In this document: positions 1 through 48,039 of the stretch, piece after piece | Position numbering within the stretch: the first letter of the stretch is position 1 | How the letters are laid out: each line of letters begins with the position of its first letter | Source of the DNA: Amoebophrya sp. A120 | Taxonomy: Eukaryota; Protista; Dinoflagellata | Length of the DNA: 48,039 nt | Assembly (NCBI GenBank): GCA_905178155.1 | Contig: CAJINV010000007.1 | Coordinates: 352,597-400,635, forward strand | Reading direction: 5' to 3' | Program-made: the position numbers and the translations under genes | Notes under the pieces: generated by a model | Seen by the model: only the letters and a program-made list of their open reading frames with translations | What the model was told of the DNA's origin: nothing | Database searches by the model: none

Positions 1-149
1 GCTTCTCATGCAAGCGATGCGAAACACGACTAGAATCTGCATCAGAAAGATTCATACTCCTTTTATGCATGACAAAAAGTTTTCATTTGGAAACTTCGCA
101 TCACAAATTTTTGCAACTTTGGGGGTGGGGGGCACTTTTCACTGTAATA
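1..149. mobile_element. Introner family D, right part (truncated by window)
   Basis: Highly similar to the right half of 20820-21124 and 39030-39340; ends ...CACTGTAATA. Confidence 0.85.
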
Positions 150-1997
150 CGTTTGATCACGAATTCGTCGAAGATGGCAGCTTTGTCAGAAGCACGCAGG
201 CGCACCGCCTCGGTCCGCTGGGCCCAGCACGCAAGAAAAGCAGCAACACCGACTGCATATCCTGTGGAAAAACATCCACATCCCCTAGTTAGTTTGTCAA
301 CAGGCCGATCTGCATGCTTAAAATGTCTCTCCTGTGGCGCCCACCCATGTTGAGACGCATTTTCTAGTCGTGCTTTGGAACTTGTGATCATGCTCAAGAA
401 ATCAGCAAAGTAAGTACTTTAGATCTTCTTTGACGCGGTTGCACGAGCTGAATACGATTGAATTACTCGCCCAAACTTGATGTCATGCGTAACAGCCACA
501 GCTTGTTGATTTGTCTTGCAGTAGATTTCCCGGCTTGACTATGTGTCATGCAAAGCAGCCAAAACTTGTGGCATGCAAAGCAGCCAAAACTTGTGGATTT
601 GCCTAGCCGATTCCCCATCTTGACTCCTAGGTTTGTGTTGCAAAATCCCCTAGGTTTGTGTTGCAAAATCCCCTTTTCGTAAAGAAAAGCACTTCGTAAA
701 GAAAAGCACTTCGTAAAGAAAAGCACTTCGTAAAGCAAAGCACTTCGTAAAAAGAAAGCGTAGCCATTGTAGCTCATGTAAAGACTCACAGCAGATACTT
801 CAACACACTAGCAGCGTGCGGGGGGGACCATTGTGGTCCCCCCCACCCGCTGCGCCTCTAAATAAAACACGCCAGGGAGTTTTCTTTTTTTTCCAGCAGA
901 GGCTGGCTGTGGGAAGTAGGGCATTGCCGGGGATTTGAAATGCAAATTATATGACGTTGGCACTGCGATTCTATTTCTATAGCTTATCTTGTGACGTTTA
1001 CATTTTGATTTTCTTTGGCTTTTCTCACTCTTTGGACAGCTTTCGCGTCACTTCATTGATTTTGCAAGTAATAGAAATCACCACGGAAAATGGAACGCGA
1101 ACGCGGAGTCGGAAACATTGAAAACGACCCCAAGCTCAACGGAAGCGCATGGAGGGTGGATGGGGGTTGCAAGATCTGCGCGTGCCGCTGCTGCTACAGT
1201 ATGAGGAAGACTAGGGCGTGGAGAATGCGCACGCGGGTGAGGAGGGAGGAAACGGGACCGAAACGAGAGCAAGGGGCGCAAGACGAAAGTGGATCGAGAA
1301 CCAACTTGCTGGAGCAGCGGACAAGAGCGGAAAGGAAGAATATCAAAACAAGATGAAAAAGCCTTTGATCCGCGCAATTGCTGGAATGTGAATGGCGTGG
1401 ACAGCGGAAGGGGTCTTTCACATTCCAGGAAACGCCCACCGCCCCCAATAGCTTCGTGATCCGAATGATGAAAAAAAATTTTAGAGGGGGCCGGGCAAAA
1501 AAAAAAAAAAAAAAAAATTTCCCGGCTTGACTATGGGAAGATGGGGGCGTTTTTACATATGACACTGCAACGATCGACGCAATCCTTACACCGAGAAAGC
1601 CTGCTATTGTGAGGAAAAATGCCCCCTCCCCATATCGAAAGCGAAACTTGTGTTGCTGTATTTGAGTACACAAATCCGAGCTGTCTTGTTGGAGAGCACT
1701 GCAGGCCCCTACGAAGTGTGAGTAGCGAGGCTTTGGCGTAGGCACTTAGCATGAAAAACATCCACGCTGTAGGCCCAACAGCATGACAAACCGCCTGCAC
1801 AATGCAGGGGAGCCTGCGGAGTTGCCTTCTTGCAAGACAGACGCGATTTGTGACCACAAATCAGCATCACAAATTTCCAAAAGTACACCTTTTCAGTATG
1901 GGGAGGGGGGATTTTTCCTCTCAATACCTGCGGATGCGTAGCTTCCCCCGCTGGTACTACACAGCGAATACTTCTTGGCGTTGATGTTCATCGGCAT
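1..1997 (-). CDS. Unknown signal-peptide protein family, paralog 1 (5' part; runs off the left window edge)
   Basis: Exons 1997-1927, 1599-1565 and 252-150, joined by excising TIR elements plus one TSD, give MPMNINAKKYSLCSTSGGSYASAGFLGVRIASIVAVGVAAFLACWAQRTEAVRL, homologous to the N-termini at 5849 and 13726. Confidence 0.8.
544..1516 (+). mobile_element. Putative retroposed insertion (SL-like motif, poly(A), 19-bp direct repeat)
   Basis: ATTTCCCGGCTTGACTATG at 525-543 and 1517-1535; 21-nt A run at 1497-1517; SL-like CGTAGCCATTGTAGCTCATG at 759-778. Confidence 0.6.
676..759. repeat. 17-bp tandem repeat TTCGTAAAGAAAAGCAC, ~5 copies
   Basis: Read directly from sequence. Confidence 0.95.
1605..1926. 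mobile_element. Introner family B
   Basis: TATTGTGAGGAAAAATGCCCCCTCCCCATA / TATGGGGAGGGGGATTTTTCCTCTCAATA; TSD CCTGC at 1600-1604 and 1927-1931. Confidence 0.92.
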
Positions 1998-2299
1998 TTT
2001 GGTCGAGAAGTGCAAGATAATGTAGAAAAACCTCGTAAAGAAAAAGAAGGGGCGTTGGTTTTATTTTGTGCTGCGGGTAGTCGTGTAGGATTTCTTACTA
2101 GGGTTTTTTACTAGGGCTTATCTACGAGGTGATAGATTGGGGACGAACGCTACTTGTTCACTCCAACTATACTACTGCTCAACAAAACAAGAGGCCCACA
2201 AGATCTTTCACCTCCAGAGATGATGATCTTAGCGGTTAGTTGTACTGGCGGTAAAAAAGAGTGCACAAAGCCGAGAAAAGTTGTGATGCGAAAAAGGGG

Positions 2300-2883
2300 G
2301 GTTTTCCTGATCAGCTTCCTGGTATTAATGCAATAAACAAGGAGGAGCAGTAGCTTCGCCATATTCATTCTGCGTTCGTCGGAAAATGATTTTTTTTTTC
2401 ATATTCATCGTCACTCGAATGCTTCTTGATCAGGTAAAAGATCTTCGGTGATTTCATAAAGAACTTTGATTTGTCTTGCGGTGCGCGTGCAGGAGACTAC
2501 ATCGAGGACCGAGCATTGTGATTTCACATAAAAACTTTCATTTGTTTTTCGGTGCACCAGGAGGTTCCGTACTACAACGAGGTGGACCGAGGACTGTTCA
2601 CACTTGACTTTATTTGTGGCGAATGACGTATTAATTCAGGCCGAACACCAACAAAGTCGCATCCATGAAAAGTTTCTTTCCACTCTGTGCACCTACTTCT
2701 CGATAGCTTGATTTGCGATGAGGAGCCACATCAAGCAAAGTAACGTAGTCCTACATTCGCAGCTTCAAGAGCGCTCTAAAGTATTGTAAAATCATACGTG
2801 CTGCTGTATGAAATTATCCTTAAATAAATCATACACAGTTTTTTTTCAAAATACCAGCCACATTCCGGGCACGATCCCCGAAT
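2300..2883. repeat. Segmental duplication copy 1 (upstream region of paralog 1)
   Basis: 2595-2883 is nearly identical to 6646-6944; 2300-2590 resembles 6240-6640. Confidence 0.9.
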
Positions 2884-3413
2884 TAGTTTAAAAATAGAAA
2901 TGATATACTTCTGGCGATAGCTGTTTTGAAACACTTCTCGGCAAACGACGTAGAAACAACTCTACATCACCGACCGGCGAAAATCCACTCGATTCATATG
3001 ATTTTTCTTTCAAATAATTCCATTTAGAGGCGCCGGTAGAAGTGAAGCACTTCGCTAAAGTATCTGCATCTTCATACCATCTGCTCTACGCCACGAAGAG
3101 GGCCCATAGGTTTCACAAAAACAGGTTTTTTGGTTTGATATTCTGAACAAGATTGGTCGGGCCGCTTTGATCTTGCTCTAACGAATATTATCAAAATAAA
3201 AGTCTAGACTGTTCCGATAAAAAAACGTCTCGCGCGGCTTGTTCACGTTTATACGCCACTGCGTCATTTTGATAAAACAAGTAGAAGCAGTATGCCAACC
3301 TCCGACTGTGGTGATCGGACCGCTACCATGCTACAAATACAATCCGGCACGAATCCTCTATCGCGAAGCGAAGTTTCGACCTCAAACTATTATCGCGAAG
3401 CGAAGTTTCGACC

Positions 3414-5849
3414 TCAAACGAGTCCTCTAGCGTGAAGCAAATCAAGGGGGAAAACGACTGGAACAAGCTTTGTTGACATACCTGCGACTCGACGCCTATC
3501 GGATGCAACGTCGGCCTCATTGCCGCCGCTGAGAAAATAAAGCACCGTTAGCTGCACCGGCGGGCCATCGTCGCCGTTCGCCGGAACAGTCCACGGCCGC
3601 AAGCGACATTGCGACGGACTGCGGCTGCGACTCTGGCTGCTACTCTGGCTGCTACTCTGGCTGCGACTCCGGCTGCGACTCTGGCTGCGGCCCCGCTTCC
3701 TTTCATTAAGGCTGCTGCATCAGTTGCAAATATCCCTGGAAGTCTGGCAACGTCAAAACTTGTGGTGAGCTGCCCTGTGGGATAAAAAAAAGACCTCAGC
3801 ACTGAACTCGTCAGCACGCTACGCCGTGCATTCCAGGCCTCATGGTCATGGGGCATGCGCATGAAAAGCCTGCATGACAAAGTTTACAATCTTTCGCACC
3901 ACATCCAGATCCAGGGATAAATATCTTGACGCGATGCATATGTCTAGCTGTCTGTATTCGACGCTTGTCGTACCATCATATCCAGAGTAGATGATAGTTT
4001 GTACTCGACGACCACCAGTCCGTTCCGGGGACGGGGACGCAGGCCGGGTCCACATTCCGAGATCTTGCTCCACCAAACGGAGCTTCTCGTCCACCAGCCG
4101 GCGCTTCTGCAACATCGCCCGCCTGAAACCACGCTCCGAAATCCGATCCGGGACTATCGCGTAAACCCTTCTAGAGTCAGGGAACAAAGGATTGATCCAT
4201 CGACCTTGACAACCAACCCATTCCTCCGTCAAAAACGTCTCCTGGTGCCGAAGGAGGAGAAATTGCACATCAAGAAGCTGCACCACCACCATTCGCTTCG
4301 CTGGCTCGGAAAGGGTCTGGAGACGGTCTTTCAACTCCTGCGTCGTCTCCCGAAGGGAAGTGGGCAAAAACGTGTTCATCTCCAACTCGGATATGTCTTG
4401 TTGTAGGGCTTTCTGAAGGTCATCACCGATACTCTCCGCGTCCATAACGCGACGCACCGTGTTGAGGTGGAGAAGCCGCCTGGTGAACGTCAAATAAACC
4501 TGCCGCAAGCGAATGATATTGGCATTGCCCACAGCTTCCTCGTACCTCGACGGGACCCTCTTTTCTAGGGTTTCCGCACTCACGAAGGCCCGACTGACGT
4601 CCTTCCTATAATGCAAGAATTCCTTCCACGCGTCCGGGGTCTGGCAGGGAGGGGCAAGGCCTCTGGCCTTCTCACCACCAGATGCGAGCGCGTCGCCAAG
4701 GCCTGTCCTCCAAATGTCCCTGATGGACCTGTAATCTTCCAGCACCTGCTCACTCACAAGTTCACCTGCGAGGCGGTCCTCCAAAAAACGCAGTTCCTGA
4801 TCGATTATAGAGCGCCTCTGCAACGTGTTCCGTGGCACCGTGTTCTGGACCACCCCTCCAACGGCAGCGGCCTCGTCCAAAAGCTTCGCCTCAAGCATCT
4901 CCTGGAGGTGAGACCGATCCTCTTTCAGAAGCTTCGCCCTCTCCCGCCGCACCTCAAACTCCACGTCCGTCTCCACTCGTCTGCCGGACCGCGTCTCCTT
5001 GTCTATGCGGGTATGAACCTCTTGAAGCCTCTGGTTCACAAGCAGATGATCCTTGACGAGCTGAGATGTCCACTCCTCCGCGGGAGCGCCGTCCTCCAGC
5101 AATTCTTGCAAAAGCAGGTGTCGAAATAAGGACGAATCTGTCGTCGAAGGTGAGGGTCTGAGAGGACGGTACTGCATCGGGAGGCCACTTAGGATCCCCT
5201 CTGTCTCGATAGCAGAAAAGCTTCGCAAGTGCAGATAGCGTGGTATTACTCGATCAAGCTCCTCCGGGGACAGAAGCTCCAGGTACCGCGTATGACCCGC
5301 TCAGGTGATACAATCTGCTCAGACATTACAACAAGTAGAAGCGCAGCTTTATTGTGATGCAAGCGGTGCGCGGCCACCTGGGTTCTTACTCTCAGAGGAA
5401 TATTACGCAAGACAAGTTCTGGAGTCCCAAACCCCCGCACAAAAATTTTATTAATCTGGCGAAATTTGTCTTGCAGAAGGCGGAGGGCTCTGCGATTCTG
5501 TCATGCTCGTCAGGCAACACAAAATCCACATTCTATTGTAGCAGTTGAGATCATTGTAACACCTGAGCACGCTATACTCCGAAAACGCTACATCTTCAAC
5601 GAAGCTAGGATCAGGCCACCGCGCCTCGTCCTCCTCCGGCCGCAGGGTAATCATCGCAGTGTCTCCATCAGCAGCTCCGCTACTAGCAGCTCCGCTTGCC
5701 AGACTTACCGCACCGGCCGACTGAGCGCAGCAAGCAAGAAGAGCAGCAGCACCGCCTGTAATCGACGCAACCCTTGCGGCGAGAAAACCTGCCGACGTGC
5801 CGCGCGCAGAGCCCTTCTTGGCTCTGTGTTTGTCTTTGTTCACCATCAT
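3414..5849 (-). CDS. Unknown signal-peptide/coiled-coil protein, paralog 2
   Basis: ORF 5451-5849 joins ORF 3846-5228 through a 339-nt intron (FSEY|LHLRS). Shares RRERAKLLK and R.LVD.KL motifs with paralog 3. 3' end uncertain: probable intron at ~3721-3934 followed by an SR-rich tail. Confidence 0.72.
3721..3934. mobile_element. Degenerate introner (boundaries uncertain)
   Basis: Inverted pair TATCCCTGGA (3731) / TCCAGGGATA (3910), internal GCATGACAAA, possible direct repeat TGCAT at 3716 and 3935. Confidence 0.45.
5238..5573. mobile_element. TIR-bounded non-canonical intron (distinct family)
   Basis: ATAGCGTG...CACGCTAT inverted ends, 3-bp direct repeat ATA; excision keeps the frame. Confidence 0.7.
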
Positions 5850-6239
5850 TTTGGATAAATTAGAAATGACGTTTTTCCACCTGCGGGGGTAGAATGACTA
5901 CAGAGAAGATGTATATACAACAAATTTATGGCGAAAAATCGAAATCTATTTGAAGGTCGTGACCTTGTTCTACAGAAAGAAAGAATGTTGATTTGTGGCT
6001 TGAAGAAAGATGATTCGAGACGAAAGTACAGCTATTTTTATGCGGTTTTAGTGCTGGTACAAAAGTGCTTAAAGTCGATAACGGTTAAATCCGAATCAGT
6101 GGCGTTTAGTTTTTTTAGATGATTTGCTTTTTGTGTACTAAATGAGCTCCTTATAATTCCACTCGTCCTGCTTCCAAAACAAACACAAACAAAAAAAAGC
6201 TAGCGACTGTTGCTGTCGATTGACCAATGCAAACGGTCT

Positions 6240-6944
6240 GCGGTTTTCCTGATCCTGATTATGCATACAAGGAGGAGCAGATTGGCCATATTTGTTCTGT
6301 GTTTGTCGGAAAATGATCTATCGATTGCTTCTTCAAGATCGCGTGAAAGAAGATCCTCGGTGATTACATAAAGAACTTTGATTTGTCTTGCGGTGAAGGT
6401 GAAGGAGCTTCGGTACTACAACGACGACCGGGCATTGTTCACACTTTTGTAGTGACGAATGATATGCTTCGTGCGCTTTTGCAGGTTTGTCTCGATCCTG
6501 AACAGTCTCCGCTGCCAAACGCGCAATTCTTGCGGTGCACGTGCAGGAGAGGACCGAGCATTGTGATTTCGCACAAAAACTTTCATTTGTTTTTCGGTGC
6601 ACCAGGACCAGGGCCTTCCGTACTACAACGAGATAGACCGAGCATTGTTCACACTTGACTTTATTTGTGGCGAATGACGTATTAATTCAGGCCGAACACC
6701 AACAAAGTCGCATCCATGAAAAGTTTCTTTCCACTCTGTGCACCTACTTCTCGATAGCTTGATTTGCGATGAGGAGCCAGAAGCAAAGTAATGTAAGTAG
6801 TCCTACATTCGCAGCTTCAAGAGCGCTCTAAAGTATTGTAAAACCATTATCATACATGTTGCTGTATACTAAAATTATCCTTAGATAAATCATACACAGT
6901 TTTTTTCCAAAATACCAGCCACATTCCGGGCACGATCCCCGAAT
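6240..6944. repeat. Segmental duplication copy 2 (upstream region of paralog 2)
   Basis: Matches 2300-2883; a fainter third copy lies near 13990-14040. Confidence 0.9.
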
Positions 6945-7908
6945 CGGCGTCCAACTACCGACTCTAGAAGGGTAGTTGACAACTTTTTCACTACAAACCC
7001 CGCAACGCTTCTTTGAGGAAAAGGCTTCACGTTCAAATCGCAATGGCCGCACCACCACTGACATAGAACGAGAAGAAGATCATGTTCAGCTTTAGTATGG
7101 TGAATTCGGAAATTATATGAAGAAAGGGAAAGCACGACTGTATGCCAACAAAAACTACTTCAGAAACCACATGCGCCTACTTGTGGCGCAAGCTGTTGCT
7201 GTGGTGATTGTAGGTCTCAACATGATCTTCATCCTCTCCGCCGTAGAAGGTGAGCAGCTACTAAGTAGTGGCACCGCCGAACTACACAAGTAACTTGCGT
7301 TCCTTCCTCGCGCTCGCTGCCTTTTATCGGCGGTACTTACAACTTTGTGGGTCTGGGTTCGCGCTCCCCATATGGATTATATTACTGCTCACATGAGATA
7401 TCGTACAGATGGATCATCAACACAATCTCGAGGATGATCGTCGTGGAGCTTTTGTTCAATACTTATACGTCTACATGCTTCTAGAAAAATTATACATGGT
7501 TCTGGTGCTGACGAGTCCGTTTTGGTGGAGAGAGACGAGAGGAGCACGTGGATTTTTAAAATACTGGTTGTATGCACTGTGATTATATCTCTTTTTTTTT
7601 CAATTTGATGAATAAAATATAGCCAGGCGCATCAAGAGGCTCGCCACTCCCTGGCCCAACGTGTGGCCCGACGTAAAATCCAAGAGAGCACATCACGCGA
7701 CTGTTGCCTTCTCTAAAACTGCCGGCAGTCTTCTACCTGCATCTTCTGATACTTATCATCTTCTGGTAATTACTTCACGCCAACGCTTTCGACGTCGCAA
7801 AATAGAAAAGCCTTTTCTTGTCTATTGTCTTGTGTTAAAGTTGTAGCGCTCGTCCTCGATTCCCCACGAAAAAAAATCAACAAATCCCTACCCTTCCGAG
7901 ACAACGAC

Positions 7909-10900
7909 TCACGGCTTCCCTTTGCAGCCGCCCGAAGGGTATCAAGTGTAAAAATGTCTGGGTCTGGAAGAATGCGCGATTTGTCATGCTGCTTTTCCAT
8001 GACGATGACCCATGAGGTCTGGAATGCCGGAGCTAGCATGACATATTCTGCGAGAACTTTCTAGTGCCTATCCTGCATGAGAAACTACCTCCCGACTTGG
8101 TCAAAATTGGGCGACTTTTGGTAATCATCGTTCGTTCGTATGGATCGGCTCTGCCGACCGGGTGACCCATCGCCTTGCATATAAATGACCGACATAGGCG
8201 ATCCCCGTTACGGGACATACATATTGGCCGTACGGAAGGGCCCTAGGCGCTACATACATAGTTCATCCTAGCGCCTACCACTTCGGTCGGGACTAAGTCA
8301 GCCTGGTCCTGGGGGTTCACAGCGCACTAGCCATCTGCTAGCATAAACAGACTGGGTTTTACAAACTGTAACTGATCTAACATCTCATAACAGTGAGGCC
8401 ATCATAAAGGTGCGCTAAAACGAGTTCGGGGCGCTCCGTACGGAAGGGAGCCTTTCGACGCGGCGCACACTCTCCTGTAGAGTTTTACGCGGAACACGGA
8501 TGGGCCGCGCACGCAACTCAGTCGAGGAGGACACACGCTCCCTCAATAATAGAGGTGGTAGTCACTCACGGCGGCTGGCCTGTCTGAAAACGGTAATCCC
8601 CACCTCCCATCTTCCCGGTTCGTCAATGACTCTGGCAAGCCATGTTACTTAGACTCCCCGCACATGCAAATATGGGACGGCGGGGGGGTTTTAAAAAGAG
8701 CTCTCGCCGTCCTTGATCTACTATAAAAGAAAAAGCCCTATAATTTCGGCGAGGCTGTTTAACTATTCGCTAGCTGATGGCCTCCTGTATAGTAATGGTC
8801 TCCCTTTTCTCCTCCTTTCCCCTTTCTCAATTTAACTCGCCTGCATCCTCCTGCTAATTTAACTCGCCTCCCCATTTATCTCGCTGAAAGCTCCGTCCTC
8901 AATTTCACTCGCCTGCCAATTTATTCGCGACGCCTACGGCTTTACTTCGGCGCATGGTGTGAAATCTTCGCGGCTTCTCTTCTCAGCTCCTCGACCTCTG
9001 CGCAGCGTTTTGCACTGTTGCCTTCGTTTTTTTTTTTTTTGGATCCGCGCCGCGCTTCAGTTTCAGTTTCAGTGGAGCGCCCCACCGGGCGGAATACTTC
9101 TGGTGGTAGACGTGGCCCAGGGATTTGTGGCTTCGCGCCGCGACGACTTGATGGGGGTCCCGCACCCCCCCTCCGTTTCCAAAAATGCAGTTTGTGCGTG
9201 AATGCTGCAAAACCTCCGACACCGCGGCACAAGAAGGAACAAGCTCCTCTTCACCATACACAAACCCAAAGAAGGAAATCTTCGGGATGAGGATATTGAT
9301 GACCGCAATCAATGACGCCAATGGCAACTACAACCCGAAGTAGGGGAGGGGTAGCTACTCCCGCACAACGCGCTGAATTCGCTTTGTACGTGTCGAGCCG
9401 GTAGCAGCGGCACACGTCCGACACAGCTTTTTTCACGTCGACGAAGAACTTTTTTTTTTTTGCTGCATCGGAAAACCCTAAACACCTAAACCCATCTATT
9501 TACTGCGGGAGGAAGCAGCCCCGGATTTTGTGCGACGAAGTTCGTAAAACGGTCAAAAAATTATTGTAGTGGTTACGCTATTGACTGTGTGCGCGCTTCA
9601 AAAAAACTTAAGCCCACACAGGTCCGCATTTAGCTACCGCCCGCCCTAAATGAGGCACGTCCTAACCCCGGTGGCAGCGAGGCAGTTCTTTTTTTTTGAA
9701 AATTACGCCGGGCGTTTGCAGGATAGCAGTAGCCGCAGATGCAAACCTGCGGCTGCTAAGACGGTTGTAAAATTAAATAGCACGAATAGAGTACTTTTAT
9801 TTGTACAAAGCGAAGTACTACGAACGAACGAGGGGGGAGGGGCGGGACCGTTGAACCCCCTGGCAAAAATCATGTCGCTCTGCTCTCCACCGGTGGAAAT
9901 CGAAGCTCTGCCCCGAACGATCGCCGTCTTCTGATATCAAGTGATAGACCCATACCCCCCAAGCAACAACCCGCTGGCTAGGCGGAAAAAAAAGAGAAGC
10001 CCCTGCGAGGACGCGGGGTCCGCGGAACGACTAGCGCTACAAGGCGTGGATCAAGTAAGACTAAGTGCGAAGACCACTAGGAGACGACAAAAGACTGTAA
10101 AAGGGTAGAGACCTACATCTACATGGGACAACACCGGGCACGGGGAAGATCTAATTTTTTAAAGGCGAAGGAGCGTACGAATTTGCGATCTAGCTCCTTG
10201 GACAAAACAAACGAAGAGCGGCAAAGGCGAAGTGCTTAATAACGACTACAAGATGGCAGGAGTCATACAAAGCATACATAGCAGCAGCAAGCAAATCGGA
10301 TTCGCATTGCTGTGCACCGGCAGAAACTTCAATCACAACGAAACCCAACCCCTCAGCCGCGAAGCCGAAGGGCCGGGGGCCTGGCACCTAACTCGAGGTT
10401 TGGAGTCCAAGCACCGACGTCCTGTTCTTGACATCTTGTTCTTTTGTAAGGCATGACTGCAATTCTTTTGTAAGGCATTGCAATTCTTTTGTAAGGCGCT
10501 TGTTTCTCTGAGTGCGGTCGATCTTCTTGGCCTATCGTCGTCGCCTGTTTGAAAGTTTGGACATTTTTGAGGCGCCCCGCGATTCGCCTGAAGCTTCTCG
10601 GGGTGATCTTGGCCCTGTCGCGTTCGTTGGCAAATTAAGGGATCCCCTGGAGATCCTTAATCTGACTGCGCTGAAACGATCTTAGAAGTATGAGGGCAGG
10701 ATCTTAAGACGAACGCGCCGGGTCATATTTTCCGGCAGTCCTCGAGCCTGCCGGGCCTTTTCTTTTTTAATTCAAACGGGAAATAGTGTTTTCGTTTTTT
10801 TCTATGATTTCGATGCTGTGCGTTTTTCAAAAATCTCCGGAGTGCATTTCTCAGACTTTTCAGTCGCTCGGCCTGGTGTCCGATTTTCGGTCCGTCACTA

Positions 10901-13726
10901 TGTCACTTCAATCATAGGGATCCTGCGTCGCCTGAAGTCGTCCCCCCGCTCCCCCTCCTGTGCTGTCTTGCAGCGATCTCCGAATAATCCGCTGCATTGT
11001 CTGCGCCAGCGTTTCCCCCTCTCCCGCCGCTTTTTGTTTACTATTTTCTTGCTCTTTACTCTTTTGCCTTTTTCTTGCTATTGTGCCACCATCCTCCGCC
11101 CCTCTTTTCTTTGAGCCCTTTTCTCCCCCCTCCGGGCTGTTCCTCCTCCTTGCATTTTCACTGTTCCTCTCTCTTCCTCTTTGTCCTGAAGAGCTACTTG
11201 CTCCGCGGCCTTGAGTCGCCCCTGCCTCTTTTGAGTATCTACGATGCCCTCCGTTCGAAAACTCTAAGGAGTACGGTGCTCGCGATGTCAGCGGGTCCAC
11301 TTCTGCGCGTGTTTCTCCGGCCGGCCCTCTTTCCGTCTTGCTTTCCTTTTTTCTTATTTCCTCTTGCTTCTTTGGCTTCCGTTGAGCCGTCGGCTTGTCA
11401 TTTCCTCCCGTACTTCTTACCTCTTTGCCGGTGCTACTCCGCGTTATCCCTATGCTTATGCCCTTGCTTTCTAGCGACGCTCTTGCTTTTGGCTGCACTG
11501 CTGAGAATCTGCCTCCTTGTGCCTCTTTATCGCGCCGCTCCTTTTGCTTTTCATTTATTCTCTGGGCAGCCTCCTTCTCTCCTTTTCCCCCCTTAATTTC
11601 ATTCAGTGCGGGCCTCTGCTGTTTTGCTGGATCGCTTTCCCCTACGGCCAGCCTCTGCTCTGTTCTTTTCTCCTTCGGCCCTTCCGCTGTATTTTGGTTG
11701 CTTTGCATTGCCGCACTACCTATGTCGCTCTCTTCCTCCTCGTCTGCTTGATTTTCTGCACCTGTCCCCTCTTTTTCCCAGATGTAGTTCCGGAGCTCCT
11801 CTGGTAGTAGCCGCCTTTCCTTTCTTTCTATTATCGAGAGCGATAGCGATTGCGCCACTGCTCCCCCTCTGTCGTCCTCTGTACTGTTTTCCCTCGCGTC
11901 CCTTTTGTCTTGCTCGCTCTCTTCTTTCTCCCTTATCATTCGCTCGGCATTCTCCCGTAGTTTATCCATTTCGTCTTCGCCTGCCTTCTTTACTTTCATT
12001 CTCTCCACTAGATGCGCCACCTCTTCACTTTCCTGCTCATCTTTCCACTCTTTGAGTATTCCTCTGATGTCGCTATTCGCTCCAATGTCTTCGGGTTCGT
12101 CTATTCTTGTAAGCTCTTCCGGGCATAGGGCTCCTGTTATAAAGTCTTGCCTTTCAGTCTTTGTCATCTCTGGCCAAGCTTCTACGTCCGGCAACTCTAG
12201 CACTCCTTCTCCGAAGTCATATATCGGCCATATAAGCGATTTTTTATCCATTTCCGACACATCAACGGCCTTGAGAGTCTTGCAGGTTACTATCTCTACG
12301 CCTTCTTCCACCCTCCTCTCTTCTTCCTTCACCTCGAGACTTCCCCTATCGATACACATTCCCGCCGTGCCGCGGTGGCCCTGAAATCGTAGGCGTCTCT
12401 GAGCTTCCTTCTTCTCTATTCCGCAGCTCTTTTCTAGCCTTTCCTCTAATTGTTGGTGTAGTTCTTCTATCTTCTCCGTCAGCAATCACAGATTTTTCCA
12501 TGCTGCAGATTTAGCATGACAAGTTGCAATCTTCCAGACCCAGACATTTTTACATTTGATAAAGGGCTTCGGCTAGAGCTGCTCCGACGTTGAGGTTGAT
12601 CACGGCGGGGCTGGGCACTAGTACTTCCCGTACGACTATCAAATGTAAAAATGTCTGGGTCTGGAAACTTGTAATGCTGAGTTGTGAATAGTGAATGGCA
12701 ATGGTCTGTAATGCTGCATAGCGGCCAAGCATGAGAAATATTTCCGGGGCTTAGTGTTGCGCTTTCCGCATGACAAACTGCGTTTTTGCATGACAAGCAA
12801 AAGGGTCTCTTTCTGGACACGCATCACAGACTTTTTAGTCATGCCAGACAAGCATGACAAACCTTGCACCCTTCCAGACCCAGACATTTTCACATTTGAT
12901 AACGACCTCCAACACGACCGTCGAGAGCCGGGCTGCTGCTTCCGCTCGGCTCGCGTGCCGTCCATCCAAACCGTCCAAGGTGGTGGTTGACCATAACAAG
13001 AAGCTTCTGGTCCACGAGCTGACGCTCCTGCACCGTTGCCCTTTTGAATTGACTCGGAGTAAGCTGGTCTGGGACCACTCCTTGCACGCGGCCTTCGCGC
13101 AAAAACTCCTCCTCCTGCACGAGGAGCCCACACTGCAGCTTGAGAAGCTTCGCCCTCTCCCGACGCAGCTCCGGCAGGGTAAGGGTCCCGAGGCGGGCCG
13201 CAAGCTCCTCCTCCGTCTCGCTTTGCAGAGGATCAACGTCTGGGATGCGGAGGGTTCTTTTACACGACAGGATATCAACATGATTGTCGACCGCGAGAAG
13301 CTTCTCGTTCACCGAGAGAAGCTTCGGAATGTGCGACAGAAGCAGTTCTCGGTTCTTCCGCAGAAGCTCGTCCTCCATTGTCTCTGCTGCAGGCGCCGAA
13401 AGACGCTCCTCGCCTCCCACCTGCAGAAGAGGGTCATGCTCCTCCTCGATGCCGCGATAAAGGCGTTCCTCGTTAAGAGTTGAGCGAAGTTGCAACAGAT
13501 TGGCCAGCTCTTCTGCATCTACCGTTCCCAGAGCAGCTGCGCTCCCCAGACGTACCGCCCCGACCGACTGTGGGCAGCCCGCAAGAAGAGCTGCAGCAGC
13601 ACCGGCTGCAAAGATCGACGTAACTACCCTTGCAGCGAGCGGAAAACATGCGGACGTGCAGCTACCCCCGCTGGCACGCAGAGAAATAAACCTCTTGGCT
13701 TTGAAATTGTTCATCGTCATTTTCAA
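7909..13726 (-). CDS. Unknown signal-peptide/coiled-coil protein, paralog 3
   Basis: ORF 12890-13726 plus exon 12631-12562 plus exon 7934-7909. Spliced C-terminus RRSSSSRSPSGGCKGKP* resembles the paralog 2 tail SRSRSPSQCRLRP. Confidence 0.75.
8140..8790. ncRNA. Candidate structured non-coding segment (family unknown)
   Basis: Several perfect stems (8169-75/8196-202, 8244-52/8269-77, 8675-82/8705-12, 8395-404/8775-84), repeated 13-mer CCGTACGGAAGGG, no long ORF. Confidence 0.3.
10440..10497. repeat. Three copies of CTTTTGTAAGGC
   Basis: Read directly from sequence. Confidence 0.85.
10908..12485 (-). CDS. Intronless E/K/R-rich ORF inside the giant introner, apparently 5'-truncated; function unknown
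   Basis: 525-codon open frame with strong purine bias on the coding strand, starting at the cargo/introner junction; no domain recognised. Confidence 0.5.
   Translation of the reverse strand: MLTEKIEELHQQLEERLEKSCGIEKKEAQRRLRFQGHRGTAGMCIDRGSLEVKEEERRVEEGVEIVTCKTLKAVDVSEMDKKSLIWPIYDFGEGVLELPDVEAWPEMTKTERQDFITGALCPEELTRIDEPEDIGANSDIRGILKEWKDEQESEEVAHLVERMKVKKAGEDEMDKLRENAERMIREKEESEQDKRDARENSTEDDRGGAVAQSLSLSIIERKERRLLPEELRNYIWEKEGTGAENQADEEEESDIGSAAMQSNQNTAEGPKEKRTEQRLAVGESDPAKQQRPALNEIKGGKGEKEAAQRINEKQKERRDKEAQGGRFSAVQPKARASLESKGISIGITRSSTGKEVRSTGGNDKPTAQRKPKKQEEIRKKESKTERGPAGETRAEVDPLTSRAPYSLEFSNGGHRRYSKEAGATQGRGASSSSGQRGRERNSENARRRNSPEGGEKGSKKRGAEDGGTIARKRQKSKEQENSKQKAAGEGETLAQTMQRIIRRSLQDSTGGGAGGRLQATQDPYD
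12637..12901. mobile_element. Introner family A
   Basis: TATCAAATGTAAAAATGTCTGGGTCTGGAA TIRs; TSD ACGAC. Confidence 0.93.
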
Positions 13727-14839
13727 ATTGACGGCTTAGATATCGACGTCAAATAGTTACTTATACAACCTCCCGTGAGCTTAACTGCAGAAAAACAAGA
13801 ATGTTGATTTGATATTTTTGATAGATGATATGGATAGAAAAAAGTTGTTGTTTAAAATGAGATGACTCAAGCGGAAAGTTCTACAGACGAGCGGGCGGTG
13901 AAAAGCTTCAACATACACTTCTTCCGTGCGCGTGATACTACGACCACAATTGCTGTTCTGAGTTGTAAGTGCTTACAGTCGATACGCTACAGGTTCCGTA
14001 AGTACCACAACGACCGAGCATTGTTCGCACTTCTGTGCCGATACACTGATCAAGAATCATTGGCCCGCTGTTTGATCTTTATTTTTGTGTGATCACTGCT
14101 CGGGCAAGAACTGCAGCCGACGTGTTCCGATTCTGTGCTGACACGTGCGCCGTGAAAGCCGCGCACTTCATCGAAAACGGAAAGTCGAGCACTTGTTTGA
14201 ATTTTTTGATCCAGGAATTCAAATTTTCACTTCCTGTACGCATCACTTTCAGCAAGAACTGACATTCCGAGTTGTTCGGCCGCGATTCTACAATTTCTTT
14301 GTTTTTCCAGTGTGAACACTACTGCCTCCCTGTCGAAACTCGGCCTGGTACAGGTTCGAAGCAGGACAACTCGTCCGTAGCAGGACAACTCGTCTCATCA
14401 TCCGTACCAGGACAACTCGTCTTCTCCGTGCTGTACTTACTCTATGTAGAATCTTCTTCTTTCCTACACAATGATTCTTTCCCTCACTACAAGCCCAAAA
14501 CAGGAATGTCGTCTGTGAAATCAATAACACTGTCGCTACTTCTTCGAGCGAGAAGCAAAATTCGCGGCTTCTGAAAAGATCAAGACCGGAACACTTCGCG
14601 GTCACATCCCTTTCAGAACCTACTTTTGTGAAGACCAGGGTTAGATGAGAAATAATAAACTCTCCTCGAGTACTAGAATGGAGGGCAGGGACCACGACGA
14701 TGTTGATACTAGTACTTGGCATGGTACGGAATAACAGCAGCTCCATCGTGATTGGCGTTTTTTCTCTACTTGAGCAAGAACTGCAACAACAACAAACAAC
14801 ACTCAACCGCTCAACTTCCGCAAAAGGAAGAACCTTCCT

Positions 14840-15340
14840 CGCAACTCATGAGAGGGGCCTTCTTGGTCTCCGGTCCTCGGTCCTCAGTCGCTCACAAGGG
14901 AATACTTGAAGAGCTAAGAAGGTCGAAAGCTGAGACACATGAAAGGGAGTTTCTTGGTCTCCGGTCCTCGGTCCTCAGTCCCTCGCATGGTAATACATGA
15001 CGAGATAAGAATGTAGAAAGCTGAGACACATGAAAGGGGGTTTCTTGGTTTCCGGTCCTCGGTCCTCAGTCCCTCGCAAGGTAATACCTGACGAGATAAG
15101 AAGGTAGAAAGCTGAGACACATGAAAGGGGGTTTCTTGGTCTCCGGTCCTCGGTCCTCAGTCCCTCGCAAGGTAATGGCTGACGAGATAAGAAGGCAGAA
15201 AGCCCAGACACATAGGAGGGGGCTTGTTGGTCTCCCATCCTCGGCCCCCAGTCCCTCGCGAGGCAATATATAAAGAGAGAAGAAAGGAGAAGGGGGACAC
15301 ACATGAGCGGGAGTCTGTTGGCCTCCGGTCCTCGGTCCGG
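14840..15340 (+). repeat. ~91-bp tandem repeat array (left TIR)
   Basis: Core GGTCTCCGGTCCTCGGTCCTCA, ~5-6 copies; GAGACACAT at 14932, 15023 and 15114. Confidence 0.92.
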
Positions 15341-18300
15341 ACGCCCGCGAAAGTGCGGAGCTTTTTCGTGTGTTTTTTGTTATTTTTTCGCTCGCCAGTT
15401 ACAGTTCTGGAGGAGCAAGTCGCTGGGGCCATGTCGGCCGCCATTGGAAGAATTCAGGCGCGCGCGCCCTTTTTCTTCTTCAGAGCTGTAGCACCGTTGA
15501 AGGCGATGGAGGTGCTCTGAGCTGTCGCTGCGAAAAGCCGCCCGATTCTCTATGGCGAACGCACTCGATAAAGCTAGGGCCCCTGCGATCCTCCGGCGGC
15601 ACACTCGGCCCAGCGTTGCTCCTCCTACGAAATCGCAGGCAGATCATCAACACCACCCCAATATGGCACCTCGCTCCTCTTCAAAACAGCAGGAGTGCCG
15701 CAACAGTGGCAGCAGTCAATCAAGAGCGCTCTCGAAGGTCATTTTTGAGGATCTGCAGCGCTACGGTAGTAGCAGCCAGAAGAGCACCGCGGAGGAAATC
15801 AACCGCAATCGCGTTGGTTCTGAGGTCCTTCCCAAGCGAGCAGATCGGGAAGTTTAAAAGTGGCACCGTCGTCACAGCTTTGACGATCCCGATAATTAAA
15901 TCAAGTTAAGAATCAGAAGCAGGCCACACGGCATAACGGGCGAGGTCCGGTCTCTAGAGTTATCCAAATGGATGGAGATGAAAGCAATGGGCCTTGAACA
16001 TTTGACGCCATGCCCAGGCACGAGAGAAAAAAAGCGAGAAAGCTATCCAAGCCAGGCGATCGGCCATTTGTCTTCCGTGGCAGTATTCTTCTGGGCTTGT
16101 CAAGTATCAGGCTCCTGCTTCAGCAGCAGCAGCACCCTGCGAGCTTTACTACGGCTCTTACGAAGCGAAAGGGCCGAGCTGTCGCGGTTTGAGCAATGCC
16201 GTCGAGCAAGATAATACGAGGGATCACGTTGGCGGATTGCAGTTTACTTCTCGGCTTTCTGCAATGTGCAGAGCGGAGCGCTCCCATCCTTTACAGAAAG
16301 TCCGCTACTTGCTCCAATATGACACAGATTGAGATAGTGAGAAGATCAACGCACCCACTTCAGACCAATTCGGCGCAGAAGATCAGCACCGCCTTCAAAT
16401 GCATCCAGATCCGTTTTCTTATTCTACGACTTTCATCCACCACGCAGGCCGGTTTTTTTTCATTTCCCAAAACCAAAGCAGGACAGGGAAGCTGATAGAC
16501 TCACTTACAGCCCAGACCTCACAGCTCGGCGCATCATCATCAGAACGCGCACGATCGGAGGCGGCGGAATTGTGGACGCGGATGTCAGGGCGAAAGTATA
16601 TCTCCTCCCAAGTTGTTGACTAGTAGACTGCTTCCGAGGTGGCCCCTTTTCATTTCTACTCCGCCGACACTGGCAAAGAAAAGCGTAGAAGTGGAGCGAA
16701 GTGACTACGTGCGATCGAGTGAGAGAGCGAAACGGACTGACTATGTGCGAAGAACAGCCCAGGAACAAAGGCCGCGACTATGTGCGAAGGAGTGGGAGAC
16801 AGCGAGTCTAAGTGGGTAGCAAGCGAGTCGGGCACTGCCCTACTCGCCTGCCTGATGTCTTTCCGCAGCGCTCGCAGTCGAACTCTCGGCCAAGTTGGTC
16901 CCTCGCTGTTTTGACGCGACGGAACGAAGCAGAGGACGCGCGCGAGACAGCGTCACTAGTCGGCTTCACTTGCCGGGCAAGCTTTCCCAAACCGACACTG
17001 GCTAAAGCGTAGAAGTGAGGCGAGGCGACTCTGAGCGAAAGAGTGGGCGAAGTGAAGCGACTACGTGCGAAGCACAGCCCCGGATCAAAGAGCGTGGCGG
17101 TGTGCGGCGATTTCTCGCCGTTTTGAGTTTGACGCGACGGAGCCGACCGAGGTGGGCAGTTCCATTTGGACGCCTTCTTGTGCCACCATCGTCGCCGGTG
17201 TGTGATGATGGTGCTGGTGTACATATGTCGAGCAAGAGAAGATCTCTCTTGCCACTCATGTCACAAAGAAAGTCGGGCGCGCCGCGCAGATGTCGGCCAA
17301 CGGCGCTCGCGTATATCGGTCACCGACCGGCTGAGAAGGCCGGCGATGTCTTTTGAGTTCGGTCCTTGGTGTACTTTTACACGAAGAAACTGCGCGCGCA
17401 TTTGAATGTGGAAGGAGTTTCCGAAAGTCGGCGCGCCTATAAATACCTAGTGCCGCGCGGGGAAAACCTGTCCAAAAGCGTGCGCCCGTGTGCCGTAGCC
17501 CGAGCGCAGCGCCATCATCATCAAAATGCGGCAGGTTTTTTTCCAGCAAGCGGCGGCCTACAACGCTCCGGAGATTTCCTGCAAGCTACGGAGGCAGGCG
17601 GCAGGCAGGTAAGTTCCCTCGCGTGCAACGACACGAGTATCAGCATCGCCTTGCTTCGCCACCTTTTGCTTTTTGCGGGGCCGCAGAAATGCTCGCCAAC
17701 GGCCAACCCACGCACTCGCTGCGGGTCGCGCGGTGCTGTGATTTCACAGGAGGAGACCCTGGCGCTGCAGTTGCTGCGCGTCTGTGTCGCTACTGGATCG
17801 ATGTCATCAAGGATGTGCGGCTACTTGCTCCACGTGAGTGATGGCGTATCTATATGCGCGCGGGCTACTGACTGGCAAAATGCAGCCTTTTTTCGTAAGA
17901 GAACGCCACCCCCTTCGCTTCGTTCCAGCGCGCAAACTTTGGGCCATTTTGTAAGATTTCAGCTCTTTCTTACACTAAGAACGCAACACAGTCCGGCCAA
18001 ATGGGCTCGCGCGCTGACAAGCCTGCCGGGCCCGAAGGGTATTTGCCTGCATGCTGTTGGATGGCCCCACCAACCAAGGCCAACCAACATCGGCGGAAGG
18101 TGGTGCCGTACCAACGGGCCGCCCGCCGCTGGCCAGACGGTGCACAACCAGGGACCACATTAGCAACGCTAGCAGCGCAGCCGAAAGGGGGGCGAAGCAA
18201 GCAGTTTTCAGCTACACGGACCGGCTTTCGTCAGCGGCGGCATGGATGTCGTTGCGCACGAGGTCCCCCGGGGGGGGGTGCCGAAAGAGGCCGGCGCGTT

Positions 18301-18719
18301 TTTTTTTCGTTTTCCCATCCGGCCCGGCGGTGGGCAGTTGACTACCCCTCGCGAGGGCCCTGAAGGTGGCAGCGGAGGGGGAACCAACGCCATCAGAGGA
18401 GAAGCGGCGCGAGCTCGGCATGATCGCGCCGTCGGTCGAGAAAGATCTCTGGGCGCGCAAAACGAGCTGTATCCGGGCGCTGTAGCTGTACTATAATAGC
18501 AGAGCGGATGGAAGTCGACTTCTCAGACACAGCGGCATCGGCTTCGGAGCCACATGCGCCGGCGCAAAAGTGGGAACGCCAGTCGGCCCGCGTCTGGGAC
18601 GGCAGCACAGCGGCTCGCGGAGTCTGTAGATGTGCTGTGAATCGCTGCAGCGGGCCAGCACTTTGCGAGGGAGGTACTAGCAACACCGGCGGGCCGGCTA
18701 CCGGGACCGGAGGCCACAA

Positions 18720-19200
18720 ACCTCCCTCATATGTGTCTGTTGTTTCTACCTTCTTGTCCCGTCGCGTATTAATTGCCCCCAGATGAACTGAGGCCCGAGG
18801 ACCGGAGACCATCGGCCTCCTTCTTATGTGTCTGGCGCTTTTGCCTTCTTATCTCGTCATATATTACCTCGCGACGAAGTGGGGACCGAGGACCGGAGAC
18901 CAACGCCCTCCTTCTTATGTGTCTGGCGCTTCTACCTTCTTATCGCGTCATATATTACCTCGCGATGGAGTGAGGACCGAGGACCGGAGACCACCAGCCT
19001 CCTTCTTATGTGTCTGGTGTTTCTCCCTTCTTATCTCCTCATATATTACCTCGTGATGGAATGAGGACCGAGGACCGGAGACCAACAACCTCCTTCTTAT
19101 GTGTCTGGCGCTTCTCCCTTCTTATCTCCTCATATATTACCTCGTGATGGAGTGAGGACCGAGGACCGGAGACCAACAACCTCCTCTTTATGTGTGTCAA
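18720..19200 (-). repeat. ~91-bp tandem repeat array (right TIR, inverted)
   Basis: Core GAGGACCGAGGACCGGAGACC, ~5 copies; reverse complement of the left array. Confidence 0.92.
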
Positions 19201-19842
19201 GTGTCTGCCATTTTATGTAGTGCGTTGCTCTAAATGAGATTCCTTTAGGCTCTTCTGTCGTTACTTTTTCAATTCCTTTTAGAGCAAAAACACGAAACAC
19301 GATGGAGCTGCTGTTATTCCGTGCCATGCCTAGTACTTGCGGCGATTTATCCGTCTTGCCGGGAGGACGAGATTATTCTTGTTTGCTGCCAGGTGTGCTA
19401 GGTGGAGTGGTCCGCCGTTAGGGAATACAAATCGGAGGATGAGAATCAATTAAGCTGTTCTCGGAAGATGTTGAGAATCAAGCTGCTCTTGTCGGTCTGC
19501 TTCACTCGTTTATTTTCCTCGTGAGGAGACCACACTTTACTTTCGTCCAAAATAACACCACTCGCGCGACATTTATTTCCGTAACACAACCAAAAGCCCA
19601 TAATTCCTTCTTCCTTCATTTTGGTCATCTGCGACCGGAAAATGATTTTTCGCCAAAACGACAAACTGGTTTGTTTCCCCTACTGATGTTGACTTCTTTT
19701 TTCAATGAGGAATGGTGAAAGTTATATCTCTTCGACGTCCTGTTCGGCATCACAAATGATCCGTAGACCACCCTGTAGATTTACTTGTTCGCTACAACTT
19801 CTACCGCGAGGACTACACCTGCTTTCTTGCATTCCTCATCCA

Positions 19843-22800
19843 TCATCCCAGATTCGTGATAAACAGAATCATTTCATCCAAATCCGGCCCTGCAAACTCG
19901 TACGCCTTCCATGCCTTCTCCAGCGGAACGCCCATGGACATGCACTGGATGACCGCGTCGGGGACTTGCTTGTTGGGATCTACTTGTGATGCAGATGCAG
20001 AAGATAAACCACCAGCATGCGTATTTATTCCCGTGCTTGTTCCCGCCGAAGATGTTGCTTCCGACACCGGCTCCTTCCCGCTCGGTGGCGCGGCAGCCGT
20101 CTTTCCCTGTTCTGCGTTCGTTGCAGTTGTAGATCCTGCGTTACTTTTTACGCCCATCGACAGTAGCAGTGCCTCCTGCAACAGTATTACAATGAAAAAC
20201 GCCCCCACCCCATACCCAAAAGACAGTTTGTGTTGCTGGATTTGTGTACACAAATGAACTTTGTATTGCAGCAAGAACTTTTTGGCATACTCTAAGCCTT
20301 TTTGGGTACTACGCATCCGGCTAGCAGCTGCGCATGAGAAACAAGTCTAACATTGGCGAAAACGCATGACAGACTGGTTGCACAATGCGCCAGATGTGTG
20401 CCGTTTGCCTTGTACGCACGACAAGGCTGATTTGTGGTCACAAATCAGCATCACAAATTTCCTTTTCGATATGGAGAGGGGAGATTTTTCCTCACAATAA
20501 ACAGCGCCTCATCGTCGGTGGAAGCAGAGGAGGAAGGTTGCTGCAGCGTCTGTGGTATGCATTGCAAAAGTACCACACTCGTAGTAATTCTAATTGAAGA
20601 CATGCATGACAAATTATCGCCTTCCTAAGCTAAAACAGCATTACAGATTCCCTGCTCTGGCGTGCTGAGATGAAAATTTGATGTATTGCGATAACTACTA
20701 CTAGTACGAGACTTTTGCAATCCATATGTTGCTGCTGAAGCTGCAGATTTATCCCCGCCGCTGGCGCGTCCGCGCTGGTAGTAGACATGGAAGATGTTAC
20801 AGCAGTTGGGATGAAAGGGTATTGCAATGAAAACTGCCCCCATCCCCGAACTTGGGAGCATTTGTATTGCAAACCTTTCCAAATGAAACACTCGACCTCT
20901 TGCATCTATCAGCATCACAGATTGCCAGTCGTGAATAGCGAGAATTTGCATTGCAAAAAATCCCAGCAAGCGAAGCGCTTGTGATGCAAGCGATGCGATA
21001 CACGGCTAGACTCTGCATCAGAAAGATTCATACTCCTTTCATGCATGACAAAAAGTTTTCACTTGGAAACTTCGCATCACAAATTATTGCAACTTTGGGG
21101 GTGGGGGCATTTTTCACTGTAATAAAGAGGTGCTGTTGTCCAGACTCGCCATCAGTGCCTTCTTGAGCTCCATCTATCGCGGGGAAAAATCCCCCCTCCC
21201 CATATCGAACAGCACGCCTCAGAAAATTTGTAACGCGGATTCGTGGCCACAAATCGCGTCTGTCTTGCAAGAAGGCAACCCCACAGACTCCGCCGCATTA
21301 TGCCGGCGGTCTGTGATGCTGGTGGGCCTACAGAATAGACGTTTCTCATGCTAAACGCCTAGACCAGCTCCTCTCTACTCAGGCGTGATATGGGCCTGTA
21401 GACCTTCACTGCAAGACACAGCTGACTTGTGTACGCAAATCCAGCATCAGAAACTTCGTTCCGATATGGGAAGGCGGGATTTTTCCTCCTGATACCATCT
21501 CCTCCTGTTTCTGCAGTTGCTCCAGGGATTCCTGTTGCGCCTTTTGCATGAACTCGGACTCGAGCTTGAAATTCGCCTCGTTCGCCTGCCGTTGCTGAAG
21601 CAGCAAAGGGTCCTGACCGGCAGCGGTGCTCGGTGCGTTCGTCGTCAACGGAGAAGCATTCATTTGTAGAAGGTTCGAAGCGGAGGTTGTAGTAGTAGAG
21701 GGATTCGCTGCACGACTGGTGCCCGCTTGCAAGCCGCCCTGGTGCGCCATTTGTTCCAACTCCCGCTGCCTCCTCATCGCTTCCTTCGCGCGTAAGTGCT
21801 GCTCCTTCCGAATTTGTATTGCGAAATCCTCCACGGACCCCGCGTCTTCCAGCCGCCAGCTGATGCTGTGTTCGGGCGAGTTGGTTTTTTTCAAAAAACG
21901 GGTCCGAACTTTCCCGATCTGCGGAGCGCGAGCGTTCCAGGTGTTCATGTCGCGGAGGCTGTTGTAGTGGGATTGCCCCCGGTAGGTCAAGCGGATGACC
22001 GTGTAATTTAATCTGTGAAAGTCGAAGCTATCCTCATCCTCCTGCTTCGACTTCTTCCTATCTGCCTGTGCTTGTCGTTGCGGATGCTGGTGCGCAGCTC
22101 GACTGAAGCTAGTTGCACTACCAGCTGCTGATGCTGGGGGGTAGGAAGCGAAATTTACATTTTGCTGTTGCTGCATGAAGAGCAGGGGGTTATTATTGTA
22201 GTTGGCCGCGTAATTATTGTTCTGCGGATTGTTGTTCGAACTGCTACTTGAGCTCGCGCTACCACCTCCGCTATTGTTCACAACATTCGCCGCACCAGAT
22301 CCACCCACCGCGGATACTGCGTGTGACCAGGCGGATTGCGCTGCTAAATCGTCCTCTATTTCCTGCATCGGATTGAAGTTTGAATTGGAGAAATTCGGGT
22401 TCACAGCTGTACTTATAGTTGTGCTACCTCCACCTGGTTGATGTACGAAAGGTGAACCGCCAGCATTTATCGGCCCTTTCGCGCTGCTCATTCCGGAGTG
22501 CTCGTGGAAGGTTTTATCAAAAGGAAAAAAGCCCCCACCCCATACTCCAAGCGAGATTTGTGTAGCGTGATTTGTGATCACAAGTTGTAACGCTGTCATG
22601 CTAGAAGAGATGTAGAGATGCGGACTGCAGTGCTGGCTGGCGTAGGAAAGCCTTGCGTCTTCAGCATGACAGGAACGAACTTGAAACGGGAAACAGCATG
22701 AAAACTTGCCTGCAAACGCGGGAGCAGCTGCGTCTCCTGGCCTTCTAGCAATACAAATCGAATTGTGTCAACTCAAATACAGCATCACAAATTTCGTTTT

Positions 22801-23906
22801 CGATAGGGGGAGGGGGGATTTTTCCTTTTGATAGGTTTTCTGCAAATTCCCGTCTGGGTCGTAAATCTCCACGCCGCTATCGTAGATCTCGCTCAGACAC
22901 TGGATCTCCATGTCGTCCGCCCAGACTCCCAGTTGCTGCTTCCGGTCCACATAAGAATCAAAGTCGCCGTCCTCGTACACGTTCAGGAAGTTCTGAAAAT
23001 GCGTATCCTGAGTAAAAACGTCCACACCCCAGAGTCAAGTTGAAAAATCTGCTACACAAATCTACCAGCTTTGATAGTTGCGCATGACAAGTTTGGCGTC
23101 GTATTGTGATCCTGTTTAGCTAGTTCAGCAGCATCACAGATCTAGAATATCGTGGTGATTCGAACATGACAAATTGCAAAACACGACTAGAAAACGCTCC
23201 TCATGGGCCTGCGCATGAGAACCATTTTAGGCATGCAGATTTGCACGACAACTCTGGGGTAAGAATGTTTTTGCGGAGGATAATGCGCCCTTTCCAGCCG
23301 CATGTACTCGAAACACTTTTTCCGAACTATCGAAGTGGAAAAAGCCCCCACCCCATACAAAACAGAAAATTTCTGTTGCTGGATTTCTCTACGCAAATCA
23401 GCGTTGTCTTGCAGGAAATGCTTGGAGGCATTTTCTACGCCTGACTGGGTAGGCAGAAGGCTAGCAGTTAGGCATGGCAGACAGCTTTGCAGTAAGCAAA
23501 AGCGCATGACAGATTGGCTGTGGAATGCTGCCAATGGCTCCCATTCGTCCCATACGCAAGACAGAGCTGATTTGTGGTCACAAACCAGCATTACAAATTC
23601 CCGTTCCGAGTACGGGGAGGAGAGCTTTTTCCTCATGATACGAACCATTTCGTGAAACTCCGGTGTGCCGTACATCTGGTCGGAAACAGATCGGTACAAA
23701 CAGTTTCCGTCCGACGCCTGGACTTCCTCGTGCCAGTTCCGCTCGTTCGCGTTGTTTGAATGTGGATCGTCTTGAACAAAATTGTTGTTGCTGGTCACCA
23801 TGCCGCTGTTTTGCTGTTGCTGCAACTGAAAATGGTCCGTCGTGTTAAAGTTCGGGTTTCCGCGGGTGGCGCGAGCCCTCTTGCGGTTGTTCGGGTCGAT
23901 CGTCAT
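19843..23906 (-). CDS. OTU-family deubiquitinase (OTUD5-like) with UIM motifs and C-terminal UBA-like domain
   Basis: Cys box SDGNCLYRSVSDQMYG, then VWADDMEIQCLSEIY, His box IRLTYRGQSHYNSL; UIMs EEMELKKALMASL and DDEALLQEALLLSM form only after excising 7 introners. Start uncertain. Confidence 0.9.
20185..20499. mobile_element. Introner family B
   Basis: TIRs; TSD AACAG. Confidence 0.9.
20556..20726. mobile_element. Introner family E
   Basis: TATGCATTGCAAAAGT / ACTTTTGCAATCCATA; TSD TGTGG/TGTTG. Confidence 0.85.
20820..21124. mobile_element. Introner family D
   Basis: TATTGCAATGAAAACTGCCCCCATCCCC TIR; TSD AAGGG/AAGAG. Confidence 0.88.
21175..21494. mobile_element. Introner family B
   Basis: TIRs; TSD CCATC. 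Confidence 0.9.
22515..22833. mobile_element. Introner family B
   Basis: TATCAAAAGGAAAAA / TTTTTCCTTTTGATA; TSD GGTTT. Confidence 0.92.
23004..23282. mobile_element. Introner family C
   Basis: TIRs; TSD ATGCG. Confidence 0.9.
23328..23640. mobile_element. Introner family B
   Basis: TIRs; TSD CGAAC. Confidence 0.9.
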
Positions 23907-25212
23907 GTTTTGAGCTGTATGATCTTCTAGTTCAACTGTAGATAGATGTTGTCCTCCCAAAAAATCTAAACTGATTTACACAGCCACAGTGTTGTAGAAG
24001 CTGCATCAAGTAGCTCTTAATACATAAGTACCACGCATTTTGTTTGTCCTGCAAAACTATGAATGGATGATGATTTTTATTTCAGAAGATGTTCCCTTAG
24101 GTGCAGCTACCAGCAGTCGTTTGTGTGCCACTGCCACCTATAGCGTCAGCACATAATGAACTTCAGTTGTAGCTGGCGCAACATATAATTACGGGAACAC
24201 TGATGTCACTGGGTGATTTTAATAGTGTACTAACTGATTTTCGTGGGGGACGGATGTTGAACAAAAAAAAGTGAAAGTACTACTACAACACTACTAGTTC
24301 GGCTTCCTTTTCTTCATCTTCGCTGCTTGAGATAAGTACTACCAGTGGAAATGTTCGAAAATAAAGCAGTATCGTTATTTTATCGTAGGGTACTATAATT
24401 GGGATAACACAGCGGGTCTCTCGTCCTGGATGGTACTAGGATTTTGAAATGGGGATGATTTCTATCGTGAAGATGCTGTTGCTGACTCGAAGCGAAGCAA
24501 ACAATAAAAACCGCAAAAATAAGTATTTAAAACCTGCTGTCGCTCAGTCTCGTTCTCGTCCTCAACATCTTTCGTGTAGGTAATTCTACTCGAGGGAGTG
24601 GTTCTTCTTTCATACCTATCTCAACATCTGCGCATGATCCTAAGTAGAGCACGGGAGAGTGGCAGCACCGAGTGTAGTTGGCTTCTCGCGTCATAAGGCA
24701 GGAGAAAAAAGCGAGTCAGGCTCCTTTGCCGCTTGTGACATCAATCCAAATCCAACAGCTCGTTGTACTTATATCGACCCGAGTGCTTTACTACATTCGA
24801 GCCGGCTAATTATATTACTCAACTCTCCGAGCGAGGATTTCGAACCGAGCCAGGAAGCTTTTCATCTCAGTTGTATAATTTCGACGATTTATTCCCAAGT
24901 TGAGTTTCAGAATTCATACGATTCTTATCTATGATTTTCGTCTTCTTTTCGCGGCCTGGTCGTTTTTAATATCGACTGCAATACTTACACATGTCTGGAA
25001 GGTCTGGAAGACTGTAGAAGCTTGCCATGCAGCTTCCGGATGCCCCAGAAGATGCGTAATGCAGGGCCGAGCAAGCATGACAGGTTCATCTGCGAGAGGG
25101 CAACAATAGACAGCTTTTGCTAATCTTGCAGTCGACAGACAAACTTCGCCTCACTGACAGAGACCATCACAGTTTTTCGTCACCTTTATCCGACACCTTT
25201 GTAGGAATTCTT

Positions 25213-26235
25213 TCAGTTCTCGGAAACCTTTTGTAGTAACTCTTTCAGTTCTCCCGCCGCATGCATTTCCAGCAATATCTGCGCCCCGCCCACAAACTCG
25301 CCGTTGACGAATAACTGCGGTATGGTCGGCCAGTCGCTTACTTCCTTGATGATCTCGCGAACGTCCTCCGATTTTAGAACGTCGACGAATATGTAGTCCT
25401 CGAATTCCTCCAAATCGAAAAGTTTGATCACTTGGGCAGAGAAGCCACACAGGGGTTCTTCCGGGTTGCCCTTCATGAAAAGCACGGCTTTGCTTTCAAA
25501 TGCAAATATGTCTGGGTCTGAAAGATTGCAGGAGTTTGTCATGCATCTTCTGGGTCACGCAACTGGTCCCTGACGCACGCAAAAGCATTACAGATTTTGC
25601 GCAGACCTCCTGACGTCTATCCCGCATGAGAAATTCCTTTTTTGCGTAGCAAGAAATAGGAAGCTCCTGGTGCTTATGCAATACAAATTTTTTGCCTATT
25701 CCAGAAATCGCATGACAACTCCCATTTCTTGCAGAGGACCCAGACATGTTTGCAATGCATATTTGCTCCCCTTGATCAGATCGAGGATCTTCTGCTTCAG
25801 TTCTGGATTATTACAACTCCCGGCTGCTGGTTCTCCTGATGCAGGAACAGCGTCGGGAATTATCGTACCTCCCGGCTTGTCTGGAGTTTCGGTGGAAAAA
25901 GAACGCAGGTTGGTGATTGCTTGCAGGGTTACTATCGACGGCCTGAGGAGGTTCGGCCTTTCGAGGCGGGTAGAAGCGGCTTTGTTTTTCGGAGCGGGTC
26001 CATACAATGGTCTCCCGATGCTAGACGAGCTACTGAAGCTGTAGTCCCCGCCAGCAGAGGAAGGTTCTTGTGCTGGTAAAGCGACACGGTTGGAGGGCTG
26101 GTCGTGCGCCCCGACTTGATTTCTCACAGAAGCTGGCACTGCAGCTCGAGAAGCTGCACGACCCCCGCAGAGCAACACGGACACGGAGGGAAAAGCAGCT
26201 GGCAGCCGCCCAAAAGAAACCGACGAAGTTGCCAT
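25213..26235 (-). CDS. GRX5: Monothiol (CGFS) glutaredoxin, Grx5-like, with probable mitochondrial transit peptide
   Basis: AVLFMKGNPEEPLCGFS...SDWPTIPQLFVNGEFVGG; Ser/Arg/Ala-rich N-terminus; one introner. Confidence 0.93.
25494..25761. mobile_element. Introner family A
   Basis: TIRs; TSD TTTGC; excision gives IKGSK|AVLFMKG. Confidence 0.9.
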
Positions 26236-27825
26236 TTTGATGTGTGGTCTCTTGCAGTCTTGAACGTGGTCCGTACACGGGAAAACGAAAAAGCGAAAAA
26301 ACAAAAAATAGAAAATGAAAATAAGTATCTGTCGAGTATGATTTCTCGTGTAAAAGATGTTTTTCTCTCTGGAATCTTGTTTACTTGCATGGAAAACTGA
26401 ATAAACTTGCGATGCTCGTTGTGCACTGATTTCTCCAAAATCTGTGTTGGTTGCATAACCGACAAAAGCGAAGCTGCTTTTGTTATGCAAAAATGGAGTT
26501 TGTCATGGATGCGCACTACGGACGATGACAGAGCTTCTTGTTCTGAAACCTTGAAAAGAACAACTTGCGAAAAGATCAAAAAGCGGACTCAGGTTCATCA
26601 AAAATACCCGTAATCCAACTTATCCCTCCTGCGAACTGCATGTCGCGACAAGTTTTTAAATATGTGCTTCGTGAAAAGTAATCAATATTCATACCGTTGT
26701 ACAGGTGCGTTTTTTAGTTCTTCGACAGCGAGCCCTTCCTTAACCGTGGCGGTTTCTCATCACATGACTCTCGTCGTGCCGACGTCGCAACAGCTCCAGT
26801 ATCCTTGAAGATCATTCCATGCGTAGTGTAGTTCAGTTGTTCTCTTGAAGATTAATCCGCGGGTGAGACAGGAGCTGCAACTTGCGCAATATTCAAGTTG
26901 TTGTGCTCTACTTGCTTCGAATAAAGTAATACTACGCCGAGTCTTGTTGTAGTAGTTTCTCTACTTCTTTGCGTGCTGTAAATTGATAATTCCAATCTAG
27001 TTGTGACACTCCTTGTGAGACATAGAAATGAAGATCCAAGCCTTGTGCTCGTCGACTTTTTTAATTTACACAGAAAAGATATCAAATATGTTTTCCCCTA
27101 CTCGGTTCTCAGCCTGACGATTTCTCTCTTGGACGGGTGGAAGGCACTAGAAGAGGTGGTACCATAATTATCGCTAGATTTACTCCTGTCAAGAACGACA
27201 AAGCCGCAACTGGCGAAGCCAATCGTTTTTCGTGCTGGTTGTCACGTTTTATTTTGGGCAAACAAAACGAAAAACAGCAGAACCCAGCCCGCGGACTGGG
27301 ACAGGGAAGCAGGACACAAAGAGCAGCATAATAAAGGAGAAAAGGAAACAAAGCACGGCGAAAATGAAATCAAAAAGCCTACTAGGGGGGAGAAAACAAA
27401 AATCAAGTTTCTTTCCCAGTAAACCTCCCCTGCTGTGCGCCGGCTGCGGTGGTGCGTCCCCCCCTTCCTAAGGGCACCTACTTATCCGCTTCACAGCCAT
27501 CCAAGGACTGTGGAGCAACAAGAAGGTAACTTCCACTACGCCGTCACTGCCGCTTGCACACGATCCAGCGAGGGCCCGCGTCAGATCCAGTCGCAGGTGG
27601 TGGTGACAGAGGTACAAGTACAACTAGGCACTTACCAACTCTGCACGACTGCGCCGGCGCATTTTTCCAGATGAGGAGAAGCCACAGCCTGGTGTTTTTT
27701 CCTCTTGTCAGTCCGCCTCCGATGGCAATAAAACAAAGGGGGTCCTAAAACTAGTACGTAGATGAAATTATAACGTGACAAATAGCACCATCGAATTGCT
27801 TCTCGTGCTGCACCACACAGGTGAA

Positions 27826-28088
27826 TATCAAATGCAAAAATGTCTGGGTCTGGAAGAGCACAGCTTTGTAACGCACATTTTCCATGATCCATGATGTCTG
27901 TGATGTATGCCATAGCATCACAGATTTTTTGAGCGGTTATCTATGCGCATCCAGAGTGACAAACGCCCTCTCCGCGTAGCCAAATTTGAATCCTCTTGCT
28001 GGTCATGCAACACAGCTTTTTTTAGCATCCAAATGCAGCATCACAAGTTTGGCTCTTCCAGACCCAGACAACATTTTTGCATTTGATA
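27826..28088. mobile_element. Introner family A in the transketolase 3' UTR
   Basis: TIRs; TSD GTGAA; ~20 bp downstream of the stop codon. Confidence 0.9.
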
Positions 28089-28109
28089 GTGAAAGAGATG
28101 TGACTTATC

Positions 28110-31100
28110 CTATTTATGTTCCTCAAAATCCTTCATCACTTTCGCCGCAACTTTTTCCGCAGTAAAGCCGAATTCCTCCTTAAGCTTTCCGCCCGGAGCC
28201 GACGCACCAAAGCTGGACATGCAGATCATATGCATGGCAAATATGTCTGGCTCTGAGAATTATTTGTTGTGCTATAATTACTCGCATTTTTGCAAAGTGG
28301 CAGGCTTGTACTCGGCGGAACAGCATCAGATGTGGTCTGGCGAGGCTTGTTGCTGATTCATTCGTATTAAACCGCATGACAAATAACCGCAAATTATCCA
28401 GCACGACAAAACAACTGCCCAACTATCGTATTCATGCAATATACAGATCTTTCTGTCCTTGAAGTCTTGCATCACAAACCCAGTGTCCCACAGATATTTG
28501 CAATGCATAGATCACCGAATCCGCGTACTTCTCCAATCCGAAGGACGTGGAGCACGACTCGCAGTACACTTTGAAGGTCTTTTTCGGCAGCACTGATTCC
28601 TGGTACTGCTTCGTTTGTTCCGCGAACAGTTCCCAGCAGGGAAAAGACACTACGCGGACTTTCTTGATGTTCTTCTCCGCAAGAATCTTCTTCGCCTTCA
28701 TCATCAAGTCCACCTCCTGCCCAGAGGCGGAGAGAATAATCTCTGGCGGCTCGACGGAGTCGGAAACGACATAGGCGCCCTTTGCTACTTTGTCCTTATC
28801 TGTGCCGACGACGTGCGGGGCGGTGGACCGGGAAAGGATGATAGCGGTGGGTCGGGTTTGGTTCTCGAGCCAGCACTGGTACGCACCAGCGGTCTCGTTA
28901 CCTGCGAATGTTTTGTGACATGAGACCTATTACGATCTTAAAGCTTTCATGCAGTTCGACGCACCATCACAGCGCGCTTTATTTTCCATGCATATTCACG
29001 CATTTTAATTTATGACAAAAAAGAAGACTCCCTAGTACCGTCTGCTGGTCTGATCGCCAAGAAGTTCGGTGTCGCGCGCATCAGCTGCAGAACCTCCACC
29101 GGTTGGTGCGTTGGGCCGTCCTCCCCCAAGTCGATACTGTCGTGCGTCCCAATGTACAGCACCGGAAATTTGCTCAAAGCCGATAACCTGACCGATCCCC
29201 AGGCGTACCCGTAGAACACCGCGAAGGTGGCGCAGTAGGGTAGCGTCATGAAACTGTTTCCGTACTTCGCGTTGTTCTGTGCGTAGCTCATCATCCCGTT
29301 GCAGATTCCCGCCATCGCGTGCTCCCGCACACCGAACCGGAGGTACCGCCCCGTTGGGTTGCTGTCCTGAAAATCGTCCACGTGTTTTGTGTTGCAGCTC
29401 GGTGTATCCACTGCAAATATCCCTGGATGTCTGCAAACCTGTAATGCTGAATGGTCATGCTTGAGCGTGCCTTTCAGTGCAGTGCAGCATCACAAATTTT
29501 CTTAACGCTTTCTGATACTTAGTGCGCATTACAAACTGCGACTTTTTACGACGAGACTGTGGCGCTTTTATTGCTTTTCTGCAATACAGATTTTCCAGGA
29601 ATGCTGGACACGCAATACAGATTCCACCTTTAATTCCAGACCCAAACATATTTGCAATGCATATGGTGCCAAATCTGCGCACCCGCCGACTAGCTCCGGT
29701 AACTTGTTTACCAGTGCTTTCAGACACTCCCCGGAGTACACCCTCGTTGCCGCCGCTTTCGAGGTACCTGGATCGTAGGACGGCAAACAGGACTTCCAGT
29801 CCGCTGGCAGCTTCCCCTGTAATCTCCGGGACAGTTCTTTGCCGAGGTCGGGGAACTGCTGCTCGTAGTTGTGGAGCATCTTCTCCCACTGCGTGCACAT
29901 TGCGTTCCCGACTGACCCGTGGGCTTCGAACCTGATTTTCATGAAAAATGTCATCGTACTTGTTGTGCATCACAAACCCCCTATGTGTAGCTGAGCCTCG
30001 CATTACAAACATCAACATCACGAAGCAATTATCTATTTTTCAAAACTCTGTACATCTGTTTCACCGCCGTTGGAATGGCGAATTTCTATCCAAGAAAAAA
30101 ACTGCGTTAGTGTAACTTTGTAGGAAGAGCAGCATCACAAATTCGTTTTGCATTACAGGAAAAACCTGTCATGCGTAGCTAGTACGTGCAAACACGTATG
30201 AAAGTGGCCTATGACGCACACTCAGCATGACAACTGTAACTGTTTTGCATTTTCTGCATCACAAATTTAGACTTACACAGTTTTTTTCTAGGATAATTTC
30301 GCCTCTGCGTTCATTCCTAACTGCTTCTTCATCGCGGTTATGACATCTGCCCCCAGCGTATCCAGGAAAAAACTGTGTAGTAAGTGTAACTTTGTAGGAA
30401 GATGAGCCGCATCACAAATTCCTTTTGCATTACAGGGAAATAATAAACCTGTCATGCGCAACTAGTACCTTCAGTGAACAAAACACGTATGAAAGTGGCC
30501 TATGACGCAGCAGCACATCCGGCATGACAATCGTAAACAGTTGTGCATTTTCTGCATCGCAGATTCGCACTCACATAGGTTTTTTCTTGGATACAGTGGT
30601 GCCCCGTGTGTTTTTTCGCTCCCCGCTTTCTCGCAGCCGTACCCGATGGTAGTTTATCAAATGCAAAAATGTCTGGGTCTGGAAATTTGTGATGCTAAAG
30701 TTTGGATAAGACTGGCGCTCTCAAGTGCAGCCCAGCATGACAAGTATACTTGACGCCGTCTGATGCGTAGCACGCATGACAAACTGCGTTTTTGCAAGAG
30801 GAAAAAGCACCGCCTTTCATCTTGCTGGCTGTGCAATACAGATTTCTCAGGAATGCCAGACATGCAACACAAGTTCCACTTTTCCAGACCCAGATATTTT
30901 TACAATGCATATAGTTTTCATGATAAGGATATGCATTGCAAACATCGATCATCTCGGTCTGGATTTCTATATGCAACATTTCTTCAAGGACACGAACAAG
31001 ATAGATCTGTATTATGCATGAAAACGATTTATCTTGGGCAGTTTTTTGTCGCGCTAGTTGGCCGTTTGCCATCCGAAAAATTTGTCATGCGTGTCAACAC

Positions 31101-33870
31101 TTCCGTAGAAATAAAGATCGCTCTGTCCTAACGCAACTACACTCAGCAACACAAATTCACTGCGTTCTACTTCCAGACATCCGCGGTGGATTTAAGTATT
31201 TGCATTTGATAAACGAACGTTGGCTTTGAACTCTGGGACTTTGCGAGTGTCACCGCAGCCTGAAATTGCTCTGGGTCCTCAGCGTCGCCTCGTTCGATGG
31301 TTAGTACGTTCCAACCGTAGGCTTCGAAACTGTTTTTATTTTTGTAGAATTCTACTTGCAAAAACTGCATGAGAAACGTTTAAAACGTTGCGTTGATAAT
31401 GATATTGGAGCCGCTGCATCACAGATTCAATTTGGACAAGCAACTACCCCCTCTACTAGTATGAAACATTTCTATACCGCTTCCCGACATTCTCCGTGAA
31501 CGCCAGCTCCGTGCTACCGTCGATGGAAATCTTGTTGTCGTCGTAAAATACGATCAACTTCGACAACTTCCAGTGCGCAGCGAGACTGCAATATCCCAGA
31601 GAAAAAATCTAGAAGGGCATATAATTTGTATTGCAAAAATGAATACACAGAAAATTTCGTCATGGACGGCCCCAAAAAATGCTGTTTAGAGTCCGCAAAA
31701 AAGATTTTTTTATGTATTTACTTTCGCATATACAAATATGACCTGCCTGCTTTTTTCTGTGTGATATGCAGGCCTCCGAAGCCACCCCCTCCATCATGCA
31801 GCCGTCCCCGGTTAGCACGTAGGTGTAGGATATCCTGTGTAAAAACATCCCCACCCCAGAGTTGTCATGCAGATCTGCAAGCGCAAGAGCATTTGTAATG
31901 CGCATTCCCATGAGAGGCATTTCTCATCGTATTTTGGAACTTGTAATGCTGTAAGCAGGATAACGAGATGGATTTGTTATGCGGCTCCCCTTGCTAAACT
32001 GCATTACACTACAGCCTGCAACTTGTCATGCGTGGCTCCCAAAACTTCGAGGTTTGTGTTGCAAAATCCCCGTCTTGACTCTGGGGTGGGGACGTTTTTA
32101 CAATCGATATAGGAGTCGAAGAGCGGGAACCCGGGCTTGTTAAACCGCGCGGCCAAATGCTTCTCGCATAATGCCATCCCCACCGCGTTGGTAATGCCCT
32201 GCCCAAGGGGTCCGGTGCACACCTCCACCCCGGGCGTGGCGAAGTTTTCTGGGTGGCCCATCCTATGTAAAAACGTCCCCACCCCATAGCTGTCATGATA
32301 ATCTGCAAGCATGGTAAAAAAGTTTCTCATGCGGAGCCCTATGAGAAGCGTTTTCTCGTCGCGTTTTGGAATTTGTGATGCTTGAATCAGCATGATAGGC
32401 TAGGTCTGATGCTGCCGGAGCTAACTAAACAAGACTACAGCACCCAGAGGCCAAACTTGTCATGCGCAGCAACCAAAGCTGGTTGATTTGTCTAGCAGAA
32501 CTCCCATCTTGACTCTGGTGTGGGGACGTTTTTACATAAGATATGGCCCGGGGTTTTGCTATGGAGCTGGCGGAAGAGCTTCAGGTCGTCCAGAGAAACT
32601 TGGTAGCTGATAAAAAGGTTTATTTTAGACGCATAAAAACTTACTTCACCTTTTGAATTTGAAAACAAATCTACTGCATGACAAGAATCTGATGTCGTCC
32701 ATATATCACGATCGATCGCAGGAGAAAATTGGTTCTCACTCGTGCTGCTGCCGGAAATTATAGGCTACGCCGATAATAATAAACCTATACCCTGTCAAGT
32801 GCAGCATGCAGTATTGCAGCGCGCACGCGTGTCCGTTCGATAGAACAAAGCGATTATCAAATGCAAAAATGTCTGGGTCTGGAAGAATGCAACGCGTGAT
32901 GCTATTTTTGGAATCTAAAAAAATCTGCATTGCATGAGTAGCAAAGGGAATGCAATTTTTGCTACGCTGAGAAAGCATTTGTCATGCGGAAGAGGCATCA
33001 AGAAGCCCTCAGAATATCTGTATTGCTAGAGTATGCATCACAGACATCATGGCTCACAGAATCTTCCAGACCCAGACATTTTTACAGTTGATAGCGATCC
33101 CGGTTCAGCCACTTCGGATTCTCCGGGGAGAAATGCATGATCTTCCCGAATATCAACTGCAAAAATGTCTGGGTCTGGAAGATTGCAACTTGTCATGCTG
33201 TTTTTGGACTCTAAAAAAATTTGTGTTGCATGACCCAGCAAGAGGGGCATAGTTTGCGCTACACGGACAGGGCATTTCTCATGCGGAAGGTGCACCAGGA
33301 AGCCCTCTAAAAGTCTGCGATGCTAGTCCTGCATTACAGGCATCATGGGTCATGAGAAATATGCATGACAAGTCTTGCATTCTTCCAGACCCAGACATTT
33401 TTGCATTTGATACCGAACAACGCAGCCGCTAATGGTGCGCACCCCATTGGCGCTCCCGGGTGGCCGGAATTCGCCTGCTGAACCATGTCCGCAGCCAGGC
33501 ATTATCCGTAGGAAAAACGTCCCCACCCCATACTTGTCATGCAGATCTGCATGCTCAGCATGTGTGTCATGCAGGTCTCCATGACAGGCATTACCTAGTC
33601 GCGTTTCTGAATCTGTCATGCGCCAATCAGGATGACAGAGAAGTGGATCTGTGATGCGTCTGAACTAGCTAGGCACGACTACACTGCGTAAGTAGCCAAA
33701 CTTGTCATGCGTGAGTCCCAAAGATGCTCGATTTGTCTTGCCAAAGTTCCAACTTGACTACGTGGTGGGGACGTTTTTACAAGGGATAGGCATCGGATCG
33801 TGTTTACGGCTAAAACGGATTTCTCATCGTGCGGACCTGGTGGATTTATATGATTGGCATAATTCGCCAT
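28110..33870 (-). CDS. TKT: Transketolase (17 exons)
   Basis: Spliced motifs [77 protein letters not shown]; 12 TIR/TSD introns, 3 GT-AG introns (32607-32790, 31330-31477, 28902-29038) and 1 ambiguous intron (~29932-30053). Confidence 0.97.
28229..28509. mobile_element. Introner family A
   Basis: TIRs; TSD GATCA. Confidence 0.88.
29405..29663. mobile_element. Introner family A-related
   Basis: TIRs; TSD CGGTG/TGGTG. Confidence 0.85.
30087..30295. mobile_element. Introner family F
   Basis: TATCCAAGAAAAAAACTG / CAGTTTTTTTCTAGGATA; TSD ATTTC. Confidence 0.9.
30359..30593. mobile_element. Introner family F
   Basis: Sister of 30087-30295; TSD CAGCG/CAGTG. Confidence 0.9.
30655..30911. mobile_element. 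Introner family A
   Basis: TIRs; TSD TAGTT. Confidence 0.9.
30930..31211. mobile_element. Introner family A-related (degenerate)
   Basis: TATGCATTGCAAA / TTTGCATTTGATA; TSD AAGGA/AACGA. Confidence 0.8.
31592..31766. mobile_element. Introner family F-like
   Basis: TATCCCAGAGAAAAAA / TTTTTTCTGTGTGATA; TSD TGCAA/TGCAG. Confidence 0.82.
31831..32109. mobile_element. Introner family C
   Basis: TIRs; TSD TAGGA. Confidence 0.92.
32259..32543. mobile_element. Introner family C
   Basis: TIRs; TSD TGGCC; splits the GHPE motif. Confidence 0.92.
32855..33093. mobile_element. Introner family A
   Basis: TIRs; TSD GCGAT. Confidence 0.93.
33151..33412. mobile_element. Introner family A
   Basis: TIRs; TSD CCGAA. 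Confidence 0.93.
33503..33788. mobile_element. Introner family C
   Basis: TIRs; TSD GGCAT. Confidence 0.92.
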
Positions 33871-35494
33871 GAATTCAGCTCCACAAAGAAGATGAAAACG
33901 CTACTAGCTTGTCTTCGCCAGGTCCGCATGAAAAATCCGTTTTGTTCTCATGCAGATTTCTACACTACATGTACTCATAGTGTCGACGTAATATCACTTA
34001 CCTTTCGCAGACTGCAGGTCGGCTTTCAGCCGTTTAGCAGCAGGCTCCCCCGCACCAGCGGTCATGGTCATAGTGGGTTTATTCACGACAATATCGGCGG
34101 ATCAATTTCGAAGTACTTATTATATAGGTGAAACTTTTGGTTACACAAAAATGTTGCACTATTCTGACTCAGTGCACTAGAAGTTTGTTTCGGAGTTCTT
34201 TTTGTATTCAGAAGATTACCGTCAAAAATCAGTTGTTTCCCGTTTCGTCCGCTCCTAATAATGGAGCTACTTCTCAAACAGTTCTGAGGACAAATCGGTT
34301 GAAATGAATCGGATCACAGACAGGTGTCGCTTGTTTCCAAAAACTGCTTGAAAATTTGTCTGCACCCGCAGCAAAGAACTTTGCAATTTGCCGTCGCTTA
34401 TTGGGTCGTTTTGATATAAAAATGTGCACAAAACAATTCTAACTTTGGCTCGGGCACAGAGGACCACTTGCGCACCGGACGCAGCTTCGCGACACTGTGG
34501 CAAAACTTCCGAAATGTTGAACAGTGCGCGAGGTTCCTCTTCCTTTTGTCCTCGACCACCAGCGTAGGCGAAGGCGTTAATTTCGCACTACAACTTCTTT
34601 GCTCCAATTTGACACGCGGCTTTGGATTTTCGCAAAATGTCAATATCATTGTGTGTTGCTCGTAGAAGTTGTTCCGCAACACAAGTAGTACCGACTCGAT
34701 GCTGCTGCATGTAAGAAAGATCTAGTCGCTGCGCTGTAAAACGCTGCTGCAAGAAAAAAATGATCTGGGCTTTGATATTGAACAGCTTTTGCAAACTCTA
34801 CTTCAGACACTTTTCACGGAAACTACGCCGCGCTTTGTTCGATAAGACTATGCGAATGATTTCCTGTAGAAGGCGCAGCGATGTTGCACGGGGCGAGCCA
34901 GCACAACTCCGATGCGCTCTAGGTAAAGATTCGGAGAGGCATTCATTTTTATGGAGAATGAGGTGCAGGTAGAAGTTTACCCCTTTTCTGTGGCTCAACT
35001 ACGAGGGCAAACGGAAATGGAATGCAAACAATCGTACAATTACTACTGCAATTTAACGCCGCTGTTAGTAGGCAGCTTGATTCTTTTGCTTAATAAAGGT
35101 ACATTTTTATTGGAGATCCAACATGAAATAAAGGTAGTGGAGGCATTGTTCGAAATAAAACTGGAGGTGCTAGTAAGGCTCTGCATTGTAAAAGAAAAAA
35201 GAAGCTGTTCGCCATTTTCCCGCTGTGCCACCGATCTGGCACCACAACCGGAAAGAAGACGCTTGCCGCAAGTTGTAGCTTTCACACACAGCAGGAAAAT
35301 GAACTGTGCTAGCGTGTTATGGAAAATAAGGACAGACTCGAGAATTATCGCAAGCACCTCGAGAAAGAGAAAAACGTAAATGTGGAAAATATACATTTTC
35401 ACATAGAGCAGTAGTGCCAGTGTAGTTCTTTATAACTGCATTCTACAACTACAAGACTTATCTCGTCGTAACCCAGCATTCTGTCAAATTCTTC

Positions 35495-38400
35495 TCAGAA
35501 CGGCGTGCACCTGGAAGCGATGTTCAGGGCGCAGTCGGTTTGAAAATACGTGCACCTTGTGAACCGCAGTTTGTCGACCTCCTGCTTCGACACCCTATGC
35601 TTTGCAAATATGTCTGGGTCTGGAAACTTGTAATGCTAAAAATGCATGATATTCTCACTGCAATACGCAGCCAAGCATGACAACTTTTGCGGGCTGCTAG
35701 GTGTTGCGTATTCCGCATGACAAACTGCGTTTTTGCATGACATGCAAGAGAGCCTCTTCGCGCTCACGCAACACAGATTTGAGAACTAGGAGATGTCTTC
35801 ATGACAAACTTCCAGACCCAGACATATTTGCAGTTCATACACCCCCGCCAGGAGCAACACCTGCTTGGCCACCGGATCCTCGCCCCGCAGAGGGTACTCC
35901 ACGACCGTTTTTGTGTGGAAAAATGCCCCCTCCCCATATCAAAATGGAAATTTGTGATGCTGATCTGTGGCCACAAATCGGATTACTCTTGCAGAAAATG
36001 CTTCTCGATATTTTCCAAGCCTGTTCGAGTATGCAGAAGGCTAGCGATGAAGCATGGCAAACAGGTTTGCAGTAGTCGAAAGCGCATGACAGACTCGCTG
36101 TAGAATGCGCCACAATACTCCCATTAACCTATAGGCAAGACAAATCTGATTTGTGTACGCAAACCCAGCATCACAAGTTTCCTTTTCGACCATATGGGAA
36201 GGGCGCATATTTCCTTTTGATAACCGTTTTTGTGTGGGTGTCGTAGGTATCAGACAAGATCAAATCCTATCAAATGTAAAAGTGTCTGGGCCTGGAAGAA
36301 TCCGAAACTTGTTATGCTGTTTTTGCATGACACAGAATGTCTGTCATGGAAGCCCTAGCATCACAGATCTTTAGAGGCCATCCTGGTACCTATTCCGCAT
36401 GACAAATGCCCTACACGCGTAGCACAAACCGGACTTCTTTTGCTGGTCATGCAATACAGAATTTTTTAGAGTCCAAAGTTAGCATCACAAGTTCCAACCT
36501 TCCAGACCCAGACATTTTTGCAATCCATAAATCCACCTTTCGTGGGTTCAAACTCACCATCGAGTGCGACGTCGAACCACCCAACGCGCCGGCGCTGGAG
36601 TTGAACTTGCTGTCATCAGTTTCGTCGAGAAACTTGGAACCTGATTTTCAAATCGAAATTATGTTGCTAATGTGGGGAGCTTGTTTGTTGCCATGCACAG
36701 AAGTGCCCCACAATGAATATAATTATCGGGGGCGTTAAGAACTGCAACATCCTTGTCCTACACGACCTTGCAACACAAAAGCTACTACTTGCTTTTGTAC
36801 CTCCCGTGTCTCCCCCCGGACTGAGTTCCTCGGGGTCCTCGCTTTTCACCAAATTTGGACTCGAGGCAGTCAAGTTCTGGCTCACGTAACTCAAGTTCGT
36901 CAGGTGATTCTCCCGGAGCCGGTGTCGCAGCAACTCTGCTAGATAAACCGACTGTTCGTTCGGCGAGGTCACGTCGTGGATCCCGTGAAAGAGCCGAATC
37001 CGCCTCCGCGGCAGCCGCTCGAACAGGAGGGGGTGTCTTGCCAGGAGCTGCAGCGGGGAATGCTCTTCGATTTTCTCCTATGCATTGCAAACATGTGGTC
37101 TGCACACTAAGATTGCAAGGCTTGTCATGCACATTTCGCATGACCCAAGGTTTGTCTGTGATGCATGCCCTAGCACCACAGAGTTTTTGCGGACTTCTTC
37201 ATGCGTATGATCGTCCCGAATGACAAATACACTCTCTGCGTAAGTAGCAAAAACTGGAAGTCAACTCCTCTTACTGCTCATGCAATGCACATTTCTTTTT
37301 CACTCCACAGGCAGCATCACAAGTTGCACTCTCGTTCCCGACCCAGACTACATATTTGCATTTGATATCTCCTCCACCCCGGCGAACATTTGGATGATTT
37401 CCGCGGGGATCGCCGCCTTCGCGAGGTGATCCTGCATATGAACTGCAAATATGTCTGGGTCTGGAAGAGTCGGGGCTTGTCATGCACATTTTGCATGACC
37501 CATCAGGTCTGTGATGCTGGTGCTAGCATCACAGATTTTTTGAGAGCTTCTTGATGCTAATTACGCATGACAAATGCCCTCTCCGCGTGCCAAGAGCTGA
37601 CTCCTCTTACTGCTCATGCAACACAGATATTTTTAGAATCCGCAGACAGCATTACAAGTTCCACTCTTCCAGACCCAGACATGTTTGCATTTGATCCTGC
37701 AAACCCGGCAAATCGTACACACCCGACCACCCGAAAAAGTTCGCAAACTTAAACTCGTCGGTACCCAGGAGGGCGAGCAGAGCCAGGTGCGCGCCGGCAG
37801 ACTGGCCACACAGAGTAATTTCGTTCGGATCGATGATGGGCAATAGCTTCGGTTTATGGTCCAGCTGATGTGTACTACCAGCAGCTGCCGAATGATCACC
37901 ACCCCCGCCGCCCACTTGTTGCTGTTTCAAGCTCGCATTGGAACAACAACTCGGGTTGTTGCTGTTGGGGATGTTCTGCTTCACCCACCGCAGCGCCTGC
38001 AAAACGTCGTCAACCATCTCGCGGAAGGTGGCGAATGGAAAATTCCGGTAGTCGATGGAAATCGAGACCACCTTCCCGCTCTCCGCTAGGTGTCCGCTCA
38101 ACGCTGCACACCAGTACCGATGGCCGATCGTCCACGCGCCGCCAGTCACGACGATGACGAGCGGAAGCTTGTATGCTGAGCAAAAACGTCCCCACACCAG
38201 AGTCAGGATGGGAAATCTGCTAGACAAATCACCAGGCTTTGGCTGTTGCGCACGACAAATTTGGGCTCGCAATGTAGTGGCGCTTAGCTAGTGCAGCAGC
38301 ATCACAGATTCAGCACAACATGCAGACTTAAGCATCACAAATATCAAAACACCACTAGAAATTGCTTCTCATGGGTATCCCATGAGAAATATTTTCAGCA

Positions 38401-40575
38401 TGCAGATATGCATTACAACTCTGGGGTGGGGACGTTTTTACAAATGATAGCTTGTAGTTCGGATTTTGCAAGTCCTTTTCCGTCAGGTTCAGCGGGTAGA
38501 AAACTTCCAACACATTCCGGCTGTGCTTTCCGTACTGGAAGGTCTCCGTGTAGCGGAAATTCTTGTACGAGTTGTTCTCACCGGTGGATCCGGATGAAAA
38601 GCTTTTACCCTGTGGTCCACCACCGATCAGCTTCCTTCCGCCGTACACGTACCTCCACCACACCCAAATGATAGCTATGCATTGCAAAAGCAAATAAAGT
38701 ATAATTGCACTGCTATGATAAAATTGCATGACAAGAAAATTCTCGACATAGTTGCAAAAATGGATTTTCTCATGCGCGACATTTTATTTCAGGTAAGATA
38801 GCATGGCTCTGTAGTCAACATGCCAGACTCCTGCAGTACGAAATTATACTTGCTTCATGCTCAGGATACCCCCGGGAAAAACGCAAATCCCGACGATGAC
38901 GATCCCCTGCAGGTACCGAATGAAGGTCAAGATCCACTGCGTCCAGAACAATGGGTTGAGAGTAATCTGAATCAGCCAGAAGTAAAGTCTCGGGAACCGA
39001 AACACCCGTTTATTTTTCCCCTGCTGTTTTGTTACAATCAAAAGCGCCCCCATCCCAGAAGCTGGCAGCATTTTCACGTGTATTGCAAACCTTTCCAATG
39101 AAAACAATCCCCGTCTTGCATATACCAGCATCACAAATTCGCCATGCTGAATAGCAAAAATTTGTATTGCAAAAGATCCCAGAAAGGGCGGCGCTTGTCA
39201 TTCAAGCGATGCTGTATACGACTAGACTCTGCATCACAAAGATTCATAGTGCTTTCATGCAAGACAAAAAGTTTTCATTTGGAAACTTCGCATCACAACT
39301 TATGGCAACTTTCGGGGTGGGTGCATTTTTCATTGTGATATGCTTCTGGAGGTACTCTTCCCGCGCGTCCGGGGAGTTGGTGAAGGGGGATGCGTATGAA
39401 TTGCAAAAAGTGTCGTACTCGTATAAATGCATTACAAATTTTCCCAGCGTGAGAAATAAAACTTGTAATGCGGTTTTGCCTTAAGAAAAACATTTGTAAT
39501 GCAAGACTTGCATTTATACGAGTACGATACTTTTGCACAGGATAATGCGTAGTTGCTATCCTCTGAAACGGAGCCGACGGAATTGTACGAGTACCGGTTG
39601 CTGGAGCGATTCGAAGCCGTGCTGTACCCACGATTCCGCCCGCCGTGCTGCGGATATGAATTGCACAAGCATCGCACTTCTAGTATGAATTGCATTACAA
39701 ATTTCCTCAGCATGAGAACTGGAATTTGTGATGCTGATTGACGTTAGGAAAAAGATTTGTAATGCATAACTGCAATTTTTACCACGAGTACGATACTTTT
39801 GCAATACATAGCGGATGGATGTTCGCGATTTCCACGTAGAACAGATGCAGCCAGAACTTCTTCACCGGTCGCTTGATAAACTTGTAGCACTCGGTCACGA
39901 TGGTTCGGCACAGAAACGGGATGAAGGTGACGATGAAAATCACGGACGAATAGAGAATGTAGAAGTAGCTTTCCGCGGTGGAAACCTTCTTCGTGGACGG
40001 TCCTTGTGGGTTCCCCGTGCTGCTCGTGTATTCTTTCGTACCACTGTGCTGCCCGACCGAGCGGGACACCTGCCGGATCTGCGACCCGTAGTTCATCTGC
40101 GTGTTCACGGTTTTATCCAACAGAAAAAAGGCTAGAGCACCTCCACATTATGCAAAAATAAACACACAGCAAAGAAAATCTGTCATGGGCGGGCCCATAG
40201 CCATAGCACGCTGCTCTTGCTACGTAGCATGTTGTGCTTCTAGCTTTTTTCTGTAGGATATGCCCGGGGCGACAGCTCCGAACTGCTGGTGACCAGGGAA
40301 TTCGCTCCAGACAAATCCTCCGATGGGGTGTAGTTCCAGCTGCGGAGCAGGTTCTCAAACCGCGTACGGTCGACGTTGAGGGACTGAAATAGCTCGTTTT
40401 CGTAGCGGTTGTTGGGCACATTGAAGGTCCACTCGTCCCCGCGGTAGACGTGGATCAGACCGTAATCCGCGTCATTGGTCGGTAGAATCAGCGGCGAATT
40501 CGACATCGGGGAGGATATCTGTGGCGACCCGGGTGAGGCCGCGGGGAGGTAGTGCCGCCGCGGGGTTTCCGGCAT
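35495..40575 (-). CDS. Isoprenylcysteine methylesterase (ICME)-like alpha/beta hydrolase with N-terminal TM segments
   Basis: VVTGGAWTIG, IDYRNFP, nucleophile GQSAGAH, HGIHD (Asp), THT (His), YPLRG, C-terminal TPF*; 11 TIR-derived introns plus one GT-AG intron at ~36641-36788/36800. Start uncertain. Confidence 0.87.
35596..35839. mobile_element. Introner family A
   Basis: TIRs; TSD CACCC. Confidence 0.9.
35909..36222. mobile_element. Introner family B
   Basis: TIRs; TSD ACCGT, extended to a 15-bp direct repeat. Confidence 0.88.
36268..36529. mobile_element. Introner family A
   Basis: TIRs; TSD AATCC. Confidence 0.9.
37079..37367. mobile_element. Introner family A
   Basis: TIRs; TSD TCTCC. 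Confidence 0.88.
37437..37696. mobile_element. Introner family A
   Basis: TIRs; TSD CTGCA (direct repeat extends to GATCCTGCA). Confidence 0.9.
38172..38449. mobile_element. Introner family C
   Basis: TIRs; TSD GCTTG. Confidence 0.9.
38676..38868. mobile_element. Degenerate family-E introner now bounded by GT...AG
   Basis: TAT...ATA termini, TSD lost; on the minus strand GTATCC...GCATAG (38869-38675, 195 nt) is in frame. Confidence 0.7.
39030..39340. mobile_element. Introner family D
   Basis: Similar to 20820-21124; TSD TGTTT/TGCTT. Confidence 0.87.
39395..39544. mobile_element. Introner family E
   Basis: Long TIRs; TSD ATGCG. Confidence 0.9.
39655..39810. mobile_element. Introner family E
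   Basis: Sister of 39395-39544; TSD GCGGA. Confidence 0.9.
40114..40260. mobile_element. Introner family F-like, TSD not recognisable
   Basis: TATCCAACAGAAAAAAGGCTAG / CTAGCTTTTTTCTGTAGGATA; removing element plus 5 nt restores the frame. Confidence 0.75.
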
Positions 40576-42938
40576 AGAAGCAATACCGCAGCTTTTGTTG
40601 TTCACCAGGGGGTCGTTTAATTTTTGACTTAAAAAAGTTTTCGCTCGGTGTGGTCCTCCTCGAAGAGGCCCACAGGTGAAAACAACTATGAATTACGATG
40701 TTGTCAGCACGGAGGAGTAGGTAGTGATTCCCTTTCATCTCGGTGAGAAAAAATAGTGACGAAATCACATAAACCAAATGGCAATGAGCACGCACCCTCC
40801 ACACTCTTTCTTTTCACGCTTCTGTGCAAAAACAGCAAACGTTGGCTACTGCGGCATGCGGAACGAGGCGCAACTACCTCAAGAAAATGCCTCACACCTC
40901 CAGCAGATGTAGTTGTGGAAGTTGTTGAAAAATGTCTCTGCACCACGCAACGAAGGAGGAAAAGTCTACCGCGCTTACTTCTATCTCTCAGTGGCCCTTG
41001 TCAATTTTTCCAAAACACAATGCCGCCGCGCTACTGATCCCGAACAACAGACGAAATACAGTAGGAGGGTCAGTGAGACTTAGTCACACAAGAACCGCAG
41101 TCAATGACGCCTCGCCACCTTTTGGTGCTATTCCCCCGATTTCGCTGCCAGCCAGCCTTCGTCGCGCAGTGCGGTCACAGAGTTCGTATGCCAATGAGCC
41201 ATGGCGCCTCGCAACCGCCCGCTTTCGCCGCCCTTCCTGACGGCGGTCAAAAAATTAAGTAACACACTGTGAAGAGGCCACGGCGGCGCGCCTTCGCCCC
41301 GCCGCGCCATGGACAAAAATGCCGGGCGGGGGCCGTTGAGGGCCGGAGCGTCCGGCCGGGCGCCGCACTTGGTCACCCAAAATAAGCGCCCTGGCCTGGC
41401 TGTCCTGCCTAGGGTCGGCAATTCTCATCCGGGGCGCCGACCAAGCCACGCACCGGCTCGCCTGGGCCTCCGCAAGGGCCTTGCTGCTGCTGCGCGCGCA
41501 CCTTCGTTCGGACCCGACCAACAGCGGGGGGCCGCCACCCCCGGAGGTCCGGCGCAACGCCGCGGCGCCGTCGCGCGCCGGGCCCCGTCGCGATACCGCA
41601 GGGCCCGCAAATACTGGCTGAGCTGGGTGGGACCTTTGTGCGCACGCGCGTCGTCGGCTGCCCGTCCTGCTGGCCCTGAGTGCCGCCGTTCACCTCGGCG
41701 GTGTAATGGCCAGAATTCTTGGGCTCGCGGGGGGCCGTGGTGCAAAGTCACCGCATGGAGTTCGTACGTTTGCGACGCAGGGCCCTTAGGGGCTGGGGCG
41801 CGGCCGGCTGCGGGGGCTTCCCGCCGGCTCTGGCAGTCGGCGTCGGCGCCGGTCGCGGGGGCGGCGGATAGGCTTCAGCGGTGGGCGTCTTGATTCCGCG
41901 CTCCAGCCGCGCCGCGGGCGCATGTTTTGCCGCATATCGCTCCCACTCGTCTTGTTCCACGCACAAACGCCCAAGCCCCTTGCCACAAGGCCGCCCTTTG
42001 GAGTAGGCGAAGGTCTTCCCGGCGGAACCGCGCGAGCTTCCTGGCTGGGTCGTCGAAAGGTGCGGGGCACTGAAGTCCAACCAGGTCGCCGCTGATCTGC
42101 CACCGCGTTCGCCCATAATTCCGACACTGCTTCGCCGTGGTTCTCCATCAAGAAGCAGGCACACGAAGCAAAATGTTCGCTCGGTGTGGAGGTTCTGCTC
42201 CTCGTGCACAGATGAAAACAACTATGAATGTCGTATGCACAGTGAGAATAAACGGGGTAGATCAATTCATCTCAACATAAACAATGAGCACGCACACACG
42301 TCGCTCTCTGAAGTGCTTTTGCGCAAATTCATTCACAGTCCGGCTCTGCGCCGAAACGCACTTACCTCAAGAAACTCAACAGAACTTGCAAAGCTTATTA
42401 AAGCTGTATCTCCGCACGGCGCGAAGAAGGAAATCGTATAGATACGCACTGCTATCTCTCCGTGTCCGCGGTCGCCCTCAGAAGTTTTATCACAGAGGTC
42501 TTGCGTGTCCTCGTTCTTGCTACTGCCGTTGAAAATACCGAACAAATGAAGACCTACAGCAGTTTCAGCTGTAGAAAAACTTGAGTCACATCTGGCGCGT
42601 CTTCTTTCTGGCAAACTTTATTTCTCAATCGCCATGAAGTAAAATCAAAGAATTCATATGTCTGTGCTTCACTTGTATAAGTCTGATTTTTATCAGGTCT
42701 GCTCAGTTATACTTTCAAACCTCAGGAGTTGCAAGGTCACGCAGTTGGATCACAGGACAGCAGTCGTGCTAGGGTATACTACTTTCTATACTGTTCTCGC
42801 CCAACATGACTACACGATCATCCTGCCTCTCGTATGAACAATCTCCGTGCAAGAACAAAGCACCAAAGACTTTTTAACTTTGTCTCGACGCTGCCACGAC
42901 ATCAAAAACAACCTCCTCCAATGATCACCACCAGTCTC

Positions 42939-44497
42939 TTACTTCGTCGGCGGGATGTAGGCGTTCGTGTACAAGTGCCGGGCTTTCTTCAACATCGCCA
43001 TCTTGTTGTCCTTCCGCTCGATGTAATCCCCAGTCGACCCAACATCTCCGAAGAAGAACAAGCTACTCCCAGGCGAGTCGATCCCGTTGTCCGGGAAAGT
43101 CTTCGTGTCCGGCGAATCCCGCCCGTACGGCATCGTGTTAAACCGGTAGTTCAAAAACTGGTCGGAAATCGCCTCCACACCATCGTGGGCGACGGCATCC
43201 GGGGTCAGGTACTTCGTTAACTCGCTAAAGTCCCGCTTCTCCGTATCCTGTGGAAAAACGTCGCCGCCACCCCAGAATTGAAATGAGCTGCACTGCAAGA
43301 TAGCAACACAAATCCACAAGTTTTGTGTGTTGCACATGTTGACAAGCTTGGGCTCGTAGTGTCGTCCTAATTAGCATTTTAAAGCGCATCACAGATCGAT
43401 CATCTTATTCTGGTTCCAGCATGGCAAGTCGCCAGATAGCATTAGAAACTGCTGCTCAGCATGGGCGTGCGCATGAGAAACTTTTTGGGTTTGCGGATTC
43501 GCATGACAAAAACTCTGGGGAGATGGGGACGTTTTCACTATGGATACTCCGTGGCTTCCTGGATCGCTTGGTCCCACAACTTTTCCAAAGCGATTACTTT
43601 CCTGATAAGTTTTATTTCTGCAAGATCATTACTTCCTATTCGTATATCGTATTCTGTCGTCCTTTACGTGCATTACAAAAATTCAGTATCACCTCGTTTC
43701 CGCATCACAAATTTTGAAGAACCAGAAAAATAAGTACATGTTGTATTTCTGCATGCGCTGTTCCAGGTCCTCGGACTCGGAGAGGAAGAAACTATGCATT
43801 GCAAATATGTCTGGGTCTGGAAACTTGTGATGCAAGGAAGGGAATAGTGAGCTCAGTGCAATGCGCTGCCAAGCATGACAAGTTTTTTTCATGTTTCTGA
43901 GTTGCGTATTCCGCTTGAGAAACTGCGTTTTTGCATAACTACGGGGAGGAGGAGCTCTTCGCGGCCACGCAATACAGAGTTCAGAGTCATGCCAGATTAG
44001 CATGACAAATCTCGTCGCAACCTCCCAGACCCAGACTGATATTTGCATTTGATAAAATCCACTACCCCACATCTTCGAGGTTAGCTCGTACATCCGCAGC
44101 TTCTCGATTGCCATATACGCATCGGTTTCCGAGACAACGTACCTGAGCAAGGTAAGTTTTGGCTCTGTAGTCTCGTCGCCCATCTTTTTTCTTTTTGTCC
44201 TACTTGATCTTGATCTTGAATGAAGAACTGCATGAGAAATAATGCTGCTACCATGCACGCCCGGCATCGCAGAAAAAAGTATCAAAAAAAATTATTATAC
44301 GAGACAAACAGGTTGTATCCGAGCAAAACGCCCAGCACGCCGAGGCATTTCAATCCGAAACCCGGCAATTGCCGATCCCACTCCGCCACTGCTGGCCCGA
44401 GTGAACTGCCGTACATCTTTACGACGAAGTCTTTCACCGACGTCATCACCAATTCCATCGTTGGCCGCTTGGACCGGAGCCATAACCTGGGGATCAT
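42939..44497 (-). CDS. Probable myzozoan cytochrome c oxidase subunit, ApiCox25-like
   Basis: Hydrophobic segment, then EKLRMYEL...WGSGFFLSESED, LEKLWDQAIQEAT, YRFNTMPYG..PDT..FP, GDYIERKDNK and YIPPTK*, resembling apicomplexan ApiCox25 as recalled (not searched). N-terminus and first intron uncertain. Confidence 0.65.
43244..43546. mobile_element. Introner family C
   Basis: TIRs; TSD CTCCG. Confidence 0.9.
43793..44054. mobile_element. Introner family A
   Basis: TIRs; degenerate TSD GAAAC/AAATC. Confidence 0.85.
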
Positions 44498-44678
44498 GAT
44501 GATGAATCAGCGGGGTTTTTCATCTTCATTGTAAGTGGGGTAGTGCATAAAAAGATTTCACAACGAGTTGAATTATCTGTCTTCCGCGACCGAATAATTT
44601 TATCCGACTTCCTCAGAACTCACTACTTTGCGTGAAGGCTACAGCAGTTGCAAGTGGGGTATTGTCGGCTGTGAGACT

Positions 44679-45912
44679 ATGTGCGTGTGCGTGTGCGAGT
44701 GTGCTTGGACATTTGCACACGCACACGCACACCCTGGATCTGCGTGGTGGCGGTGTGCACACGCACACGCACATCGCACACGCACATCGCGCGCGCGCAC
44801 AGCTGTGAGATTGCACTCGCACACGCACACGCACATCGCACTGATGTGCGTGTGCGTGTGCGTGTGCGTGTGCGAGTGTGATTGCACATTTGCACACGCA
44901 CACCTGGATCTGCGTGGTGGCGGTGTGCACACGCACACGCACACGCACACGCACATCGCGCACGCACATCGCGCGCGCGCACAGCTGTGAGATTGCACAC
45001 GCACACGCACATCGCACTGATGTGCGTGTGCGTGTGCGTGTGCGTGTGCGTGTGCGTGTGCGTGTGCGTGTGCGTGTGCGTGTGCGTGTGCGTGTGCGTG
45101 TGCGTGTGCGTGTGCGAGTGTGATTGCACATTTGCATACGCACACGCACACGCACGCCTGGATCTGCGTGGTGGCGGTGTGCACACGCAAACGCACATCG
45201 CGCACGCACATCGCGCGCGCGCACAGCTGTGAGATTGCACTCGCACACGCACACGCACATCGCACTGATGTGCGTGTGTGTGTGCGTGTGCGTGTGTGAT
45301 TGCACATTTGCACACGCACACGCACACCTGGATCTGCGTGGTGGCGGTGTGCACACGCACATCGCGCACGCACATCGCGCGCGCGCACAGCTGTGAGGTT
45401 GTACTCGCACAAGCACACACACACGCACACGCACATCGCGCGCGCGCACAACTGTGAGATTGCACTCGCACTCGCACACGCGCACGCACATCGCACAGCT
45501 CTAAGATTGCACTCGCACGCGCACACGCACATGCACATCGCGCGTGCGCACAGCTGTGGGGTTGCACACGCACACGCACATCGCACAGCTGTGAGATTGC
45601 ACTCACACACGCACACGCACATCGCGTGTGCGCACAGTTGTGAGGGTGCACTCGCACACGCACACGCACATCGCGTGCGCGCGCAGCTGTGAGGTTGCAA
45701 GTGCACACGCACACTTGCACACGCACACGCGCTTGTGCGCGTGTGCACGCGCGAGCGAGATTGCACACGCACACGCACGCCGCGCTCGCACCTGTGAGGG
45801 TGCAAATGCACACACACACTCGCACACGCACACGCAAATGCGCTCCCAATCGCACCCGCGAGATTGCAGCTGCAGTTGCACGACAAGCACATGCACATAC
45901 GCACGCACATGT
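44679..45912. repeat. (TGTGCG)n/(CACACG)n compound satellite with higher-order unit
   Basis: Alternating-orientation hexamer tracts with recurring anchors CCTGGATCTGCGTGGTGGCGG and CAGCTGTGAGATTGCAC. Confidence 0.95.
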
Positions 45913-47355
45913 GCGTCACCGCCCACCTCGAGGTGGGCGGGGCGGTGACAGCAAGGTCCGCTCGGGCGCCCACCTGGAAGAGGGCTGGGCGGTGACAGCG
46001 AGGTCTCGTCGAGGACGTGTGTCACCGCCCCGCCCACCTCGCTCGAAGTGGGCGGGGCGGCAACAGCGACGAGGTCGGGTCGACGACGTGCGTCACCGCC
46101 CCGCCCAACTCGAAGTGGGCGGGGCGGGGCGGTAACAGCGAGATCTGGTCGCACAGGTGGGCGGGGCGGTAAAGCGCGTCCGTGTATCACCGCCCAGCCC
46201 ACCTCGAAGTGGGCGGGGCGGTGACAGCAAGGCGCATGTCTGGTCGAGGACGTGCGTCACCGCCCCGGCCGCCTCGAATTGGGCGGGGCGGCAACAGCGA
46301 GGCTCGGTCGAGGACGTGTGTCACCGCCCCGCTCACCTCGAAGTGGGCGGGGCGGTGACAGCAGGGCGCATGTCTGGTCGAGGACGTGCGTCACCGCCCC
46401 GGCCGCCTCGAAGTGGGCGGGGCGGTAACAGCGAGGTCTGTGCGAGGACGTGTGTCACCGCCCCGCCCACCTCGGAGTGGGCAGGGCGGTAACAGCGAGG
46501 TCTGGTCGAGGACGTGTGTCACCGCCCCGCTCACCTCGAAATGGGCGGGGCGGTGACAGCAAGGCGCGCGTCTGGGCGAGGACGTGTGTCACCGCCCCGG
46601 CCGCCTCGAAGTGGGCGGGGCGGTAGCAGCGAGGCCTGGTCGAGGACGTGTGTCACCGCCCCGCCCACCTCGAAGTGGGCGGGGCGGTGACAGCAAGGTC
46701 TGGCCGTGGTCGAGGACGTGCGTCACCGCCCCGCCCACCTAGAAGTGGGCGGGGCGGTGCCAGCAAGGTCTGGCTCTGGTCGCGGACGTGTGTCACCGCC
46801 CCGCTCACCTCGATCGAACGAAGTGGGCGGGGCGGTAACAGCAAGGTCTGGCTCTGGTCGAGGACGTGTGTCACCGCCCCGCCCACCTCGAAGTGGGCGG
46901 GGCGGTGAAAGCGAGGTTTGGTCGAGGTGCGTGTGACCGCCCCGCCCACCTCGAACGAAGTGGGCGGGGCGCTGACAGCAAGGCGTTGCCCTGGCCAAGG
47001 ACGTGTGTCACCGCCCCGCCCACCTCAAAGTGGGCGGGGCGGCAACAGCGAGGTCGGGTCGACGACGTGTGTCACCGCTTCACCCGCCTCGATGAAGTGG
47101 GCGTGGCGGAGCGGCAACAGCGAGGTCTGGCCGCACAGGTGGGCGGGGCGGTGACAGCGAGGCGTGGTTCTGGTCGAGGACGTGTGTCACCGCCCCGCCC
47201 ACCTCGAAGTGGGCGGGGCGGTGACAGCAAGGCGCATGTCTGGTCGAGGACGTGTGTCACCGCCCCGGCTGTCTCGAAGTGGACGGGGCGATAACAGCGA
47301 GGTCTGGTCGAGGACGTGCGTCACCGCCCCGGCCGCCTCGAAGTGGGCGGGGCGG
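45913..47355. repeat. Tandem array of GC-rich palindromes (~60-70 bp period)
   Basis: Unit core TGTCACCGCCCCGCCCAC-CTCGAA-GTGGGCGGGGCGGTGACA (e.g. 46651-46692), roughly 20 copies. Confidence 0.93.
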
Positions 47356-47387
47356 AAGTCGGTCGGAGCCGGTGCCGGCCGCGGCCG

Positions 47388-48010
47388 TGCTAAACCGGGG
47401 CTATTTTTTTGCCCGTCCAAGAATTTTCAAAGAAAAATAACCCCCGAAAAGCGCCAACTTCCCACCCCCCCTTTTGGCCCGATTCCACGGGCCCCCCTTG
47501 CTAATTTGCTTGCTAATTTCGTTGCTATTTCGCTTGCTAATTTGCTTGCTAATTTCCTTGCTAATTCGCGTGCTAATTCCTTTGCTAATTCGCGTGCTAA
47601 TTCCCCTTGCTAATTAGCGTTCTATGCCCCCCTCCCGAATTTCCCCAAAAAATCTGCCCCGCCCTTGCTATTTCCCCGGGCTTTTTTTTCCAATGCGATT
47701 TCCCTGTGTTTTTGGCAGGCAGCGAAAATAGCAAAAAAAATAGCAAAACGATAACCCGCGCGAAGGGGGTGGCAGGCTCCCCCGGCCGTTGCGCGGACGA
47801 AGGGCGGCCTCCGTTGCGTGAGGGAGCCCCGGCCCTCCGGGCCTGCAGAGCGGGAGTCCCGGCCGGCGCGCTTGCGACCCTAGCCAAGGGCGCTTCAAAA
47901 ACAGGCGCCGCCCCCCGGACCGCCGCCCGGGTGCCCCCGCGTGGCCCCGCGGGGGCGCAGCGGCTTCGCGCAAATGATTGGAACTTTCAAAAAATAGCAC
48001 GGATTTAGCA
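47388..48010. mobile_element. Possible MITE/TIR element with TGCTAAT 12-bp repeats
   Basis: Imperfect inverted pair 47388-47407 / 47991-48010; ~10 TGCTAATT units at 47498-47616. Confidence 0.45.
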
Positions 48011-48039
48011 AGCAAATCGCCGGGGGCGGCTCCAGCTGA

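Follow-up and report, generated by a model that had tools for sequence, protein, structure and literature searches.

Introduction

The closest described relatives of the elements studied here are the introners of the dinoflagellate Amoebophrya sp. A120 (Farhat et al. 2021, PMC7789003). Like the elements in our window, they carry inverted repeats starting with TAT, followed by seven looser bases and AAA, are flanked by direct repeats of 3-5 nt, average about 240 nt, are mixed with GT-AG introns and, as far as that report goes, come without a transposase. The report gives a repeat of 3-5 nt and a variable or unknown border, and already contains an example of a 5-bp duplication; here, in contrast, the duplication has a length of 5 bp throughout, and one register fits the junctions. 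The RNA-validated set of that report was limited to 40-1000 bp. A second study (Gozashti et al. 2025, PMC12130899) distinguished 58 A120 introner families. Most rows of its table are TIR DNA with unassigned superfamily; splice sites are mixed, automatically determined TSD lengths range from 2 to 6, and no common register is given in that table. One family, fam38, is annotated 'Ginger; 5-bp TSD, TA/TA Termini' with frames resembling Copia/Gypsy, and is described in the same source as lacking Ginger termini and TSDs; no such frame was found in the window.

Two further systems are comparable. Nonconventional introns of euglenids (PMC12501133, PMC11282704), a lineage unrelated to A120, are likewise MITE-like, have paired ends without GT-AG and a 5' overhang shorter than the 3' overhang, and their sliding repeats were also resolved via non-slidable introns. 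They differ in their core (CDG/CH'G instead of TAT/ATA) and overhangs (3 and 5-6 nt instead of 1 and 4), and excised circles have been shown for them. The euglenid signature N3CDG...CH'GN5-6|R does not describe the window elements, which read N1-TAT...ATA-N4. Introns of Fritillaria borealis (PMC11282704, PMC13326754) share a TIR/TSD transposon origin and are removed by an altered U2 spliceosome of the host; they prefer AG-AC and AG-AT ends, with U1 kept and U2AF paralogues present. In A120, positions +1, -1 and -2 of the ends are unconstrained, and no U1 was detected.

Materials and Methods

The window analysed is a 48,039-nt stretch of Amoebophrya sp. A120 contig CAJINV010000007.1, and all coordinates are positions within it. 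As controls for the element scan, 20 second-order Markov sequences were used. Register 4 means that duplication bases 1-4 are kept by the upstream exon and base 5 by the downstream exon, so that the intron reads N-TAT...ATA-NNNN; the first cut precedes the paired ends of the element by 1 base and the second follows them by 4.

RNA evidence came from the contig assemblies of a single study; their RNA or DNA type is an automatic guess, and contigs X4, X5 and X6 represent one sample. The comparison excluded the first five elements (258-12901). For the first stretch (transketolase side) 15 of 29 joints were listed, with the joints of five elements not among them; for the second stretch 15 joints were listed, with 87 further ones, and 12 of these 15 were chimeric DNA joints. 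The annotation that supplied protein P0121 was built on transcripts, possibly on the same material as the RNA contigs.

A second set was taken from contigs of assembly JACKZZ01 (165 loci, 593 kb, 319 elements). Elements were called there without using the duplication, while TAT and ATA ends were required. Elements with at least three mismatches in the duplication (20/319) were dropped first, and 224-226 of the 299 left passed a strand filter that used four window genes to train a codon model.

Results

Elements, ends and duplications

Within positions 258-44054 we found 39 complete elements and, at position 149, one further right end truncated by the window edge, in agreement with the roughly 40 elements counted in the initial annotation. 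They occupy 35.5% of bases 1-44054 (Table 1). The TAT...ATA ends and 5-bp TSD proposed there were also recovered: on the host coding strand (-), 37/39 elements start with TAT, 34/39 end with ATA and 32/39 do both, and the 5-bp duplication is exact in 28/39 and has at most one mismatch in 35/39. Exact duplications of 3, 4, 6, 7 or 8 bp abutting both ends were found for none of the 39. A combined scan for TAT...ATA ends, duplication and inverted repeat gave 27 hits in the window, against none in any of the 20 controls. Positions 11-13 are A in 87-94% of the element ends. Where the initial annotation saw at least six TIR families, BLAST gave 11 clusters (37 short elements plus the truncated one), seven of them with at least two members; two further elements, of 1307 and 4622 bp, are long. 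In three elements (3718, 38676, 40114) the duplication has largely decayed. With TIRs, a fixed-length duplication, many copies and no coding frame, the elements show the traits of MITEs, which are non-autonomous TIR DNA transposons.

Two exon queries matched proteins of Amoebophrya sp. A120 with 100% identity, and the elements are therefore the introners described in 2021 (PMC7789003), as had been assumed. The two long members (258-1564 and 7940-12561) lie outside the validated set of that study because of its size limit of 40-1000 bp. Removal of an element plus one TSD copy does rebuild the invariant protein motifs named in the initial annotation, and removal of 258..1564 plus 5 nt preserves the frame of a small gene.

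Table 1. Elements and host genes of the window. Differing copies of a duplication are separated by a slash; 'length sum' denotes removal seen by exact length sums.
Feature	Position	Strand	Duplication	Remarks
Truncated element, right end	1..149			family of 20820; cut by window edge
Element, 1307 bp	258..1564	(-)	TGCAG (coding)	coding start TGT
Element	1605..1926	(-)	GCAGG	sole GT-AG-readable one, at register 4
Old element	3718..3940	(-)	AGACA/CAGCA	decayed; coding end ATG
Element, 4622 bp	7940..12561	(-)	CCCTT, exact	commonest family; 36-bp arms 94% complementary
Putative nested insert, ~4.35 kb	about 8130-12480			in 7940..12561
Open frame, 525 codons	10908..12485	(-)		E/K/R-rich; in nested insert
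Element	12637..12901	(-)	GTCGT	
Host gene, ~690 codons	19850..23906 (ends approximate)	(-)		7 elements; presumably OTU/UIM-like, judged from motifs
Element	20185..20499	(-)	CTGTT	
Element	20556..20726	(-)	CAACA/CCACA	AT-AC at register 4
Element	20820..21124	(-)	CTCTT/CCCTT	
Element	21175..21494	(-)	GATGG	RNA-type contig piece starts at 21495
Element	22515..22833	(-)	AAACC, both sides	length sum
Element	23004..23282	(-)	CGCAT	length sum
Element	23328..23640	(-)	GTTCG	length sum
Element	25494..25761	(-)	GCAAA	coding end AAA; host gene presumably CGFS glutaredoxin-like
Element	27826..28088	(-)	TTCAC	joint 27820/28089
Transketolase gene	28113..34071 (ends approximate)	(-)		12 elements in coding part
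Element	28229..28509	(-)	TGATC	joint displayed
Informative element	29405..29663	(-)	CACCA/CACCG	joint 29400/29665
Element	30087..30295	(-)	GAAAT	joint displayed
Informative element	30359..30593	(-)	CACTG/CGCTG	joint 30353/30594
Element	30655..30911	(-)	AACTA	joint 30655/31212, 7 letters between
Informative element	30930..31211	(-)	TCGTT/TCCTT	RNA-type contig joint
Informative element	31592..31766	(-)	CTGCA/TTGCA	joint 31586/31767
Element	31831..32109	(-)	TCCTA	joint displayed
Element	32259..32543	(-)	GGCCA	coding end ATG; joint displayed
Element	32855..33093	(-)	ATCGC	joint displayed
Element	33151..33412	(-)	TTCGG	joint displayed; family of 27826, opposite orientation
Element	33503..33788	(-)	ATGCC	length sum with predicted 165-nt GT-AG intron
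Alpha/beta-hydrolase gene (P0121; PF00135, PF07859, PF20434)	35495..40575	(-)		11 elements, one 160-nt GT-AG intron
Element	35596..35839	(-)	GGGTG	length sum 214=214
Element	35909..36222	(-)	ACGGT	length sum; exon-like bases replace coding 3' end (15-nt direct repeat)
Element	36268..36529	(-)	GGATT	length sum
Element	37079..37367	(-)	GGAGA	length sum 59=59
Element	37437..37696	(-)	TGCAG	coding start GAT; 10-nt direct repeat; length sum
Element	38172..38449	(-)	CAAGC	adjoining pieces in X3 and X5
Decisive element	38676..38868	(-)	GGGGG/GCTAT	X5 piece ends 38671; sum 309=309
Element	39030..39340	(-)	AAGCA/AAACA	coding end ACA; AT-AC at register 4; length sum
Element	39395..39544	(-)	CGCAT	length sum
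Element	39655..39810	(-)	TCCGC	length sum
Informative element	40114..40260	(-)	GGGCA/AAACC	decayed; X5 pieces 40109/40262; P0121
Element	43244..43546	(-)	CGGAG	joint 43238/43547 in X5 and X6
Informative element	43793..44054	(-)	GATTT/GTTTC	joint 43788/44056 in X5 and X6

Ordinary GT-AG introns occur in the same genes as the elements. The initial annotation had denied GT-AG junctions to the elements altogether, which holds for most of them: 32/39 have no GT/GC/GA-AG or AT-AC reading at all, including 22515-22833, where the suspected absence of any canonical reading was borne out, whereas 1605-1926 can be read as GT-AG. The elements thus do not have the GT/GC-AG ends of major (U2) introns, apart from this one of 39. 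AT-AC occurs at the presumed register in 3/39 and GA-AG after sliding in 3/39. Minor (U12) introns have AT-AC ends or the donor consensus RTATCCTT and depend on the U11, U12, U4atac and U6atac snRNAs. We rejected this class in view of the 3/39 AT-AC readings and the reported absence of minor snRNAs (Farhat et al. 2021, PMC7789003).

Removal from transcripts

RNA-type contigs skip 29/39 elements, 16 of them at displayed joints or adjoining pieces and 13 by exact length sums (206=206 for the three elements 22515, 23004 and 23328 together, 214, 59, 309, and 1057-892=165, which is the length of a predicted GT-AG intron). The same contigs also skip GT-AG introns; the transketolase gene has five of these, four at displayed joints and one by length sum. 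DNA-type contig X1 crosses 38676, 40114 and 43244 at a depth of 22-24 without any difference. This comparison supports removal at the RNA level, with the elements staying in the DNA. Raw RNA runs X9-X11 gave matches only on element ends with foreign flanks and never on exons.

The element plus exactly 5 nt is removed even where the duplication has decayed to 1/5 bases. Elements 27826 and 33151, members of one family in opposite orientations, are both removed in one spliced transcript; 27826..28088 sits past the transketolase stop in the frame of contig X4, yet is skipped. A micro-exon of 13 nt (30913-30925 at register 4) remains between elements 30655 and 30930. The joined transketolase aligns with the A25 orthologue over its length; about 240 residues are missing from the N-terminus of the deposited transketolase. 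These data support removal that is end-defined and independent of GT-AG. The structure-guided excision suggested earlier stands to that extent; recognition of a hairpin found no support, as the terminal three pairs are predicted to be paired (p>0.5, 37 °C) in only 24/37 short elements and not in 13/37, including 38676.

A common cut register

The suggestion to use mismatched TSDs for locating the cut proved workable and gave one register. At 31592 the cut lies at or after 1, at 30359 at or after 2 and at 30930 at or after 3; at 29405 base 5 comes from the downstream copy, placing the cut at or before 4; at 43793 it lies between 2 and 4, and at 40114 after 3 or 4. At 38676 only register 4 fits: P0121 reads PG-V-IW across this junction, which no other register would give, and PGV is likewise found in the A25 orthologue. 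Register 4 is the sole value common to the seven informative junctions, which cover five BLAST clusters and three genes. Six of them bound the register to two positions and one (38676) fixes the exact value; the probability that the other six would all admit register 4 under random registers is 0.039. Extending from one showing and six bounding junctions to all elements, we are fairly confident of a single fixed register. Register 4 alone among the six possible ones puts TA at +2/+3, and 7/7 canonical donors examined begin with GTA; +2U and +3A follow from register 4 for the 37 elements starting with TAT.

In the published literature on A120 introners, as far as consulted, we found no fixed register. 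What is likely new here is the common register at mismatched duplications and the 5-bp duplication throughout. The novelty of the elements had otherwise been overstated, since Farhat et al. (2021) had already reported the TAT start, repeats of 3-5 nt and an example with 5 bp, and Gozashti et al. (2025) carry a 5-bp TSD remark for fam38.

Elements of a second assembly

Among the 319 JACKZZ01 elements, the 5-bp duplication is exact in 240 and has at most one mismatch in 283; family copies are 75-94% identical. All five families tested occur in both orientations (61 plus, 45 minus). At the junctions every one of the 4 donor and 16 acceptor dinucleotides is seen, at frequencies close to background; neither G at +1 (76/224 vs 65) nor AG at the end (20 vs 15.6) is significantly enriched, and GT/GC-AG is readable at any register in 16/224 oriented elements. 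GT-AG (11 vs 3.6 expected) and AT-AC (10 vs 3.8) are over-represented at register 4, mirror trinucleotides are not (5 vs 4.2), and one control position is also high (15 vs 7.5).

G.G and A.C are the two pairs of first and last bases tolerated by the spliceosome. They were found in 57/224 oriented elements (31.7 expected) and in 10 of the window's own 39 (6.0 expected). This enrichment is confounded: on the opposite strand the mirror position shows nearly as much (39 vs 25.0; 32 vs 19.1 when the strand threshold was tightened). A transposase with a symmetric target preference would produce the same pattern, so that the enrichment fits a spliceosome and such a preference alike.

Search for a transposase

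The initial annotation had postulated a transposase making 5-bp TSDs; the duplication was confirmed, whereas a Pfam scan of 16 window frames and protein homologue searches found no transposase in the window, and none was evident by eye in the four elements >450 bp of the JACKZZ01 loci (593 kb). The 4622-bp member looks, from its sequence, as if it carried a nested insert. Its frame 10908..12485 matched no Pfam family, had no homologue in two protein searches and showed no sign of a transposase, and an Rfam search of 7940-12561 gave no match beyond one chance one. With 0 Pfam families, no homologue and an interior resembling a nested insert, 7940-12561 was rejected as autonomous partner. A Ginger identity was also rejected, as no integrase domain was found among the window frames (Pfam) and the ends are TAT. 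Neither viral contigs nor prokaryote genomes gave any match to the TIR pattern.

Discussion

Our preferred explanation, in which we place about even confidence, is that inverted-repeat insertions are cut from pre-mRNA at N-UAU...AUA-NNNN, probably by an altered major spliceosome measuring from the element ends rather than recognising GU-AG. A cut-and-paste transposase would have made the 5-bp duplication; the element and exactly 5 nt would leave the transcript, restoring the pre-insertion sequence as observed at contig level for 29/39 elements, and the duplication would be split 4+1 between upstream and downstream exon. Both cuts would be set by the two ends, joined via the inverted repeat or via proteins on it, which would make exon sequence and orientation irrelevant. 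The catalyst may be U2/U5/U6 without a normal U1, a view to which we lean slightly; the donor would retain +2U and +3A like canonical GUA donors, an A of the terminal AUA would be a candidate branch point, and the acceptor would be set by distance. The TA that register 4 places at +2/+3 speaks for a spliceosome, and Fritillaria offers a precedent. For A120, 83 of 89 spliceosomal proteins were reported as found, along with U2, U4, U5 and U6 but not U1, and the nine leading non-canonical boundary pairs in Table S4 all have T at +2 (Farhat et al. 2021, PMC7789003). This T fits a spliceosome, which is suggestive only, as the table does not state how sliding was resolved. All 16 acceptor dinucleotides are poorly explained by the known spliceosomal active site.

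Some points count against this reading. A spliceosome would need to unwind the long duplex over the donor, and the postulated branch would lie only 5-7 nt from the acceptor. A register fixed relative to the hairpin is at odds with the variable sites relative to the hairpin reported by Farhat et al. (2021, PMC7789003). A shared internal motif was considered as branch site and dropped, since within elements the copies in sense orientation concentrate towards the 5' part.

Possible, though held more tentatively, is the same register with an endonuclease and a ligase outside the spliceosome (tRNA-splicing-like or RNase III-like), convergent with euglenids; the cuts would fall 1 nt ahead of the terminal duplex and 4 nt behind it and the exons would be joined, TAT/ATA being conserved for the transposase only. 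The near-background dinucleotides and the use of both orientations agree with this, as does Euglena, where the same geometry of short 5' and long 3' overhangs is found, paired ends are needed and circles are yielded; such enzymes have also been proposed for diplonemids. A purine follows the cut in 142/224 elements (126 expected, p=0.019), weakly resembling the |R of Euglena. On the other hand, no such enzyme has been identified, TA would have come to lie at +2/+3 by a one-in-six chance, the excess of GT-AG and AT-AC at register 4 lacks a mirror counterpart (with the one high control position as a caveat), and terminal pairing is not predicted for several removed elements. The non-GT-AG excision system of the initial annotation is thus upheld as far as non-GT-AG removal goes, while a catalyst outside the spliceosome would go beyond these data. 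Slightly less likely again is the wider proposal of a second, non-spliceosomal splicing machine that would remove most A120 introns, ignore the junction sequence, cut 1 and 4 nt from the UAU/AUA ends, take out inserts of up to at least 4.6 kb in either orientation and have arisen independently of Euglena, with introners as safe havens for other mobile DNA.

We consider it improbable that the length is precise while the cut slides within the duplication per element or family, register 4 being merely the commonest. A figure legend of Farhat et al. describes a variable position, register 3 is excluded by only one junction, and contigs display majority forms only; however, the seven informative junctions admit 4 and no other single value, and a slide at a decayed duplication would alter the message, where a single form matching the orthologue was observed.

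Excision from DNA, programmed or somatic, with transcripts made from cleaned templates, is very unlikely. Inverted ends plus a duplication are a transposase substrate, and rare variants are lost in contigs, with 87 joints beyond those listed; but X1 crosses exon-element borders at the depth of element-free DNA, and its listed joints include no exon-exon join, linking element ends via other loci with a shorter side <30. Template switching across hairpins with direct repeats is a known cDNA artefact, for which stable hairpins and short direct repeats are the classic substrate, but as an explanation of the skips it is hardly credible, since 37/39 elements would, if retained, shift the frame or bring stops in all three frames, the joined transketolase fits the A25 orthologue throughout, and repeats of 1/5 identity are skipped equally exactly.

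Introners make up about two thirds of A120 introns, and their exit route from the message is the question at stake. As the 4+1 split restores the original sequence without any demand on the target, any exon site would tolerate an insertion. A single register gives predictions for the sites of branch or circle junctions, for the bases to mutate and for correcting the annotation of junctions in the tens of thousands. Nuclear mRNA would be an unusual setting for either alternative, be it a spliceosome that does without U1 and without AG or a distinct machinery that cuts and joins.

Introner inventory and origin

Exons of the transketolase and hydrolase genes were each 100% identical to a protein named Amoebophrya sp. 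A120. The element system is one already described in this strain, since excerpts of Farhat et al. 2021 (PMC7789003) report 29,850 introner copies with inverted repeats starting TAT, direct repeats of 3–5 nt, 'variable' splice sites, a border that 'remains unknown' and no transposase, and excerpts of Gozashti et al. 2025 (PMC12130899) give 58 A120 families, fam38 being annotated '5-bp TSD, TA/TA Termini'.

End-to-end scanning and BLAST of known ends against the window detected 39 complete elements plus the cut end of another; elements occupy 35.5% of bases 1–44054 (median length 268 bp). Short elements group into 11 clusters, and the host coding strand was minus for every element examined. On the coding strand, 37 of 39 start with TAT, 34 end with ATA and 32 do both. 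The flanking 5-bp duplication is exact in 28 elements and has at most one mismatch in 35; among duplication lengths of 3–8, none other than 5 abutted both ends in any of the 39. A strict scan gave 27 matches in the window vs 0 in 20 Markov controls. In JACKZZ01, a second public assembly whose strain may differ from A120, 319 elements were called at 165 loci without use of the duplication; 240 of them carry an exact one and 283 one with no more than a single mismatch. The termini and 5-bp duplication described in the initial annotation were thus confirmed; its exclusion of GT-AG fails for 1605–1926, the only one that can be read as GT-AG, and 32 of 39 elements lack any GT/GC/GA-AG or AT-AC reading. 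Two elements with a swapped end (Table) are still removed according to length sums, and the swap points to conversion by either an empty allele or cDNA.

All families share the 9-base motif YTSTVWTGC, which points inward from both ends and is ~16-fold denser inside elements (142 copies over 9.6 kb) than outside (27 over 28.8 kb). Sense-strand copies also occur in five of the six canonical introns; such introns could be elements that have decayed, or a common factor may bind both them and the elements. Because of the fixed 5-bp duplication, the terminal inverted repeats and this motif, we infer that a single transposase type would stand behind the elements, in line with the transposase proposed initially; no such enzyme was detected. 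In the 4622-bp member, the ends are those of the commonest family and the duplication is exact; family scan and homologue searches of its 525-codon frame returned no family and no homologue. At L002, a JACKZZ01 locus, a member of the commonest family carries an insert at the matching internal spot, 85% identical over 850 bp and bounded by an 11-bp duplication. With short tandem repeats where the two inserts agree, the nested insert resembles a truncated non-LTR retroelement within an introner; the inserts may reflect a retroelement targeting introners or, alternatively, the spread of a single old composite.

Table. Features of the window and of two JACKZZ01 loci (L002, L026); k, count of duplication bases that stay with the upstream exon when the element is removed
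Position	Feature	Observation
31592	mismatched duplication	k at least 1
30359	mismatched duplication	k at least 2
30930	mismatched duplication	k at least 3
29405	mismatched duplication	k at most 4
43793	mismatched duplication	k = 2–4
40114	mismatched duplication	k = 3–4
38676–38868	duplication copies GGGGG and GCTAT	k = 4
29932–30053, 31330–31477, 32607–32790, 36641–36800, 43602–43737	GT-AG introns	YTSTVWTGC noted
35909–36222, 37437–37696	elements, one end swapped for exon sequence flanking the opposite end	15- and 10-nt direct repeats; ATA or TAT lost
8130–12480; L002 4330–5940	nested inserts	same internal position, ~650 bp common at one end
L026 505–1608	1104-bp TAT...ATA element, another family	exact 5-bp duplication, repetitive interior; no transposase evident in frames read by eye
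~150–1990, 3560–5900, 12560–13735 (minus)	three or four related genes, similar hydrophobic N-terminal stretch	host elements, including 1.3-kb and 4.6-kb ones; no Pfam family in frames scanned
2474–2883, 6528–6944	430-bp duplication behind two of these genes	89.5% identity
14844–15338, 18700–19216	arrays of ~91-bp unit flanking GC-rich region	opposite orientation, 73–78% alike
44670–47350	two satellite-like arrays	one GTGTGC-based, one of GC-rich palindromic unit (~65 bp)

Removal at the RNA level

Sequencing runs were used (X1, DNA-type contigs; X3–X6, contigs; X9–X11, raw RNA). At shown joints of a 3530-nt X4 contig, the transketolase gene loses twelve elements along with four GT-AG introns; rebuilt from these joints, it is a single open frame matching the orthologue of the related strain A25. 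In the last gene, X5 and X6 contigs skip both elements (43244 and 43793) as well as the GT-AG intron; element 38172 is skipped in X3 and X5 and 40114 in X5. For 13 further elements, the gap between listed pieces equals the element plus 5 nt exactly. By shown joints and exact length sums, 29 of 39 elements are skipped in assembled contigs from one study (X4–X6 from one sample), whose RNA status is the tool's guess, backed by their skipped GT-AG introns. X1 reads through 38676, 40114 and 43244 without difference at a depth of 22–24. Removal therefore takes place at the RNA level, as originally claimed. Elements 27826 and 33151, of one family in opposite orientations, are both removed within one transcript, 27826 beyond the stop codon of the X4 frame.

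The transcript keeps a 13-nt micro-exon (30913–30925) between two elements. This micro-exon holds the start of the deposited transketolase P0001 (455 aa), which lacks ~240 N-terminal residues and differs from the X4 contig at its C-terminus. X9–X11 had no match on exons of these genes; at 30147–30196 and 33150–33199, X11 (~400 reads) and X9 (~130) held element ends fused to other loci, which, with their fixed differences, represent elements kept in abundant RNAs from a different locus or strain. Within 34400–44300, X1 summed contig depth, which is not copy number, reached 65,604 on element parts vs 22–30 on unique DNA.

Excision register

No statement of a fixed register for A120 was found in a search of mainly open-access literature, and excerpts of PMC11453091 hold no information on it. 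At 38676–38868 the X5 piece stops at 38671; together with the exact length sum this gives k = 4, presuming the tool's leftmost convention (verified on perfect repeats). The deposited alpha/beta-hydrolase protein P0121 reads PG-V-IW at this junction, produced by k = 4 alone; the A25 orthologue has PGV. Mismatched duplications, proposed earlier as a means of locating the cut, served this purpose: the sole k common to all seven such junctions is 4, and the probability that the remaining six all admit it by chance is 0.039. The intron, N-TAT...ATA-NNNN, is fixed by one junction and probably general.

Candidate excision machineries

We give excision by an altered spliceosome about an even chance. 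In its favour, k = 4 is the one register placing the element's TA at +2/+3, and canonical donors begin GTA in 7 of 7 examined. Excerpts of PMC7789003 report nearly the whole major spliceosome in A120 with U1 undetected, which also counts for it; in Table S4 there, the nine leading boundary pairs all have T second, which is suggestive only. Among 224 strand-inferred elements read at k = 4, GT-AG (11 vs 3.6) and AT-AC (10 vs 3.8) are over-represented, as are the first/last pairs G.G or A.C (57 vs 31.7), those tolerated by the active site according to part of 10.1101/212811. Fritillaria offers a precedent (PMC11282704; PMC13326754, both in excerpt). Against an altered spliceosome, mirror dinucleotides are enriched nearly as strongly (39 vs 25.0), so symmetric target preference would account for most of the G.G/A.C signal; G at +1 and terminal AG singly lack significant enrichment, and all 16 acceptor dinucleotides occur.

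A non-spliceosomal cut-and-ligate system is a less probable but serious candidate: removal is independent of sequence and orientation, and Euglena introns, in the excerpts consulted (PMC12501133; PMC12621601), have a similar staggered geometry, circular products being Euglena's feature. The terminal three pairs are predicted (37 °C) to form in only 24 of the 37 elements and support neither machine. Since ten of the 13 elements lacking them, 38676 included, are removed, proteins recognising the ends may be as important as the hairpin. The structure-guided, non-GT-AG excision first proposed is partly supported.

A register sliding between junctions is improbable beside the one shared by all seven, and excision from DNA, with X1 reading through elements, more so. 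Least credible is an artefact: two duplications have decayed to 1/5 matching bases, yet the element leaves together with exactly 5 nt, which makes spacing the relevant feature rather than repeat identity and rules out template switching. With a concrete excision register, the mechanistic question becomes testable.

What the first reader, a model, noticed from the sequence alone, without database searches (positions are those of the whole stretch)
258..44054. One short motif, GCAT(C/G/T)ACA(A/G), recurs in introners of unrelated TIR families and in canonical introns
Seen: GCATGACAA, GCATCACAA, GCATTACAA and their complements (TTGTCATGC, TTGTGATGC) recur several times per element across the TIR families, often facing inward from both ends, and appear scarce in exons and intergenic DNA. 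They also occur in GT-AG introns (32676, 31416, 29967). Inference: a shared binding site for the transposase or for the factor that marks these segments for excision, i.e. an intron-definition code independent of splice dinucleotides.
Basis: partly seen in the sequence, partly recalled or inferred. Interest (0 to 1): 0.72.

Follow-up and report, generated by a model that had tools for sequence, protein, structure and literature searches.

The report
Helically phased motif inside jumping introns
The mobile introns of a parasitic marine protist carry about six conserved copies of one 11-letter DNA word, spaced in step with the DNA helix, which likely form a landing array for the still-unknown protein that moves these introns and may also help mark them for splicing.

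Summary
GCATBACAR occurs 114 times (3.1 expected): 105 in TIR introners, 6 in GT-AG introns, 2 in exons, 1 intergenic. A transketolase exon is 100% identical to an Amoebophrya sp. A120 protein. The elements are its known introners (TAT..ATA ends, 5-bp TSD), removed from cDNA-type contigs as element plus one TSD.

Using 362 further elements, the motif is RYYTGT-N-WTGC, about 6 per element, on both strands. Its core diverges 2.8-fold less than neighbouring DNA, while the middle base is free. Sites in both orientations share one 10.4-bp helical register, with a 31-33-bp doublet, across nine TIR types (0 of 300 randomisations reach it).

There is no hairpin covariation, no significant strand bias in intact elements, and no general nucleosome periodicity. 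The constraint mirrors the TIR's: core/other is 0.23 on internal and 0.47 on terminal branches. In copies with broken ends the motif decays no slower than its surroundings.

Best reading: a double-stranded-DNA binding array for the mobilising complex (0.55). A host intron-marking role (0.25) stays open, because TIR-less canonical introns keep the doublet. The families share outer TIRs, so they are not unrelated. I found no description of the motif in the papers seen.

The parts
258..44054 (.). Region holding 44 hand-delimited TIR element segments (one further partial end at 1-153 is among them) and 8 canonical introns; 111 of 114 strict motif matches lie in them
28110..34075 (-). Transketolase gene (689-residue open frame over the spliced part); exon 28510-28899 is 100% identical to a protein named Amoebophrya sp. 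A120
28229..28509 (.). TIR introner, family A, TSD GATCA; skipped as 281+5 nt; 4 PWM sites
29405..29663 (.). TIR introner, family A; skipped as 259+5 nt; 6 sites
30087..30295 (.). TIR introner, family E, 209 bp; skipped as 214 nt; 6 sites
30359..30593 (.). TIR introner, family E, 235 bp; skipped as 240 nt; 5 sites
30655..31211 (.). Two adjacent introners (30655-30911, 30930-31211) around a micro-exon; cDNA contigs keep 7 letters between the joint sides
   Evidence: (tables 5, 5c)
31592..31766 (.). TIR introner with no strict match and a single PWM site, still skipped (175+5 nt)
31831..32109 (.). TIR introner, family B: six same-orientation sites at 37, 68, 116, 149, 198, 229 (three 31-33-bp doublets)
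32259..32543 (.). Family B introner with a broken left end (CAT for TAT), still skipped (285+5 nt)
32855..33093 (.). Family A introner; skipped as 244 nt
33151..33412 (.). Family A introner, 262 bp, TSD CCGAA; skipped as 267 nt; 6 sites
33503..33788 (.). Family B introner; skipped as 291 nt; 8 sites
29932..30053 (-). GT-AG intron with two sites 33 bp apart (strict matches 29967, 30000), no TIR
31330..31477 (-). GT-AG intron with two sites 49 bp apart (strict match 31416)
32607..32790 (-). GT-AG intron with one site (strict match 32676)
28902..29038 (-). GT-AG intron with two variant sites in the other orientation, no strict match
43602..43737 (-). GT-AG intron with a 32-bp doublet (strict matches 43670, 43702); skipped in X3/X4, continuous in X1
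33837..34001 (-). GT-AG intron (predicted boundaries), two sites
36641..36800 (-). GT-AG intron (predicted boundaries), one site
44143..44300 (-). GT-AG intron (gap between contig pieces), two sites 34 bp apart
20185..23640 (.). Seven TIR introners (families B, C, G) in a minus-strand gene whose frame opens to 691 residues when they are removed with one TSD each
35596..40260 (.). Eleven TIR introners in a minus-strand gene, several with broken ends (35909, 37437, 38676, 39030)
43244..43546 (.). Family B-type introner; skipped as 303+5 nt in X3/X4, continuous in X1
43793..44054 (.). Family A introner; skipped as 262+5 nt
7940..12561 (.). Family A introner (TSD AAGGG) split by an insert of about 4.4 kb; sites in both halves
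12637..12901 (.). Family A introner with 9 PWM sites
1605..1926 (.). Family C introner in non-coding context, with the full site layout (49, 148, 180, 231, 263)

Best explanation
The motif is a conserved, helically phased internal repeat of Amoebophrya A120 introners that likely serves as an array of double-stranded-DNA binding sites for the protein complex inferred to mobilise them. Shown: an 11-bp word RYYTGT-N-WTGC, about 6 per element, on both strands, first copy usually 37-38 or 45-50 bp from an end, often as a doublet 31-33 bp apart, all on one 10.4-bp register. Shown: elements have TAT..ATA ends, a shared A-tract, a family-specific doubled hexamer at TIR positions 17-28 and a 5-bp TSD, and are removed from the RNA with one TSD copy. 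Inferred: one sequence-specific DNA-binding domain (of the transposase or of a host cofactor) coats one face of the element and helps bend it or pair its ends. Only copies that keep the array go on to transpose, so the word is shared by families that differ in the TIR hexamer. Inferred: after insertion the sites decay, and sites in canonical introns and intergenic DNA are mostly relics of older elements. The protein is not identified.
For: Core mismatch to family consensus 1198/15550 (0.077) against 7711/35759 (0.216) for other interior positions; middle base 509/2245 (0.227); core lower than other in 13 of 13 clusters. Period 10.4 bp with score 0.50 in 9 distinct-TIR clusters (131 pairs), 0 of 300 randomisations reach it. 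Still 0.45 without the 29-35-bp same-orientation pairs, and 0.50 for opposite-orientation pairs alone (66 pairs), which a single-stranded RNA site cannot give. Window elements alone: 0.36, null maximum 0.14 of 1000. Core/other change ratio 0.23 [0.17-0.29] on internal and 0.47 [0.42-0.51] on terminal branches, matching the TIR hexamer segment (0.26, 0.55). Neutral-rate decay in 99 degenerate copies (core 0.025, other 0.024) and in the 53 with a broken TAT (0.040 vs 0.029); core mismatch is equal in coding (217) and non-coding (33) contexts, 0.081 each. No significant orientation bias to transcription in 308 locus elements (133 vs 112, p=0.20). Precedent for phased subterminal sites bound by transposases: PMC6188088, PMC10368747, PMC1636448.
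Against: No transposase or autonomous element was found: none in the window or in 477 kb of loci, no Pfam hit for 4 of 4 window ORFs scanned, and Farhat et al. report no putative transposase in A120. Terminal-branch constraint is still twofold (0.47), which could be host selection. Canonical introns without TIR or other homology keep strong sites and doublets, more than simple decay of the sampled families would leave. The families share outer TIRs and some interior segments, so the nine clusters are not independent origins of the phasing. The aged copies are only about 2.5% decayed, and six redundant sites per element could hide selection for splicing. In the 27 unclustered elements the 10.4-bp peak was not the best one (best 8.1 bp; 0.13 at 10.5).
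Confidence: 0.55

Rival explanations
1. A host DNA-binding factor uses the phased array to mark intron DNA and to recruit the splicing machinery co-transcriptionally, replacing splice-site recognition in a cell without U1. Introners spread because they carry the mark on both strands.
For: Only 12 of 332 oriented elements can be read as GT-AG under any TSD shift (antisense control 11), yet 12 of 12 single-element joints listed remove exactly element + 5 nt. U1 was not detected in A120 (PMC7789003). 8 of 8 window canonical introns have a site of at least 10 bits. Low-GC predicted canonical introns hold 3.5 such sites/kb against 0.71/kb in other non-coding DNA. The doublet persists without TIR (p=0.0009), and family HMMs hit these introns only through the motif (5 hits unmasked, 0 masked). 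Terminal-branch ratio is 0.47.
Against: Neutral-rate decay in immobilised copies, and equal conservation in non-coding context. 14 of 26 low-GC predicted canonical introns have no strong site; only 4 of 42 hold a strict match. One spliced element has a single site (31592-31766). Motif clusters lie in non-coding, non-intron DNA such as L015 and L126.
Confidence: 0.25
2. The motif acts in the pre-mRNA, as a site for an RNA-binding protein (UUGU-N-AUGC) or as pairing arms that extend the TIR hairpin.
For: All 6 strict window matches in canonical introns and 5 of 5 in clean locus introns read UUGUNAUGC on the transcript. With the PWM at 10 bits the ratio is 10:3 (window) and 11:6 (loci). Window elements lean the same way (17 vs 5, p=0.017). 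Aged copies lose antisense cores slightly faster when positions are pooled (0.106 vs 0.086, p=0.01). Many interiors fold better than shuffles.
Against: The per-element test of that strand difference is not significant (p=0.33), and terminal branches show none (0.46 vs 0.48). The middle bases of mirror sites are complementary in 90 of 260 cases against 84.7 expected. Family B has only 2 of 32 sites paired in predicted folds. Opposite-orientation sites are phased at 10.4 bp (all).
Confidence: 0.1
3. The motif has no function of its own; it is a module inherited from one ancestral element and spread by internal duplication and recombination.
For: Shared outer TIR; BLAST links between some families; family B looks like a tripled unit of about 81 bp.
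Against: Core positions are conserved 2.8-fold while the enclosed middle base and the flanks drift; the internal-branch ratio is 0.23. Inheritance alone would not spare 7 of 11 positions.
Confidence: 0.05
4. The pattern is a generic nucleosome-positioning or DNA-bending signal, not a protein-specific site.
For: The 10.4-bp period; one family is about 150 bp long.
Against: Outside the sites WW, AA/TT, TA, GC and SS steps show no clear 10.4-bp peak (amplitudes 0.006-0.030, about equal to or smaller than those at 8 bp). The word carries about 12 bits.
Confidence: 0.05

Closest known systems
Amoebophrya A120 introner elements (Farhat et al. 2021, PMC7789003; Gozashti et al. 2025, PMC12130899)
   Same: Same organism by a 100% protein match; IR beginning TAT + 7 nt + AAA, 5-bp direct repeat, non-canonical splice sites, length near 240 nt. 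Most of the 22 of 58 A120 family rows I saw in Dataset sd07 are classed 'TIR DNA, Unknown'.
   Different: The passages, section 16 and supplement text that I saw describe only terminal IR and DR motifs: no internal motif, phasing or doubled TIR hexamer. Supplement figures were not viewable.
Subterminal repeats of hAT elements (Hermes, PMC10368747) and of the Emigrant MITE (PMC1636448)
   Same: Short repeated internal sites in both orientations on a non-autonomous or TIR element; in Hermes exact phasing is stated to be crucial.
   Different: Those sites are 4-bp words (Hermes) or are family-specific, and hAT TSDs are 8 bp. Here an 11-bp word is shared across TIR types, fills the whole element and has a 5-bp TSD; no transposase is known.
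IS607-family ends (IS1535, PMC6188088)
   Same: Helically phased 9-bp motifs 20-60 bp from the end nucleate a cooperative transposase filament.
   Different: IS607 elements are bacterial, lack TIRs and TSDs, and use adjacent direct repeats. Here sites are spaced three turns apart, in both orientations.
Oct4-Sox2 composite element (recalled, not from a call)
   Same: The core TTGT-N-ATGC reads like the recalled composite site.
   Different: The following AAAT is not conserved here, and no such factor was sought in this protist; treated as a coincidence or a lead only.

Membership tests
A120-type introner (Farhat 2021) | Terminal inverted repeat starting TAT, 7 variable nt, then at least 3 A | tested here: met
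   End profile of 388 elements; TAT and an A-tract or long TIR were search criteria, reversed-sequence control 0
A120-type introner (Farhat 2021) | Direct repeat of 3-5 nt at the boundary | tested here: met
   5-bp TSD perfect in 324 of 388, one mismatch in 64
A120-type introner (Farhat 2021) | Removed from RNA without fixed splice dinucleotides | tested here: met
   12 of 12 listed single-element joints skip length+5 in runs guessed as RNA, continuous in X1 where its contig spans them; GT-AG readable in 12 of 332
A120-type introner (Farhat 2021) | Repeated family members elsewhere | tested here: met
   147 BLAST hits at E<1e-20 between the window and the loci, up to about 90% identity among the 40 longest; 18 clusters of 3 or more
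Transposase-bound subterminal repeat | Short repeated site inside a TIR element, conserved in transposing lineages | tested here: met
Transposase-bound subterminal repeat | Fixed spacing or helical phase | tested here: met
   phase relative to the element end is weaker (vector length 0.33 for 62 sites)
Transposase-bound subterminal repeat | Bound by the cognate transposase and needed for excision | not testable with these tools
   no transposase identified
hAT superfamily | 8-bp TSD | tested here: not met
   TSD is 5 bp; 8-bp target from PMC10368747
Branch-point sequence | Sense-strand word at a fixed short distance from the 3' splice site | tested here: not met
   Both strands and many distances in elements; scattered 11-221 nt from the 3' end in canonical introns
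RNA stem element | Covariation between mirror copies | tested here: not met
   90 of 260 vs 84.7 expected
Obligate intron-definition signal | Present in nearly all introns and retained after immobilisation | tested here: inconclusive
   8 of 8 window canonical introns but 12 of 26 predicted low-GC ones; neutral-rate decay with wide intervals
Nucleosome-positioning sequence | 10-bp WW/SS periodicity along the element | tested here: not met

The most novel reading that the evidence does not exclude
One DNA-binding protein reads a helically phased code inside both introners and older canonical introns. It serves the elements' mobilisation and also flags the DNA for co-transcriptional excision from the RNA in a cell that lacks U1 and ignores splice dinucleotides: introns defined by a DNA-level mark, not by RNA splice sites.
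Probability: 0.2. Interest if true: 0.92.

Novelty: new variant of a known kind. Interest (0 to 1): 0.62.

Why it matters
How tens of thousands of non-canonical introns in Amoebophrya move without a recognised transposase, and how they are spliced without U1 or GT-AG, are stated open questions (PMC7789003). A conserved, phased 11-bp site shared across introner families gives a concrete bait for finding the responsible protein, and a mutation target (scramble, or shift by half a turn) that separates mobilisation from splicing.

Tried and rejected
No whole genome was held for the window and the loci's records could not be searched for U2 snRNA, so genome-wide counts and U2 pairing were not tested. 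TIR and doublet patterns found 0 matches in viral contigs and 0 in prokaryote genomes. No autonomous element: 5 long TIR pairs were listed, among them the 4.6-kb window element; none was shown to carry a transposase; 0 Pfam families for 4 ORFs. Locus ORFs were not scanned against Pfam. Two EM runs were mis-set (symmetrised, off-centre) and were replaced. Masked alignments between cluster representatives gave few links but had low power, even within family A, so 'unrelated interiors' is not shown. The window's strand excess (75 vs 39) was not reproduced in locus elements. CpG decay as the source of the TG/CA-rich word is unlikely, because the shuffles keep dinucleotides. Terminal complementarity in canonical introns was only marginally above shuffled partners (5.5 vs 5.2 nt). 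The one raw-read RNA run laid (X9) placed only 136 partial reads, nearly all at 90-95% identity, and was not used; no RNA holder was on record. Earlier-findings look-ups returned nothing.
Full report
OBSERVATION. GCATBACAR matches 114 times on the two strands (75 plus, 39 minus), against 3.14 +/- 1.76 in 100 dinucleotide-preserving shuffles. With 44 TIR segments, 8 canonical introns and 7 gene bodies delimited by hand, 105 matches fall in TIR elements (9.75/kb), 6 in GT-AG introns (5.1/kb), 2 in exons (0.18/kb) and 1 in intergenic DNA (0.05/kb) (two intron boundaries corrected without changing these counts). The enrichment is real.

ORGANISM AND ELEMENTS. A 130-residue transketolase exon is 100% identical to a protein named Amoebophrya sp. 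A120; the next hit is A25 at 66%. The elements begin TAT, end ATA and are flanked by a 5-bp duplication. Contigs of runs guessed as RNA (X3, X4, X6; one sample) skip them and also skip GT-AG introns. Of 15 joints listed (40 more not shown), 4 are canonical, 10 remove one element plus 5 nt, and 1 spans two elements around a micro-exon. One search lists two more element joints and one canonical joint in X3/X4, while a contig of X1 runs continuously from 39774 to 43818. All 12 single-element joints equal length + 5. Removing the introns opens frames of 689 and 691 residues. This matches the A120 introners of Farhat et al. 2021 (PMC7789003; I saw the abstract, found passages, section 16 and supplement text hits): IR starting TAT + 7 + AAA, 5-bp direct repeats, U1 not detected, no putative transposase in A120.

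LARGER SAMPLE. A scan with the family A TIR returned 134 loci from one public assembly, 476,732 bp after merging. None of the 40 longest BLAST matches to the window exceeds 326 bp; they are element copies, up to about 90% identical. The organism of that assembly was not established, and the loci are biased toward family A. A TAT/ATA + TSD + TIR finder called 388 elements (362 in loci, 26 in the window; 0 in reversed sequence), 324 with a perfect TSD. The end profile shares S4, G9 and A11-15. Positions 17-28 are family-specific and often a doubled hexamer (GTCTGG x2, TCGTA-type, CCCCA-type). So the families are variants of one end type, not unrelated. Some share interior segments; masked alignments were too weak to settle homology of the rest. 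Strict density in loci: intact elements 1040 in 89,905 bp (11.6/kb), element-like remnants 8.4/kb, predicted introns 0.64/kb, other non-coding 0.24/kb, coding 0.04/kb.

THE MOTIF. A family-weighted EM gives R-Y-Y-T-G-T-(C/G/A)-(A/T)-T-G-C, about 6 sites per element. In 13 clusters (336 elements) core positions mismatch the family consensus at 0.077, other interior positions at 0.216 and the middle base at 0.227; the core is lower in 13 of 13. This is the profile of a sequence-specific site under purifying selection.

GEOMETRY. Same-orientation sites are most often 31-33 bp apart, then about 83, 93, 114 and 124. A scan over periods 8-13 bp peaks at 10.4 bp, with register at the G of TGC: 0.50 for 18 clusters and for 9 clusters with distinct TIRs, reached by 0 of 300 randomisations in each set. 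It survives removal of the 29-35-bp pairs (0.45; 0 of 300) and holds for opposite-orientation pairs alone (0.50, 66 pairs). Window elements alone give 0.36 (37 elements, 429 pairs; null maximum 0.14 of 1000). Against: the 27 unclustered elements keep the 31-32-bp doublet but not the long-range phase, and phase relative to the element end is moderate (0.33). The clusters also share ancestry. Phasing of sites on both strands at the B-DNA pitch points to double-stranded DNA (inference). Outside the sites there is no clear WW/SS periodicity, so a generic nucleosome signal is unlikely.

RNA-LEVEL TESTS. Transcription direction was assigned from a self-trained codon model. In 308 locus elements the two orientations are 483 and 413 on the transcript; elements favouring one form number 133 vs 112 (p=0.20). 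The window alone leans 17 vs 5 (p=0.017). Mirror sites show no covariation at the middle base (90 of 260; expected 84.7). TIRs pair in predicted folds, but family B has 2 of 32 sites paired. Only 12 of 332 elements can be read as GT-AG (antisense control 11).

WHEN IS THE MOTIF CONSTRAINED? On trees of 11 clusters the core/other change ratio is 0.23 [0.17-0.29] on 291 internal branches and 0.47 [0.42-0.51] on 324 terminal branches. The TIR hexamer segment behaves alike (0.26, 0.55), the middle base is near 1, and the two orientations do not differ (0.46, 0.48). In 99 degenerate copies, extra decay over the family baseline is 0.025 for the core and 0.024 for other positions. In the 53 with a broken TAT it is 0.040 and 0.029 (difference interval -0.015 to 0.045). 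Elements in non-coding context (33) keep the core as well as those in exons (217). This fits selection in transposing lineages with relaxation afterwards. The residual terminal constraint may come from unsampled transposing lineages or from the host; the sample cannot separate these, and redundancy among six sites lowers power. Pooled aged positions lose antisense cores faster (0.106 vs 0.086, p=0.01), but the per-element test does not (p=0.33).

CANONICAL INTRONS, THE EVIDENCE AGAINST MY READING. All 8 window GT-AG introns hold a site of at least 10 bits (5 seen as listed joints, 3 inferred from contig gaps or prediction). Of 42 predicted clean locus introns (no RNA support; some are evidently miscalled repeats), 4 hold a strict match and 13 a 10-bit site. 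Among the 26 low-GC ones, 12 do: 3.5 sites/kb against 0.71/kb in other non-coding DNA. Five of 14 same-orientation pairs are 31-35 bp apart (p=0.0009), and family HMMs hit these introns only through the motif (5 of 50 unmasked, 0 masked). The sense form prevails (10:3 window, 11:6 loci). Either these derive from unsampled older elements or the host retains the sites. Motif clusters also occur in non-coding DNA outside predicted introns (L015, L126, L028).

MECHANISM. Shown: anatomy, conservation, phasing, RNA removal with one TSD. Inferred (0.55): a DNA-binding domain of the transposase or of a cofactor binds the array on one helical face and helps pair the ends; the doubled hexamer may give family specificity. 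Rivals: a DNA-level intron mark read by the host (0.25), an RNA site or stem (0.10), passive inheritance (0.05), nucleosome signal (0.05). No candidate protein was found. Gozashti et al. 2025 (PMC12130899; passages and supplement rows seen, files 13-14 not searched) note A120 TIR elements with homology to LTR-retrotransposon ORFs. That a 5-bp TSD would fit an integrase-type enzyme is my inference from recalled knowledge.

COMPARISON AND NOVELTY. Phased or repeated subterminal sites bound by transposases are known: IS1535 (PMC6188088, passages), Hermes (PMC10368747, passages) and Emigrant (PMC1636448, abstract). The elements themselves are published. I found no description of this internal motif or its phasing in eight full-text searches or in the passages read from PMC7789003, PMC12130899, PMC9860276, PMC12166617, PMC12005148 and bioRxiv 10.1101/2020.10.14.339549. 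Figures, subscription journals and bioRxiv supplements were not visible and may bear on this. Verdict: a new variant of a known kind, interest 0.62, because it makes the open questions of mobilisation and U1-free splicing in this organism directly testable.

Noticed in passing
window 7940-12561: A family A introner with matching TSD is split by an insert of about 4.4 kb that encodes a 525-residue charged, low-complexity ORF (10911-12485, minus) with no Pfam hit.
   Followed up: partly
window 258-1560: A family B introner is interrupted at about 544-1518 by an insert that ends in poly(A) and is flanked by a direct repeat of about 19 bp, like a non-LTR retro-insertion.
   Followed up: partly
window 24970-25137: An element with a damaged right end, just past the stop codon of the glutaredoxin-like gene, is retained in an X4 contig (24956-25488 continuous, low depth) while the next element upstream appears to be skipped.
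   Followed up: no
window 30912-30929: A micro-exon between two adjacent introners; cDNA contigs keep it precisely.
   Followed up: partly
TIR positions 17-28 of elements in the window and loci: The family-specific TIR part is often a hexamer repeated twice, with a different hexamer in each family; it is as constrained as the motif core.
   Followed up: partly
window 33812-33840 and 33919-33946: A canonical intron holds an inverted copy of about 28 nt of the neighbouring exon.
   Followed up: no
window 35904-36238: The left end of an element is replaced by a 15-bp copy of the exon sequence that follows the right end.
   Followed up: no
window 25494, 32259, 37437-37695, 39030: Elements whose terminal TAT/ATA is mutated still appear to be removed from the RNA (joint seen for 32259; open frames or contig gaps for the others), so the terminal triplet seems not to be needed for splicing.
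   Followed up: partly
window 3481-5850 and 12561-13720: Two minus-strand genes with similar N-termini (basic, then hydrophobic, then C-x-Q-S-[AV]-G-A-V), no Pfam hit for the ORFs scanned; 2200-2900 and 6240-6940 also share duplicated non-coding blocks.
   Followed up: no
window 14860-15330 and 18780-19190: Two inverted arrays of a unit of about 80 bp and about 61 bp, sharing GGTCTCCGGTCCTCGGTCC, bracket a GC-richer 3.4-kb region.
   Followed up: no
window 44680-47350: Two adjacent satellites (CACACG-type, then a palindromic CACCGCCCCGCCCAC-type unit); neither holds the motif.
   Followed up: no
canonical introns, window and loci: Canonical introns mostly start GTA(C/T/A) and end CAG, with T-rich 5' and A-rich 3' parts (donor and acceptor were filters for the locus set).
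   Followed up: partly

Follow-up and report, generated by a model that had tools for sequence, protein, structure and literature searches.

A 4,627-nt intron in the dinoflagellate Amoebophrya sp. A120 is best explained, with a probability of about 0.75, as a 269-bp introner into which a 4,353-bp element, likely a 5′-truncated non-autonomous retroelement, was later inserted, the whole being excised exactly. This expanded introner (the giant; Table 1) sits in the final codons of a minus-strand host gene, within a 48,039-nt stretch of DNA (the window) that is dense in short elements with terminal inverted repeats (TIRs). We compared it with seven of 11 sequencing runs: one DNA run (X1), four RNA runs from one sample (X3–X6) and two raw-read runs (X9 and X10). 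X3–X5 count as RNA here, since introns present in the DNA of X1 are skipped in their contigs.

Table 1 Features of the host gene, the introner and the nested element (window coordinates; TSD, target site duplication)
Feature	Position	Strand	Remarks
Last host exon, coding part	7909-7934	-	stop TGA 7909-7911; exact transcript match to at least 7825
TSD AAGGG, left copy	7935-7939	n/a	
Introner left arm, 189 bp	7940-8128		TIR 7940-7971; 3′ intron end on host pre-mRNA
Nested repeated element, 4,353 bp, likely 5′-truncated	8129-12481	-	right end +/- a few bases
(ACGA)3 tail, putative 3′ end of nested element	8129-8140	-	
Highest-depth part of insert	8208-8641	-	summed contig depth 1462 against about 47 in unique flanks
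13-bp inverted copy of terminus 8128-8140	9819-9831	+	
525-codon orphan ORF, E/K/R-rich	10908-12485	-	no Met before codon 43; runs open to right junction
Introner right arm, 80 bp	12482-12561		TIR 12530-12561; 5′ intron end on pre-mRNA
TSD AAGGG, right copy	12562-12566	n/a	
Host middle exon, 75 nt	12562-12636	-	includes both duplication remnants; RNA records 8, 11, 17
Neighbouring family-A introner, 265 bp	12637-12901	n/a	TSD ACGAC; spliced too
Host first coding exon	12907-13723	-	spliced product 304 aa

Results

The arms of the giant form a complete introner

The TIRs that the initial annotation placed at 7940 and 12561 are 32 bp each and complementary at 31 of 32 bases, and the AAGGG duplication reported with them flanks both. 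The TIR sequence begins TATCAAGTGTAAAAA, which fits the TAT-N7-AAA introner start, and family-A ends in the window likewise begin with TAT, seven bases and AAA. The giant is one of a repeated family, with 11 further family-A end pairs listed in the window in addition to sibling contigs; in 11 of the 12 listed pairs, the giant among them, the 5-bp duplication is perfect. Ends of another introner family, with end motif D16, occur between 1604 and 38206, 11 of them being listed.

Together the two arms measure 269 bp, against 239–268 bp for ten copies in the window. Joined, they are colinear end to end with all ten of these copies at 60–75% identity, meeting at TCAT/GCAA. The right arm is as first described (about 80 bp), and the left arm, put earlier at about 145 bp, runs on to 8128. 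This extension came from pairwise alignment. The segment 8085–8128 matches the distant in-window copies at only 16–26 of 43–44 positions; both the limit at 8128 and the absence of a lost middle were settled by sequencing-run contigs, 12 of which in X1 pass from 8128 directly into right-arm sequence, and joints 8127/8128–12487 with 4–5 letters between are also seen. The suggestion that about 50 bp of the normal middle had been replaced is therefore dropped, the arms being the whole introner. An empty sibling in X6 (record 25) differs from the giant by one position in 69 letters and one in 51. The arms alone are a complete 269-bp introner, and they belong to a young subfamily in which almost identical siblings lack the insert.

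The 4,627-nt intron is excised to the base

In RNA runs X3, X4 and X5, contigs pass directly from 7934 to 12562, leaving out 4,627 nt that comprise the element and one copy of AAGGG. The joint thus occurs in three of four RNA runs, all from one sample, with X6 lacking it; its depths in X3, X4 and X5 are 10.1, 11 and 3.3, and the shorter side of the joint spans 29, 75 and 75 letters, so that the X3 support falls below 31 letters. X4 record 11 matches 7825–7934 and 12562–12636 with no differences before passing to 12907 onward, as the X5 contig also does, which shows that both introns were removed. An X3 contig (record 6, 8096–8190) crosses 8128/8129 with an exact match, so the RNA sample carries the insert. 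As the initial annotation had anticipated, excision restores the frame ending at TGA 7909–7911, and transcripts do join the 7934–7909 exon across the insert. None of the six registers tried gives the intron GT/GC-AG ends. What we observe is a non-canonical intron, 17 times the normal length, excised to the base.

The joints listed in the four RNA runs are the full 4,627-nt skip and the empty sibling only, and no exon skip appears among the loose ends listed for the RNA contigs in the region examined up to 12640. Contigs of X3–X6 give no cover of 8898–12341 at 97% likeness, which is not a sign of silence. In the raw-read runs X9 and X10 there is no 7934–12562 joint, and depth over the first host exon is zero. 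In X10, 306 reads from a homologous copy break off at 7923 and pick up again 16 letters on, with 12 of 14 letters like 12567–12580, a spacing that is as expected for a spliced or intron-free relative. The 3′ region 7340–7923 is common to another expressed paralog elsewhere, and all X10 reads bear that paralog's variants.

The 304-aa host protein has no family match and no homologue was found for it. Unspliced and spliced products (324 and 304 aa) differ only in the last few residues, so selection for splicing is weak here. A paralog of the host gene at 3400–5850 (minus strand) is 37% identical over 123 aligned residues, and an X3 contig skips two of its introns (3713–3940 and 5284–5574). The C-terminal likeness to this paralog that had been read into the spliced product is not significant, 110 of 1,000 shuffles scoring as well. 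An intergenic block is duplicated between the paralogs (2330–2880 and 6200–6940).

Modelled TIR pairing at equilibrium favours the wrong partners

In the published model, itself a proposal, TIR hairpins draw exons together in a spliceosome without U1 (PMC7789003). The initial annotation reasoned that TIRs would have to pair over 4.6 kb; excision across that distance (7934–12562) is observed, while pairing is a matter of interpretation and folding pairs the wrong TIRs. The TIR of the neighbouring introner lies 75 nt from the right TIR of the giant. When the four 45-nt ends are folded, the energies are −53.0 and −54.8 kcal/mol for own pairs, and for cross pairs −63.5 and −52.3 kcal/mol. The 3′ TIR of the giant pairs best with the 5′ TIR of its neighbour (−63.5 kcal/mol), and its 5′ TIR has a near-equal partner 75 nt away (−52.3 vs −54.8 kcal/mol). 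The modelled minimum-energy fold of the 5,081-nt pre-mRNA, a single 5-kb fold, uses the cross pairs and would loop out the middle exon.

Skipping of the middle exon is what a plain equilibrium hairpin model predicts, yet this exon is present in the RNA contigs; if folding chooses the wrong TIRs, excision needs kinetics or another signal. We favour ordered co-transcriptional commitment as the putative means of choosing the ends, with matching of the 5-nt repeats as the possible alternative. Two family-A introners 57 bp apart (32855–33093 and 33151–33412) face the same cross-pairing choice with no length asymmetry and make a useful control.

A repeated element is very probably nested in the introner

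The insert interrupts the middle of the introner at TCAT/GCAA with at most a few bases changed, and no target duplication of 2–11 bp is present at the 8129/12481 junctions. It is a repeat separate from its host: X1 bin depths from 8208 to 12113 run 1462, 227, 403, 237, 224, 138, 148, 118 and 70, against 45–51 in unique coding flanks, falling from about 30 times single-copy at the tail to about 1.5 times at the end of the open reading frame (ORF); these Logan depths are sums over contigs rather than copy numbers, and the assembly itself may come from the sample of X1. Variant X1 contigs across the interior differ from the window at 4–11 positions in interior pieces. One of them (record 6, 11906–12483, 11 differences) ends at the right nested junction and can be read as another copy leaving there, and a divergent version of 8117–8531 appears as X3 record 11, with its first 44 letters unmatched. 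Other copies of the insert therefore appear, from these contigs, to have other flanks. With empty siblings, a separate repeat, uneven depth and other flanks, the initial annotation's option of a second element lodged within an intron as a safe haven is supported, and we hold a separate element nested in a 269-bp introner, with exact 4,627-nt excision, to be very probable.

The long ORF noted earlier in the insert is real in the sense of exceeding chance, since none of 2,000 dinucleotide shuffles gave at least 520 codons. It found no homologue in Pfam, NCBIfam, PDB, ESM Atlas, or metagenome and viral contigs, and searches of a protein database (N-terminal region, near and longer lengths) also returned no match. 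A low-confidence single-sequence model (mean pLDDT 46) predicts a long helix at residues 136–203. Between ORF and tail, 2.8 kb of sequence contain no frame longer than 164 codons, and a Pfam scan of six shorter insert frames gave no match; across the ORF and these frames Pfam revealed no reverse transcriptase (RT) or endonuclease, and no insert ORF matched a transposase or recombinase.

The insert had also been described as hairpin-rich, which folding does not uphold: only one 150-nt window wholly inside it (10340–10489, minus, on one strand) reached z<−3, a further low folding score falling in the introner's own left arm. The sole strong predicted hairpin region is thus 10340–10460 (minus; z −3.0, 0 of 200 shuffles), adjoined by three short direct repeats at 10434–10497. 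Rfam gave one chance match (E 0.74), and no tRNA was found. An exact 13-bp repeat occurs in the high-depth end (8228–8240 and 8436–8448). One metagenome match (L001) to the 20-nt terminal pattern was rejected as chance, because it falls within ABC-transporter-like genes of bacterial type that BLAST does not align to the window.

Elsewhere in the window, a second large element of about 4.6 kb (14690–19350) has imperfect inverted ends and facing 91-bp tandem arrays (14753–15353 and 18704–19230), with an X1 depth of 672 at 14718–15151 and a weak zinc-ribbon match (E 0.002, below cutoff) at 16811–17260. A CA/TG-rich complex repeat (44660–45840) and a G+C-rich 64/70-bp tandem array (45900–47440) lie further on.

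Anatomy points to a likely 5′-truncated non-autonomous retroelement

A fixed 3′ end with depth falling toward the 5′ end is the pattern of 5′-truncated retro-insertions. In the insert, a search for a non-LTR-type tail found the short (ACGA)3 on the ORF strand, preceded just upstream by a predicted 7-bp hairpin no stronger than in shuffles. Tail, ORF direction and depth gradient agree in placing the 3′ end at 8129, and the gradient, together with an ORF that stays open to the junction, fits variable 5′ truncation in these contig-level data. With no RT in the insert, such a retroelement would be non-autonomous. Judged on anatomy (tail, ORF direction and depth gradient), we lean somewhat towards a 5′-truncated non-autonomous retroelement.

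Other classes were considered. An autonomous non-LTR retrotransposon was rejected for want of an RT/endonuclease ORF. LTR retrotransposons carry paired LTRs and a 4–6 bp duplication, and the insert has neither paired LTRs nor a target duplication. Penelope-like elements and retrozymes carry a hammerhead ribozyme in a terminal repeat; no hammerhead core pattern and no Rfam hammerhead was found in the insert. Helitrons have TC...CTRR ends and an A/T target, and the junction sequences lack Helitron ends.

DIRS/Ngaro elements have inverted or split direct terminal repeats, an internal complementary region and a recombinase. Of these features the insert offers only a 13-bp internal inverted match, with no recombinase match and the other end missing. 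That inverted tail copy is not accounted for by a simple LINE model: none of 300 shuffles reached the 12-base match tested, and the copy adjoins a 16-bp imperfect inverted match to 9156–9171, an arrangement that recalls an internal complementary region. A nested and spliced insert could then be a DIRS-like tyrosine-recombinase or LTR remnant, or a stack of pieces comprising the high-copy 500-bp end, a 1.7-kb unit (8128–9831) with 13-bp inverted ends and an ORF fragment. Missing target duplication and a depth that drops stepwise, with a bump at 9076–9509, would suit such an origin. Set against it, the insert has no long terminal or split direct repeats and matches neither a recombinase nor an RT, and some other copies swap 9773–9953, the segment holding the 13-bp inverted copy, for 33 nt yet stay colinear across it. 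We regard this origin as possible though unlikely.

The 4.6-kb unit is probably derived and probably correctly assembled

If the 4.6-kb unit were instead a parental or cargo form of family A moving on its TIRs, as the initial annotation offered, the 260-bp introners would be deletion derivatives and the ORF a mobility protein. Its TIRs and duplication are intact, a common deletion junction would give an equally clean join, and ORF-bearing TIR introners are known in Amoebophrya A120 (family 38, PMC12130899). The joined state is nevertheless common to copies only 60–75% alike, and the arms of the giant are 98–99% like the empty siblings; an old joined family with young arms makes the giant look derived. 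The ORF also enters the arm, leaving no room for an upstream region, and has no transposase match, although it could conceivably encode a very divergent enzyme. A TIR-mobilised unit should show even depth, in place of the roughly 20-fold variation seen, and at the junctions other copies seem to run into different sequence. We consider a parental or cargo form improbable and prefer nesting.

Least probable of all is a partly misassembled interior, or an ORF serving as an alternative last host exon via a short splice inside the right arm: the ORF does lie on the host strand 77 nt from the exon, X1 interior contigs vary as noted and none of the listed contigs bridges the nested junction on the right (12481/12482), but a second sample matches the one on the left exactly, DNA depth is present in 30 of 30 bins, unique flanks match with no differences, and the listed RNA joints include no such splice.

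Discussion

We propose that a family-A introner would first have inserted with a 5-bp duplication and become an intron without GT-AG ends. The second element then entered its middle without duplication, as seen at the junctions. Its arrival was likely by target-primed reverse transcription with an enzyme from elsewhere, which would have copied the (ACGA)3 tail first and stopped inside the ORF. Excision is probably set by the two intact ends and not by length. The ends may be chosen in transcription order, the upstream 265-bp introner being committed first, so that the 5′ TIR of the giant would be left to its proper partner, 4.55 kb away.

Farhat et al. (2021, PMC7789003) describe A120 introners as high-copy elements with a mean length of 240 nt and no transposase, bounded by TIRs starting TAT-N7-AAA and 3–5 nt direct repeats, with RNA-supported non-GT-AG ends. 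The giant resembles them in TIR start, direct repeats, non-canonical ends, splicing and membership of a repeated family, and differs in being 4,627 nt long and in holding a nested ORF-bearing repeat. Its ends, repeats and splicing place it among A120-type introners, and length, a typical rather than a defining trait, is its one atypical feature. As described there, the survey covered introns of 40–1000 bp, so a 4,627-nt intron lies outside its range. Like the giant, introner family 38 of A120 (Gozashti et al. 2025, PMC12130899) consists of TIR-bounded introns enclosing ORFs. In its published description family 38 shows homology to Copia/Gypsy and comprises several TIR-bounded copies that are nearly identical, whereas the contigs show no second TIR-bounded copy of the giant and its ORF has no match. 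Among the papers listed by our literature searches, which took in neither Roy et al. 2023 nor the PMC12130899 family table, none reports a nested or multi-kb Amoebophrya introner.

The insert also has structural counterparts. HeT-A, like HAL1, is an ORF1/gag-only non-autonomous non-LTR element. HAL1, as presented in PMC5753468, shares the plan of the insert: one ORF, no RT, a long non-coding 3′ part and RT supplied in trans. The insert departs from HAL1 and HeT-A in that no homology to any ORF1 or gag was found, its tail is a tandem repeat in place of poly(A), and it has no target duplication.

Several considerations temper the case: elements often nest in introns, euglenids are known to have nonconventional introns of several kilobases, and selection at this site is weak. 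Secondary insertions of transposable elements into introns are filtered from introner surveys as false positives (PMC9860276); the present case differs from such ordinary insertions in that the host intron is a non-canonical introner in a lineage reported to be without U1. According to PMC11282704, euglenid nonconventional introns also have non-canonical ends, TIRs and TSD-like repeats and reach several thousand nucleotides, by a mechanism described there as unresolved; they belong to another lineage and carry other end motifs.

The removal of introns that lack GT-AG ends, in a lineage reportedly devoid of U1 snRNA, is an open question (PMC7789003), and the locus is a natural experiment on it: introner ends unchanged, 17 times the family length, and an exact cut. 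More speculatively, a length-independent machine may match the two ends of each introner, through the 5-nt direct repeats or ordered commitment, overriding stronger or nearer TIR pairing, and introners could be splice-out landing pads exploited by an undescribed ORF-only (ACGA)n-tailed retroelement family. The frequency of skipping and the order of splicing at this locus would discriminate between excision models. The finding further suggests that the 1-kb ceiling described for the earlier survey (PMC7789003) hides a class of expanded introners.
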